Assembly (NCBI GenBank): GCA_009930445.1
Contig: RZYD01000002.1
Span: forward strand, 1 to 41,249
Reading direction: 5' to 3'
Length of the DNA stretch: 41,249 nucleotides
Origin: Bacteroidia bacterium
GTDB taxonomy: Bacteria > Bacteroidota > Bacteroidia > Bacteroidales > BM520
Below the pieces are notes generated by a model that worked only from the letters and a program-made list of their open reading frames with translations, searched no databases and was not told where the DNA came from. Positions 1 to 41,249 of this stretch are shown in pieces (positions within the stretch are counted from its first letter, which is position 1; each line of letters opens with the position of its first letter). The position numbers were made by a program, and so were the translations under genes.

Positions 1-2350
1 TCATACTATCGTAAAGAACTTCAATAGCCTGAAATGCAGGTTTTCGACCCATAAAAGGAATATTAAGGGAAAAACCTGATTCATAATAAGTAGAATCCAC
101 CGAATATTTGAGCAGTCTGGGTTCCCTGAACCGATAAATACTGCCGTCCAATTCAATTTTTCGGTTTCGTTCGTTAATAAAATTCTGAACAATCTGCACC
201 ATTTCCTTTGCGTCAGCCGTGTCGCGGGAGTCGAGGAACAGGGTTAGTGAGTTCGTGTTTTGGGGTGAAAACGGCCGGTTTGTTTCCGTGATGGGCTTCA
301 CGAGATTGGCATGCAAAAAATCAGTGATAAGGAAAGAAATTTCATCATCAAGATCTCCGGGAAGGCGCTTTAATACCGTTCTCACCGGAACAGGAATATC
401 AGCAGAAGTGTTGTCCCCGTCGACTATATGTACCGCAACAAATTTTGTATCCAACGGATACCCCAGATCCGTCAGCATTTTTTGGGAAACAATCAAACCA
501 TAGTCCTGAGATGACCGAAAACCACTGATTTCACCTTTAATAACATTCGAAGGCTTAAGCAGTACCGACAAAAGTGGGTCTTCAATACTAATGGTACGGC
601 CTGTAATCAGGGGAAGGTCATATTTATCCTGCTGGACAAATTCAAGCGGGAAAATAGTAAATCCAGTAGCTTTATTCACTCCATATTTATCCAATGTTTC
701 GCGGTCGTCGTTCAATGCGTCGATAAGCACATCCACATCTGCCTGATAATCAGCAGGAACCGCCACATTAATAAAATTCACAAAAGGATCCTGCATTTTT
801 CTTCCGAGGTAAATCAGGCTGCCGTTGGCAAAACCAATCGCCATAAAAGTGACCAGCATAATCACAAAAACCGTCCAAAAATTCCGTAATCGGCTGTGAT
901 AACCCAAAAGTTCTATGCTTTCCTTTTCATAAAATAATTTAGTAAACTGCGGATTAAGTCCGGTACGGTCGGGAAGCCTACGCGTAAGCCAGAGAAAGAA
1001 AAAATACAGATAATCCTTCAGCCCTTTTCCTTCCTCCACGTATTCATAATCAGCAATTTTACTCCGAAAGGCGGCATCTTTGTCATCCACCGCGTGGTTT
1101 TTATCCACGGCCAATAATTTTTCGATATACTTCATGACCTGACGATCCGTGTAAGTATCTTTCGATTTTTTGCCAAAAGGAGTATTCCAGTTATGGCAAT
1201 TGGATTTAGTTTTTACCGAATCGGCAGAAGTTTCCTCTTTTTCGCCCGGTTCGGTTATTTTATGTGACAAAAGGTCGGTCAGATAGGCGATAAAATCAGC
1301 ATCAAAGAGCAGAGTATCGTCAGGTGTTCGCTCCAGTTCTTCAAGAAGTGCAGAAAGATAATCATTAACAGTAATATACTTTCTGTAGAAAAAACTACCT
1401 TCAGAATTCTGTCGCTGACGATAAAGCGCCTTCATTATTTTTGTGCGCAGAGCAATCATTTGTTCCTCAGCATCGCTATTCTTTATGAAAAGCCCACGGA
1501 TAGCCGATTTAAAATCATACGCCTGCGTTTGTTGGACTTCCTCTTCTGTATTCACAAAAATATGCTCCGGATGGATTGTCCCCTTTCCGTCGAGTTTAGT
1601 GATTACAACAATACGGTCGGCATACCTGACTGCCAGTTCAAGATCGTGGGAAACAATTACTGTGCTGGTGCTATCGTTTCCCGATTGGGTTGATTTTATA
1701 TAATCGTGCAGGATTCCCATCACCTCATAAGAGGTTTTCCGGTCGAGATTTCCGGTGGGTTCATCACCAAAAAGCACGCGATATTCCGGGATAAGTGCAC
1801 GGGCAAAAGCAATACGCTGACGTTGACCTCCACTCACATTCTGGGGACTAATAGTAATATCCAGATCGCCCAGACCCAGCGTTTTAAAAATCAGCAGAGC
1901 CTTCATATAGGCCTCCTCAAAGCAGTGGCCATTCAGCATATCGGTGATGCAGACATTTTCCAGGGCGGAAAAATTCGGCATCAGGTTAGTATTCTGAAAA
2001 ATGAAACTGTAATTGTCTTTACGAATGGTTTCACGTAAAGCCATATTTTCATCGGTGTCATCCCAAATATTGGGGTTGGTGATACTAATCCGTTCTATTT
2101 CACCTGTTTTGCTATTATAAAGGTTAAAATAAATCCGCATCGCCTCCTTATTCATATCGGAGGGAAATGTATCGTTCATCAATCCTATGGTTTCCAACAT
2201 CGTACTTTTACCGGCACCGGAAACACCTACGATAAAGGTTATTTCGCCCGGCCTGATATTCAAATTATCGATGGCCAGGACTTTACGCTCATTATTTGAT
2301 CCTGTGGCTTTATAGGCAAATGAGGAGTTTATTATTTCAATTACACTCAT
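1..2350 (-). CDS. MacB-like ABC transporter, an N-terminal ATPase fused to an FtsX-type permease. The 3' end is truncated by the window edge.
   Basis: This gene is not in the ORF track because it has no in-window stop. My reverse-complement translation from the ATG at 2350 is open all the way to position 2. It begins 'MSVIEIINSSFAYKA...' and shows Walker A 'GVSGAGKST', the ABC signature 'VSGGQRQRIAFARAL' and Walker B 'LFGDEPTGNLD'. About 230 aa further on there is a hydrophobic helix, 'NFWTVFVIMLVTFMAIGFANGSLIYL', followed by a long soluble (periplasmic-like) region. It starts 33 nt downstream of the vWA gene on the same strand. Confidence 0.85.
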   Translation of the reverse strand, partial: MSVIEIINSSFAYKATGSNNERKVLAIDNLNIRPGEITFIVGVSGAGKSTMLETIGLMNDTFPSDMNKEAMRIYFNLYNSKTGEIERISITNPNIWDDTDENMALRETIRKDNYSFIFQNTNLMPNFSALENVCITDMLNGHCFEEAYMKALLIFKTLGLGDLDITISPQNVSGGQRQRIAFARALIPEYRVLFGDEPTGNLDRKTSYEVMGILHDYIKSTQSGNDSTSTVIVSHDLELAVRYADRIVVITKLDGKGTIHPEHIFVNTEEEVQQTQAYDFKSAIRGLFIKNSDAEEQMIALRTKIMKALYRQRQNSEGSFFYRKYITVNDYLSALLEELERTPDDTLLFDADFIAYLTDLLSHKITEPGEKEETSADSVKTKSNCHNWNTPFGKKSKDTYTDRQVMKYIEKLLAVDKNHAVDDKDAAFRSKIADYEYVEEGKGLKDYLYFFFLWLTRRLPDRTGLNPQFTKLFYEKESIELLGYHSRLRNFWTVFVIMLVTFMAIGFANGSLIYLGRKMQDPFVNFINVAVPADYQADVDVLIDALNDDRETLDKYGVNKATGFTIFPLEFVQQDKYDLPLITGRTISIEDPLLSVLLKPSNVIKGEISGFRSSQDYGLIVSQKMLTDLGYPLDTKFVAVHIVDGDNTSADIPVPVRTVLKRLPGDLDDEISFLITDFLHANLVKPITETNRPFSPQNTNSLTLFLDSRDTADAKEMVQIVQNFINERNRKIELDGSIYRFREPRLLKYSVDSTYYESGFSLNIPFMGRKPAFQAIEVLYDSM

Positions 2351-2383
2351 TAGAATAGAAGTAAAAAAGTTATATAAAAAAAG

Positions 2384-4888
2384 TTATCTCATGAACGGAA
2401 ATTTATCAATAGGGATCCAATAAGCAGTAAAAGTTTTGAATGCACGTGTTCCGTAAGTCTCGTATGTTACACCCTCGAGCGCAGTACGAGCTGAACGTAC
2501 ACCCCGGTAAATCACCCGAAGTTCTTCAACTGAGCATCGGTCTTCGAGCTCCACATCACGGATACGCATATTTAATACATTGGCATAATTGGAAGAAAAA
2601 CGTATTCCGGGGCAGTCGATAATCTGCTCAAAAAGGCTTCCAATCTGCATATTATCCAAGTCACCTTCACTATCGCCGGCATAGGTGCGGGCCAGATCAA
2701 TCAGGGTTGTATGGAGCAGAACGCGCTGCCGGCGGTTATCGGAGCCACCGGAGACAAACGCCCGTTCAACGCGACGCAGATCTCTGACCAGCTGAATTTT
2801 CGACGAAGAGGAGGCAAGCACATCAAAGGCCCACAACGAAAATTCTGAATTTACAGCTTTCAGCGGAGCATAGCCCTCAAAATACATCTGCACTTTCCCA
2901 CTGAGCATCCATTCCAGGTTCTGAGTAAATTCTTCGGAATCAGGAGAACAATTACAGATATCCTGAATCTGTTCAATAATATAGCTTAACCCCCGAAAAT
3001 CGGCTTCTGTAAGGTTTGTAATCTTATATTTTACCTTAATTTCTTCCCACGACTTTCCACCATACAAAAGATCGTAAAGCATGGAGAGCAAAACGGAAGT
3101 ATTTTCAGCCGACTTATCGATACTTTTAATAATATTTTGTGTAAGCACCGGGCCGCTCATATCGGAACCTGTATTATAGACAACTGTATTCGCAAGAATA
3201 TTTTTATTCAGTGACAGGGTTTTTGTAGAAGGATTATCTACCAGGGAGAGTTCGTCACGGATGGCACCGGGTTGCGATGTTAAATAAATGCTCCGAGCCG
3301 ATTCCTCTGCCAGAAAATGCATCTGATTTTTAAAATCATGGTAAGAAGAATCACCGGCAACGCCTGACTCTGCCGGGTCTTTATAATGCGTTTGATAGGC
3401 AATAAAATGGGCTTTCAGGCGGGTCATACTTTCCACAATCTCTTCTTCTGTAATGGTTGTCCAATCATCCTCCCGCTGATGGTCGCCGGCATCTCCAATC
3501 AATATTATCAAATTGTTTTGATCTTGTTTTTCGGCCAACACATCTTCGAGTGCGTTATAGAGTCCATAGTAAACCGCTTCACACACATCCCGGTCATTGG
3601 CGTTTTTAGCTGATGAAAAAACCGACCCCAGCCAGGAAGAAAGTTGTTGATAGTTCTGTGTCAGCGAGAAAGTCTCAAGTGCATAATCCTCCTCCGGGGC
3701 GTCGCGGTATACCACAGAACCCCAGTTTACAATTATCCGGTTCGGGTTGTCCGGATCAGAATAACGGGCGTTGGAGTTAATACGACTGGCACTTTGATTA
3801 ATCGCATCCACTACAGCCGGGAAATAGGGTCCCATGCTATAAGTGCCATCAATTACAAATACAACATTTAGGTTATTAATGGTGGAAGAAGTATAATCAT
3901 CACGGATCGACTCAATCAGTTTCATCATGGCGCGGCCTGATTCGTCCTTAATATCGCCAAGAACCCCAACCTTAATCACACCGGTTTCATCGGTGCGGCT
4001 TAAAAAAGGTAAACGAAATTTTGACGGATTCCAAGAGGTAGTCAAAAAGTCATCATCTTTCCATACAATGGGATTATTTTGCTGGCGGCGAGCCTGTTCA
4101 CTCAGGACCGAATAAGTCGTATTTTCTTTATAGCGATTAGCCCACTGCAGGTCATCAAACAAAGTTGCCGGCGCATTTTTGCTTTTTCGGATCTGTGCAG
4201 CCGATTCGTTGTAGTTTGGCTGAAGACAGCCACGGCTATCCCATGCAGTCAAATATTTTTTATGAATCCACCCAAAAATCTGTTCTTTAAAATAAGCCTC
4301 GACATCGGTAGAGCAGTCTTCCCGTTGTCCAAGTAAAACCGTACTATCGGTTTCCTTATAAACATAACAAATCGTATACACATTGATACTTTCTCCTTCT
4401 GAAAAAGGGATTGTCAGGCCGGGATCCTTAAAAAACTGTCGGGAGGTGTTTTCTTTTTCAAGGTTTTCGAGCGTGTTAATAATCATAGCTTTTTTTGCCA
4501 CACGATTTGCTTTACGAATACAGCGGGACAGAAGTGCCAGGTTTTCTTTTTTCATCCATCCCACAACGTTAGCCGGGTTGTCGGGATGCACAACTTTAAC
4601 AAAATCATTTGTTTCTTCCTGAACCTTAAACATTTGCAAAAAATTCGCCCGGGAAGAAATCCCGGAAGAGGCAGTAGAACCTGAATATACCGGATTGCGA
4701 TCCCGATCAGAAAAAACATACCATTCGGTTCCACCCCGTGGATAATGCGTTTTACCCAAAATAGCCGCAGGATTCAAAATACTGTCAACAGAGGGGGTTC
4801 GTATCAAATCCTGAGCCGCCAGGTCAGGTGAAAAATAACAGGAGGCTATAAAAAGCATTCCTAACATCATTACATTAATCCTTCTCAT
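2384..4888 (-). CDS. Secreted or lipidated protein with two SH3b-like modules, a von Willebrand factor A domain and an uncharacterised C-terminal region of about 330 aa
   Basis: The ORF is 834 aa. The N-terminus 'MRRINVMMLGMLFIASCYF' is a signal peptide with a possible lipobox, IASC. Two modules end in 'VVGWMKKENL' and 'IFGWIHKKYL', which is SH3b-like. A vWA core is present with 'NVVFVIDGTYSMGPYF' (a MIDAS-like DxTxS at nt 3836-3850) and 'LIILIGDAGDH'. Confidence 0.75.
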   Translation of the reverse strand: MRRINVMMLGMLFIASCYFSPDLAAQDLIRTPSVDSILNPAAILGKTHYPRGGTEWYVFSDRDRNPVYSGSTASSGISSRANFLQMFKVQEETNDFVKVVHPDNPANVVGWMKKENLALLSRCIRKANRVAKKAMIINTLENLEKENTSRQFFKDPGLTIPFSEGESINVYTICYVYKETDSTVLLGQREDCSTDVEAYFKEQIFGWIHKKYLTAWDSRGCLQPNYNESAAQIRKSKNAPATLFDDLQWANRYKENTTYSVLSEQARRQQNNPIVWKDDDFLTTSWNPSKFRLPFLSRTDETGVIKVGVLGDIKDESGRAMMKLIESIRDDYTSSTINNLNVVFVIDGTYSMGPYFPAVVDAINQSASRINSNARYSDPDNPNRIIVNWGSVVYRDAPEEDYALETFSLTQNYQQLSSWLGSVFSSAKNANDRDVCEAVYYGLYNALEDVLAEKQDQNNLIILIGDAGDHQREDDWTTITEEEIVESMTRLKAHFIAYQTHYKDPAESGVAGDSSYHDFKNQMHFLAEESARSIYLTSQPGAIRDELSLVDNPSTKTLSLNKNILANTVVYNTGSDMSGPVLTQNIIKSIDKSAENTSVLLSMLYDLLYGGKSWEEIKVKYKITNLTEADFRGLSYIIEQIQDICNCSPDSEEFTQNLEWMLSGKVQMYFEGYAPLKAVNSEFSLWAFDVLASSSSKIQLVRDLRRVERAFVSGGSDNRRQRVLLHTTLIDLARTYAGDSEGDLDNMQIGSLFEQIIDCPGIRFSSNYANVLNMRIRDVELEDRCSVEELRVIYRGVRSARTALEGVTYETYGTRAFKTFTAYWIPIDKFPFMR

Positions 4889-4909
4889 ACGCGTTGTATA
4901 AATTCTATT

Positions 4910-7360
4910 TTAATACAAAACAATCTGATTATTACACTCATTTACAGGGATACCTTTCCCCATCGATATTTCTTTATACTGATCAGCACGCAAATGAACA
5001 AAAACATTATACTGTTTATTTGCCACAGGTACATCCAGGCAATATGTGTTGGTTAAACTTAAAATAAGATCCTGAATAATCGAATTATCTGAACTCTCAA
5101 CATAGCCCGGGATTCGATAGTAAGTGGCATCCACCGGAAGGAAATAGAAATTAACATAACGACGGGCAGCATTCATACGCTGATCGATGGAGAAGGATTC
5201 ACCCATAACCTTCTGCAGGTTGTGAATATCCTCTTCAAAATCCTCAATGGCCGAATTATACTTATTAGTCACCTCGCCGACAAATTCATCAAATTCTGTG
5301 GCATCAAATATTTTAAATTGCAGTTGCTGACTACCCAAAACCTCAAAATTACAGAAAACAACCGGCCTGTTAATTTCTGTGCTAATGTAAATAAGAATTT
5401 CTTCGTTCTCGAAGCGCGCTTTCCGGTAAATCTTTCGTAATTCGTTTACCAGATCCTTCCGTGATTTTGCATCATCGCGTCCCTTTAGTGTTACATAAAC
5501 GAAATTAAAAGGAGGCAGCTTTTCAACCGCCAGATTCAATTGCTGGTTTTCGATACAACCGCTGGAGGCCAGTATCGTATCCAGGGGCAAGTGTAACTGG
5601 TTATTGTTAACATCATTATACTTCTCACAATCAACAAATTGCACCTCTACACCGAAAGGTTTACGGATACTAAGCTCGCCACTTGCCCGCATCAATGGGT
5701 CGGAAGGTACTTTTACCTTCATCCGTTTGCTTCGGCCGGCGGTAATACGAATTTTTTCAGGCCGGGTCATCCACTCGCCGGTAAGCTCAACACGCAGTTT
5801 TTGACGAAATGTTGAAGAGGTAGCCAGAGTAAAGGCTGCTTTTTGCTTCGAACCCCGGTATTTGACCGACGACTTTGTGGGTTTGTACAATTCGGTTTTA
5901 TTAAGTTTCGGATAGGGATAATACGCATTTTTGGGTGGTTTTATGTTAAAAACCAACCCGCCCTGAATGCCTATACTCCGATGAGTCACCTGATTATTTG
6001 TTAAAAAATTCGTAGATTCCCCAACTTCTGATGAGAGCAACAAATTATCATCCGGGGAATTAACTGCTGTCAGACTAAAATTCAGCACCGGACCAAGATA
6101 TAGCTCAATAGAAGGAGTTACAGGATAATAAAGATTTATCGCAGTGAAAGCACTAAAGTTGAAATCATTATATTCAGAATGCAGATCACCTGCCTGAAAA
6201 GTAGTATCCTGAAAGAAACCATATTCTGGCAAATCATCCACAATTAAGTACGAAGTATCACTGATCGCGTTGTTCCAGAAAGCATATTTTCCGGTATAGC
6301 TGTAAGTTCCATAATTATCGGCGACAAGGGATGAAGTAAGAAAATTTAGTTTCACGCCAACAGCAATTCCAAGACGGAAATTTCGCTTCACAGGGTAACG
6401 TTTTCGGGCCTCATGGACACGCTTTGCCAAAGGCTTCCATTTTTGACCAAAGGCATAGTTAAAATGCAGGCCCAGAGGTATCGAAATTAAATTTATCGCA
6501 TACTCCTGCTGCACATTGCTGGCGTTGATAAAACGCTGATAGGAATAACCATCCCTGTCGGTGGCTTGTATTTTCCAGAAATAGGAATCAAGAAGCAAGC
6601 TGCTTTTCTGCCCCTGATACTCAACACCGGCCAATACACCGGCTTTCCACTGGTGATGTCCCATCACATCCCATTTCATCAGCAATCCGGTGCTTTTCAC
6701 CGTTCCTACACCGGAAGAAAAAGCGCCATAACTTTCCGGTGAATTGGTAACTTTCATGGTATTGGAACCTATAGCGCCCTGAATGGCAACGGATTGAGGC
6801 ACCATGCGGTTAACCCATTGGCCCGGAGCAAGAGCACTTCGCGATTCTTCAATCATTAGAATACGATACGAATCGCCATCATAAAGCACCGATAGTTTCA
6901 AGCGAGTAAACGGGTCAAAATGAATACGGGGGGGGGAATCCATCCCAAAGTCAATGTCCAGAAATTTTTCTACCTCAATTTCATAGAGAATGCTTTCATT
7001 TCTATGCACAACTTTTAATAAATGAGGGCTGTAAACAAATGTGCGAAGCCCTTGAGGATACTGCTCGGCAATTATATCGCAATACGCTTGCACCGTAACG
7101 TACTCGGGGCTTCCCGGGTAATGATACACATCATTAAAAACCATAACATCGGGAGATGCGAATGATTCCATGAACCGGTCGATAACACGTTCATCAATCC
7201 GGTTAACCATTAAATCCGGGTCATATTTCCCAAGGGAACTCGATTCACTGAATGTAATAAGAAAATTACGTAAACCGGGGGGTAATTCCTGACTAAAAGC
7301 CTTCCCAACGGGGAATAATAAAAAAGTCAGGACAGCGATCCTGGATAAAATATCTTTCAT
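4910..7360 (-). CDS. Outer-membrane beta-barrel protein with an N-terminal globular domain and a C-terminal domain of about 300 aa of unknown function
   Basis: The track ORF runs 4910-7399. I moved the start to the internal ATG at 7360 ('MKDILSRIAVLTFLLFPVGKAFSQ' is a clean signal peptide), which also removes the overlap with the upstream gene. The middle region has alternating-hydrophobic, aromatic-rich strands typical of OM barrels, such as 'GVLAGVEYQG', 'LGLHFNYAF', 'LGIAVGVKLNF' and 'IGIQGGLVFNI'. Confidence 0.65.
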   Translation of the reverse strand: MKDILSRIAVLTFLLFPVGKAFSQELPPGLRNFLITFSESSSLGKYDPDLMVNRIDERVIDRFMESFASPDVMVFNDVYHYPGSPEYVTVQAYCDIIAEQYPQGLRTFVYSPHLLKVVHRNESILYEIEVEKFLDIDFGMDSPPRIHFDPFTRLKLSVLYDGDSYRILMIEESRSALAPGQWVNRMVPQSVAIQGAIGSNTMKVTNSPESYGAFSSGVGTVKSTGLLMKWDVMGHHQWKAGVLAGVEYQGQKSSLLLDSYFWKIQATDRDGYSYQRFINASNVQQEYAINLISIPLGLHFNYAFGQKWKPLAKRVHEARKRYPVKRNFRLGIAVGVKLNFLTSSLVADNYGTYSYTGKYAFWNNAISDTSYLIVDDLPEYGFFQDTTFQAGDLHSEYNDFNFSAFTAINLYYPVTPSIELYLGPVLNFSLTAVNSPDDNLLLSSEVGESTNFLTNNQVTHRSIGIQGGLVFNIKPPKNAYYPYPKLNKTELYKPTKSSVKYRGSKQKAAFTLATSSTFRQKLRVELTGEWMTRPEKIRITAGRSKRMKVKVPSDPLMRASGELSIRKPFGVEVQFVDCEKYNDVNNNQLHLPLDTILASSGCIENQQLNLAVEKLPPFNFVYVTLKGRDDAKSRKDLVNELRKIYRKARFENEEILIYISTEINRPVVFCNFEVLGSQQLQFKIFDATEFDEFVGEVTNKYNSAIEDFEEDIHNLQKVMGESFSIDQRMNAARRYVNFYFLPVDATYYRIPGYVESSDNSIIQDLILSLTNTYCLDVPVANKQYNVFVHLRADQYKEISMGKGIPVNECNNQIVLY
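6928..6936 (-). repeat. G9 homopolymer (C9 on the coding strand) inside the 4910-7360 CDS
   Basis: Counted directly: 'tacggg ggggggaatc'. It encodes the residues S-P-P-R of 'GMDSPPRIHF', about codon 142. Confidence 0.95.
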
Positions 7361-7376
7361 ATGTTTCGCATTAATA

Positions 7377-8540
7377 CTAATCATCACTATCTTTTTCATC
7401 TGTTTGCAGATAAAACAAAGAGGAACAGTTGTTTTCTGCTGTATTAATTACTTCCACACCATATTCAAACAATTCGGTATTTACCGGATGGTCGAGAAGG
7501 ATAAAATTTTGTGTTGTAGCGGCTTTCCAAACGGTGTCGGCAGGTTGGTTTTTTACGGTAACAGCCCAATGGTAAGCCATGTTCTCTGATTGTCCAACCA
7601 GACATACTAACATCCGGCTATCGTTTGGTTTTTGTATTAATGAACCCTTATCGGGTGATTTGTAAGTTAATACAAGAAACGAACGCGATGTAGAGGCACT
7701 GCAACCATTTTCATCTGTAACGGTTAAGTTGATTTCGAGTTGCCGTGGAGTGAAAGTCTGTCCACAATCAAGAAGGACTTCATAGCTATTACCGGATGCG
7801 AAGGCACATAAAGCATTTTCTGGTTGAGCCACACTCCATTCATACGCCGCGTAATTACCCCCGGAAAAAAACTTCACATTGCGTTGAAAAGAACAGGCAA
7901 TTTCTTCGCCTTCGATCCAGGGTTCAGGTACATTAAGGATCTCCACCTGCTGATGGCTGGAGGCAAGACATCCATTTTCATCCACACCACTCAGTTCTAC
8001 GCGGTAATTCCCCGGTGCACAATAAAAATGGGAAGCATTTTCATACACCGATGAATCCGGGCAGGCTGCATCACCGAAGCTCCAGTGCCATGACTTAAAA
8101 AGATCCGCATTTTCAGAAATGTTGGTAAAATGCGTAGCCTCACCAAAACATTGTCCGGAATAAATAAAACTAACCGGATGTTGGGCATTCACTTCGAGCA
8201 AAGCAGCCTGGCTAATGAACACATGGCTGCCAATATGAACCTCACAACGGTATTGATTTCCGGTATATGAAATTGGGATTGAAAAAATCCGTAACATATT
8301 GCCATTGACCAGATACTGGCTCCCTGTTGTTAGTTGCATCCAACCGGATCCGGAGTTTTCAAACCAGTAGTACGACATCGGCAGCTGGTTAAATTCTGTT
8401 GTATCGGTTTCTACCCTAAAGCTATGGCTGGCATTTTCGCAAACGGTGGCAGGTTCCGGCTGGATGGAAAAAACCAATTGTTGTGCTTCAGCACCGATTA
8501 TGAACATCATTATTCCCAATAAAATAATATATTTTTTCAT
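7377..8540 (-). CDS. Secreted Ig-like/PKD-domain protein
   Basis: The ORF is 387 aa with the signal peptide 'MKKYIILLGIMMFIIGAEAQ'. It carries the PKD signature 'WHWSFGDAACPDSSVYENASHFYCAPGNYRVELSGVDENGC'. Cys-framed beta-sandwich-like modules resemble those in the 581-aa neighbour. There is no T9SS tail. Confidence 0.7.
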   Translation of the reverse strand: MKKYIILLGIMMFIIGAEAQQLVFSIQPEPATVCENASHSFRVETDTTEFNQLPMSYYWFENSGSGWMQLTTGSQYLVNGNMLRIFSIPISYTGNQYRCEVHIGSHVFISQAALLEVNAQHPVSFIYSGQCFGEATHFTNISENADLFKSWHWSFGDAACPDSSVYENASHFYCAPGNYRVELSGVDENGCLASSHQQVEILNVPEPWIEGEEIACSFQRNVKFFSGGNYAAYEWSVAQPENALCAFASGNSYEVLLDCGQTFTPRQLEINLTVTDENGCSASTSRSFLVLTYKSPDKGSLIQKPNDSRMLVCLVGQSENMAYHWAVTVKNQPADTVWKAATTQNFILLDHPVNTELFEYGVEVINTAENNCSSLFYLQTDEKDSDD

Positions 8541-8559
8541 CCGTCAATAGTATCAAAGG

Positions 8560-10143
8560 TTACTTATTAGATTTCAGGAAATAGGATACACCAACATTAA
8601 TCATAAAAGCGTTGGTATGCAAAAAATTACAATTCCGAAAAATATTATTTACCCGGCCATCCCCTTCCGACAATATGAACATCGAATCAGCAGATTTATC
8701 CACCAGATTGACAAAACCATAGCGGTACATCAACTCAACATTCGCTGACATTCGCTGTGACAGCCAGAACATGGTACCGGCATTGACCAGTGCAGAAAGG
8801 TTAAAAGAACGGAATCCGGGATCTTCCTCGGAATATTGCAGCGTATTGAACGTAGTAAATCCGTAATATGGCACATTTTCGTAGGTAACTTGCTGGGTTC
8901 CCTGAGGAAAATCGTAAGAAAAAGTTCCGGTATAAGTTAATGAACCTTTTCCTGCCGGGGAGAGGCTGGGAGAGAACAGGTACGAAAAAGCCATTCCTGC
9001 GTCGATATAAAAATTGAGATAATTTTTGCTTTTATACTTTAGTTTGAAAGAAACAGGAATATCGATATAATTCAACGAAAGATCCTGGCTTATTTCGGTA
9101 GCAGAGAGATTCATGATGTATTCTTTTTCGAGTGCTTCGGAGTAGCTGGGAAAGCTTTGCGAAAAAGAAGCAATAGAAACCGAAGCGTTGTAACGCGAAA
9201 ATCCAATTCCGACAGAATAGCCATAAGTCAATTTTCTGGGGCCATCGTTAAAAAAATAATCAAATGACATATCAGCATTAAAGCCCGGCCGGAAATCGCT
9301 TAATGATTCAAAACTGGTATTACTTTCAAATTTCGCCAGGGCCTGCGAGTATCCCATCCCACCCATCAACGAAATGTACATTTTGTTTCGGGAGGCAATC
9401 ACCGGACGGATAATAGTGCGTAAATCCGGCAAATCATTGTTAAAAGGATCAAAGCGATAAATTTTATAAATTTTTACAGATGAAAAATTATCCCCATCGC
9501 GGGTAATAATAAAAGTTGCCATGGCGGCATCGGGCTGAAGAGTTTGCCAGTCGCTGGCATATTCTTCCACAAAAAAGATAGCCTCCTCTTCCGTTTCTTT
9601 ACCGGCCTTTTCTTCCTTTTTTGTCCTATACTTCTCCATATGCGGGGCAAACAGATCGCCGTACATATCCACATCAAAGAAAAGGTTCACAGCGATAATT
9701 TCAGGATCGATATAATAATCAAGCGTATCGATGGTAATATCAGTAAAATCAAAAATTACCCCCAGTTCACAACTATCGGGATTGCAATACCAGGAAATAA
9801 GGGTATCGGTAAAAGCCTGAATATTAATCATTTCCGGCAGATCACGTAATAAGGTATCCTTTGTATCAATGAAGCTTCGGTGAATATTCCGGTCAGTGGC
9901 ATCGTCCGGATTATAAAAATGACTGGCAGCCTGTGAAGCAAACTCCGTCTTTAACCGGGGGGTTCCATCATTATCTTCGCGATAAATATGGTTAAGATCT
10001 TCCTTGAAATTGATTAACACTTGCCGGGTAGCCGCTTTTGCGCGCCGCTGTGTCTTAGGGGTCATTTTTTGGGCGTAAAGCGATTGTGACAAACCCGTCA
10101 GAAGAAGAATAAAGAAAAAAGCCAGTAAATATTTTGATCGCAT
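8560..10143 (-). CDS. Outer-membrane beta-barrel protein (PorT/OMP_b-brl_2-like C-terminal barrel) with an N-terminal domain of about 250 aa
   Basis: The ORF is 527 aa with the signal peptide 'MRSKYLLAFFFILLLTGLSQSLYAQ'. The C-terminal half has barrel-like strands: 'YGYSVGIGFSRY', 'IDIPVSFKLKYK', 'FYIDAGMAFSYLF', 'ANVELMYRYGF' and the terminal 'FMINVGVSYFL'. Confidence 0.65.
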   Translation of the reverse strand: MRSKYLLAFFFILLLTGLSQSLYAQKMTPKTQRRAKAATRQVLINFKEDLNHIYREDNDGTPRLKTEFASQAASHFYNPDDATDRNIHRSFIDTKDTLLRDLPEMINIQAFTDTLISWYCNPDSCELGVIFDFTDITIDTLDYYIDPEIIAVNLFFDVDMYGDLFAPHMEKYRTKKEEKAGKETEEEAIFFVEEYASDWQTLQPDAAMATFIITRDGDNFSSVKIYKIYRFDPFNNDLPDLRTIIRPVIASRNKMYISLMGGMGYSQALAKFESNTSFESLSDFRPGFNADMSFDYFFNDGPRKLTYGYSVGIGFSRYNASVSIASFSQSFPSYSEALEKEYIMNLSATEISQDLSLNYIDIPVSFKLKYKSKNYLNFYIDAGMAFSYLFSPSLSPAGKGSLTYTGTFSYDFPQGTQQVTYENVPYYGFTTFNTLQYSEEDPGFRSFNLSALVNAGTMFWLSQRMSANVELMYRYGFVNLVDKSADSMFILSEGDGRVNNIFRNCNFLHTNAFMINVGVSYFLKSNK

Positions 10144-10149
10144 ATCCAG

Positions 10150-11895
10150 TTATTTTGAGATAATCACTTTTTGATTCCGATACAACGCATTTCCTGAGAG
10201 CCTCAGGTAATAAACCCCACTGTCCAGCCCGGTCAAATCAAGTGGGTAACTTTCTCCCGCCACAGCCGTGGAGAGCATTATGACAAGTTTAGTCCGGTTG
10301 TCAGATGAACGAACCAACAGTTGCAGGGTGGTCTCGTCCGTTGGGGGAATGTCAATCCAGAAGTGTCCGGATGAAGGATTTGGATAAACAGTAAATTCAC
10401 CGGATTCGTTCCATGCCTGATGTTTGGCTTTTTGCTCTGGTTTACTGAAGCGTGAATGGGTGACACAACCTAATGTATCATAGGCAGTAAGCACATAAAA
10501 ACTATCGGCATTGGAAGGGGTAAAATTTAAGGCATAATAATTTTTGGTAGTTTTGGCTAAAAACTCTCCAGCAGCTGCATTATACCAATAATAATAGGAA
10601 ACACTGGTATCAGAGCAAAGGAGCATCCGGTCATTGAGAATCACATCCGCACTATCACGGGGCGCTTTTCGAACGCCAATATCGACAATCCTGTGCTGTG
10701 TAACGGTGCAACCATCCGCATTTTTGGCTGTAACGGCCACACTTCCATGCCCTTCACCGGCCCAGTCAACAAAGAGCGAACCATCCGACAGCACGGCTGT
10801 TCCGAGTATCACGGAAGTATCCGGATGCCAGGTTAACTGCAGGCCCGGATCCCCCTGAACGCTATAAACTGCACCATGCTCAAAGCCACAAACCTGAAAG
10901 GGTCCAACAACATTAAAAACAGGTAATTCAAGCAAATCAACCCGCACAGAACGGGAAAAATCCACGCCCAAAAGCCTGAATTCATAGGTCACCAAAGTTG
11001 AGGCCCCCACAGCTAACGAAGGATTAAAACAATTCGTTCCTTCCACGATACATTCGCCACTAAAGCGCCCACCGGAAGGAATACCGGAAAGGGGTATTAA
11101 TGTATCGTATTTACAAAACGTCGCCTGAGGAAACTGAAAATCAAAAACAAAAAAGGAAACAGCAACCACCGGAGAAAAATCGTTTCCTTCGCCAACTGCG
11201 CGGAAATAGATGGTATTATGGCCATAAATAAAATCATCGGTAAGCGAATAATAATCAAATAAATTACACGAAAACTCCACGAAATTTTCGGAAGTAACGG
11301 TTATGGCATTGAAATCAGCAAAATCCTCAGTCAGAGAAAAATGTAATCCCTTTATTCTTTTATCCCCAATTAAATCTTTTTGGTCGCTAAAGAAATCAGG
11401 AGCCCAGGAAACAAGCTGAAAAATTAAAGGCAAATTCTGATCGATTACCAGCGGGGATTCCGGATCATAGGCAGTGCCCTGAACAAATTGCACTTCAAGC
11501 CGTGGGCGGGAGTAATAATACGCAGCCGTACTGTAAACATAAGTTCCGGTTTCAATTTCTTTAATCCGCAATACCAAACGATTGGTGTCTGATTCAGCCA
11601 TAAAAACAGGGTATGTAGCATTGATCTGATATTCCTCGTATGCCTCAATCCACTGACAATCAACCGAATACCACACACCTCCATTCATCTGAAGTGCAGC
11701 ATCCTGCTCATCAAAAACCCCATCAGGCAGATCAGTGCCAATCTTAATAAATACATCCAATGGATTATTGATGGGCAAAGGATCGCCATAGACAGTGCCT
11801 GCTATCGGGTTCCATTGAAAAACGTATTGTGCATTCACCCATCCAAAGCTGGTACAAAAAACACATACCATAAAGATTAGAAACTGTTTTCTCAT
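10150..11895 (-). CDS. T9SS-secreted Ig/PKD-like surface protein
   Basis: The ORF is 581 aa with the signal peptide '...FGWVNAQ'. It contains Cys-framed Ig-like modules, for example 'FQVCGFEHGAVYSVQGD...VAVTAKNADGCTV'. The C-terminal type-A T9SS sorting domain reads 'FTVYPNPSSGHFWIDI...GVYYLRLSGN...KVIISK' (about nt 10153-10400). Confidence 0.75.
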   Translation of the reverse strand: MRKQFLIFMVCVFCTSFGWVNAQYVFQWNPIAGTVYGDPLPINNPLDVFIKIGTDLPDGVFDEQDAALQMNGGVWYSVDCQWIEAYEEYQINATYPVFMAESDTNRLVLRIKEIETGTYVYSTAAYYYSRPRLEVQFVQGTAYDPESPLVIDQNLPLIFQLVSWAPDFFSDQKDLIGDKRIKGLHFSLTEDFADFNAITVTSENFVEFSCNLFDYYSLTDDFIYGHNTIYFRAVGEGNDFSPVVAVSFFVFDFQFPQATFCKYDTLIPLSGIPSGGRFSGECIVEGTNCFNPSLAVGASTLVTYEFRLLGVDFSRSVRVDLLELPVFNVVGPFQVCGFEHGAVYSVQGDPGLQLTWHPDTSVILGTAVLSDGSLFVDWAGEGHGSVAVTAKNADGCTVTQHRIVDIGVRKAPRDSADVILNDRMLLCSDTSVSYYYWYNAAAGEFLAKTTKNYYALNFTPSNADSFYVLTAYDTLGCVTHSRFSKPEQKAKHQAWNESGEFTVYPNPSSGHFWIDIPPTDETTLQLLVRSSDNRTKLVIMLSTAVAGESYPLDLTGLDSGVYYLRLSGNALYRNQKVIISK

Positions 11896-11905
11896 TTTAT
11901 CCGAA

Positions 11906-14900
11906 TTATTCCTTAATAATCAGTTGCGCTGTTTTCCCATTTTCACTTATTACCACCACCATATAACCTCCCGATGGCCATCCGGATAAAAATACCCGGG
12001 TTTTTCCATTGGGACTCAGGGGGGTGGATACTAAGCATTCGCCGGTAAAATTGTAAACTTTAAGTACACCGGAAGTAATTTGTTGATGCGCAATGGTCAA
12101 CAAATCATTCGCCGGATTTGGAAATATATTAACTTTCAGTTCATAAGCAGTATTTCCCGTTCTCACTGTATTTACCGCATAGGAGAAAGGTTCCGGCGAC
12201 CATCCGCATTTAGTAATCAGATTATCTGATAATTGCAGGGTATAAACCCTGTCATACGTAATCCGGGAAGTATCCGGGAATAGTTCAAAAAACCATACAC
12301 CGTCCTGCAAACGAAGGAATACAGAATCCATAGGAACCAACGTTTCTTCCTCCCGAAGTTCAAAAAGATTCAAGTGGCTGAGATCCTCATGCTGTGGAAG
12401 AATTTCATAAGTGCCATTATGGTGATAGCCCGGTTCCTGATTCAGGCTTAGAGCTATAGAAATAAACTGGTTATAAACAACAGAACTGCCATTTTCCGGG
12501 GTCACTGCCGTAACCTCAAGCGGAAGAAAGCCTTCAGGGATAAAATGAATCTTCAACGTATCACTGCACTTCAGGCCACATTGGTCTTCGCCCGAATAAA
12601 ACAGTAATGCATTCAGTTGATCCGACATATAAAACGCTTTATCAATTGTAAAGGTAACCCAACATTCATCTTCATCCAGCGGATTCAGATCAATCCCGCT
12701 TATTCCCTCCGAAGCGGTAAAAAACCATTGGTACTGGTATGAACTTATATCCGGAATTTTTAATCCATTAAGCGTGCCTTTTATAGTAATATTTTCAAGA
12801 CAATCGTTGGCATACGAAATAACAACATCTGCGTCCTTCGCTGGGTCAGAAATTCCATGTCCGTCAGGTTGATAGGCAACAGAGAGCCCGTCGTGAACAA
12901 TTTCAAGGTTGTAAATCCAGGCGCGCCCGACCATAATCGCCTCGTCGCCACTTTGAGAGGCCACTGCAAGGAGCTGTGTATTCCGTTCAACCGCATATTC
13001 CAACGATAATGAATTCTCTTCAGTGGTATACTTCATCCCGTCGATATACCACGCAAAATGATCAAATTCTGTGGCCTGAGAATGATAAAAAGAAATATGG
13101 TACTGATTACAATCCGTTCTGACAACCACGAGCGAATCATTGTATGTCCATGATTCAGGCTTAATCAGGCAAGTGCTGCAGAAGCTGTTGTGAGGCCCAC
13201 CTGTATGGCCTGCATCATTTACCAAAGTTCCCTGGCCGGGAGGAAATGCATAGTCGTCATAAGCGAGGGTAGAATCTCCCTGATCAATAAAAAAGGATTC
13301 AGGGAGCAACTTATAAGTACCATTCTCCAATAAATAAGGAAAAGGCGTTAAGACTGCTTCATGCGCCCCTTCAAAGAGCCGTCCTTCGAGGCGGCAAAAC
13401 CGGGTAATCACAGAAGAGGTATTAAACAATGAATCATTTTGCAATAAATTACCCTGAAAAATAGAATTATACACCAGCACGCTGTCCTCCTCACGCTTAT
13501 TGTAAATTGCATGAGCGGCATAAGGCCAATTGTTTAGAAAGGTACAATTCCCCATTTCCAGGCGTAACCGGTTGGCAGTTGTCGTTCCGGAAGCATCCAG
13601 AAAAACCGTAGCATTATCGGCCAGCCTCTGGTCATCATCTTCATTCCGGTCAAAAACAGAATTATAGATGGCTGCATTATTGACCAGAGGAGACAAATAT
13701 ACGGAAGAACCTCTGACTCCTGAGGAGCTGCTTATTCCGAAGTTACGGATAAAAATATTACGAAAAAGGCAGGTATTATTATGCCCGGAGAATAATCCAC
13801 CACCCCGGTATCCCATGGAATTCCGGATAAAATGATTATCGGAAAGGATCAAAGAATCAATGTCAGAGAAATAGCTGTCAGCAAAAACAGCACCTCCGTT
13901 AATAGCAGCGTTCAGGATAAACTGATTCCCCGAAATCATCGATTTTATATCGTCGATAATACAAACACCCCCTCCGATAGAAGCGCGGTTAAAGCGGATC
14001 TCATTATTTTGGAGGGATACATTTTCACAGCTATTAAAATAAAGCCCACCCCCACGGGATGATGCGCCGGGGAGGAAATTTTCAGCATAATTATCAAAAA
14101 ATCGTGTAGCAAAAACATGGGCATGCAGTACATCCGACACAAACAGTGCACCGCCACCAAAATCAGCATCTATCGTATTCTCCACGGCATTCTGGAAAAA
14201 ACGTGTGTGTCCGATGGCCACTTCAAGGAAGCCTGAACTACTGACAGCTCCTCCGGTAAGGCCTGCCCTGTTATTTTCAAAAACAACTTCATCCAACGCC
14301 AACAACCCTAACCCACCTGAATTAACAACATACAGCGCACCTCCATTGAATCCTGCATTACAGGAATTGAACGAAGAATTTTGCATAGTGACGATGCCAG
14401 CCTCAGTGGTAAAAAATGCACCTCCATTACCCGTGACAGAAAGCCTGTTGAACTGGCAATTGTTCACGTTAATTTCGAAAACATGGTCAGTATAAACTGC
14501 ACCTCCCAACGCCGAAAAATTATCGGAAGCATCAAATGTATTCCGTAACATATAGGTTTCAGAATTCAATCCTTCGGAAGCGTTGATATATAAACTACCG
14601 CCATGACCCTCCAGTTCCGGGTTAAGAAAGCCTGCGTAACATCCATAAAAAGAATTATCAACAAAATCGATTCTTCCCGGATTGCCTTCCAGTGAAATTG
14701 CGCCACCATTTCCCTGGGTGACTACCACATTTTCAAACGAACAATCATGTACAAAAAATTCCTCAAAAGCGCCTCCGGAGAAAGAAAATGCCCCCCCCCT
14801 ATTACTGGCGCGACAATCAGAAAAAATATTTTGGGTTGATACGATAGAAGCTGTCCTGCCAGTAACAGGAACCGTGATGGACAAAGCCCCACCCCGGGAT

Positions 14901-17900
14901 TGCACAGAAAGGGATGAAAAATCATTCCCGTCTAAAATCATTTCTGTAAGATTTCCGGACAGGAATGCGCCAAAGGCACCTCCATTGGATCCTGAAAACC
15001 CTTGAGAGAATCCAAGGAAACGGTTGTTTTGAATGGCAATATAATGTACATCGCCTTCGGTGGTTACTAAATTTAAAGCACCTCCGTTACCATTTCCGGC
15101 ACGACATTCCAAAAATCCATACCCATCCTTTTGATCCTGCACAAGGAGAGAATCAAGTGAAGCTGCAATAATGCTGACTGCGCCGCCATGATCCGCTACA
15201 CAGGAGGAAAACAGGTTAGACGTAACTCTGACGCCATGGGTAATATCACCCGAAATCAAAGAAAAAGCCCCGCCGGCACTTGAATCGCCGGAAGAGAAAC
15301 AATCAGTAAAGCTATTACGGGAAACAATAGCCCCCTGCTGTAAAGATGCATCCGGAAGGTCGATACAAATACCACCACCATGCATCACAGAGGAAACCTC
15401 CGTAAACTCATTATCCTCAATACGGATCGAACCATTTACCGGCAGACCAGCATGCAAATACACACCTCCTCCGTTGGCACCTGAAAAACAATCTGTCAGT
15501 TGCGCACCTGCTAATGTGAAGCCTTCGAAGGCATGATCGAAACTAAAATGCAGTGCACCACCGGAACCTGTAACCGACCTACAATTTTGAAACATGGGCA
15601 ACCCAGTGCTTCCAGATAGCTCAATTTGTTTTAAAGTCTTGGTTTTCAACGACATAGCACCCCCGTCACCCTTTGCATTGCAGTTTTGAAACTGGGTCAT
15701 AACCATGGAAAAATCGCCGTCAACAACGCCTGCCTGGAGATAGATGGCTCCCCCTTCTCCTTCGCAGGCTTCGGTAGCTGAAAACTGATTATTATTCAAG
15801 TTTATTCCCCCCATCAAATTGCCGTTGTGTAACTCAATCATTAATGCACCGCCATGTTGCTGAGCCTTGGTTCCATGAAACCTATTATTCGTTATATGCA
15901 ATGACGACAAAAGGCCTCCTGGTGCCTCCAGAAATAAACCACCACCATGCTCTCCGGCAGAAACTGGAGCCGTTTCATTTCCCAGAAAAGTATTTGAATC
16001 AAGGATCAGACTGGATAATGGCCCTGATTGCGCGACTCCATAAACAGCTCCTCCTGAACCATCAACAGAACGACAATTATCAAATGTATTACGGGTGAAC
16101 CCAATAGATTGCAATCCCTGACCTTCGCTACAAACCAGATAAACTGCGCCACCATCAGAGGTGGCTGTCAAATTCTTAAAAATATTGGTATCAGCAACAA
16201 AATCACCGTGAATAGCAGTAACACCGGAGAAAGACAACGCACCACCGTTTCCCCCGGAATTATGCAGATTTACTCCTCCGTCGAACGTATTTCCACGCAC
16301 GATGATATCCCCGTTGATCACCCCGTTTAACGACACTGCCATTGCACCTCCTTCGCTGTTCCGGGCCGAGCAATTCAAAAATCCCGGGGCATTGTCGGTA
16401 ATCTGGACGGTGGTCATACGTTGAGCGGACAAATATACTGCACCCCCTGATGCGCCAGCACTGCAAGTATTAAAATAATCATTTTTAAAAATAATCGGAT
16501 GAAAAAATTCCGCTGCCTTCAGCGTCACTGCACCTCCCGATGCTGCATCGTTCATTGCTTTGCAAAATTCAAAGCTACAACTGCTTACCAACAAACTATC
16601 CAAAACATTATGCGCATGAAAATCCATATAAATAGTGCCACCATCCATTTCCGCCGACCAGTTCCTGCAATTCAGCCCGGAAAGTTCCAGGGGAAAAGTC
16701 AAATTCCCATTGGAGGAGATATAAAATAATCCTCCGGATTCCTGCGCGTTAAGCATATCATTTCCACCATCGGCAAGGATATCCCGGAATTGTATTCGCG
16801 CTAATCCTTCCTGCCAGGAGGAGAGATAAATACCTCCGCCGGAGCCTTGCAGCGCTGCACACCGCTGAAAACCAGCTTCTCCATCTCCGTTTACCAACAG
16901 GGAGTGGATGTACCCGGCAGAAAGAAACACCGCCCCTCCATCGTTAGTAGCAGAACAATCAGAAAAAGTCGTGTTCAGTAGAGTCACGGTATCGGAAATC
17001 GCTGTACTTTGAAAGAACAGGGCTCCTCCAGAACCATTCGTGATGCTGCGGCAATGCGAAAAACCATTATTTTTTATGCGTATACCCCTATGCAAAGAAC
17101 CTTCCTGATTATTCACATAGAGAAAACCGCCATTTAATGCAGAATTGAGATGATCACAAGTATTGTCATCCACTACAAAAAGCTCCGAAAAATCGTCACC
17201 CGTTTCAAGAAAAACACCTCCACCATTCCCCCCTGAATGACAGTAAGAAAAGCTATTGGATTTAATCTCTACCTTACCAATAGCCTGCGGTACCTGAAGA
17301 TAAATTGCTCCACCGTCGGATGCAGAAGACAGGTAACTAAAAGTATTGTTTTCCATCAGGAATTCTCCAGCAGAATGACAAATCAGGGTAAAGGCACCTC
17401 CGTATTGAGGTTGTGGACCAACGGATTCTTCGGTATTCTGCCAGTAATTATTAACCAAACGAATTGAACCTGCATCACCCACAGAGTGAATGGCGATGAA
17501 CCCCCCGTGATTATGGGCAGTAAAATCAGAAAGGGTATTATCATGAAAATTAAAAATGGCAGGGCCTTCCTGCACATCTAAAAACAAAAAACCACCCGAT
17601 TGCGCTTCATTTTGCTGAGTGTTAGTGGTTGAAAAACCATGAAATTCCAGCGTGCCAATGGCTCCAGAAGAGATCAGGGAAAGAAATCCACCATCACCGT
17701 AGTGGCTTGAAGCCAGGCCCAGTGTATCGTTTTCGAACCGGAGAGAAGAAAGCGGTGTACCTTCTCCTGAAATCTGTATATGTGCCATCCCTCCATTTCC
17801 CGGAGCATAACAGGAATCAAATGTACACCCGGAAAACAGGATGGAATCAGGGCTGTTTAAAGTGTAGAGTGCAAGAAATCCGCCAGTATGGTCCTCCGGA

Positions 17901-19384
17901 TTCCGGCTATCTCCTGATACAACAGCCTTATCAACCAGATCATCAGTGAAATTCAAATGAGAAATGCCTGCACAATTGATAAAAAATGCTCCTCCAGAAG
18001 TTACTGATTCCGAATGGTAGATATTGCCATGCGATTCCAATTCCTGCATGGCTCCACCGATTTCAACACTTATAAGTCCGCCATAAGCTAAGGTTATCTG
18101 ATGAGAAAACACATTTTGCTGAAGATGCATAGCCCCAACAACACCGGCATCCGCATCCAAACGCAAGAAACTACCCGGATCCCGTGCCGTATTGTGAAGA
18201 ATTGTATTCCCTGAAAGCAAAATACTATCCAGGGTAAAAAACTCCGTTAGAAAAAAGATATTCCCCACATTCCCGGAATACTCAGAATCCACAACTGAAA
18301 GCCCATACTGACCTGGAATACAGTAATATAAAGAAGTAAAATTTGCTCCCGCCTCTTTTAAATCAATCCCTTCAATGGTATCATTATGAACAATAATCGC
18401 ATCACTTTCGATGGAAAATAAATACTTAAAAGCCAAATTTACCGATGAAGATATCGTGTTTTCCGACAGCGTAACCTGGTCACAATGGGTAAGGTAAAGC
18501 ACCCGGCCTGAATTCACAACTTGGTTACGGGAAAAGGAAAACGCTTCCAATGCAGTATTTCCGTGAATAGCGACAAAATGTGGTTCATTGGTTATTGACT
18601 GCACCGAATGAATCAGGTTATCCGTTACAGCGATTGTGGTAAGCACAGGATTCTCTGTTAAAGAAAGGAAAGAAACCGGTAGGTAAGAATTTGTGATTTG
18701 ATTTCCAGTAAACTGAAAGGAGGCAAGCTGGGTAATAGAGGCCGCAAGACCTCCCTGACAATTTTCGAAGGTGTTTGCTTCGACTATTAAATCAGATATT
18801 GAAAAATTTTGGTAGAGATTAATGGTATAACCCGCAACCGTATGAAAAGAACAGGAGGCTATACGCAAATTGGTTTCCGGACAACCTGATTGCAAAACAA
18901 TTCCATTGGAATTGATATTTTCAAAATGACAGAAGGTGATATCTTCTATCCCATTATTTACCGAAACCGCTGCGCCGGCTTCTTCAGCAATATCTTTTAT
19001 CGTCAGGTAACGCAATACTGAAGTACGGGCATTCCTTTTTGCATTAAAAAGCCGGATGCCGTTCCAATACGTAGATTGTTGTTCCGGAGAGGAGAGCACA
19101 ATTTGTTGTTCAGGCTCACCCGCTGCCAGAAAGACACCCGCCACATCCATTCGTTTGCCTGAAAAAAACTGCACCTGAGTTCCGGGCATCAGTTGCAGGG
19201 TATCTTCATCAGCTACCGTTATATTAACAGTAACTATATAGAGTGTATCCGCATACCACTTACCGGAAACGTTGGGCGTATTGATATATATTGTATCATT
19301 TACAATGGAGGATAATACTACGGCAGATTTTAATACCAGAAAGATAAAAAGAAGAAAGGTGTGCCTGAAAAACACTTTTTTCAT
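11906..19384 (-). CDS. Giant T9SS-secreted parallel-beta-helix adhesin-like protein with polymorphic-membrane-protein (Pmp) type repeats
   Basis: The ORF is 2492 aa with the signal peptide 'MKKVFFRHTFLLFIFLVLKSAVVLS'. It has dozens of 'F(S/T/Q)xC xx xxx GGA(I/V/L/F)(Y/F/S)' units, such as 'FSDCSATNDGGAVFL', 'FQNCNAKGDGGAMSL', 'FSDCRASNRGGAFSF' and 'FNSCNAGFNGGALYV'. The C-terminal T9SS sorting domain reads 'VNIFPNPANDLLTIAH...GGYMVVVISENGKTAQLIIKE' (about nt 11909-12145). Confidence 0.85.
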   Translation of the reverse strand: MKKVFFRHTFLLFIFLVLKSAVVLSSIVNDTIYINTPNVSGKWYADTLYIVTVNITVADEDTLQLMPGTQVQFFSGKRMDVAGVFLAAGEPEQQIVLSSPEQQSTYWNGIRLFNAKRNARTSVLRYLTIKDIAEEAGAAVSVNNGIEDITFCHFENINSNGIVLQSGCPETNLRIASCSFHTVAGYTINLYQNFSISDLIVEANTFENCQGGLAASITQLASFQFTGNQITNSYLPVSFLSLTENPVLTTIAVTDNLIHSVQSITNEPHFVAIHGNTALEAFSFSRNQVVNSGRVLYLTHCDQVTLSENTISSSVNLAFKYLFSIESDAIIVHNDTIEGIDLKEAGANFTSLYYCIPGQYGLSVVDSEYSGNVGNIFFLTEFFTLDSILLSGNTILHNTARDPGSFLRLDADAGVVGAMHLQQNVFSHQITLAYGGLISVEIGGAMQELESHGNIYHSESVTSGGAFFINCAGISHLNFTDDLVDKAVVSGDSRNPEDHTGGFLALYTLNSPDSILFSGCTFDSCYAPGNGGMAHIQISGEGTPLSSLRFENDTLGLASSHYGDGGFLSLISSGAIGTLEFHGFSTTNTQQNEAQSGGFLFLDVQEGPAIFNFHDNTLSDFTAHNHGGFIAIHSVGDAGSIRLVNNYWQNTEESVGPQPQYGGAFTLICHSAGEFLMENNTFSYLSSASDGGAIYLQVPQAIGKVEIKSNSFSYCHSGGNGGGVFLETGDDFSELFVVDDNTCDHLNSALNGGFLYVNNQEGSLHRGIRIKNNGFSHCRSITNGSGGALFFQSTAISDTVTLLNTTFSDCSATNDGGAVFLSAGYIHSLLVNGDGEAGFQRCAALQGSGGGIYLSSWQEGLARIQFRDILADGGNDMLNAQESGGLFYISSNGNLTFPLELSGLNCRNWSAEMDGGTIYMDFHAHNVLDSLLVSSCSFEFCKAMNDAASGGAVTLKAAEFFHPIIFKNDYFNTCSAGASGGAVYLSAQRMTTVQITDNAPGFLNCSARNSEGGAMAVSLNGVINGDIIVRGNTFDGGVNLHNSGGNGGALSFSGVTAIHGDFVADTNIFKNLTATSDGGAVYLVCSEGQGLQSIGFTRNTFDNCRSVDGSGGAVYGVAQSGPLSSLILDSNTFLGNETAPVSAGEHGGGLFLEAPGGLLSSLHITNNRFHGTKAQQHGGALMIELHNGNLMGGINLNNNQFSATEACEGEGGAIYLQAGVVDGDFSMVMTQFQNCNAKGDGGAMSLKTKTLKQIELSGSTGLPMFQNCRSVTGSGGALHFSFDHAFEGFTLAGAQLTDCFSGANGGGVYLHAGLPVNGSIRIEDNEFTEVSSVMHGGGICIDLPDASLQQGAIVSRNSFTDCFSSGDSSAGGAFSLISGDITHGVRVTSNLFSSCVADHGGAVSIIAASLDSLLVQDQKDGYGFLECRAGNGNGGALNLVTTEGDVHYIAIQNNRFLGFSQGFSGSNGGAFGAFLSGNLTEMILDGNDFSSLSVQSRGGALSITVPVTGRTASIVSTQNIFSDCRASNRGGAFSFSGGAFEEFFVHDCSFENVVVTQGNGGAISLEGNPGRIDFVDNSFYGCYAGFLNPELEGHGGSLYINASEGLNSETYMLRNTFDASDNFSALGGAVYTDHVFEINVNNCQFNRLSVTGNGGAFFTTEAGIVTMQNSSFNSCNAGFNGGALYVVNSGGLGLLALDEVVFENNRAGLTGGAVSSSGFLEVAIGHTRFFQNAVENTIDADFGGGALFVSDVLHAHVFATRFFDNYAENFLPGASSRGGGLYFNSCENVSLQNNEIRFNRASIGGGVCIIDDIKSMISGNQFILNAAINGGAVFADSYFSDIDSLILSDNHFIRNSMGYRGGGLFSGHNNTCLFRNIFIRNFGISSSSGVRGSSVYLSPLVNNAAIYNSVFDRNEDDDQRLADNATVFLDASGTTTANRLRLEMGNCTFLNNWPYAAHAIYNKREEDSVLVYNSIFQGNLLQNDSLFNTSSVITRFCRLEGRLFEGAHEAVLTPFPYLLENGTYKLLPESFFIDQGDSTLAYDDYAFPPGQGTLVNDAGHTGGPHNSFCSTCLIKPESWTYNDSLVVVRTDCNQYHISFYHSQATEFDHFAWYIDGMKYTTEENSLSLEYAVERNTQLLAVASQSGDEAIMVGRAWIYNLEIVHDGLSVAYQPDGHGISDPAKDADVVISYANDCLENITIKGTLNGLKIPDISSYQYQWFFTASEGISGIDLNPLDEDECWVTFTIDKAFYMSDQLNALLFYSGEDQCGLKCSDTLKIHFIPEGFLPLEVTAVTPENGSSVVYNQFISIALSLNQEPGYHHNGTYEILPQHEDLSHLNLFELREEETLVPMDSVFLRLQDGVWFFELFPDTSRITYDRVYTLQLSDNLITKCGWSPEPFSYAVNTVRTGNTAYELKVNIFPNPANDLLTIAHQQITSGVLKVYNFTGECLVSTPLSPNGKTRVFLSGWPSGGYMVVVISENGKTAQLIIKE
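13690..17950 (-). repeat. Protein-level array of roughly three dozen GGA/FxxN (Pmp-type) beta-helix repeats within the giant CDS
   Basis: I counted about 38 GG[AG][ILVFM]-type motifs between roughly aa 480 and 1900. The boundaries are approximate. The repeats are diverged at the DNA level, so this is not a tandem DNA repeat. Confidence 0.7.
14791..14799 (-). repeat. C9 homopolymer (G9 on the coding strand) inside the giant adhesin CDS
   Basis: Counted directly: 'aaaatg ccccccccc t'. It encodes the residues R-G-G-A of 'ASNRGGAFSF', about codon 1529. Confidence 0.95.
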
Positions 19385-19526
19385 GATCGCAGTTTTATTT
19401 TACACTTCACAATTAAAGTGGCATCCGGCCAAAAAACCGGCACAAAAACCCAATACTGCTGATCTTAGTTGCAAAGCGTCATATGCATTGAATTCTGTAT
19501 AGCCGTTGCCAAAAATCTTTACCCGC

Positions 19527-19534
19527 CAAATTTA
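19527..19534 (-). promoter_or_regulatory. Candidate Bacteroidota sigma-A -7 box (TAAATTTG on the minus strand) for the adhesin operon
   Basis: The plus strand reads 'caaattta', which matches TAnnTTTG on the minus strand. It lies about 145 nt upstream of the ATG at 19384. This is a motif match only. Confidence 0.35.
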
Positions 19535-19773
19535 TCACATTTCCATTAGAACGCAAAGAAATCATTTTGAATAAGATAAAATTATCTCCATGGGCGATGT
19601 ATAAAAATCACAAAACCGATTTTTACAATACAGGCAAAAAGCAAACTATTGATGAAGCTATCGTTGGATTCAAATATGATTTAAACAAACTGACAGGTCA
19701 GACTGTTCCTAAAAAGAGAAACCGAAATTGTCTAAAAAACAATATGAAAGGTACAACTATGACAAAAATTTTT

Positions 19774-19781
19774 TATATTTG
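19774..19781 (+). promoter_or_regulatory. Candidate -7 box (TATATTTG) for the TPR lipoprotein gene
   Basis: It matches TAnnTTTG and lies 62 nt upstream of the ATG at 19843. It sits inside the track ORF's N-terminal extension, which argues that the extension is non-coding. Confidence 0.5.
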
Positions 19782-19842
19782 CACTACCAAAAGTAGTTAT
19801 GAATCAATAAATCATAGTAATAATACTAAAAGCCATTCCATT

Positions 19843-21612
19843 ATGAAAAAAAGTTACATTAAGCTTCTGCCTGTTCTACTGCTTGTAGTAGGTATGATGT
19901 CTGGTTGTGTATCTACGAAAATGCCTGGTTCTTACACTGTTGAGCCAGAGACGCTGGAAAACAACGGAGGTAAAATCGCCGTTAAAGTAGAAGGCACCGT
20001 ACCAGAGAAATCTTTCCATAAAAAAGCTGTAGTTGAATTCACTCCCGTGATTAAATACGACGGAAAAGAAAAAGAACTGAAATCCATCACTTTAAAAGGC
20101 GAAAAAGCCGAAGGCGAGGGAAAAGTCATTAACACAAAAGAAGGTGGCAGTTTTGATTACAGTACAGTAATTGATTATGAACCCGGTATGGAAGAAGCCG
20201 TTCTGGTGGTTCAACCAAAAATTACCCAGAAAAACAAATCCATCGAAACCCCTGAAGTGACGCTTGCAGAAGGAACCATTATGACCGCACAGTTTGTAAT
20301 GCATGATGAAGATATTTGGTTTGCTTCACGCGAAAATGCCGAAAAACTGGGCATGAAAACCGATGAATATTACGAACTGGTTACTTTGGTGGATCAATCC
20401 GCCACTTTCTATTTTCAGGTAAATCTTGCCAACATCAACGAAAACCTGAAACTGAACAAAGAAATGCAGGTGAAAGGTCAGTTGAATGAACTAAAAAGCT
20501 TTATCGATAAAGGATGGGAAATCAAAACCATTGAAATTAATGCCTATGCTTCACCCGAAGGAGAAGAGTCGTTCAATGAGGGTCTTTCTGCACGGCGTGC
20601 GGAATCGGGCAATAAAATCCTTGCTCAACTTTTCAAAGAATTAAAGAAAGATAAAAATTCAAACGTAAAAGTTGATAATCCCGAAGAAGTATACACCATT
20701 TCCAAAAAAGGGCTGGGCGAAGACTGGAACGGATTTTTAAAAGCGGTACAGACCTCAAACCTGGACGATAAAAGTGTGATCCTTAACGTGGTTAATTCTC
20801 AAAATAACCCACTAAAAAAAGAACAGGAAATCAGAAATATGACTTTGGTTTACAGCGAAATAGAAGAAGAAATCCTGCCTCCACTCCGCCGCGTTGAAAT
20901 TAAAGTGATTTGCTACGAACCCAAGAAAAGTGCAGAAGAAATTGCTACCCTTGCCACCACCGCACCCGAACAACTCTCGCTCAAAGAACTGATCTATGCC
21001 GGTACATTAACCGACGACCTTAACACAAAACTTCAGATCTTTAAATCAGCGGCTGATTTATTCCCTAACGATTGGAAAGCACTGAATAACGTCGGCGCCA
21101 CCTATCTCAAAATGAATAAAACAGAAGAGGCAATCGCATCGATCCAAAAAGCCAACGAACTTGATGCCAATAACCCGATGGTGGTTAATAATATGGGAGT
21201 TATCGCCAGTAAATCCAACGATTTCGATAACGCCGTTTCCCTCTTTAATAAAGCAAAAGGATTGGGCGTGGATGAAACCTATAACCTCGCAATTATCGAC
21301 ATTGTTAAAGGAAAATATAGCAGCGCAGCCACTGCCCTGAATAATAAAGATTGCAACTATAACAAAGCACTCGTTCAGGTATTGGATGGCAACTATGACG
21401 TAGCTTCCAAAACGCTCAAGTGTTCCGAAGAAACCTGTATGAGCAATTATCTTATGGCCGTTATTGCAGCCCGCACCGACAACCAGTCTACTATGATTGA
21501 ATACCTGGCAAAAGCCATTCGCATGGAGCCAAAAATGAAAGCTAAAGCCGCTGCAGACCGAGAATTCCTTAAATTCTTCGAAGTACCGGCCTTTATGGAA
21601 CTTGTAAAATAA
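19843..21612 (+). CDS. Lipoprotein with an OmpA-like segment and C-terminal TPR repeats
   Basis: I moved the start from the track's 19567 (TTG) to the in-frame ATG at 19843, giving 'MKKSYIKLLPVLLLVVGMMSGC' (a lipobox, MSGC). 'INAYASPEGEESFNEGLSARRAESG' resembles the OmpA-family peptidoglycan-binding motif. TPR-like repeats are visible, for example 'ALNNVGATYLKMNKTEEAIASIQKANELDANNP'. Confidence 0.7.
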   Translation: MKKSYIKLLPVLLLVVGMMSGCVSTKMPGSYTVEPETLENNGGKIAVKVEGTVPEKSFHKKAVVEFTPVIKYDGKEKELKSITLKGEKAEGEGKVINTKEGGSFDYSTVIDYEPGMEEAVLVVQPKITQKNKSIETPEVTLAEGTIMTAQFVMHDEDIWFASRENAEKLGMKTDEYYELVTLVDQSATFYFQVNLANINENLKLNKEMQVKGQLNELKSFIDKGWEIKTIEINAYASPEGEESFNEGLSARRAESGNKILAQLFKELKKDKNSNVKVDNPEEVYTISKKGLGEDWNGFLKAVQTSNLDDKSVILNVVNSQNNPLKKEQEIRNMTLVYSEIEEEILPPLRRVEIKVICYEPKKSAEEIATLATTAPEQLSLKELIYAGTLTDDLNTKLQIFKSAADLFPNDWKALNNVGATYLKMNKTEEAIASIQKANELDANNPMVVNNMGVIASKSNDFDNAVSLFNKAKGLGVDETYNLAIIDIVKGKYSSAATALNNKDCNYNKALVQVLDGNYDVASKTLKCSEETCMSNYLMAVIAARTDNQSTMIEYLAKAIRMEPKMKAKAAADREFLKFFEVPAFMELVK

Positions 21613-21626
21613 TTCTTGCTCTACAC

Positions 21627-21663
21627 AAAAAAGCTGTCCTGATGAGTTGGGACAGCTTTTTTT
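21627..21663. terminator. Bidirectional rho-independent terminator between convergent genes
   Basis: The stem 'agctgtcc' (21632-21639) pairs with 'ggacagct' (21650-21657). An A-run precedes it and a T-run follows it, so it reads as a terminator on both strands. Confidence 0.8.
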
Positions 21664-21685
21664 ATGGCTATTAAGGATATACTTG

Positions 21686-22318
21686 TTATACTTTCACCCG
21701 ACTAATCCCAACCGGCCAATCATCAAGAAGCAACGCCTTCATTCGTTGATAATCAGATTCTCTGGCCACAAAATCAACTGAATTGGTATCAATAATCACA
21801 ATCCGTTGTTGCGTTTGTTGCCGCATATAATCAAAATAACCCGTTTGTATGCGTTGTAAATATTCGGCTGATATATGCTGCTCATAATCACGACCCCGCT
21901 GATGAATATTGCCAAGCAACCGGTCGATATCGGAATACAGATAAACCAGCAATTGGGGTTGAGGCAGATTCGCTTCTATGATCTGATACAAACGTGAATA
22001 CAATGCCAGTTCATCGCCTTTTAGTGTTCGTTGAGCAAATATTAACGACTTTGTAATAAAATAATCGGATACGGTAAACAAATGAAACAACTCCTGACTG
22101 CTTAATTTATCCATCAATTGTTGATACCGCGAAGCAAGAAACGATAATTCCAGCGGAAAGGCATACTTCTCCTGATTTTTATAAAATTTGGGTAAAAAAG
22201 GATTATCTTCAAACTGTTCCAGAATCAGCTTTCCTTCAAATTCGGCGGCAATCCGCGAGGCTAACGTTGTTTTCCCCGCACCAATACACCCCTCAATAGC
22301 AATATAACTATACTCCAT
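21686..22318 (-). CDS. Deoxynucleoside kinase (dAK/dGK/dCK family)
   Basis: The ORF is 210 aa. It has the P-loop 'IAIEGCIGAGKTTLA' and 'LEQFEDNPFLPKFY', typical of the dNK family. The ATG lies 2 nt after the folK stop. Confidence 0.85.
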   Translation of the reverse strand: MEYSYIAIEGCIGAGKTTLASRIAAEFEGKLILEQFEDNPFLPKFYKNQEKYAFPLELSFLASRYQQLMDKLSSQELFHLFTVSDYFITKSLIFAQRTLKGDELALYSRLYQIIEANLPQPQLLVYLYSDIDRLLGNIHQRGRDYEQHISAEYLQRIQTGYFDYMRQQTQQRIVIIDTNSVDFVARESDYQRMKALLLDDWPVGISRVKV

Positions 22319-22320
22319 AT

Positions 22321-22824
22321 CTATTCATTTTCATCGACTCGTTTTACCGGCAACGGATCGTTGCATTGGTTCAACAACGCAGTAATCGTGCAGTGCAATT
22401 CAGGGTGCAGAAAATCAGGCAGCACCTCTGCCAGCGGAACCAGCACAAACCTCCGCGATGCAATCCGGGCATGGGGCAGCGTCAACGCGTTCTCTTTTAC
22501 AATCCAGTCATTATAAAATAAAATATCAATATCGATGCTGCGCGATTGGTACCCTTTTCCCAAACTCCTTACCCGGCCCAGGGCACACTCGATTTCCTGC
22601 GTTTTTTTTAATACCTGACGCGGTGATAATACCGTTTCGATGACGAGTACCTGATTATAAAAATTGGGAACAACGGTGTCAAACCCCCAGGGAGCCGACT
22701 CATAAATGCCTGATTTCATGAGAATCGTACCAAGTTCTGTTTCCAGCTCCATACGACTGTGTTGCAGGGTAACGCTGCGATCGCCGAGATTTCCGCCTAA
22801 CAATACTACCACACGATTTTGCAT
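22321..22824 (-). CDS. folK: 2-amino-4-hydroxy-6-hydroxymethyldihydropteridine diphosphokinase
   Basis: It shows 'VVLLGGNLGDR', 'RSIDIDILFY' and 'LTLPHARIASRRFVLVPLAEV'. The track starts at a TTG (22830); I prefer the ATG at 22824. Confidence 0.9.
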   Translation of the reverse strand: MQNRVVVLLGGNLGDRSVTLQHSRMELETELGTILMKSGIYESAPWGFDTVVPNFYNQVLVIETVLSPRQVLKKTQEIECALGRVRSLGKGYQSRSIDIDILFYNDWIVKENALTLPHARIASRRFVLVPLAEVLPDFLHPELHCTITALLNQCNDPLPVKRVDENE

Positions 22825-22940
22825 ATCCAAAGGTACATTTTTTTACCACAGATGTAACTTTCCCGTAATTTGTATCGCCATATTTCATTTGCTATGAGGA
22901 TTTGCAGTATTTTTATCCTATCAATTTTAAAACATCACTT

Positions 22941-24698
22941 ATGAAAGATTTTCTGAAATTCACACTCGCTTCCATTATCGGTTGTTTGGTAGTTCTGCTT
23001 GTACTTTTTTTTATGACAGCCGGAATCATTGCCTCCCTTTCGAAAGAAAAAACAGTTCAGGTTGCTTCACAATCTATCCTGGAAATTAAACTGAATTATC
23101 CGGTTTCTGACCGTACTCCCATGGCTCCTGTTCCATTCTTTTCAGGAGATCTCATAATGCCTGTCGGGCTGAATGATATTCTCAAGAACATTGAGAAAGC
23201 TGAAAAGGATACCCGAATCAGTGGTATCTTTCTGAATATATCGATGCTGCAGGCAGGTATGGCCACAACGACTGAAATACGCAATGCACTTGAAAAATTT
23301 AAAAAATCAGGCAAATTTATTTATGCCTACAGTGAACGCTACACGCAAAAAGCATATTATCTGGCGTCAGTTGCCGATAAAATATTTTTAAATCCCATGG
23401 GAAGTCTCGAATTCAAAGGACTCAATGCGCAAGTCATGTTTTATAAAAATCTGCTTGAAAAGGTAGAAGTGGAAGTTCAGATTATCCGCCCGGAAGGAAA
23501 TAAATATAAAAGTGCAGTTGAACCTTTTTTCCTGGATCAAATGAGCCCGGCCAGTCGCGAACAGACTGAAAAATACATCACGGCCATCTGGGGCTCCATG
23601 CTCGAAGAAATTTCTTTGGCACGACAGCTCACCACCGATGAACTCAATAAAATGGCCGATGAACTTACCGGATTGGATGCAGAAAGAGCCCTGCAGGCGA
23701 ATTTAGTGGACGAACTCTATTATATCGACCAGGTGTACGATGCACTGGATGAAGCAACAGGAAAAACTCCCGACGGAAAAATCACTTCTATCCTTTTGGC
23801 AAAATACAGAAAAACTACAATAGCGGATAAAAAACCCTACACTGCTGATAAAATCGCCGTAATCTATGCCTCAGGCAATATTGTTGACGGCAAAGCCGAT
23901 GAAACTACCGTGGGTTCGGCAGACTTCATTAAAGCCATCAGGAAGGCCCGAATGGATGACCAGATTAAGGCTGTGGTCTTACGTGTAAATTCCCCCGGAG
24001 GAAGTGTAGTAGCCTCCGATGTGATTTTGCGTGAAATGCGCCTGTTAAAAAACGCTAAACCAGTAATCGCTTCCTATGGCGATGTGGCCGCTTCAGGAGG
24101 ATATTATATCAGCTGTTTTGCAGATACAATCGTCGCCATGCCAAATTCAATTACCGGATCCATAGGGATTTTCGGCCTGTTCCCAAACATGAAAGGACTT
24201 TTAAACAATAAAACAGGGATTACCACCGACCAGGTCAGCACCAATACAAACTCGGGGTTCCCTGATGTATTCAACCCGTTGAACGATTTTGAAATGCATG
24301 AGCTTCAACGAAATGTAACCGATGGTTACCATAACTTCACTGCCTTGGTGGCCGAAGGGCGCGGAATGCAACAGGAAGAAGTAGACAGAATCGGACAAGG
24401 TCGCGTTTGGGCCGGAAAAGATGCCATTACCCTGGGTCTGGTGGATGTTTTTGGCGGGCTCAATGAAGCAATAAGAATTGCCGCTCTGGCAGCCAACCTG
24501 GAAAACTACAAGATTCGTGAACTCCCTGATTTAAAAGATCCGTTCGAACAGGTAATGGACATGATCAGCGGAAACCCCTCTGAAGAACTCCTGCAAAATG
24601 TGCTGGGGATGCACTATTCCTGGTTTTCTATTCTTAAAAATATCGAAACCCTGGAAGGGATTCAGGCCCGGATGCCGTATGAAATAATTATCCATTAA
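22941..24698 (+). CDS. sppA: Signal peptide peptidase SppA, 67K (double S49 domain) type
   Basis: I moved the start to the ATG at 22941, giving 'MKDFLKFTLASIIGCLVVLLVLFF' (an N-terminal TM). It has 'VVLRVNSPGGSVVASD' and 'YGDVAASGGYYISC', the S49 serine-protease motifs. Confidence 0.9.
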   Translation: MKDFLKFTLASIIGCLVVLLVLFFMTAGIIASLSKEKTVQVASQSILEIKLNYPVSDRTPMAPVPFFSGDLIMPVGLNDILKNIEKAEKDTRISGIFLNISMLQAGMATTTEIRNALEKFKKSGKFIYAYSERYTQKAYYLASVADKIFLNPMGSLEFKGLNAQVMFYKNLLEKVEVEVQIIRPEGNKYKSAVEPFFLDQMSPASREQTEKYITAIWGSMLEEISLARQLTTDELNKMADELTGLDAERALQANLVDELYYIDQVYDALDEATGKTPDGKITSILLAKYRKTTIADKKPYTADKIAVIYASGNIVDGKADETTVGSADFIKAIRKARMDDQIKAVVLRVNSPGGSVVASDVILREMRLLKNAKPVIASYGDVAASGGYYISCFADTIVAMPNSITGSIGIFGLFPNMKGLLNNKTGITTDQVSTNTNSGFPDVFNPLNDFEMHELQRNVTDGYHNFTALVAEGRGMQQEEVDRIGQGRVWAGKDAITLGLVDVFGGLNEAIRIAALAANLENYKIRELPDLKDPFEQVMDMISGNPSEELLQNVLGMHYSWFSILKNIETLEGIQARMPYEIIIH

Positions 24699-24710
24699 CC
24701 GTACCCAAAC

Positions 24711-24742
24711 AGGCCCTGTGCACATTATGGCGCACAGGGCCT
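24711..24742 (+). terminator. GC-rich hairpin between sppA and the cyclo-ligase gene, a possible terminator or attenuator
   Basis: An 11-bp perfect stem forms between 'aggccctgtgc' and 'gcacagggcct', with a 10-nt loop. There is no clear U-tract downstream, so its function is uncertain. Confidence 0.35.
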
Positions 24743-24753
24743 TATAATGCCCT

Positions 24754-25323
24754 ATGAACCCCATCGATCTTCAAAAAACAGCGCTTAGAAAACAGATAAA
24801 AAAGCTGAAATCAGTACAAACGGAGCCGGAACGGATTACTGCATCAAATGATACTATCCACACCCTTGAAAAAACCGCTGTATTCCGTTCGGCAAAAACC
24901 GTTATGGCCTTCTGGTCGATGGAGGATGAAGTAGCCACCCACCAGGCAATAGTAAGATGGGCGGAAACAAAAACAATCATACTGCCCAGTGTAAAAGGCA
25001 GCATACTTGAATTACGCGTTTTCCATGGAACAGACCAAATGAAAACCGGCGAACAATTCGGAATAGCAGAACCTGAAAGCCCACCCTTTACCGACCTGGC
25101 GTCGATTGATCTGATCCTTGTGCCGGGGGTAGCTTTCGACCTTAACAACAACCGTATGGGCAGGGGGAAAGCATACTACGACCAATTACTCTGCGCGACA
25201 AAGGCCTTCAAAATGGGAATCGGTTTTGATTTCCAGTTACTGGAACAGATACCTGCCGCCAGCCATGATATCAGAATGAATCAAATTATCACCAACAAAC
25301 GTACAACAGTTATTCAGTTTTAA
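24754..25323 (+). CDS. 5-formyltetrahydrofolate cyclo-ligase
   Basis: The ORF is 189 aa and carries 'DLILVPGVAFDLNNNRMGRGKAYYD', the hallmark of the MTHFS family. Confidence 0.85.
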   Translation: MNPIDLQKTALRKQIKKLKSVQTEPERITASNDTIHTLEKTAVFRSAKTVMAFWSMEDEVATHQAIVRWAETKTIILPSVKGSILELRVFHGTDQMKTGEQFGIAEPESPPFTDLASIDLILVPGVAFDLNNNRMGRGKAYYDQLLCATKAFKMGIGFDFQLLEQIPAASHDIRMNQIITNKRTTVIQF

Positions 25324-26119
25324 AACCTACCAGGTGTTTCCGTTTTGCTTCTGCTTTTTCACGGGCGGTCAGGGAATGATTATAGTCATATAAAGCCCCT
25401 TCCCAGTCGCCGTAGGAAGGATTTGGGAGTACAAAAAACCGCCGCCCGAATTCATTTCGGTATTGATCGGTCAGTGCACGCCGAACCGCAGGCGGGACTT
25501 GTTCGAAATCCGGTAAAAAATCGTTCATATTATCCCCGAAAAGCATTATGATTTCATGCGTTTGCCCAACTTTTTCCCGGCGTGGTTCTTTTCCGTTTCC
25601 GTCGTGGCGAAGCAATACGGTCTCCTCCTTAACCCCGGGAAATCCCGCCAATTTAAGGTTTTGCAATGTAGGATTTCTGAATTCTTCCTTTCGGTTACTG
25701 ATATAAAAAACCGTAACACCCTGACGGTCGGCATAAGAAAGAAATTCAACTGCACCTGGAATTGCGCGGGCCGAGGCCTGCCCGATCCACGCGGCCCATC
25801 CAACAGGATAAAGCGTTGCATCAAGAATTGATTGAGCGGCATGCGGGCTGTTATCCAGCACAGTTTCATCAATATCAACAACAATAGCATACGGCTTCGA
25901 AACCTTCATGCGCCTAAGATAATTATCCAGCATAATCTGAGCCGAATTAAATGTCTGATAGCACAATGCCCGGTATTCTGCTGCTTTTTGCATATACAGT
26001 ACAGCCTTTATATTTTCATTGGAAAAATCCGGGTCAGCGACAACCGATTTCGACGGTGTCAGGGAATTACATCCTGATAGGAACAAAATAAGCAGAAAAT
26101 AAAAAAATATGTTTTTCAT
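25310..26119 (-). CDS. Lipoprotein e(P4)-family 5'-nucleotidase / class C acid phosphatase (HAD IIIB)
   Basis: It has the lipobox 'LFLSGCNS', HAD motif I 'VVDIDETVLDNSP' and motif IV 'FGDNMNDF'. Confidence 0.85.
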   Translation of the reverse strand: MKNIFFYFLLILFLSGCNSLTPSKSVVADPDFSNENIKAVLYMQKAAEYRALCYQTFNSAQIMLDNYLRRMKVSKPYAIVVDIDETVLDNSPHAAQSILDATLYPVGWAAWIGQASARAIPGAVEFLSYADRQGVTVFYISNRKEEFRNPTLQNLKLAGFPGVKEETVLLRHDGNGKEPRREKVGQTHEIIMLFGDNMNDFLPDFEQVPPAVRRALTDQYRNEFGRRFFVLPNPSYGDWEGALYDYNHSLTAREKAEAKRKHLVGFKTE

Positions 26120-26154
26120 CGGTAAGATTATTTGCGGGTAAAAATAACGCTTTT

Positions 26155-26191
26155 AAAATAAAAAAAGCCGCCTGAAGTCATCAGACGGCTT
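26155..26191 (-). terminator. Rho-independent terminator downstream of nifJ
   Basis: On the minus strand the stem is 'aagccgtctga' / 'tcaggcggctt' (one mismatch) with a 5-nt loop, followed by 'ttttttatttt'. Confidence 0.75.
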
Positions 26192-26209
26192 AATTAAAAA
26201 AAAATAAAT

Positions 26210-29200
26210 CTATTTTTCAAAATGCATAGCAGCCAAACGCAGGTAGCTTCGGTAGCGCCATTTTGCGTTTTCCTCTGCCGCAGCAAAAAGTTCAAATGCT
26301 TCTTCGGGGAATGACTTCATAAGAGAAGAATACCGGACTTCATTTTTCAGGAAAGATTGAAATTTGCTCCAATCCGGCTCTTTGCTATCGAGCGTAAAGG
26401 GGTTCTTTCCTTCATCTTCTAATGCAGGATTATAGCGATAAGTTTGCCAGTACCCACATTCTACAGCTAATTTCTCTTCCTCCTGTGATTTTCCCATACC
26501 GGCGCGTAGTCCATGGTTAATACAGGGAGAATAGGCAATAATGAGCGATGGTCCCGGATAGGCTTCTGCTTCACGTAAAGCTTTGAGCCACTGTGACTGA
26601 CTGGCACCCATCGCAACCTGAGCCACGTATACATAACCGTAGGTCATGGCCATAGCTCCGAGGTCTTTTTTACGGATCCGTTTTCCTGAAGCAGCAAATT
26701 TTGCAACAGCTGCAACCGGAGTTGATTTTGAAGACTGTCCGCCGGTATTTGAATATACTTCCGTATCCAAACACAGCACATTTACATCTTCACCACTGGC
26801 CAGCACATGGTCGAGACCGCCATATCCAATATCATAAGCCCAACCATCACCACCAAAAATCCAGAAGGATTTTTTTATAAGAAAATCTTTCAAATCCAAA
26901 ATTTCCTTTGCCACCCCATGCTTTTCCTTTTCCAGGGCAACGATTACTTTTTCAGCGGCGTTTTTCGATCCTTCTGCGTTATTTTTATTTTCAAGCCATT
27001 GGTTAAAGGCCGCTTTCGTGTCGGGGTTCACCTCCTCCAATGCAGCTTTCATGCGCAATTCGATACGTTCTCTGAGTTTGTTAACTCCGAGTGACATTCC
27101 CATGCCATATTCTGCATTATCTTCAAACAGTGAATTTGCCCAGGCTACCCCTTTTCCGTTTTTCTTTGTGGTGTAGGGTGTAGATGGAGCTGAACCACCA
27201 TATATGGAGGAACATCCTGTGGCATTGGCCACCATCATTCGTTCACCAAAAAGTTGCGTAATAAGCTTCACATAAGGCGTTTCGCCACATCCGGCACAAG
27301 CTCCGGAGAACTCAAACAACGGCTGCGCAAACTGGCTGTTTTTCACCGTTTGCTCTTTGGGGAGCAGCCAATCTTTATAGGTTACTTTTGTGGACATATA
27401 ATTCCAGTTTGGAATTTCATGTTCCTGCGTGCCGAGGTGTTTCAGTTCCAAGGCTTTTGTTTTGGAAGGACAAACATCAACACAGTTACCACATCCGGTA
27501 CAATCCAGTGGACTTACCTGAATACGGAACTGAAGACCAGAAAGGGCTTTTCCATTTGCCGGAATCGTTTTCGTTCCTTCCGGAAGGCCCTTCATCTCTT
27601 CCTCGTCGAGAAGGAATGGACGGATTGCAGCGTGAGGACATACAAAGGCGCACTGATTACACTGGATACAATTATCTGGAATCCATTCCGGAACACTGAC
27701 CGCGATACCCCGTTTTTCATATTCCGTGGTTCCTGAGGGGAACGTACCATCTTCACGACCGACAAATGCACTTACCGGAAGGTCATCGCCCTTCTGCGCA
27801 TTGATGGGATCTACTACGTTACGGATAAAGTCAGGACGAGAGGCATCGGTTACCACTTTTTCGACCGTTAATGAAGCCCATTCAGCAGGAATATCCACTT
27901 TTACTACCTGTCCGCCCAACTCAACGGCCTTATTGTTCATCTGTACAATTTCCTCACCTTTACGCCCAAAACTCTTCACAATGGCTTTTCGCATCTGTTC
28001 CACAGCCTGTTCGTAAGAAATTACTTTGGCGATTTTGAAGAATGCAGATTGCATAATTGTATTAATGCGATTTCCAAGCCCGATTTCCTCTGCAATGGCA
28101 GTGGCATTAATGATATAAAAATTAATAGCATTTTTTGCCATATAAATTTTCATGGAATTGGGAAGCCTGCGTTTGGTCTCTTCAACATCCCAAATAGAAT
28201 TAAAGAGGAAAGTGCCGCCTTTACGAAGCCCTTTGAGCATATCATACTTATCCAGGTAAGAGGGCACATGACATGCAACAAAGTCAGCAATATTTACATA
28301 ATATGTAGAGCGAATGGGATGATCACCAAAACGAAGGTGTGAAACAGTAAATCCACCCGACTTTTTAGAGTCATACTGAAAATACCCCTGACAATACTTA
28401 TCGGTGGTTTCGCCAATAATTTTGATTGAATTTTTATTTGCCCCCACTGTACCGTCAGAGCCAATGCCAAAAAACTTAGCCTGAAAAGTACCGGCAGCGG
28501 TCACATCGATATCATCGAGCAGAGGCAGCGAGGTAAAGGTAACATCATCAATAATTCCGAGTGTAAAATGATTTTTCGGTTCGGCCATCTGTAGATTTTC
28601 GAAAACAGAAAGAATCATTGCCGGCGTAGTATCTTTGGAAGAGAGACCATAGCGTCCGCCAATAATCATCGGACGCTCATTTTCAGGCTTTTCATAGAAA
28701 AGATCACGCACATCAAGATAGAGCGGTTCGCCCGTAGCTCCGGGTTCTTTGGTACGGTCGAGTACCGCAATTCGTTTTACACTATCCGGGAACACATTGA
28801 AAAAATACTTAGCAGAAAAAGGGCGGTAGAGGTGGCAGGTGATAAGGCCTACTTTGCTGCCTTTCCCCTGTAAATAATCGATGACTTCTTTCGCGACTTC
28901 AGTAACTGAAGCCATTGCGATCAGGATATGTTCGGCTTCCGGGTGTCCATAATAGGTAAACGGGTGATATTCACGGCCGGTAAGCTTCGACATTTCCTGC
29001 ATATAGGAATCGACTACATCCGGTACCACATCATAAAATTTATTAACCGACTCTTTGGCCTGGAAAAATATATCAGGGTTCTGAGCAGTTCCCCGGGTTA
29101 CCGGATGCTCCGGATTCAGAGAATTATCCCGGAAAGATTGAATAGCGTTCCAGTCGACCAGCTTTTTCATAGCTTCCGTATCCAGCGCTTCTATTTTTTG

Positions 29201-29746
29201 TATTTCGTGAGAAGAACGGAATCCATCGAAGAAGTGAAGAAATGGAATACGGGTTTTTATCGCGGTAAGATGCGCTACGCCGGCCAAATCCATTATCTGC
29301 TGAACACTGCCGCTCGACAACATGGCAAAACCAGTCTGACGGGTTGCATAAATATCGCTGTGATCACCGAAAATAGATAAGGCATGTGCTGCAACAGAAC
29401 GTGCGCTAACATGAAAAACTGCAGGGAGTAATTCACCCGCAATTTTATACATATTCGGGATCATCAGTAATAATCCCTGAGAAGCAGTATATGTAGACGT
29501 TAAGGCTCCGGCCTGGAGTGAACCATGTACAGCACCTGATGCACCGCCTTCCGACTGCATTTCACATACGCGAACAGTCTCGCCAAAAATATTTTTTCTT
29601 CCGTGTGCAGCCCATTCATCCACATACTCTGCCATATTGGATGAGGGTGTGATAGGGTAAATTGCAGCGACTTCGCTAAACATATAGGCAATGTGCGAAG
29701 CGGCCATGTTACCATCACAAGTGATGAAATTCTTTTTATTTGTCAT
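26210..29746 (-). CDS. nifJ: Pyruvate:ferredoxin (flavodoxin) oxidoreductase, single-chain
   Basis: The ORF is 1178 aa. It begins 'ITCDGNMAASHIAYMFSEVAAIYPITPSS', has two 4Fe-4S motifs ('CIQCNQCAFVCPHA' and 'CTGCGNCVDVCP') and a TPP-binding region ('GGDGWAYDIGYGGLDHV'). Confidence 0.95.
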   Translation of the reverse strand: MTNKKNFITCDGNMAASHIAYMFSEVAAIYPITPSSNMAEYVDEWAAHGRKNIFGETVRVCEMQSEGGASGAVHGSLQAGALTSTYTASQGLLLMIPNMYKIAGELLPAVFHVSARSVAAHALSIFGDHSDIYATRQTGFAMLSSGSVQQIMDLAGVAHLTAIKTRIPFLHFFDGFRSSHEIQKIEALDTEAMKKLVDWNAIQSFRDNSLNPEHPVTRGTAQNPDIFFQAKESVNKFYDVVPDVVDSYMQEMSKLTGREYHPFTYYGHPEAEHILIAMASVTEVAKEVIDYLQGKGSKVGLITCHLYRPFSAKYFFNVFPDSVKRIAVLDRTKEPGATGEPLYLDVRDLFYEKPENERPMIIGGRYGLSSKDTTPAMILSVFENLQMAEPKNHFTLGIIDDVTFTSLPLLDDIDVTAAGTFQAKFFGIGSDGTVGANKNSIKIIGETTDKYCQGYFQYDSKKSGGFTVSHLRFGDHPIRSTYYVNIADFVACHVPSYLDKYDMLKGLRKGGTFLFNSIWDVEETKRRLPNSMKIYMAKNAINFYIINATAIAEEIGLGNRINTIMQSAFFKIAKVISYEQAVEQMRKAIVKSFGRKGEEIVQMNNKAVELGGQVVKVDIPAEWASLTVEKVVTDASRPDFIRNVVDPINAQKGDDLPVSAFVGREDGTFPSGTTEYEKRGIAVSVPEWIPDNCIQCNQCAFVCPHAAIRPFLLDEEEMKGLPEGTKTIPANGKALSGLQFRIQVSPLDCTGCGNCVDVCPSKTKALELKHLGTQEHEIPNWNYMSTKVTYKDWLLPKEQTVKNSQFAQPLFEFSGACAGCGETPYVKLITQLFGERMMVANATGCSSIYGGSAPSTPYTTKKNGKGVAWANSLFEDNAEYGMGMSLGVNKLRERIELRMKAALEEVNPDTKAAFNQWLENKNNAEGSKNAAEKVIVALEKEKHGVAKEILDLKDFLIKKSFWIFGGDGWAYDIGYGGLDHVLASGEDVNVLCLDTEVYSNTGGQSSKSTPVAAVAKFAASGKRIRKKDLGAMAMTYGYVYVAQVAMGASQSQWLKALREAEAYPGPSLIIAYSPCINHGLRAGMGKSQEEEKLAVECGYWQTYRYNPALEDEGKNPFTLDSKEPDWSKFQSFLKNEVRYSSLMKSFPEEAFELFAAAEENAKWRYRSYLRLAAMHFEK

Positions 29747-30060
29747 AGTGTGAATTATTAAAATTCCTAATTATTAAGCCTTTAGGGTAACCTCACAAAT
29801 TTTGGGGCGAAATTATAAATTTTAACCCGATTTTCCCTATTTATTCGCCGAAAGGATTCCTTTTTAGCAGTAATTTAAAATGATTCTAAATTAAAACGAT
29901 TGCAATTGATTATGAACTATTTACAATACTCTCTCCAGCGTATAGAATAAAACAATTAACCAAAAAAAAAGATATAGATAGGGCATCCAGGATAAAAGAT
30001 AAAAAAATCCGGGTGAAGAAAAGCCGGAACAGAAAACAGCAGTAATCCCATGGATTTTGC

Positions 30061-30068
30061 TAATTTTG
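30061..30068 (+). promoter_or_regulatory. Candidate -7 box (TAATTTTG) for sdaA
   Basis: It matches TAnnTTTG and lies 33 nt upstream of the ATG at 30101. Confidence 0.5.
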
Positions 30069-30100
30069 CCTGTGGATAGGAACACAAAAACCTGAAAGGA

Positions 30101-31297
30101 ATGGAATCAATAAAAACCATTTTCAAAATCGGATATGGGCCCTCAAGCAGCCATACCATGGGACCCGGAAGGGCAGCGCAGCATTTCAAAGAGCAAACGG
30201 AAGCATCGGCATACGAAGTCACTTTATACGGATCACTGGCGGCTACAGGCAAGGGGCATCTCACCGATGAGGCCATCGAAAGGGTTTTGGGAGCTGAAAG
30301 GACTACAATCCACTGGCATCCGGAAATTTTCCTGCAGCAGCACCCCAACGCACTCAGGCTGGATGCCCTCAACCCTGACGGAAGCCTGATCACTTCGGAA
30401 ACCTGGTATAGTACAGGAGGTGGGGAAATCACAATGACTCCCGGGAGAAAAAACGTAAACTCCATTTACGGACTGCATACAATGAATGATATATTACAAT
30501 GGTGCCAGAAGAAGGGGAAAAACATCTGGGAGTATGTAGGCGAACGGGAGGATGCGGATATCTGGCAGTATTTGGATGGGGTATGGGCGGTAATGAAGCA
30601 GGCAGTAAAAAACGGGCTCGATCACGAAAGCAGGCTTCCAGGGCCGCTAAACGTAGCCAGAAAAGCCTCATCGTATTTCACAAAAGCACAGTCGCAGAGT
30701 ACGCAATACCAAATCAGGACCCAACTTTTCGCTTATGCCCTGGCGGTTGCAGAAGAAAATGCATCAGGGGGCAAAATTGTAACAGCACCCACCTGCGGTT
30801 CGTGTGGCGTTGTGCCGGCCGTATTTTATCTTTTGGAAGACATTCATCATTTCAATAAAAAAAGAATTTTACATGCCTTGGCCACTGCAGGGTTAATTGG
30901 CAATTTAATCCGCTTTAATGCATCGATATCAGGAGCAGAGGTAGGTTGTCAGGGAGAAATCGGAACCGCTTGTGCCATGGCGGCTGGAGCAGCAACGCAG
31001 CTCTTTGGCGGCACACCGGCTCAGGTAGAATACGCTGCGGAAATGGGGCTTGAACATCATTTAGGGCTCACGTGCGACCCGGTGATGGGCCTGGTGCAGA
31101 TTCCGTGTATTGAAAGAAACGCTTTCGCTGCAGCCCGAGCACTGGACGCCAAAGAATATGCACTCCTTTCCGATGGTATTCACCGCGTAAGTTTCGACCG
31201 CGTAGTGGAAGTAATGAAAGAAACCGGGCATGATATCCCGGCGCTGTATCGGGAAACAGGATTAGGCGGACTGGCAAAAAAACAAAAACCGTCTTGA
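30101..31297 (+). CDS. sdaA: L-serine ammonia-lyase (iron-sulfur dependent, single chain)
   Basis: The ORF is 398 aa. It shows 'FKIGYGPSSSHTMGPGRAA', 'TAPTCGSCGV' and 'GCQGEIGTACAMAA'. Confidence 0.9.
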   Translation: MESIKTIFKIGYGPSSSHTMGPGRAAQHFKEQTEASAYEVTLYGSLAATGKGHLTDEAIERVLGAERTTIHWHPEIFLQQHPNALRLDALNPDGSLITSETWYSTGGGEITMTPGRKNVNSIYGLHTMNDILQWCQKKGKNIWEYVGEREDADIWQYLDGVWAVMKQAVKNGLDHESRLPGPLNVARKASSYFTKAQSQSTQYQIRTQLFAYALAVAEENASGGKIVTAPTCGSCGVVPAVFYLLEDIHHFNKKRILHALATAGLIGNLIRFNASISGAEVGCQGEIGTACAMAAGAATQLFGGTPAQVEYAAEMGLEHHLGLTCDPVMGLVQIPCIERNAFAAARALDAKEYALLSDGIHRVSFDRVVEVMKETGHDIPALYRETGLGGLAKKQKPS

Positions 31298-31350
31298 AAA
31301 ACTAATTTCAAAACGGCCTCAAGTGTATGAATATGTGGAATGTAATGGTT

Positions 31351-32109
31351 CTATTGTTCTAGTTTTTCGAGGATTTTTTCGGCATCGGCTTTATAAAATC
31401 CGTCTTCTTCATTGGCAATACGCAAGAGTTGAATCCGGGCCTCACTGGTTTTTTCCTGTTTTAGATAACACAAAGCCAGGTACCATTCAGCATGTTCAAC
31501 ATAAAGGTTGTCGTTATTTTCAATAATATAGTTAAAAGCCTCAATGGCTTTATCGTATTTTTCAGTTTCAATATACGATATGCCGCTATAAAAACGCAAT
31601 GCAATATTATCTGACTCTTTCGCCAGAATTTGTTCAAACATTTGTGATGCGGCTTCAAATTCTTTTTTCTGGAATTTCATCAGGGCTTCCACGATATTTA
31701 CATTTCCTCTTCCCGACCGGTTAACAATCAATGCTTTATCGGGTTGATAATACATTTTAAACAACTTATCCGCTGTATAGGAACGAGGTGTAAGTGTTAG
31801 CACTCCGGCGGTAATCAGTACACCCATTCCGGCTGCGGCTGCCACATATTTCAGATTCGAACGCATCAGTTCAATCACGGGCGACAACGGGATTGTTTTC
31901 CGGTTTGAGCGATGCAGTGCGTCGAGTTTATGTTTAAGATCCAGAATATCTTCTTCCTGGAGCACTGAGGTCAATTCCTGCTCAAGGGCAATTTCCTTAA
32001 ACAGGGAATTGTCTTTCACCAAAAGGGACTCAAACTGCTTCATTTCCTTTGCTGTCATCACACCTTTTAAGTACCGCTCTAATTGTTCCTGAATGTTATT
32101 TTTCTTCAT
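31351..32109 (-). CDS. Anti-sigma factor-like membrane protein with a C-terminal (periplasmic) TPR domain
   Basis: The ORF is 252 aa. Its start overlaps the sigma-gene stop by 14 nt, which suggests translational coupling. The N-terminus 'LERYLKGVMTAKEMKQFE' is typical of Bacteroidota anti-sigma N-termini. There is one TM, 'YVAAAAGMGVLITAGVLTL', followed by TPR-like repeats ('YSGISYIETEKYDKAIEAFNYII', 'WYLALCYLKQEKTSEA'). Confidence 0.7.
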   Translation of the reverse strand: MKKNNIQEQLERYLKGVMTAKEMKQFESLLVKDNSLFKEIALEQELTSVLQEEDILDLKHKLDALHRSNRKTIPLSPVIELMRSNLKYVAAAAGMGVLITAGVLTLTPRSYTADKLFKMYYQPDKALIVNRSGRGNVNIVEALMKFQKKEFEAASQMFEQILAKESDNIALRFYSGISYIETEKYDKAIEAFNYIIENNDNLYVEHAEWYLALCYLKQEKTSEARIQLLRIANEEDGFYKADAEKILEKLEQ

Positions 32110-32698
32110 CGTCTGCTAATGCTTTATATAAGGGGTCGTTTTTTATTCGTGCTTTTAATAATTCCTTGCATTGATATTTGCGTGCTTTTGCGTAATCGTC
32201 GCTTTTGTATTGCATTTGTTCTGCGATTTCATTCACATTGAACCCCTGGGCAAACAGTTCAAGAATCCGTTGACAATCGGGAGATAGCGAACTAAAATGA
32301 CGAAGATAAATTCGTTTCCGCTCTTCCGAAGGCTCAACGATTTCATAATCAATATCTGCAGACAGATTGGCGTATTCTTCGGTATCGTTGATCCGGATAG
32401 TAGTCCACTGTCGTTTATTTAATCGCTGCAGCCAAAGATTTCGGCACACGCTGTAAAAGAACGTTTTAAATGAGCAGCTTAATTTAAGTTCTTCATTTCT
32501 GATTCGCTTATAAATAATAATCATTGCATCCTGAAATAAATCTTCCGCATCTTCGTCCGTTCCGGAATTTCTATTGACTAAATTGATAATACAATCAATA
32601 TAATTTCGATAAATTGCGGAAATGATCACATTTCTCCGTTGTCTGAGCCCCTCAATATAATCCTGATCACTATAAATTTCTTTTGCTCTCTTATTCAT
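32096..32698 (-). CDS. ECF-type RNA polymerase sigma-70 family factor
   Basis: The ORF is 200 aa. The region 2-like segment reads 'DAEDLFQDAMIIIYKRI...FKTFFYSVCRNLWLQRL'. The region 4 HTH reads 'LSPDCQRILELFAQGFNVNEIAEQMQY'. Confidence 0.85.
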   Translation of the reverse strand: MNKRAKEIYSDQDYIEGLRQRRNVIISAIYRNYIDCIINLVNRNSGTDEDAEDLFQDAMIIIYKRIRNEELKLSCSFKTFFYSVCRNLWLQRLNKRQWTTIRINDTEEYANLSADIDYEIVEPSEERKRIYLRHFSSLSPDCQRILELFAQGFNVNEIAEQMQYKSDDYAKARKYQCKELLKARIKNDPLYKALADDEEK

Positions 32699-32722
32699 CC
32701 GATTTTATTCAAAAGGTAATAC
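32696..32722 (-). repeat. Left arm of a 27-bp imperfect inverted repeat; it overlaps the sigma start codon
   Basis: The minus strand reads 'GTATTACCTTTTGAATAAAATCGGATG'. It matches the plus strand at 32876-32902 at 23 of 27 positions by my manual alignment. Confidence 0.7.
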
Positions 32723-32830
32723 AAAAAAAATGATTTTTTTTAATAAAAATGCTAACAAAAACCATAATCGACTATAAGTCAGAGAAATACTCCGGCTCCC
32801 GTTTTTTTATAAAGCGTTAAGATAAAACAT

Positions 32831-32838
32831 TATCTTTG
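32831..32838 (+). promoter_or_regulatory. Candidate -7 box (TATCTTTG) for the T9SS cohesin/dockerin gene
   Basis: It matches TAnnTTTG and lies 135 nt upstream of the ATG at 32973. The palindrome at 32871-32887 sits between this box and the ATG. Confidence 0.4.
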
Positions 32839-32870
32839 GCTTAAAGGATTTTTTAAAAAAAAATGTCCTC

Positions 32871-32887
32871 AAAAGGTATTACCTTTT
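32871..32887. promoter_or_regulatory. Perfect 17-bp palindrome AAAAGGTA-T-TACCTTTT, a candidate operator
   Basis: Read directly from the sequence: 8-bp arms around a single central base. Its half-site recurs at 32711-32722. Confidence 0.45.
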
Positions 32888-32902
32888 AAAAAAAAACGGA
32901 TT
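32876..32902 (+). repeat. Right arm of the 27-bp imperfect inverted repeat
   Basis: The plus strand reads 'GTATTACCTTTTAAAAAAAAACGGATT'. It pairs with the 32696-32722 feature. Confidence 0.7.
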
Positions 32903-32972
32903 AAAGGTACAGACATTGTTAAGGTCTCAAACCACAATGTTTTGCGATGTTAAAAATATAAAAAAATACAAA

Positions 32973-34229
32973 ATGAAAAAACTGTACACTTTATTAACCT
33001 CATCTCTCCTTGTTGCAATAACATTTTTATCCCTGTCCGTATCCGCACAAAATACTTTTTACGGCAATATTTTCTATCACGGTGATCCTACCCAACCCAT
33101 ACCGGGTATTACAGTAAGTATGTCCAACCCGGATTTTTCGTTCACGGCGGAAGTGATAACGGATCAGGATGGATTTTTTACAATCAACAATATCCCCGCC
33201 GGAACTTTCACCGTTACCGCTGAAACCACCCTTTCTGCCGGAGGAATTGATCTGGCGGATGCCTATCTGGTCATGCTCCATCTTTTCAACCTCCTATCCC
33301 TCGATGACTACCAGGCTGCCGCGGCTGATGTGAATGCCAACGGGTTTATCGACTGGGGTGATTACTGGGATATCCTCATTGGCTGGATTATGTACAGCAA
33401 TCCCTTCCAAAATGATGAATGGCTATTTGATACACAAGAAATTACATTCCAGCCGGTTAAAGATGGCGGAACTACCATAGGCAGTGAACTGGGAGCCACT
33501 TGTACCGGGGATATAAACGGCACCTGGATTCCCGACGAAAAATCATCCGGAACGTACCTCCTCAATAATGAAACCGTTACAATTTTTCCGGGAGAAACCC
33601 GTGATATTACATTTACCGCCTCCAATACCCTTACCGTTGCCGGGCTGTATATTGGCATTCAATATAACCCTGCCGTACTAACAATTCAGGGCTATGAAAC
33701 CACGCCGGAAGCCATGGAATACAACACCATTGAAACACCGGGGCTGCTTGGCTTTCACTGGATGACTAACCCGCAGATGGAACTGCTCACGCTGAAAAAA
33801 AACGACCCGGTGATCACCCTCACCGTTACGGTTGCTGAAAATGCAACGCCTCAAACCATTACTTTTACCCTCGACGAGGAATCTAACTATATCAGCGCTT
33901 CGGGTAAAACACTAAAAAGCAACCCGCTTTTTGCACAATCACTGGAAGTACTAAAAAATGAAAATACAACCACGATCAATGAAACCAGCGACAGGGTTTC
34001 TCTCTATCCCAATCCCGCATCGGAATACTTAATTGTTGGGACACATAACCTAAACCAGAAAATTGTTATTCATGACATGACCGGAAAAACAGTATGTGAT
34101 GCCTCCCTGACAACACTACAAACGCGGTTAAACGTAAGCAGTTTTAAGCCGGGCTACTACTTTTATCAGATTATTAATAAGGATGACGGAACGATCGATC
34201 ATTCAGGGAAATTAGCCGTTACCCGATAA
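32973..34229 (+). CDS. T9SS-secreted protein with CarboxypepD_reg-like, dockerin-like and cohesin-like modules
   Basis: I moved the start to the ATG at 32973, giving 'MKKLYTLLTSSLLVAITFLSLSVSAQ'. 'GITVSMSNPDFSFTAEVITDQDGFFTINNIPAGTFTV' is CarboxypepD_reg-like. 'AAADVNANGFIDWGDY' is a dockerin/EF-hand-type Ca loop. 'VAGLYIGIQYNPAVLTIQGYE' is cohesin-like. The T9SS tail reads 'VSLYPNPASEYLIV...GYYFYQIIN...GKLAVTR'. Confidence 0.7.
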   Translation: MKKLYTLLTSSLLVAITFLSLSVSAQNTFYGNIFYHGDPTQPIPGITVSMSNPDFSFTAEVITDQDGFFTINNIPAGTFTVTAETTLSAGGIDLADAYLVMLHLFNLLSLDDYQAAAADVNANGFIDWGDYWDILIGWIMYSNPFQNDEWLFDTQEITFQPVKDGGTTIGSELGATCTGDINGTWIPDEKSSGTYLLNNETVTIFPGETRDITFTASNTLTVAGLYIGIQYNPAVLTIQGYETTPEAMEYNTIETPGLLGFHWMTNPQMELLTLKKNDPVITLTVTVAENATPQTITFTLDEESNYISASGKTLKSNPLFAQSLEVLKNENTTTINETSDRVSLYPNPASEYLIVGTHNLNQKIVIHDMTGKTVCDASLTTLQTRLNVSSFKPGYYFYQIINKDDGTIDHSGKLAVTR

Positions 34230-34280
34230 GCTGCTGTGGACAACAGCAATACATCGGTGTAACACCCTTTACAATAAAAA

Positions 34281-34315
34281 AGGTTGTCAGAATTACTGGC
34301 GACCTTTTTCTTTTT
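34281..34315 (+). terminator. Rho-independent terminator after the T9SS cargo gene
   Basis: A 10-bp stem forms between 'aggttgtcag' and 'ctggcgacct' (two G-U pairs), with the loop 'aatta', followed by 'ttttcttttt'. Confidence 0.7.
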
Positions 34316-34347
34316 GCTTAACCCACAGCCGGTAAAGGAATTATTCC

Positions 34348-34355
34348 TATTTTTG
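34348..34355 (+). promoter_or_regulatory. Candidate -7 box (TATTTTTG) for the TPR-CHAT gene
   Basis: It matches TAnnTTTG and lies 40 nt upstream of the ATG at 34395. Confidence 0.5.
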
Positions 34356-34394
34356 TGTACGTAGGTTAGAGGTATGCAAGTGCTTTAGGTAATA

Positions 34395-37300
34395 ATGAAC
34401 AATCAACCCTTTTTCTTTATTCTCAGAAAACTAGTATTGATAGGAATCTTGTGGATAGGGCAAATAGCCGTTGCACAGGATAACATCAGTACCTATAATA
34501 TTCAGCAGCAAAGGAATTACGGACTTTCATATTTGAATCAGGATGATTTTGATCAGGCCTTTGTTGTTTATTCTCAGATGAAGAATTACGCCGAACAAAA
34601 CCACGATGAGGCATTACTTTTCGAAGCAAAGGCGGGTAAAACAATCGCAGCCTACCTGAACCAGGATCTTGAATTAGCCGATTCGCTGCAGCGTTGTACA
34701 TTAAAAGGAAGACACGCACCCCAACCCGGAAACGAAAACGCGTTGGCCTCGCTACATTATGTAAGGGCCGGGCTGGCGATAAAAAACAAAGCCTATACGG
34801 AAACCCTGCAACATTGTGACTCGGCGTTGTTTCTGGCCATAAACGCGGCAACACCCGACACCTCCCTCCTGGGAAGAATTTATAATCTTAGAGGTTTATG
34901 CTATTTTCGCCTCACGCAACATGAAAAGGCGCTTAATGACTATATAAACGCAAAAAAAACTGTCGCACAATTTTCAGTACTTAACCCGCTTCATAATGTA
35001 AAATACACACAAAACATAGCCATGGTTTATGCTTCGCAGCAAGATTACGACCAGGCCATCCCCTATTTTGATGAAACGCTGGCATTAAAACAGAAATACA
35101 AGCTACCACCAAGCCGAAGTGATATTAGTTACAACAACAATCTTGGAAGGGTATTTTTCAGCCGGAATGAATACGAAAGGGCTTCAAAACACTTTAACGA
35201 AGCCATCCGGATCACAATTACGCTATACGGCCCCGACCACGAATTACTTGGAGATGTATATCTGAATCAGGGCAATCTATATACACAAATTGCCGATTAC
35301 CCCAAAGCCCGCGAGTATTACAAAAAGGCGCTGACGCTGATCCGAAAATACCGTGGCCCAGGCGACCCTGCCTTCCGGATTCTGAATAATAATATTGCCT
35401 ACACCTATCAACGGCAGGAAGAAAACAGAACCGCGATCGGGTACTACAAAACCGCTATTCATGAAACCGATACCGACCTTAATACTTTAATTGCACTTCG
35501 AAATACGGGCCAGTGCTATTTCGGGATCAACAATACGGATAGTGCCGCGTATTATTTCAGGAAAGCAGTGGAACTTGCAGAGAGCCAACAGGAAGAGTTA
35601 CCGGAAGAATATGCACTTGCACTTCAGGATTACGGCCAGTTCCTTTTAGAGACCAATCAGCAGCAGGAAGGAATCCGGCTTCTCTTTAACAGCCTCACAC
35701 TCTTCACTGATAATAATACGGTTAACCGGAACAATGAAGCCTATATTCATTCTCTTTTAGGAAGCTACTATTCACGACACGACTCAACGCTTCCAACCGC
35801 GCTCCATCACTTTCAAAAAGCGCTTATCGCACAAGAAGAATCCTTTGAATCAATAAATTATAGAGATAACCCTGATATTCTTGAAACTGAATTACCCTAC
35901 GAATTACTGGGCATTCTGGCGAAAAAAGCAAATGTATTATATCAGCATTACAAGGTAACTAACGACCCGGAGTACCTGAACGCTGCTTCATCGGCCTATT
36001 CACTTTCCATAGCCTTAATCGACCGGCTCAAAAAAACCTATCGATACGACGAAAGCAAACTCTTTATTTCCGGGCAAAGCAACACCATCTTTCAACAGGC
36101 ATTACGGGTTGCGCATGATTTGTATACGCTTACCGGAAACGACACCAACCGTGAAAAAGCTTTTTATTATGCCGAAAAAACGAAATACTCCACTCTTCTC
36201 GAGGCTTACCGGGAGAACCTCCTAAGAAAAAATACCATCCCGGAAACCCTTTCAGAAAAACAGGCTACCTTACAAAAGTCACTCGAAAAAAATACAAGAA
36301 ATCTTTATATTTATCGACAAAATACAACGGTTGACCAAGAGATTATCGACAAATACAATGCAACAATTTTTGATCTAAACCGAACCATCGACCATTTAAA
36401 CGATTCGATCCGCACCAACTTTCCTGAATACTATTATGCCAACAGTTCACTCGCTGTAATTTCGATTGCCGACATTCAAAAAAAACTCCGGCGTAATCAG
36501 GTTCTTATGGAATACAGCCTGCAGGACTCCCTGCTCTTTATCTTTTTTATCAGTCAAAAAGAATTTCATCATACCATGGAAGTAATTGTTCCTGAATATA
36601 TTGATTCACTGCGACAATCCGTTATCTCCGCTGAATTGGGAAACTACACAGGAAAAGAATATACCCGTTTTATTCATGCTTCGCACTACCTGTATACCAA
36701 ATTCATCGCGCCATTCCATGATAAACTAAAAAATAAATCCATCATTCTGATTCCGGATTCCAAAGCAGGGTATATCCCATTCGACGCATTGATTACCACA
36801 AAACCAACCGCCGGGCGCATGGATTACCGGAATCTGAGCTACCTGATTAACACAAATACCATAAGTTACTCCTATTCATCGACGCTGCTATTTGAAAAAG
36901 AAACTAAACCCATATCTTTAAAAAAAATAAGGCTTCTTGCCTTTGCCCCCGATTATACACTGCTTCAAAATACACCGGTCAAGGATACCCTTCTGCATAC
37001 CCTTATGCCAATTCCCGGTGCCAGGGAGGAGGTCGAAGGAATTTGTACCCTATACAACTGCGTTGCCCTAACCGAAGAAATGGCTACGGAACACAACTTT
37101 AAACAAAAAGCACCAGATTATGATATTCTACATCTGGCCATGCATACGCTCATTGACGAAGAAAATCCAGCCTATTCAAGGATTATTTTTTCTCCCACAA
37201 AACAGGATTCCACCAGCGACGGCCTTCTATTTACCAGTGAGCTTTTCACCTTGTCGCTGAATGCACGAATGGCTGTTTTAAGTGCTTGTCAAACAGGAGA

Positions 37301-37658
37301 AGGAAAAATAAGGGAAGGGGAAGGAATTCTTTCGCTGGCCAGAGGCTTTTTCTATGCTGGTGTTCCCAGTGTAATCATGACCTTGTGGCCGGTCGACGAT
37401 ATCAGTAGTGCCACCATTATAAACGCGTTTTACCGGCAATTAAAAAAGGGCCACAGAAAAGATAAGGCGCTACGGCAAGCGAAACTCGACTTTCTGGCAG
37501 CCAGCGACCCCGTAAAATCCCATCCAAGGTTTTGGTCAGGATATATCTCCATCGGTGACCAAAACCCTGTGGTTGCCCCACTTTGGGCTATAGGGTATCT
37601 GGCGTTGGCACTGCTTGCTGCGGGTAGTCTCGGTTGGTTTCTTCTGAGAAAGAAATAA
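34395..37658 (+). CDS. TPR-repeat CHAT-domain (caspase-like) protein with an N-terminal signal sequence and a C-terminal membrane anchor
   Basis: The ORF is 1087 aa. The N-terminus 'FFFILRKLVLIGILWIGQIAVAQD' looks like a signal sequence. It has many TPR_12-like repeats, such as 'LGDVYLNQGNLYTQIADYPKAREYYKKALTLIRK'. The CHAT core runs 'IILIPDSKAGYIPFDAL ... ILHLAMHT ... MAVLSACQTG ... GVPSVIMTLWPVDD ... HPRFWSGYISIGD'. The putative catalytic His codon is at about 37143-37145 and the Cys codon at 37286-37288. The C-terminal TM plus basic tail reads 'LWAIGYLALALLAAGSLGWFLLRKK'. Confidence 0.85.
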   Translation: MNNQPFFFILRKLVLIGILWIGQIAVAQDNISTYNIQQQRNYGLSYLNQDDFDQAFVVYSQMKNYAEQNHDEALLFEAKAGKTIAAYLNQDLELADSLQRCTLKGRHAPQPGNENALASLHYVRAGLAIKNKAYTETLQHCDSALFLAINAATPDTSLLGRIYNLRGLCYFRLTQHEKALNDYINAKKTVAQFSVLNPLHNVKYTQNIAMVYASQQDYDQAIPYFDETLALKQKYKLPPSRSDISYNNNLGRVFFSRNEYERASKHFNEAIRITITLYGPDHELLGDVYLNQGNLYTQIADYPKAREYYKKALTLIRKYRGPGDPAFRILNNNIAYTYQRQEENRTAIGYYKTAIHETDTDLNTLIALRNTGQCYFGINNTDSAAYYFRKAVELAESQQEELPEEYALALQDYGQFLLETNQQQEGIRLLFNSLTLFTDNNTVNRNNEAYIHSLLGSYYSRHDSTLPTALHHFQKALIAQEESFESINYRDNPDILETELPYELLGILAKKANVLYQHYKVTNDPEYLNAASSAYSLSIALIDRLKKTYRYDESKLFISGQSNTIFQQALRVAHDLYTLTGNDTNREKAFYYAEKTKYSTLLEAYRENLLRKNTIPETLSEKQATLQKSLEKNTRNLYIYRQNTTVDQEIIDKYNATIFDLNRTIDHLNDSIRTNFPEYYYANSSLAVISIADIQKKLRRNQVLMEYSLQDSLLFIFFISQKEFHHTMEVIVPEYIDSLRQSVISAELGNYTGKEYTRFIHASHYLYTKFIAPFHDKLKNKSIILIPDSKAGYIPFDALITTKPTAGRMDYRNLSYLINTNTISYSYSSTLLFEKETKPISLKKIRLLAFAPDYTLLQNTPVKDTLLHTLMPIPGAREEVEGICTLYNCVALTEEMATEHNFKQKAPDYDILHLAMHTLIDEENPAYSRIIFSPTKQDSTSDGLLFTSELFTLSLNARMAVLSACQTGEGKIREGEGILSLARGFFYAGVPSVIMTLWPVDDISSATIINAFYRQLKKGHRKDKALRQAKLDFLAASDPVKSHPRFWSGYISIGDQNPVVAPLWAIGYLALALLAAGSLGWFLLRKK

Positions 37659-37699
37659 ATCATTTCTCGGCTGGATTCCGGTGACAAAAATTATTCGTG

Positions 37700-37707
37700 T
37701 ATTTTTG
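37700..37707 (+). promoter_or_regulatory. Candidate -7 box (TATTTTTG) for mutS2
   Basis: It matches TAnnTTTG and sits inside the track ORF's first 13 codons, 13 nt before the in-frame GTG at 37720. Confidence 0.45.
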
Positions 37708-37719
37708 CAGAAAAAAATT

Positions 37720-40179
37720 GTGATTTATCCCGAAAACTTTGAGGTAAAGACCGGATTCGACAAAATCCGCATCATGGTGGAAAACGCCTGTATCAGTGAC
37801 GCCGGAGTTGCCGCCACCCAACGCATGAAAGCTTCTTTCGTGTACGATACCTTACTGCATAAACTTCGGGAAACGGAAGAATTCCGGAAAATTCTTCTGT
37901 TCGGGGAACCTTTCCCCTCACAAGACTATTTTGACCTGACAGACGATTTGACAGCACTTAAGCTGCCAGGAACGTTCCCGGAGGTGGAGATGCTCGGTTT
38001 TTTTAAGGCCTCACTGCTTACTCTGGCGGGGATATCCCATTTTTTTTCATCCGAAGAAAAAAACGAGCGGTTCCCCTTACTCTCCCAATTGAGTAAAAAT
38101 TTATGGGTGGAGCCTGCCATCCTCCCAAAACTTGAAGGGTTAATCGACGAAAAAGGAATAATTCGGTCGAACGCATCAGAAAAACTCAGGGAGATCAGAA
38201 AAAAAATCGAGGGAAAACAAGCCGGAATAGGAAGCCGGATCCATAAAATCCTTGTGCAGGCCCGCCAGCAGGGATGGATAAAAGAAGATACAGAAGTCTC
38301 CATCAGAAATGGAAGGCCGGTTCTTCCTGTTCCCGCAACCCACAAAAGAAGAATTAAAGGATGGATTCATGATCAATCGGCAACCGGGCAGACGGTCTAC
38401 ATTGAGCCAGCAGAAATCTTTGAAATCAATAATGAGATCCGCGAACTCGAGCTCGATGAACGTAGGGAAATCATTCGGATATTGATTGCTTTCGGAGATT
38501 ATATCCGGCCTTATATCACAGGAATCATTCATGCTTACCGCTATTTGGGTGAATTTGATTTTATCCGGGCAAAAGCGAAAGTAGCCCTTGAAACTGCCAG
38601 CACAATGCCCATTCTCAGAAGGCGGCCTGTGATGAATATCCGCAATGCACGACATCCTCTTCTCTACCTTACCCTGAAAAAACAGCAACGTAAAGTCATT
38701 CCGCTCACACTAGAACTCTCTCATAACGAACGCATTCTTGTGATTTCCGGTCCGAATGCCGGCGGAAAATCAATTTGTCTGAAAACCATCGGCCTGCTTC
38801 AATATATGCTTCAATGTGGAATGCTAATTCCGGCCAATGAAAACTCTGAATTTGGAATATTCAGAAATATTCTCATTGATATCGGGGACGAACAATCACT
38901 TGAAAACGACCTGAGTACCTATACTTCCCACCTGCAGAACCTAAAGGTATTCCTTCGCAATGCCGACCGCCACACCCTTTTTTTAATCGATGAATTCGGC
39001 ACCGGAACTGAGCCAAATCTTGGTGGAGCAATCGCCGAATCCACGCTCGAAACACTCAACAACCTTAAAGCCTGGGGCGTGGTAACAACACACTATGCCA
39101 ACCTCAAACTCATGAGTGGAAAACATGAAGGTATTGTGAATGGTGCCATGCTTTTCGACAGCAAGAAGCTACAACCCCTATTTATGCTTCAAACAGGCAA
39201 ACCAGGAAGTTCGTTTGCCTTTGAAATGGCAAGAAAAATTGGGTTCCCGGAAGAAATTCTGGAACTGGCAGGGAAAAAAACAGGAAAAAAACAACTTGAT
39301 TTCGACCAGCAACTCCACCAAATGGAAATCGAAAAAAAAGACCTTACACAAAAACAGACCGAAGTTCAGCTGGCCGATGAATTACTGAAAGAAATTCTTG
39401 AAAAATATAAAACAAAAATCAAACTGCTCGAAGAACAACGAAAAAAGATACTTGAGGAGGCCCAACAAGAAGCCAAACAAATTATTGCCACAGCGAATTC
39501 ACGTATTGAGCATACCATAAAAGAAATCAGGGAAGTACAGGCAGAGAAGGAAAAAACAAAAACCCTGCGCAAAAAGCTAACCGCTGAGGCTGCCCAGAGC
39601 CAAAAAAAACACCACCAGCAATTCATCCGTTTAAAAGAAGAATTAAAAGAAATCACAGTTGAAACCGGGGAAGAAATCCCCGTCCTTTTGCCCAAAGCTG
39701 GGGAAATCTTCAAAAAAGGAGATGCGGTAAAAATCAAAGGGCAAAAAGAATCAGGAGTCATCACCTCCATCCGGGGTAAAAAAGCTACCATTGAGTTTGA
39801 AAATATGCGAATACGTGCCGAACTGGATACCCTGGAAAAAGCCGAGCCACACCAAAAAGGGAGCCGATCGGTCAGGCTTACAACGGCTGCCAGCGGAAAT
39901 ATTATTCACGATCTCACGCTAAAAACCGCCAATTTCAGAATCAGCATTGATGTAAGAGGCCAAAGAGCAGAAGAAGCCCTTTCAACCCTTGAAAAATATA
40001 TTGATGACGCCCTGTTATTGCGCATTCCGGAGATAAAAATCCTGCATGGTAAGGGAAACGGAATACTTCGGGAAGCCATCCGCAATTTTCTAAAATCCAT
40101 GCCGGAAGTACAGAATTATAAAGACGAGGATCTGGAAAGAGGAGGCTCAGGCATCACGACTGTCCGTCTTCGTCTGTAA
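37720..40179 (+). CDS. mutS2: Endonuclease MutS2 (MutS domain V ATPase plus a C-terminal Smr domain)
   Basis: It has Walker A 'ISGPNAGGKS', 'LFLIDEFGTGTEP', a coiled-coil region and the C-terminal Smr 'IDVRGQRAEEAL...LHGKGNGILREAI'. The track start is the GTG at 37681. I prefer the GTG at 37720 ('VIYPENFEVKTGFDKIR'), which agrees with the promoter box. The start remains uncertain. Confidence 0.85.
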   Translation: MIYPENFEVKTGFDKIRIMVENACISDAGVAATQRMKASFVYDTLLHKLRETEEFRKILLFGEPFPSQDYFDLTDDLTALKLPGTFPEVEMLGFFKASLLTLAGISHFFSSEEKNERFPLLSQLSKNLWVEPAILPKLEGLIDEKGIIRSNASEKLREIRKKIEGKQAGIGSRIHKILVQARQQGWIKEDTEVSIRNGRPVLPVPATHKRRIKGWIHDQSATGQTVYIEPAEIFEINNEIRELELDERREIIRILIAFGDYIRPYITGIIHAYRYLGEFDFIRAKAKVALETASTMPILRRRPVMNIRNARHPLLYLTLKKQQRKVIPLTLELSHNERILVISGPNAGGKSICLKTIGLLQYMLQCGMLIPANENSEFGIFRNILIDIGDEQSLENDLSTYTSHLQNLKVFLRNADRHTLFLIDEFGTGTEPNLGGAIAESTLETLNNLKAWGVVTTHYANLKLMSGKHEGIVNGAMLFDSKKLQPLFMLQTGKPGSSFAFEMARKIGFPEEILELAGKKTGKKQLDFDQQLHQMEIEKKDLTQKQTEVQLADELLKEILEKYKTKIKLLEEQRKKILEEAQQEAKQIIATANSRIEHTIKEIREVQAEKEKTKTLRKKLTAEAAQSQKKHHQQFIRLKEELKEITVETGEEIPVLLPKAGEIFKKGDAVKIKGQKESGVITSIRGKKATIEFENMRIRAELDTLEKAEPHQKGSRSVRLTTAASGNIIHDLTLKTANFRISIDVRGQRAEEALSTLEKYIDDALLLRIPEIKILHGKGNGILREAIRNFLKSMPEVQNYKDEDLERGGSGITTVRLRL

Positions 40180-40518
40180 TTCCTGCCGAAGTGCATAGGG
40201 CAATCGCTCCACAATCAGCGCATACGAATCGTCAATCCATTGGTATAATTCGGCATCAGCTATTGAACCATCAACCACAATCGTATTCCAATGCACCTTA
40301 TTCATATGGTATCCGGGTTGAACCGCCGGGTATTGTTCACGTAAGGCCTGCGCTTTCTGAGGATCACACTTCAGGGCCAATTTAAAATCATCTTCGGTAT
40401 CCGTTAGGGCAAACATTTTCCCCATCACTTTAAAAACCAGAGTCGTTTCATCGAAGGGAAAACACTCACTCACAGCGGGTTTTGCCAGACAATAATCTCT
40501 AAATTCTTCAATATTCAT
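40147..40518 (-). CDS. MmcQ/YjbR-family protein
   Basis: The ORF is 123 aa. 'FRDYCLAKPAVSECFPFDETTLVFKVMGKMFAL' and 'VQPGYHMNKVHWNTI' are typical of the YjbR family. Its 3' end overlaps the mutS2 3' end by 33 nt. Confidence 0.8.
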   Translation of the reverse strand: MNIEEFRDYCLAKPAVSECFPFDETTLVFKVMGKMFALTDTEDDFKLALKCDPQKAQALREQYPAVQPGYHMNKVHWNTIVVDGSIADAELYQWIDDSYALIVERLPYALRQELQTKTDSRDA

Positions 40519-40542
40519 ACAAACGATATTTGGTTACAGCTA

Positions 40543-40550
40543 CAAAGATA
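40543..40550 (-). promoter_or_regulatory. Candidate -7 box (TATCTTTG on the minus strand) for the YjbR-family gene
   Basis: The plus strand reads 'caaagata'. It lies 25 nt upstream of the ATG at 40518. Confidence 0.45.
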
Positions 40551-40604
40551 AGCAAGACGGTGTAGTTAACCACCCCAAAAAGCAGTGCGTAAAACTAAAA
40601 TACG

Positions 40605-40612
40605 TATCTTTG
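40605..40612 (+). promoter_or_regulatory. Candidate -7 box (TATCTTTG) for the carboxyltransferase gene
   Basis: It matches TAnnTTTG and lies 27 nt upstream of the ATG at 40639. Confidence 0.5.
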
Positions 40613-40638
40613 CCTTACTTTGGTAAAAAGTGTTTATT

Positions 40639-41249
40639 ATGGACGAAACAAACAACACAAACACAAACCCTAAGCAACGAAATTCTGAACTCAGCAAGTC
40701 GAAAAACATACTTAAGTTACGAAAAAAAATTGCATTACAGGGAGGCGGCACTCAAGCAATTGAGAAGCAAAAGGCCATTGGAAAAATGACAGCAAGGGAA
40801 AGGATACTTGCCCTGGTTGACCCTAACTCATTCCATGAATATGACCTTTTCGTGCAGCATGCCGGAAGGGATTTCGATATGGATAAAAAGTTTCTTCCCG
40901 GAGATGGAGTCATCACGGGAACAGGAACCATAAATAACCACCCGGTATGTATCTTTGCTCAGGATTTTACAGTTGCAGGCGGATCGCTGGGTTATATGCA
41001 TGCCAAGAAGATTACAAAAATCATGGATCATGCCATGAAACTGCAGGTTCCACTAATTGGGATTAACGATTCAGGGGGAGCAAGGATTCAGGAAGGAGTT
41101 AATTCTCTGGCTGGTTATGGTGAAATTTTCTACCGTAACACTCAGGCTTCCGGAGTCATCCCTCAAATTTCAGTAATACTCGGCCCCTGCGCTGGCGGTG
41201 CAGTATACAGCCCTGCCCTGACTGACTTTGTCTTCGTGGTAGATAAGAT
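40639..41249 (+). CDS. Acyl-CoA carboxyltransferase (methylmalonyl-CoA decarboxylase alpha / propionyl-CoA carboxylase beta family). The 3' end is truncated by the window edge.
   Basis: This gene is not in the ORF track because it has no in-window stop. My translation reads '[13 protein letters not shown]...[24 protein letters not shown]...[31 protein letters not shown]...[30 protein letters not shown]...[16 protein letters not shown]'. Confidence 0.9.

Follow-up and report, generated by a model that had tools for sequence, protein, structure and literature searches.

We propose that the gene cluster described here encodes a free-standing envelope module, in which a periplasmic vWA protein of the TssR family and a MacB/FtsX-type ABC protein would form an ABC-powered core serving surface proteins exported by the type IX secretion system (T9SS); we put the probability of this reading at about one half. 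TssR is a component of the membrane complex of the Bacteroidota type VI secretion system T6SSiii, and its homologues have previously been reported only within type VI secretion gene clusters. In this clade of uncultured Bacteroidales the core is accompanied by two paralogous small barrels, by a PKD protein and by a pair of surface proteins exported through the T9SS.

A conserved, tightly packed gene cluster

The window, by which we mean the whole 41-kb stretch of DNA that was analysed, begins with seven co-directional minus-strand open reading frames that fill positions 1-19384 end to end:

1..2350 (-): ABC gene, truncated at the window edge, with 783 of its 1009 codons inside; the full gene is L001:12539-15568
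2384..4888 (-): vWA/TssR-family gene, 834 aa; signal peptide and vWA domain
4910..7399 (-): gene for an 829-aa protein, a predicted outer-membrane protein; likely true start at 7360
7377..8540 (-): PKD protein gene, 387 aa; signal peptide and PKD_4
8560..10143 (-): OMP_b-brl_2 barrel gene, 527 aa; predicted N-terminal periplasmic domain
10150..11895 (-): T9SS cargo gene, 581 aa; Ig-like domains and type A sorting domain
11906..19384 (-): giant T9SS cargo gene, 2492 aa; Pmp-like repeats and type A sorting domain
19527..19557 (-): candidate Bacteroidota-type promoter, TTTG-N19-TAAATTTG

The gaps between these genes measure 33, 21, 19, 6 and 10 nt. The gene for the 829-aa protein apparently overlaps that for the PKD protein by 23 nt; Met14, just ahead of the signal peptide, is its likely true start, and initiation there leaves a 16-nt gap. 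All 34 terminator-like sites fall within coding sequence and none in a gap. The candidate promoter, found by a regular-expression scan, lies 143 nt 5' of the first ATG, and its pattern, which we take to be the consensus of Bacteroides promoters, has only two minus-strand matches across the whole window, the one at the operon head included; a sigma-70 scan, uninformative for Bacteroidota, gave 40 matches against 45 expected. The picture drawn from the sequence-only reading, that of seven co-directional minus-strand genes with gaps of 6-33 nt, free of terminators and providing a predicted product for each envelope compartment, is thus borne out, and the genes form one conserved, tightly packed unit. 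An eighth gene, for a transglutaminase-like lipoprotein, comes after the seven in the source contig and in some relatives. The remainder of the window holds housekeeping genes, and a third gene with a T9SS sorting domain lies elsewhere in it.

Conservation of the neighbourhood had been set beforehand as the refuting test, and what was found is that the full order is kept while the flanks change. The seven genes stand in the same order in 13 related loci, some of them duplicates of one and the same contig (L002-L006, L010, L013-L016 and L022 are included), with TssR/vWA identity falling to 28-34% among relatives that share the order. The flanking genes encode MutS/SpoU in some loci, and in others a DEAD helicase or else a Ser/Thr kinase. 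Accidental packing of unrelated surface-protein genes with an ABC transporter gene could be argued from the abundance of T9SS cargo genes in Bacteroidota and from the third sorting-domain gene of the window; however, it is contradicted by an order and content conserved to such low identity amid changing flanks, and we find it scarcely credible.

The TssR and ABC/FtsX genes are paired in about 25 of the loci examined, in divergent Bacteroidota, and in Roseimarinus sediminis and its relatives the pair stands bare, with neither cargo nor barrel, amid housekeeping genes. Because the pair recurs so widely and also exists alone, we regard TssR and ABC/FtsX as the functional core, and the giant adhesin, originally placed at the centre of the system, has to cede that position to it. 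Upstream of TssR in distant loci as well there is a barrel together with a T9SS cargo protein whose C-terminal ~260 aa are homologous, which argues that the link between surface protein and barrel is old.

A TssR homologue and a MacB-like ABC protein

The vWA protein, previously read as SH3b-SH3b-vWA, is instead, to judge from profile comparisons, a full-length TssR homologue. Alignment of the window-clade profile with that of canonical T6SS TssR by hhalign gave a probability of 100 and an E of 4.5e-45 over 742 columns, and Pfam returned TssR_VWA (PF20782, 8.6e-19) and the N-terminal barrel (PF17643, 1.7e-7), both above their cut-offs, as well as TssR_M (PF20780) at 1e-3, under its cut-off. 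TssR_C (PF20781) had no Pfam match in the protein, though the C-terminal region aligns in hhalign. The protein is built of a signal peptide, two small N-terminal barrel domains, the vWA domain and a C-terminal domain; when the TssR profile was run against the PDB, no relative of solved structure came up. Its vWA domain carries the MIDAS-like motif DGTYSM...GDAGDH, which is kept as DGTxSM...GDAGD in ABC-linked TssR homologues and lost in canonical T6SS TssR. In a midpoint-rooted neighbor-joining tree the canonical T6SS TssR proteins stand apart from the ABC-linked forms; the root is unreliable, and the tree therefore gives no direction of evolution. A claim that the TssR-like protein is a lipoprotein was dropped: a lipobox is present in the window (IASC) and in L022 (LGSC) and in none of the other clade orthologues, and since it is not conserved, outer-membrane attachment of the window protein is uncertain.

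The product of the ABC gene is, according to its motifs and to the predicted structure of an orthologue, a fused ABC ATPase and FtsX-type permease, that is, a MacB-like type VII ABC protein. The complete protein has 1009 aa and MacB topology; ABC_tran matches at 7.8e-20, NCBIfam ranks LolD, DevA, FtsE and MacB highest, and Walker A, signature, Walker B and H-loop are intact (GVSGAGKST, VSGGQRQR, LFGDEPTGNLD and VSHD, respectively). In the AlphaFold model of the orthologue P0045, which is 74% identical to the window protein (pLDDT 76), the ATPase (residues 1-270) leads into a helical insert on the cytoplasmic side (281-487), after which come TM1, ~315 aa of periplasmic domain and TM2-4, so that the model displays the four-TM permease of type VII ABC proteins with its large periplasmic domain between TM1 and TM2. 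The top seven Foldseek matches of this model are all full-length MacB (for example 5gko at 2.3e-19), and the best fold matches of the ATPase domain are BceA, YbbA, HrtA, MacB and LolD. The insert of ~200 aa occurs in the window clade and in Roseimarinus-type fusions and is missing from the 818-aa T6SS-embedded fusions. The earlier assignment to MacB-type ATPase/permeases is therefore sustained by the ABC_tran match, the orthologue model and the fold search, but not by Pfam matches to the permease of the window protein itself, where FtsX reached only a non-significant E of 9.4 and MacB_PCD gave no match; among 15 aligned permease homologues, nine match Pfam FtsX, at best with 2.1e-10.

The MacB fold and the two co-encoded outer-membrane proteins could perceivably also indicate a tripartite exporter of the MacAB-TolC kind, which would pass a small substrate such as a peptide, lipid or glycolipid through the barrels, with the adhesin genes as passengers. 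Yet no protein of the cluster matched HlyD, TolC/OEP or MacB_PCD in Pfam, leaving the cluster with neither a MacA/HlyD-type adaptor nor a TolC-like channel; the barrels resemble the 8-10-stranded OmpA, OmpT and OmpW rather than export ducts; and cargo and barrel genes are kept with the TssR-ABC pair across large distances. We consider export of this kind very unlikely.

Surface proteins, barrels and the PKD protein

Both cargo proteins exceed the curated cut-offs for a type A sorting domain (PF18962 at 1.1e-8 and TIGR04183 at 1.1e-8 for the giant protein; 1.6e-7 and 1.7e-6, respectively, for the 581-aa protein), and signal-peptide-like N-termini are visible in both. The 581-aa protein, with its Ig-like domains, thus stands as a second T9SS cargo, as had been claimed. 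The giant protein contains 38 GG[AG][ILVFM] motifs, against 1.5 expected from shuffles, at a spacing of ~31 residues, and its orthologues give a weak Beta_helix match. The repeat region is probably a parallel beta-helix; the description of the giant protein as a Pmp-repeat T9SS cargo holds as to sorting domain and motif periodicity, but not as to family, since neither Chlam_PMP (Pfam) nor any NCBIfam repeat model matched at E<=0.01. The C-terminal ~260 residues of the 581-aa protein (~150 in the case of L032) share homology with cargo proteins from L008, L017, L018 and L032, and this homology extends beyond the sorting domain. The head domains are variable, the L005 orthologue having 969 aa and the L008 cargo BACON repeats. 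A sorting domain of type A is as a rule cut off, and its cargo becomes attached to lipopolysaccharide, in a pathway that, as known, needs no barrel anchor.

The prediction of two beta-barrel proteins with extra domains is supported by two different routes. The 527-aa protein matches OMP_b-brl_2 in Pfam (2.5e-9), and genes for its homologues precede TssR both in the window clade and in those loci where ABC and permease are encoded separately, the T6SS-embedded L008 and L018 included. The barrel of the 829-aa protein was found by structure prediction only; the protein has no Pfam match even at E 10, and NCBIfam and PDB sequence searches returned nothing. Its AlphaFold model (mean pLDDT 58, with the barrel region 200-485 mostly above 70) runs from an N-terminal alpha/beta domain through a small beta-barrel and an Ig-like domain to a C-terminal domain that is conserved; the last ~200 residues are the best-conserved part of the protein, to which this low-confidence prediction assigns no fold. 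Foldseek matched the model to Pla, OmpT, OmpA and OmpW-type barrels, from 3.9e-6. The hhalign comparison of the 829-aa and 527-aa families, with an E of 4.1e-37 over 454 columns, revealed that these barrel proteins are paralogues, a relationship that had been missed before. The 829-aa family is rare, with six representatives among 1.84 billion at E<=1e-30. Relatives of the barrel proteins were also sought in TssN, TssO and a TssK-like family (f11), and no similarity to these was seen.

The PKD protein, whose gene lies two genes upstream of the TssR-like gene in the window, is correctly named for its domain (PKD_4 at 1.8e-11). Its orthologues of 451-472 aa have C-terminal tails that resemble T9SS sorting domains, HMM-confirmed only for L005 and L022; the window copy of 387 aa has no such tail. 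The protein was not assigned to TssP, which combines a TM helix with PKD-like domains: the match is limited to the PKD domain (91 columns, E 6.6e-10), and a sorting domain, which sets them apart from TssP, is present in orthologues.

Proposed function and relation to known systems

In the mechanism that we favor, ATP hydrolysis by the ABC protein in the cytoplasm would generate a movement that is passed on through the ~315-aa periplasmic domain, as in MacB, LolCDE and FtsEX. The TssR-like protein would serve as the periplasmic adaptor, possibly binding a partner through its intact MIDAS-like site, and would be linked to the periplasmic domains of both barrels, which in turn would hold or organize the surface proteins delivered by the T9SS. 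Overall, ATP would be spent on anchoring or positioning these surface proteins, on releasing them or on controlling their conformation. Gene content, homologies, predicted architectures and conserved synteny are what the sequences show, and the physical contacts between the proteins, the direction in which energy or signals flow, and the task itself are inferred. An adaptor role is in keeping with the behavior of TssR in B. fragilis, where it acts as a hub, with TssN, TssO and TssP, the last of which contains PKD, as its binding partners (PMC10781749). The data are also compatible with a machine dedicated to the adhesin, as the sequence-only reading had surmised. Several considerations speak against the proposed function. 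The barrels are predicted to be small (OmpA/OmpT-like), which would make their coupling to surface cargo hard to explain, and type A cargo needs no barrel anchor in the pathway as known. The uncertain outer-membrane attachment of the TssR-like protein and the low confidence of the 829-aa model also count against it. Finally, the same module occurs within T6SSiii loci, and hence the window copy could act together with a T6SS whose genes lie at other sites of the genome.

The last point deserves closer attention. The module of cargo, barrel, PKD protein, TssR and ABC protein is embedded in genuine T6SSiii loci: in L092 it is co-directional with ClpV, TssB-like, TssC, Hcp, VgrG, TssE and TssF genes, in L008 and L018 it adjoins T6SS genes, and in L095 the gene for a related ABC::FtsX protein adjoins PAAR, Tle1, ClpV and TssC. 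Since TssR is moreover essential in the T6SSiii membrane complex (PMC10781749), and since in Pseudomonas the assembly of the T6SS is under the control of TagQ, an outer-membrane lipoprotein, and of TagTS, a Lol-like ABC transporter (PMC13584744, PMC10482370), the cluster could belong, as an accessory or membrane-complex module, to a T6SSiii that has its core genes in another part of the genome; surface proteins and barrels would then sense target contact or envelope stress, or be a structural outer-membrane part, and TssR and the ABC protein would relay to the firing apparatus. Against this, T6SS HMMs that detect sheath, baseplate, Hcp, VgrG and ClpV genes in ~57 canonical loci and in L008, L018 and L092 found no T6SS core gene in the window or within ±10 kb of the 13 clade loci, be it for the sheath (TssB/C), the baseplate (TssE/F/G/K), Hcp, VgrG or ClpV. 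HMMs for TssN and TssO, based on Pedobacter and Mucilaginibacter, had no match in the window or the clade loci, nor did Pfam find either in the cluster proteins, although TssN and TssP are near-ubiquitous among T6SSiii (PMC10781749). The bare TssR-ABC pairs of Roseimarinus amid housekeeping genes point the same way, as does, though only as weak evidence, the single TssR-like locus that a genome scan found per clade assembly. We therefore judge an accessory role in a distant T6SSiii to be unlikely.

It is also conceivable that the flow runs from outside in, so that binding or mechanical load on the surface adhesins would be passed on, by way of the barrels and then the TssR-like protein, to the ABC protein, whose ~200-aa insert would signal to a cytoplasmic partner, as in TagQRST or BceAB. 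The distribution of the insert, present in the window clade and Roseimarinus-type fusions and not in the 818-aa T6SS-embedded ones, would suit such a sensor. So would L023, L024, L026 and L032, one clade among the relatives with split ABC and permease genes, in which genes for an FHA protein, a PP2C phosphatase and a Ser/Thr kinase with an FGE-sulfatase domain adjoin TssR-ABC-FtsX, a set resembling the Pseudomonas TagQRST-PpkA-PppA-Fha pathway. However, no kinase, phosphatase, FHA protein or transcription factor is conserved in the cluster of the window clade, the one beside L005 being a kinase on the opposite strand that is not conserved, and most characterized type VII ABC systems perform periplasmic work rather than sensing. 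A sensory role thus seems doubtful to us, and the ABC-powered envelope module remains our preferred reading.

As for origins, the membrane complex of the Bacteroidota T6SS has been the subject of a single experimental study, which reported that homologues of its components are confined to T6SS loci and that the origin of the complex is therefore untraceable (PMC10781749). The loci described here provide counter-examples or intermediates to that statement, namely TssR with the ABC protein alone, the pair with surface proteins and barrels but no nearby T6SS, and the whole module inside T6SS loci. We would thus suggest, quite tentatively, that the cluster and the bare pairs of Marinilabiliales are free-living relatives, and possibly the evolutionary source, of T6SSiii TssR, which may first have acted in the periplasm as adaptor to a type VII ABC mechanotransmitter serving barrel-held T9SS surface proteins and later have been co-opted by T6SSiii; in L092, L008 and L018 a head-variable T9SS surface protein would have been wired to the firing apparatus. 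If so, T9SS and T6SS would be physically connected in these three loci, and the connection would serve to sense contact with a target. The origin of the T6SSiii membrane complex becomes a testable question, and genetics should be feasible since Roseimarinus sediminis, a carrier of the bare pair, is cultured. More generally, our findings point to a MacB-like ABC protein as a so far unrecognized partner of TssR and suggest that surface proteins secreted by the type IX system may be connected with type VI secretion; a literature search found no paper tying TssR to ABC, FtsX or MacB proteins, and the classical Pedobacter and Mucilaginibacter T6SSiii loci examined have TssR and no ABC transporter.

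The cluster had been said to correspond to no named system. This stands for sprB/sprCDF, remA, SusCD, Bat and gldAFG, to which no family match was found (for Bat, no MoxR or Bat-type protein occurs in the cluster, and the vWA domain best matches TssR_VWA), but not for T6SSiii, which has TssR and, in some loci, the module itself. With the TssNQOPR complex (Bongiovanni et al. 2024, PMC10781749) the cluster shares a TssR homologous over its full length, including N-terminal barrels, vWA and C-terminal domain, and a PKD-domain protein encoded nearby, there TssP, which is similar to ours in the PKD domain only. It differs in that TssN, TssO and TssQ are missing, that sheath, baseplate, Hcp, VgrG and ClpV genes are not nearby, and that its TssR-like protein is paired with an ABC/FtsX protein and retains the MIDAS-like motif.

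With MacB and other type VII ABC systems (MacAB-TolC, LolCDE, FtsEX, YbbAP and BceAB) the ABC protein shares the ATPase fused to a four-helix FtsX-type permease and the large periplasmic domain between TM1 and TM2; unlike MacB, it has the ~200-aa helical cytoplasmic insert between ATPase and TM1 and no detectable MacB_PCD, and a TssR-type vWA partner takes the place of MacA and TolC. The cluster resembles TagQRST of the P. aeruginosa H1-T6SS (Casabona et al. 2013, cited in PMC10482370) in its envelope-spanning arrangement, where an accessory protein of the outer membrane or periplasm works together with an ABC pair of Lol/FtsX-like type, in TagQRST formed by TagT (COG1136) and TagS (COG4591). 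The FHA, PP2C and kinase-FGE genes that complete the likeness to TagQRST-PpkA-PppA-Fha belong to related Bacteroidota loci, whereas genes for a kinase, a phosphatase or an FHA protein are absent from the window cluster, as is a T6SS from its vicinity.

SprB with its PorP-like partner SprF is an example of a T9SS cargo with a dedicated outer-membrane protein, and here, too, a large repetitive T9SS-exported surface protein is encoded beside an outer-membrane barrel gene. The sorting domains of the present cluster are, however, of type A (TIGR04183) and not type B, its barrels match OMP_b-brl_2 and gave no PorP/SprF family in our scans, and we know of no ABC or vWA partner of SprB/SprF. Finally, the giant cargo shares with the chlamydial Pmp proteins the GGA[ILV] and FxxN motifs and the ~31-residue period, but it is exported by means of a T9SS sorting domain instead of an autotransporter barrel.

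Layout and conservation of the surface-protein cluster

The sequence-only reading had described a co-directional cluster of seven surface-related genes, and this description holds: window 1-19384 carries seven minus-strand ORFs separated by short gaps, all complete except one that runs off the left edge, and all terminator-like matches lie within coding sequence.

1-2350, minus: ABC protein gene, cut by the window edge
2384-4888, minus: vWA (TssR-like) protein gene
4910-7399, minus: 829-aa barrel protein gene
7377-8540, minus: PKD protein gene
8560-10143, minus: 527-aa barrel protein gene
10150-11895, minus: 581-aa T9SS cargo gene
11906-19384, minus: giant T9SS cargo gene

The gaps measure 33, 21, 19, 6 and 10 nt, and an apparent 23-nt overlap of the 829-aa gene with its neighbour becomes a 16-nt gap if the former starts at Met14, which we read as its probable start, directly before the signal peptide. 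A candidate promoter motif of the Bacteroidota type, TTTG-N19-TAAATTTG, precedes the first gene by 143 nt and is one of only two matches to this consensus on that strand of the window. The copy of the source contig that continues beyond the window edge (L001) encodes an identical 834-aa vWA protein and extends the ABC gene to 1009 codons, after which comes an eighth gene.

L001:15659-16732, co-directional, after the ABC gene: 357-aa lipoprotein, weak transglutaminase-like match (DUF553 at 3.8e-4), C-terminal coiled coil

This gene recurs in the related loci L012 and L013, and L004 has a shorter Transglut_core gene at the same place; other relatives have neither.

Around TssR-like homologues of 76% down to 28% identity, the seven genes keep the same order (loci L002/3, L004, L005/6/16, L010, L013, L014, L015 and L022), with flanking genes unrelated from one locus to another. 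The proposal that they belong together thus survived the comparison with relatives, and chance adjacency, one of the rival explanations, is excluded by this conserved synteny. L005 differs in having two genes, one for the ATPase and one for the permease, in place of the single ABC gene, and in a first cargo protein of only 969 aa.

Further features lie elsewhere in the window.

19567-21612: divergent neighbour, listed as a 681-aa TTG-start ORF, product with C-terminal TPR repeats
31351-32698, minus: ECF-type sigma factor gene and TPR protein gene, just upstream of the next entry
32916-37658: third T9SS sorting-domain protein (437 aa, cohesin-like and CarboxypepD_reg domains), then a 1087-aa TPR-CHAT protein

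The divergent ORF has a lipoprotein-like signal (MKKSYIKLLPVLLLVVGMMSGC) some 90 codons in, so the real gene there is probably shorter.

Surface, barrel and PKD proteins

Both cargo proteins carry T9SS type A sorting domains scoring above curated cut-offs. For the giant protein, its assignment as T9SS cargo is thereby upheld, and its GG[AG][ILVFM] periodicity is present (38 motifs, compared with 1.5 in shuffles, at a spacing of about 31 residues); the Chlam_PMP model gives no match. Beta_helix matches weakly in its orthologues.

The 527-aa protein is an OMP_b-brl_2 barrel. The 829-aa protein has no family match, and its AlphaFold model (overall pLDDT 58, barrel region mostly >70) predicts a beta-barrel (about 200-485) between an N-terminal alpha/beta domain and an Ig-like domain, and leaves the C-terminal domain unmodelled; a fold search with this model retrieved small Pla-, OmpT-, OmpA- and OmpW-type barrels. 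The two proteins are paralogues, aligning by hhalign at E 4.1e-37 over 454 columns. At E<=1e-30 the 829-aa family numbers only six representatives among 1.84 billion, and its C-terminal domain is essentially confined to the top five, which makes the system a rare one. Roughly half of the PKD orthologues exceed the window protein in length (451-472 aa) and have a tail of about 75 residues resembling a T9SS sorting domain, an identity that the HMM confirms for L005 and L022 only; the window PKD protein has no such tail, and L013, L004 and L015 appear to have lost theirs too.

A TssR-family protein and the neighbouring ABC protein

The vWA protein matches Pfam TssR_VWA (8.6e-19), the TssR N-terminal barrel (1.7e-7) and TssR_M (1e-3), and a window-clade profile aligns with a TssR profile from bona fide T6SSiii loci at probability 100 and E 4.5e-45 over 742 columns; by these profile comparisons it is a member of the TssR family. 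A MIDAS-like motif, DGTxSM...GDAGD (residues 340-353 and 458-471 of the window product), is kept in ABC-linked homologues, whereas canonical T6SS TssR has DGGSxM...GSTGN in its place and the TssR copies of the T6SSiii locus L092 have lost it as well. Its retention suggests that the ABC-linked forms may use a metal site for partner binding. The lipobox of the window protein is not conserved among orthologues; we therefore treat the protein as periplasmic, its membrane attachment being uncertain. In L005, a 97-aa ORF (L005:12783-13076) separates the TssR-like gene from the ABC gene; it carries a second copy of the last ~30 residues of the TssR-like product and looks like a duplication remnant.

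The ABC protein has intact ATPase motifs. For an orthologue of 74% identity, modelling (pLDDT 76) predicts an ATPase, a helical cytoplasmic insert, TM1, a periplasmic domain of ~315 aa and TM2-4, and the seven best matches of a fold search were full-length MacB structures. A MacB-type exporter is a rival reading of the system. Of 15 aligned permease homologues, 9 match Pfam FtsX, which is not detected in the window-type protein itself. The ~200-aa insert is absent from an 818-aa T6SS-embedded fusion and does not align with the Roseimarinus type.

Scanning 185,579 species genomes with a TssR profile gave 79 loci. HMMs derived from the fetched loci served to annotate them, representatives being checked against Pfam. 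Four arrangements emerge. First, classical T6SSiii loci (~57, mostly Pedobacter and Mucilaginibacter) carry TssN, TssG, TssF, TssE, TssO, the PKD protein TssP, TssR, ClpV, a TssB-like protein and TssC, and lack an ABC gene adjoining TssR. Second, in many divergent loci, mostly of uncultured Bacteroidota, ABC ATPase and FtsX permease genes come after TssR, which is often duplicated, and the upstream region usually encodes a large T9SS protein along with a PKD protein and a 527-like barrel. Their cargo proteins are homologous to the window 581-aa protein over some 260 C-terminal residues (about 150 in L032), a stretch extending beyond the sorting domain, and differ in their head domains, that of L008 carrying seven BACON repeats. 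Third, the window clade has the fused ABC protein and the additional 829-aa barrel. Fourth, a bare TssR-ABC pair occurs in cultured Roseimarinus sediminis and relatives, including one metagenome contig; in L091/L093, barrel, cargo and T6SS genes are all missing from the surrounding 10 kb.

L092:1-22457, all co-directional: T6SSiii locus, with cargo, barrel, PKD, PKD, TssR, TssR, ABC::FtsX, ClpV, TssB-like, TssC, Hcp, VgrG, TssE, TssF
L095:10001-22451: ABC::FtsX fusion of the same family, adjoining PAAR, Tle1-like effector, DUF4123, ClpV and TssC, with no adjacent TssR gene
L091:7364-13093 and L093:7367-13096: bare TssR-like (874 aa) and ABC fusion (1030 aa) genes among housekeeping genes
L026:16469-22890 (also L023, L024, L032): FHA, PP2C phosphatase and Ser/Thr kinase genes directly downstream of TssR-TssR-ABC-FtsX

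In L092 the T9SS sorting-domain cargo, OMP barrel, two PKD proteins, two TssR paralogues and ABC::FtsX fusion all lie upstream of ClpV; the literature searched names neither T9SS cargo nor ABC transporter genes as T6SSiii components. An accessory module acting in trans on a T6SS is another rival: several loci of the second arrangement lie inside or beside T6SS genes (L008 and L018 adjacent to them). The window clade itself has no T6SS HMM match in the window or within ±10 kb. An outside-in sensor is a further rival. The kinase of the L023/L024/L026/L032 clade carries an FGE-sulfatase domain.

A putative envelope complex and known systems

TssR and a type VII ABC protein make up the conserved core. 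As a rule, ABC proteins of this type turn cytoplasmic ATP hydrolysis into periplasmic work, in keeping with published reviews. Because of this, and because TssR is a multi-partner periplasmic hub, we favour an ABC-driven complex spanning the envelope in the service of surface proteins. The TssR-like protein would bridge the ABC motor to the periplasmic domains of both barrels and, through them, reach the T9SS-delivered surface proteins, whose anchoring, positioning, release or conformational control are candidate tasks. The observation of the cluster stands, and its earlier interpretation is borne out in part and substantially refined, the vWA protein belonging to the TssR family and the core being TssR and the ABC protein.

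TssR binds TssN, TssO and the PKD-containing TssP (Bongiovanni et al., PMC10781749). The same authors detected no membrane-complex homologues outside T6SS loci, so that the origin of the T6SSiii membrane complex was hard to trace; the window clade and the bare pairs are, at least at the locus level, such homologues, and the finding bears on this origin. No paper in the literature searched mentions TssR together with ABC, FtsX or MacB proteins. We rate the finding as a variant of the TssR family and of type VII ABC systems. Classical T6SSiii has TssR without an adjoining ABC gene, whereas the window clade pairs a TssR-family protein with a fused ABC protein. The nearest functional analogue is Pseudomonas TagQRST, whose outer-membrane lipoprotein, according to two papers (PMC13584744, PMC10482370), works with a Lol-like ABC pair; the FHA, PP2C and kinase-FGE genes beside TssR-ABC-FtsX in L023, L024, L026 and L032 resemble the TagQRST-PpkA-PppA-Fha1 pathway.

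Follow-up and report, generated by a model that had tools for sequence, protein, structure and literature searches.

An ECF-type sigma factor, a TPR-containing anti-sigma factor and a divergently transcribed gene for a T9SS-secreted surface protein, all in the window analysed here (the whole 41,249-nt stretch of Bacteroidia bacterium contig RZYD01000002.1), are tentatively read as an envelope signalling unit whose local regulon is very small and for which an exported TPR-CHAT protein encoded nearby would most likely act as a constitutive periplasmic sensor and site-1-type protease; the probability of this reading is put at roughly 45%. In the proposed mechanism, the co-translated single-pass anti-sigma factor, with a small TPR domain on its periplasmic side, would hold sigma at the inner membrane, and the released sigma would transcribe its own operon and the divergent surface protein gene from two copies of a motif (GTATTAC...N...GGATAA). 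The CHAT protein (hereafter CHAT) would be made separately and constitutively from a housekeeping promoter, exported, and tethered at the inner membrane; upon a signal it would remove the anti-sigma TPR domain by a site-1-type cut, so that intramembrane cleavage could follow. Such an action of CHAT on the anti-sigma factor is hypothesised, and a protease trigger of this kind is plausible; anti-sigma and CHAT would correspond to the Myxococcus protein DdvA split into two polypeptides.

The sigma/anti-sigma pair and its probable target

The four open reading frames described in an earlier note on this DNA are all present in the ORF list of the window, with small corrections (Table 1). One gene order of sigma, TPR anti-sigma, T9SS cargo and TPR-CHAT is kept in 48 of 49 related Bacteroidales/Lentimicrobiaceae loci, the 49 being those with sigma, cargo and enough flanking sequence and the 48 those where CHAT is there as well. 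The coherent set suggested from the single sequence is thus a conserved one, and the synteny in other genomes on which the earlier note had made its proposal depend was found.

Table 1. Positions of the genes and sequence signals considered, numbered from the first letter of the window
Feature	Position	Strand	Basis or remark
Terminator-like hairpin	31285..31320	-	15-pair stem then T-run, just 3' of anti-sigma stop
Single-pass TPR anti-sigma factor (putative), 252 aa	31351..32109	-	ORF, TPR matches, topology
ECF-type sigma factor, 200 aa	32096..32698	-	Sigma70_r2, TIGR02937
Sigma-proximal motif copy, GTATTACCTTTT-N10-GGAT	32697..32722	-	Conserved motif; putative autoregulated ECF promoter
Cargo-proximal motif copy, GTATTACCTTTT-N10-GGATTAA	32876..32904	+	About 70 nt 5' of cargo ATG
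T9SS-secreted protein (cargo), 418 aa	32973..34229	+	Divergent from sigma; Pfam/NCBIfam, model, public protein
Intrinsic-terminator-like hairpin	34277..34309	+	14-bp stem and T-run, between cargo and CHAT
TATTTTTG, match to Bacteroidetes housekeeping -7 box (TAnnTTTG)	34348..34355	+	39 nt 5' of CHAT start
Exported, C-terminally membrane-anchored TPR-CHAT caspase-like protease (predicted), 1087 aa	34395..37658	+	PF12770, TPR, topology
MutS2	37681..40179	+	MutS_V and Smr by homology in related loci; outside the proposed module

By its domain content the sigma factor is an ECF (group IV) member of the sigma-70 family, a small protein with only the sigma2 and sigma4 domains. Sigma70_r2 scores 42.5 bits (cut-off 24) and the TIGR02937 sigma70-ECF model 65.1 bits against a cut-off of 42.9 over residues 28-165; Pfam region 4 taken alone was undetected at E<0.01. 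The earlier note had held that membership of a well-characterised ECF group with a different activation mechanism would speak against it. As checked against NCBIfam models, sigma reaches no curated equivalog family, all subfamily and equivalog matches lying far under their cut-offs (Sig70_bacteroi1 48 vs 126, sigma_PG0214 39 vs 130, SigX 37 vs 194), and a sequence search of the PDB returned nothing but a weak SigE match.

The last 14 nt of the sigma gene (32096-32109) are also the first 14 nt of the anti-sigma gene, in keeping with the translational coupling claimed earlier. From this overlap together with the topology we infer an anti-sigma role for the 252-aa protein, whose features are those of class I transmembrane anti-sigma factors, namely a position coupled downstream of sigma, a single transmembrane helix and an extracytoplasmic C-terminal domain. 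An N-terminus of about 85 residues, helical and cytoplasmic, is followed by the one predicted transmembrane helix (about residues 88-108, the sole hydrophobic segment, with basic residues N-terminal to it), a conserved juxtamembrane linker (…NRSGRGNVNIVEA…) in which Arg131 is nearly invariant, and the periplasmic TPR domain (TPR_16 34.4 bits, TPR_19 33.1 bits). Lacking Cys, the N-terminus is not expected to bind zinc; of 14 family members, 3 gave a weak zf-HC2 match (best E 0.03) and 1 a weak RskA_N match, and a profile search of the PDB gave nothing relevant. The sigma/anti-sigma pairing, with a conserved C-terminal TPR domain, is kept in more than 60 loci, and the anti-sigma family numbers 1,258 representatives at E<=1e-30. 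The hairpin beyond the anti-sigma stop is probably the end of the sigma/anti-sigma operon.

A feature not previously described is a bipartite motif of fixed spacing, GTATTACCTTTT-N10-GGAT(A/T)AA, found 5' of both sigma and cargo in nearly every locus although the intergenic sequence around it is not conserved. In 1.36 Mb of related loci the 12-mer with GGAT at 10-nt spacing precedes sigma in 77 cases and cargo in 62; the approximately 28 matches elsewhere, 22 of them without a listed target gene, are roughly background. The window itself holds 3 matches to the 12-mer vs 0.33 expected. The geometry fits a -35/-10 arrangement (GTATTAC and, in the sigma copy, GGAT[A/G]A), and the motif is taken, on these sequence grounds, to be the putative promoter used by sigma. 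One detail clashes with a simple promoter reading: in the clade of the window the annotated sigma ATG (32698-32696) falls inside the GGATGA half, the putative -10. Since the motif stands 5' of both sigma and cargo and is essentially absent elsewhere, the T9SS cargo is probably an output of sigma, so that of the two roles earlier offered for this protein, output or ligand, it is the first that gains backing. The cargo gene is the sole motif-marked target in the window; in one related clade further motif-marked genes encode an Asparaginase_2 protein and a GH92 mannosidase.

With a signal peptide (MKKLYTLLTSSLLVAITFLSLSVSAQ) and a C-terminal sorting domain (Por_Secre_tail 41.9 bits, cut-off 27; TIGR04183 43.1 bits, cut-off 23), the cargo is classed as a T9SS type A protein. 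For its start the ORF caller gives TTG 32916; ATG 32973 is favoured by both the signal peptide (MKKLYTLL...) and the public protein. The signal peptide is followed by a CarboxypepD_reg-like beta-sandwich (35.7 bits), a dockerin-like Ca-loop segment, a cohesin-fold module and the type A sorting domain. The cohesin half of the earlier description of a cohesin/dockerin protein stands, at the level of the model. The Pfam Cohesin score (23.5 bits) is slightly below the 24.1 cut-off, five homologues carry a precomputed PF00963 match, and the central beta-sandwich of the AlphaFold model superimposes on type I cohesin 6kgf_A with TM 0.75 and rmsd 3.0 A over 141 columns (TM 0.70-0.75 and rmsd 3.0-3.4 A for type I cohesins in Foldseek, at a local model confidence of about 80). 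The dockerin half comes down to a single EF-hand-like loop (DVNANGFIDWGD) within a two-helix stretch modelled at low confidence (pLDDT about 50), with one complete DxNxNGxIDxxD loop and one degenerate loop, and no dockerin Pfam match was found in the cargo at E<0.01.

The TPR-CHAT protein and its transcription

CHAT is composed of a predicted signal peptide (residues 1-28), a TPR/helical array (about 36-700), the CHAT domain (about 700-1060) and a transmembrane helix (1063-1086). The PF12770 match (192 bits, residues 764-1055) is accompanied by many TPR matches and, with both catalytic residues in place, assigns the protein to the caspase-like peptidases of this family. The dyad consists of His917 (LHLAMHT, codon 37143-37145) and Cys965 (VLSACQTG), the codon of which lies at 37287-37289, one base from the 37286-37288 given before. 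Both residues are invariant in 48 orthologues and again in a 30-sequence alignment reaching 18-25% identity, and the intact dyad supposed in the earlier note thus survives alignment. A signal peptide and a C-terminal transmembrane helix with a basic tail are predicted in essentially all CHAT orthologues, in which no internal transmembrane helix was seen. By these signals CHAT is an exported protein tethered at the inner membrane through its C-terminal helix, and its TPR array and that of the anti-sigma factor would, as had been suggested, share the periplasm. The AlphaFold model (pLDDT 85, pTM 0.73) has its best Foldseek matches in DdvA (8rw5/8rot, the top match, E 1.6e-14), separase and Csx29, all three recovered by fold search only; PDB sequence and profile searches with full-length CHAT or alignment A2 gave TPR proteins only.

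Between cargo and CHAT, nearly all related loci have a GC hairpin and T-run, differing in sequence, and about 40 of the 48 orthologous loci have a TAnnTTTG box 5' of CHAT (background 0.04 per 110 nt). In no main-clade locus does the sigma-type motif precede CHAT. Judged by these signals, CHAT is outside the transcription unit of sigma and has a constitutive housekeeping promoter of its own. Co-transcription of cargo and CHAT was rejected because of the conserved terminator and the separate -7 box. Beyond the CHAT stop, mutS2 begins after 22 nt in the same orientation, and orthologous loci invariably have the two genes side by side; they are probably co-transcribed.

Evidence for and against a role of CHAT in signalling

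This transcriptional arrangement is what would be expected if CHAT were an unrelated neighbour, sigma, anti-sigma and cargo being self-contained and CHAT belonging with mutS2 to a housekeeping unit that has other periplasmic substrates, the genes kept together by slow decay of gene order. Such an explanation is somewhat unlikely in our estimation, and several further observations speak for it. Synteny around the four genes in the related loci compared also takes in mutS2, yjbR and often PFOR; since synteny with CHAT is no looser for mutS2 and yjbR than for sigma, adjacency by itself proves little and in the main clade could be inherited gene order. CHAT distances track MutS2 distances with r 0.98. 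No sigma lies close to 7 of 10 distant homologues of CHAT, there are both paralogous sigma/anti-sigma pairs and orphan anti-sigma-like genes that lack a CHAT gene, and one locus (L083) has cargo, sigma and anti-sigma with no CHAT within 7.7 kb. Against coincidence, the stretch between anti-sigma and PFOR is variable in related loci whereas the four-gene core is not, and the association recurs elsewhere. In two loci (L087 and L089) distant CHAT homologues of 25-26% identity adjoin genes for a homologous sigma (27% identity) and a TPR anti-sigma factor of about 250 aa, in differing gene orders and with mutS2 and PFOR absent; by a rough estimate, such a pair would occur by chance at about 0.5% of positions. 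In both loci the sigma and secreted-protein genes beside CHAT are marked by a motif that is specific to the lineage but has the same TTAC core, and in L087 this sigma-type motif stands 5' of CHAT itself as well. A metagenome scan with P0011 for the L087 arrangement returned the same contig and one 78%-identical relative only, too little to count as independent evidence.

Covariation of evolutionary distances also bears on the unrelated-neighbour explanation. After control for MutS2 distance, anti-sigma and CHAT retain a residual covariation (r 0.55, permutation p 0.001) that holds up under a cubic control and when duplicated loci are taken out and that, among six gene pairs, is found in this one only, which argues against mere proximity. 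Sigma and anti-sigma show none under the same control, however, which casts doubt on the method, and splitting the proteins by domain gave no periplasm-specific signal: the cytoplasmic and periplasmic halves of the anti-sigma factor are equally strong, as for a whole-protein rate effect rather than a sign of a periplasmic interface. Taken together, the recurrence in two other arrangements, the rate covariation and the constitutive character predicted for CHAT suggest that anti-sigma and CHAT are linked.

CHAT could instead mature, trim or quality-control the T9SS cargo (or, elsewhere, neighbouring lipoproteins) during periplasmic transit, with sigma setting only the amount of cargo. This is considered improbable. 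In its favour, cargo always precedes CHAT in the main clade, TPR arrays typically serve as scaffolds for substrate docking, and most of the 10 distant loci have, directly 5' of CHAT or divergent from it, a gene whose product bears a predicted signal peptide or secretion tag: a T9SS-tail protein in L085, a signal-peptide protein with a faint CARDB match in L084, an S8 peptidase in L086, lipoproteins in L087 and L089, and proteins with signal-peptide-like N-termini in L090 and L091. An all-against-all comparison of these neighbours, however, found no common family and no similarity to the cargo of the window; cargo and CHAT lack residual covariation (about 0.1) and are insulated in transcription and differently regulated. 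A DdvA-like antiviral switch, in which CHAT and the anti-sigma factor would sense phage and sigma turn on a defence island, draws on DdvA being the top structural match and on the CBASS-CRISPR island controlled by DdvA/DdvS (PMC11506125), but is very improbable given that the window has no tandem repeat or CRISPR-like array, that, apart from a generic TPR match and, in MutS2, a weak AbiLi-like stretch, PADLOC found no defence family in the five proteins, and that the motif-marked genes here and in the related clade are those named above. Association of the locus with CRISPR or defence was rejected on the same absence of arrays and defence families.

Comparison with known systems

The preferred reading, in which CHAT would sense a signal and make the first cut in the anti-sigma factor, has a precedent. 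The earlier note's statement that no mechanistic description is known needs updating, since for DdvA/DdvS of Myxococcus xanthus an anti-sigma factor fused to a periplasmic TPR-CHAT domain is proposed to be its own site-1 protease, and DdvA without the TPR-CHAT domain becomes an RseP substrate (PMC11506125). Both systems would have an ECF sigma held by a single-pass anti-sigma factor, a periplasmic TPR-CHAT with a conserved His/Cys dyad and, in each case as a proposal, RseP-type intramembrane proteolysis after a first, caspase-like cut at site 1; CHAT, extracytoplasmic by its predicted topology, also has in its model the separase/craspase-type fold found in DdvA (PDB 8rot/8rw5). They differ in that anti-sigma and TPR-CHAT are here separate genes, 2.3 kb apart on opposite strands and with different promoters, the 252-aa anti-sigma factor having a small TPR domain and no zinc-binding Cys, and CHAT its own signal peptide and C-terminal anchor. 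The host is a member of the Bacteroidota, and the local output would be a T9SS cohesin-fold protein, not a CBASS/CRISPR island.

DdvA is the sole TPR-CHAT anti-sigma factor studied, and DdvA-like proteins had seemed almost confined to Myxococcota, the fusions being reported only there and in one Comamonas species (PMC11506125). A wider reading, offered with more doubt than conviction, is that exported TPR-CHAT proteins are trans-acting site-1 proteases or ligand sensors for the large Bacteroidota family of TPR anti-sigma factors, with DdvA a fused special case, and here control the display of a self-assembling cohesin/dockerin surface protein. If true, this would mean widespread caspase-triggered ECF signalling, and a split version conserved across a Bacteroidota order would broaden the idea that caspase-fold proteases gate the liberation of ECF sigma factors. 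Since protease and substrate can be mutated independently, the hypothesis is easier to test here; the locus offers separable sensor and anti-sigma genes and a one-gene read-out in the cargo promoter. For a Bacteroidales ECF family not characterised before, it also supplies a specific candidate promoter motif together with a minimal regulon, and it would link ECF signalling to a cohesin-fold T9SS surface protein.

With Csx29/craspase of type III-E CRISPR, CHAT shares the TPR-CHAT architecture and dyad (target-normalised TM 0.48-0.52). Craspase, however, is cytoplasmic and Cas7-11-bound, whereas CHAT carries export and anchor signals and has no cas genes or arrays nearby, in agreement with the earlier view that it is not of the Csx29 type. 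The mention in the earlier note of CHAT proteins as neighbours of some ECF groups proved right for ECF54 (PMC8999054 section 3.3), an actinobacterial group with CHAT, subtilase and carboxypeptidase-domain neighbours, described without an anti-sigma factor (PMC8999054, PMC7826278). There, as here, an ECF sigma lies near CHAT and a carboxypeptidase-type domain protein (CarboxypepD_reg in the cargo and also in the L089 neighbour), and proteolytic control is proposed from gene context alone; set against ECF54 as described, the present locus differs in its coupled TPR anti-sigma factor and its phylum. RseA/DegS/RseP and RsiW/PrsW/RasP resemble the proposed system in the single-pass anti-sigma factor with an extracytoplasmic domain needing removal, in the autoregulated sigma operon and in a constitutive, dedicated site-1 protease encoded outside that operon; no site-2 protease gene was found in the window. 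They differ in the enzyme, the candidate site-1 protease here being a cysteine protease of caspase fold that bears a long TPR array rather than a PDZ serine protease or a PrsW-type metalloprotease.

The four genes and their products

All four open reading frames claimed in the earlier note were found in the window, which belongs to a Bacteroidales metagenome-assembled genome; domain scans agreed for each, and the observation of the set as a whole was confirmed. The sigma factor is of the ECF type (Sigma70_r2, 42.5 bits; TIGR02937, 65.1 bits, above the cut-off) and reached no curated subfamily among the NCBIfam models. Its gene overlaps by 14 nt that of the anti-sigma factor, a 252-aa protein with C-terminal TPRs. 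The cargo, a T9SS-secreted protein, most likely starts at ATG 32973, which gives 418 aa with a signal peptide, in agreement with public protein P0224. The exported caspase-like protein CHAT has 1087 aa, with TPRs and a CHAT domain scoring 192 bits; its catalytic Cys is present as proposed, with its codon one base away from where it had been placed.

Coordinates of features, in the window except where another locus is named
Feature	Position	Strand	Remark
Anti-sigma gene	31351-32109	-	
Sigma gene	32096-32698	-	
Cargo gene	32973-34229	+	
CHAT gene	34395-37658	+	
Catalytic Cys codon of CHAT	37287-37289		residue 965
mutS2	37681-40179	+	
Motif copy toward sigma	32722-32697	-	GTATTACCTTTT-N10-GGAT(A/T)AA match
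Motif copy toward cargo	32876-32904	+	GTATTACCTTTT-N10-GGAT(A/T)AA match
Motif with sigma start codon in its GGATGA half	32696-32722	-	
Palindrome at cargo-side motif	32871-32887		AAAAGGTATTACCTTTT
Cargo-CHAT hairpin and T-run	34277-34309		GC-rich hairpin, then T-run
-7 box match (TAnnTTTG)	34348-34355		past hairpin
Cluster with TssR-like protein	2384-19384	-	
L064, anti-sigma-like gene and large secreted proteins	10738-18283	-	
L057, extra motif and following genes	~10790-14950		
L066 and L078, extra motif	~10800		

Homologues of the anti-sigma were found by word-indexed search in Bacteroidales/Lentimicrobiaceae genomes only, and the family is large, since at E<=1e-30 a profile search returned 1,258 cluster representatives. 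Many relatives are about 500 aa long (P0241-P0244, P0247-P0249 and others); the 250-aa profile matches 3-4 stretches of them, and it is the C-terminal half that it matches over its full length, a make-up that suggests two anti-sigma-like units fused in tandem.

The CHAT dyad, His917 (LHLAMHT) and Cys965 (VLSACQTG), aligned invariantly in 48 orthologues from related loci, and also in a 30-sequence alignment reaching down to 18-25% identity. Practically all orthologues start with a signal peptide, in many cases one with a lipobox-like Cys, and each ends in a hydrophobic helix followed by basic residues; no internal TM segment was found in any of the same set, which predicts a periplasmic location for the TPR array and the protease domain. 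The AlphaFold model of CHAT (pLDDT 85, pTM 0.73) matched best in the PDB the transmembrane anti-sigma DdvA (8rw5, E 1.6e-14; 8rot), followed by human separase and then by the CRISPR-associated TPR-CHAT protein Csx29. The window showed no tandem repeat array, and the five proteins compared with PADLOC matched no defence family beyond a generic TPR match; the earlier exclusion of a Csx29-type role stands. The MutS2 protein gave a weak PADLOC match to AbiLi (E 7e-7, residues 312-392), probably a generic P-loop similarity.

The cargo scored 41.9 bits for Por_Secre_tail and 35.7 bits for CarboxypepD_reg, and slightly under the cut-off, at 23.5 bits, for Cohesin. Its AlphaFold model, of moderate confidence (pLDDT 68), divides into four: a CarboxypepD_reg-like sandwich, a two-helix segment of poor prediction quality in which one EF-hand-like loop (DVNANGFIDWGD) is complete, a beta-sandwich fitting type I cohesins (6kgf_A: TM 0.75, rmsd 3.0 A), and the T9SS sorting domain. 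Of the cohesin/dockerin composition first proposed, the cohesin module is thus supported by model superposition, and a dockerin is only suggested by the single EF-hand-like loop. In one related locus (L064), an orphan anti-sigma-like TPR gene lies beside very large secreted proteins of 582, 347 and 1478 aa, of which the first and last have dockerin-like GLxDSGDMIxxxNNASxF motifs at their ends; this is another link between the anti-sigma TPR family and dockerin-type surface proteins. Farther upstream in the window, one cluster encodes a TssR-like protein (TssR_VWA), a PKD-domain protein, an OM beta-barrel protein and two T9SS cargos, one of them a 2492-aa giant without other Pfam domain. TssR_VWA is usually linked to the Bacteroidetes T6SS.

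Putative promoter motifs and transcription units

The divergent intergenic region between sigma and cargo holds two copies of GTATTACCTTTT-N10-GGAT(A/T)AA, one aimed at each gene, and the 12-mer half has three matches in the window against 0.33 expected. In a scan of 1.36 Mb of related loci, allowing <=2 mismatches over 15 specified positions, 77 matches lay upstream of sigma, 62 upstream of cargo and none upstream of CHAT; about 28 lay elsewhere, which approximates the background expectation, 22 of them without a listed target gene. Both halves and their spacing are invariant, the flanking sequence is not conserved, and the geometry is compatible with an ECF promoter (-35 GTATTAC, 15-nt spacer, -10 GGATAA). 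On the simplest reading, sigma would autoregulate its own gene and drive the cargo gene from the two copies. The option that the cargo is the output is well supported by this conserved common motif, and we consider it very probable. Where the sigma/anti-sigma pair is tandemly duplicated, a motif accompanies every copy of sigma.

In the window clade (the window and loci L001, L002 and L004-L006), the -10-like GGATAA reads GGATGA, and the annotated sigma ATG falls inside it. That ATG is the sole canonical in-frame start, and residue 59 is the next in-frame Met; the ATG of the sister clade follows the motif at a distance of 11-17 nt. For the window clade one of two things is wrong, the assigned start of sigma or the reading of the motif as a promoter. 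In this clade the G after the 12-mer (TACCTTTTG) makes the sequence nearly match the housekeeping -7 box, and transcription of sigma may proceed differently. The cargo-side copy lies within a near-perfect 17-nt palindrome, so that, apart from one mismatch, the 12-mer can also be read from the other strand; this reverse copy has no GGAT half. In a clade with two tandem CHAT paralogues (L057, L066 and L078), an extra sigma-type motif (0-1 mismatch) directly past the anti-sigma stop precedes genes for Asparaginase_2 (glycosylasparaginase-like) and a GH92 mannosidase, a hint of a regulon connected with N-glycans.

The gap between cargo and CHAT contains in nearly every locus a GC-rich hairpin and then a T-run, differing in sequence by clade, and about 40 of 48 loci have the Bacteroidetes housekeeping -7 box TAnnTTTG ahead of CHAT, the background being 0.04 per 110 nt. 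With a hairpin and T-run followed by its own box, CHAT forms a transcription unit of its own, probably a constitutive one, with transcription likely running on into mutS2, which starts 22 nt past the CHAT stop. Such a unit argues against CHAT as an output of sigma, and is compatible both with CHAT as a sensor acting upstream and with CHAT in housekeeping unrelated to sigma.

A possible link between CHAT and the sigma system

The window proteins were mapped onto 80 loci obtained from a genome scan with the anti-sigma alignment. CHAT was present in 48 of the 49 loci having sigma, cargo and enough flank, with order and orientation unchanged. Identity to the window proteins was low, at 45-53% for sigma, 39-45% for anti-sigma, 31-34% for CHAT and 23-30% for cargo. 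In those loci and in the closest relatives, CHAT is always followed by mutS2 and yjbR, and a few kb past the anti-sigma there is usually PFOR. Because these neighbours are syntenic too, adjacency of sigma and CHAT alone does not discriminate, and a serious rival explanation is that CHAT stands near sigma simply because a gene order shared with mutS2 has been inherited. Some paralogous sigma/anti-sigma pairs, and some orphan anti-sigma-like genes, lack both CHAT and cargo, and one locus (L083) has unrelated genes in place of CHAT and mutS2. Tandem duplications of the sigma/anti-sigma pair, the cargo and CHAT were all seen; the pair reaches up to three copies beside a single CHAT in L032, L044, L046, L051, L063 and L068, and the cargo is duplicated beside a single CHAT in L034 and L045.

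Ten distant CHAT homologues (21-28% identity, with the same export and anchor architecture) were inspected in their contigs. No sigma was found nearby for seven; in a further locus, from Arcicella (L086), CHAT accompanies an S8 peptidase, with an unrelated ECF pair 2.7 kb off. Two loci have the same components in other arrangements, without mutS2 or PFOR: L087 (lipoprotein, CHAT, convergent 254-aa TPR protein, 182-aa sigma) and L089 (lipoprotein, CHAT, convergent DUF4382/CarboxypepD_reg lipoprotein, 251-aa TPR protein, 199-aa sigma). Both sigmas are 27% identical to that of the window, both anti-sigma-like partners have TPRs at the matching C-terminal position, and that of L087 aligns with the window anti-sigma over its full length. 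The expression TTTAC[CT]{1,2}TTTT...G(G)A has exactly three matches in the 16.9 kb of L087, before the lipoprotein gene, CHAT and sigma, and GGTTACAA occurs exactly three times in L089, before the lipoprotein gene, the CarboxypepD_reg gene and sigma. From this placement, marking of sigma and a secreted-protein gene beside CHAT by the sigma's putative motif recurs, with a common TTAC core.

In a mirror-tree test of 33 non-redundant main-clade loci, with MutS2 distance regressed out, anti-sigma and CHAT were the sole pair to keep a residual correlation (r 0.55, permutation p 0.001), every other pair lying between about 0 and 0.15. The correlation holds under cubic control and without loci having duplicated pairs. 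It is strongest for the CHAT protease domain, and the cytoplasmic half of the anti-sigma shows it as strongly as the periplasmic half; it is therefore whole-protein rate covariation, not interface evidence. Sigma and anti-sigma, presumed direct partners, showed no residual covariation among the 33 loci, which calls for caution with the method.

CHAT would be a putative trigger of the sigma/anti-sigma system, a plausible reading somewhat strengthened by the independent recurrences, the specific covariation with the anti-sigma and the probable constitutive expression of CHAT, as well as by its predicted compartment, intact dyad and the DdvA precedent. For the full model, a sigma unit with the cargo as output and CHAT as trigger, we estimate a probability of about 0.45.

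Comparison with known systems

The association of CHAT proteins with ECF sigma factors in comparative surveys, mentioned in the earlier note, matches actinobacterial ECF54, which is without an anti-sigma (PMC8999054). The closest known system to the window locus is DdvA/DdvS of Myxococcus xanthus, in which DdvA is a single-pass zinc-binding anti-sigma with a dimeric TPR-CHAT periplasmic domain; without that domain the anti-sigma becomes an RseP substrate, and the dyad is the proposed cutter of its own linker (PMC11506125). DdvA-like fusions were found by those authors in Myxococcota and one Comamonas species only (PMC11506125). The window locus, in Bacteroidota, would instead be split into a small non-zinc TPR anti-sigma and a separately exported, anchored TPR-CHAT protein, and its output would be a T9SS surface protein, whereas that of DdvA is a defence island. 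It would represent, in another phylum, a version of the DdvA scheme whose parts are genetically separable.
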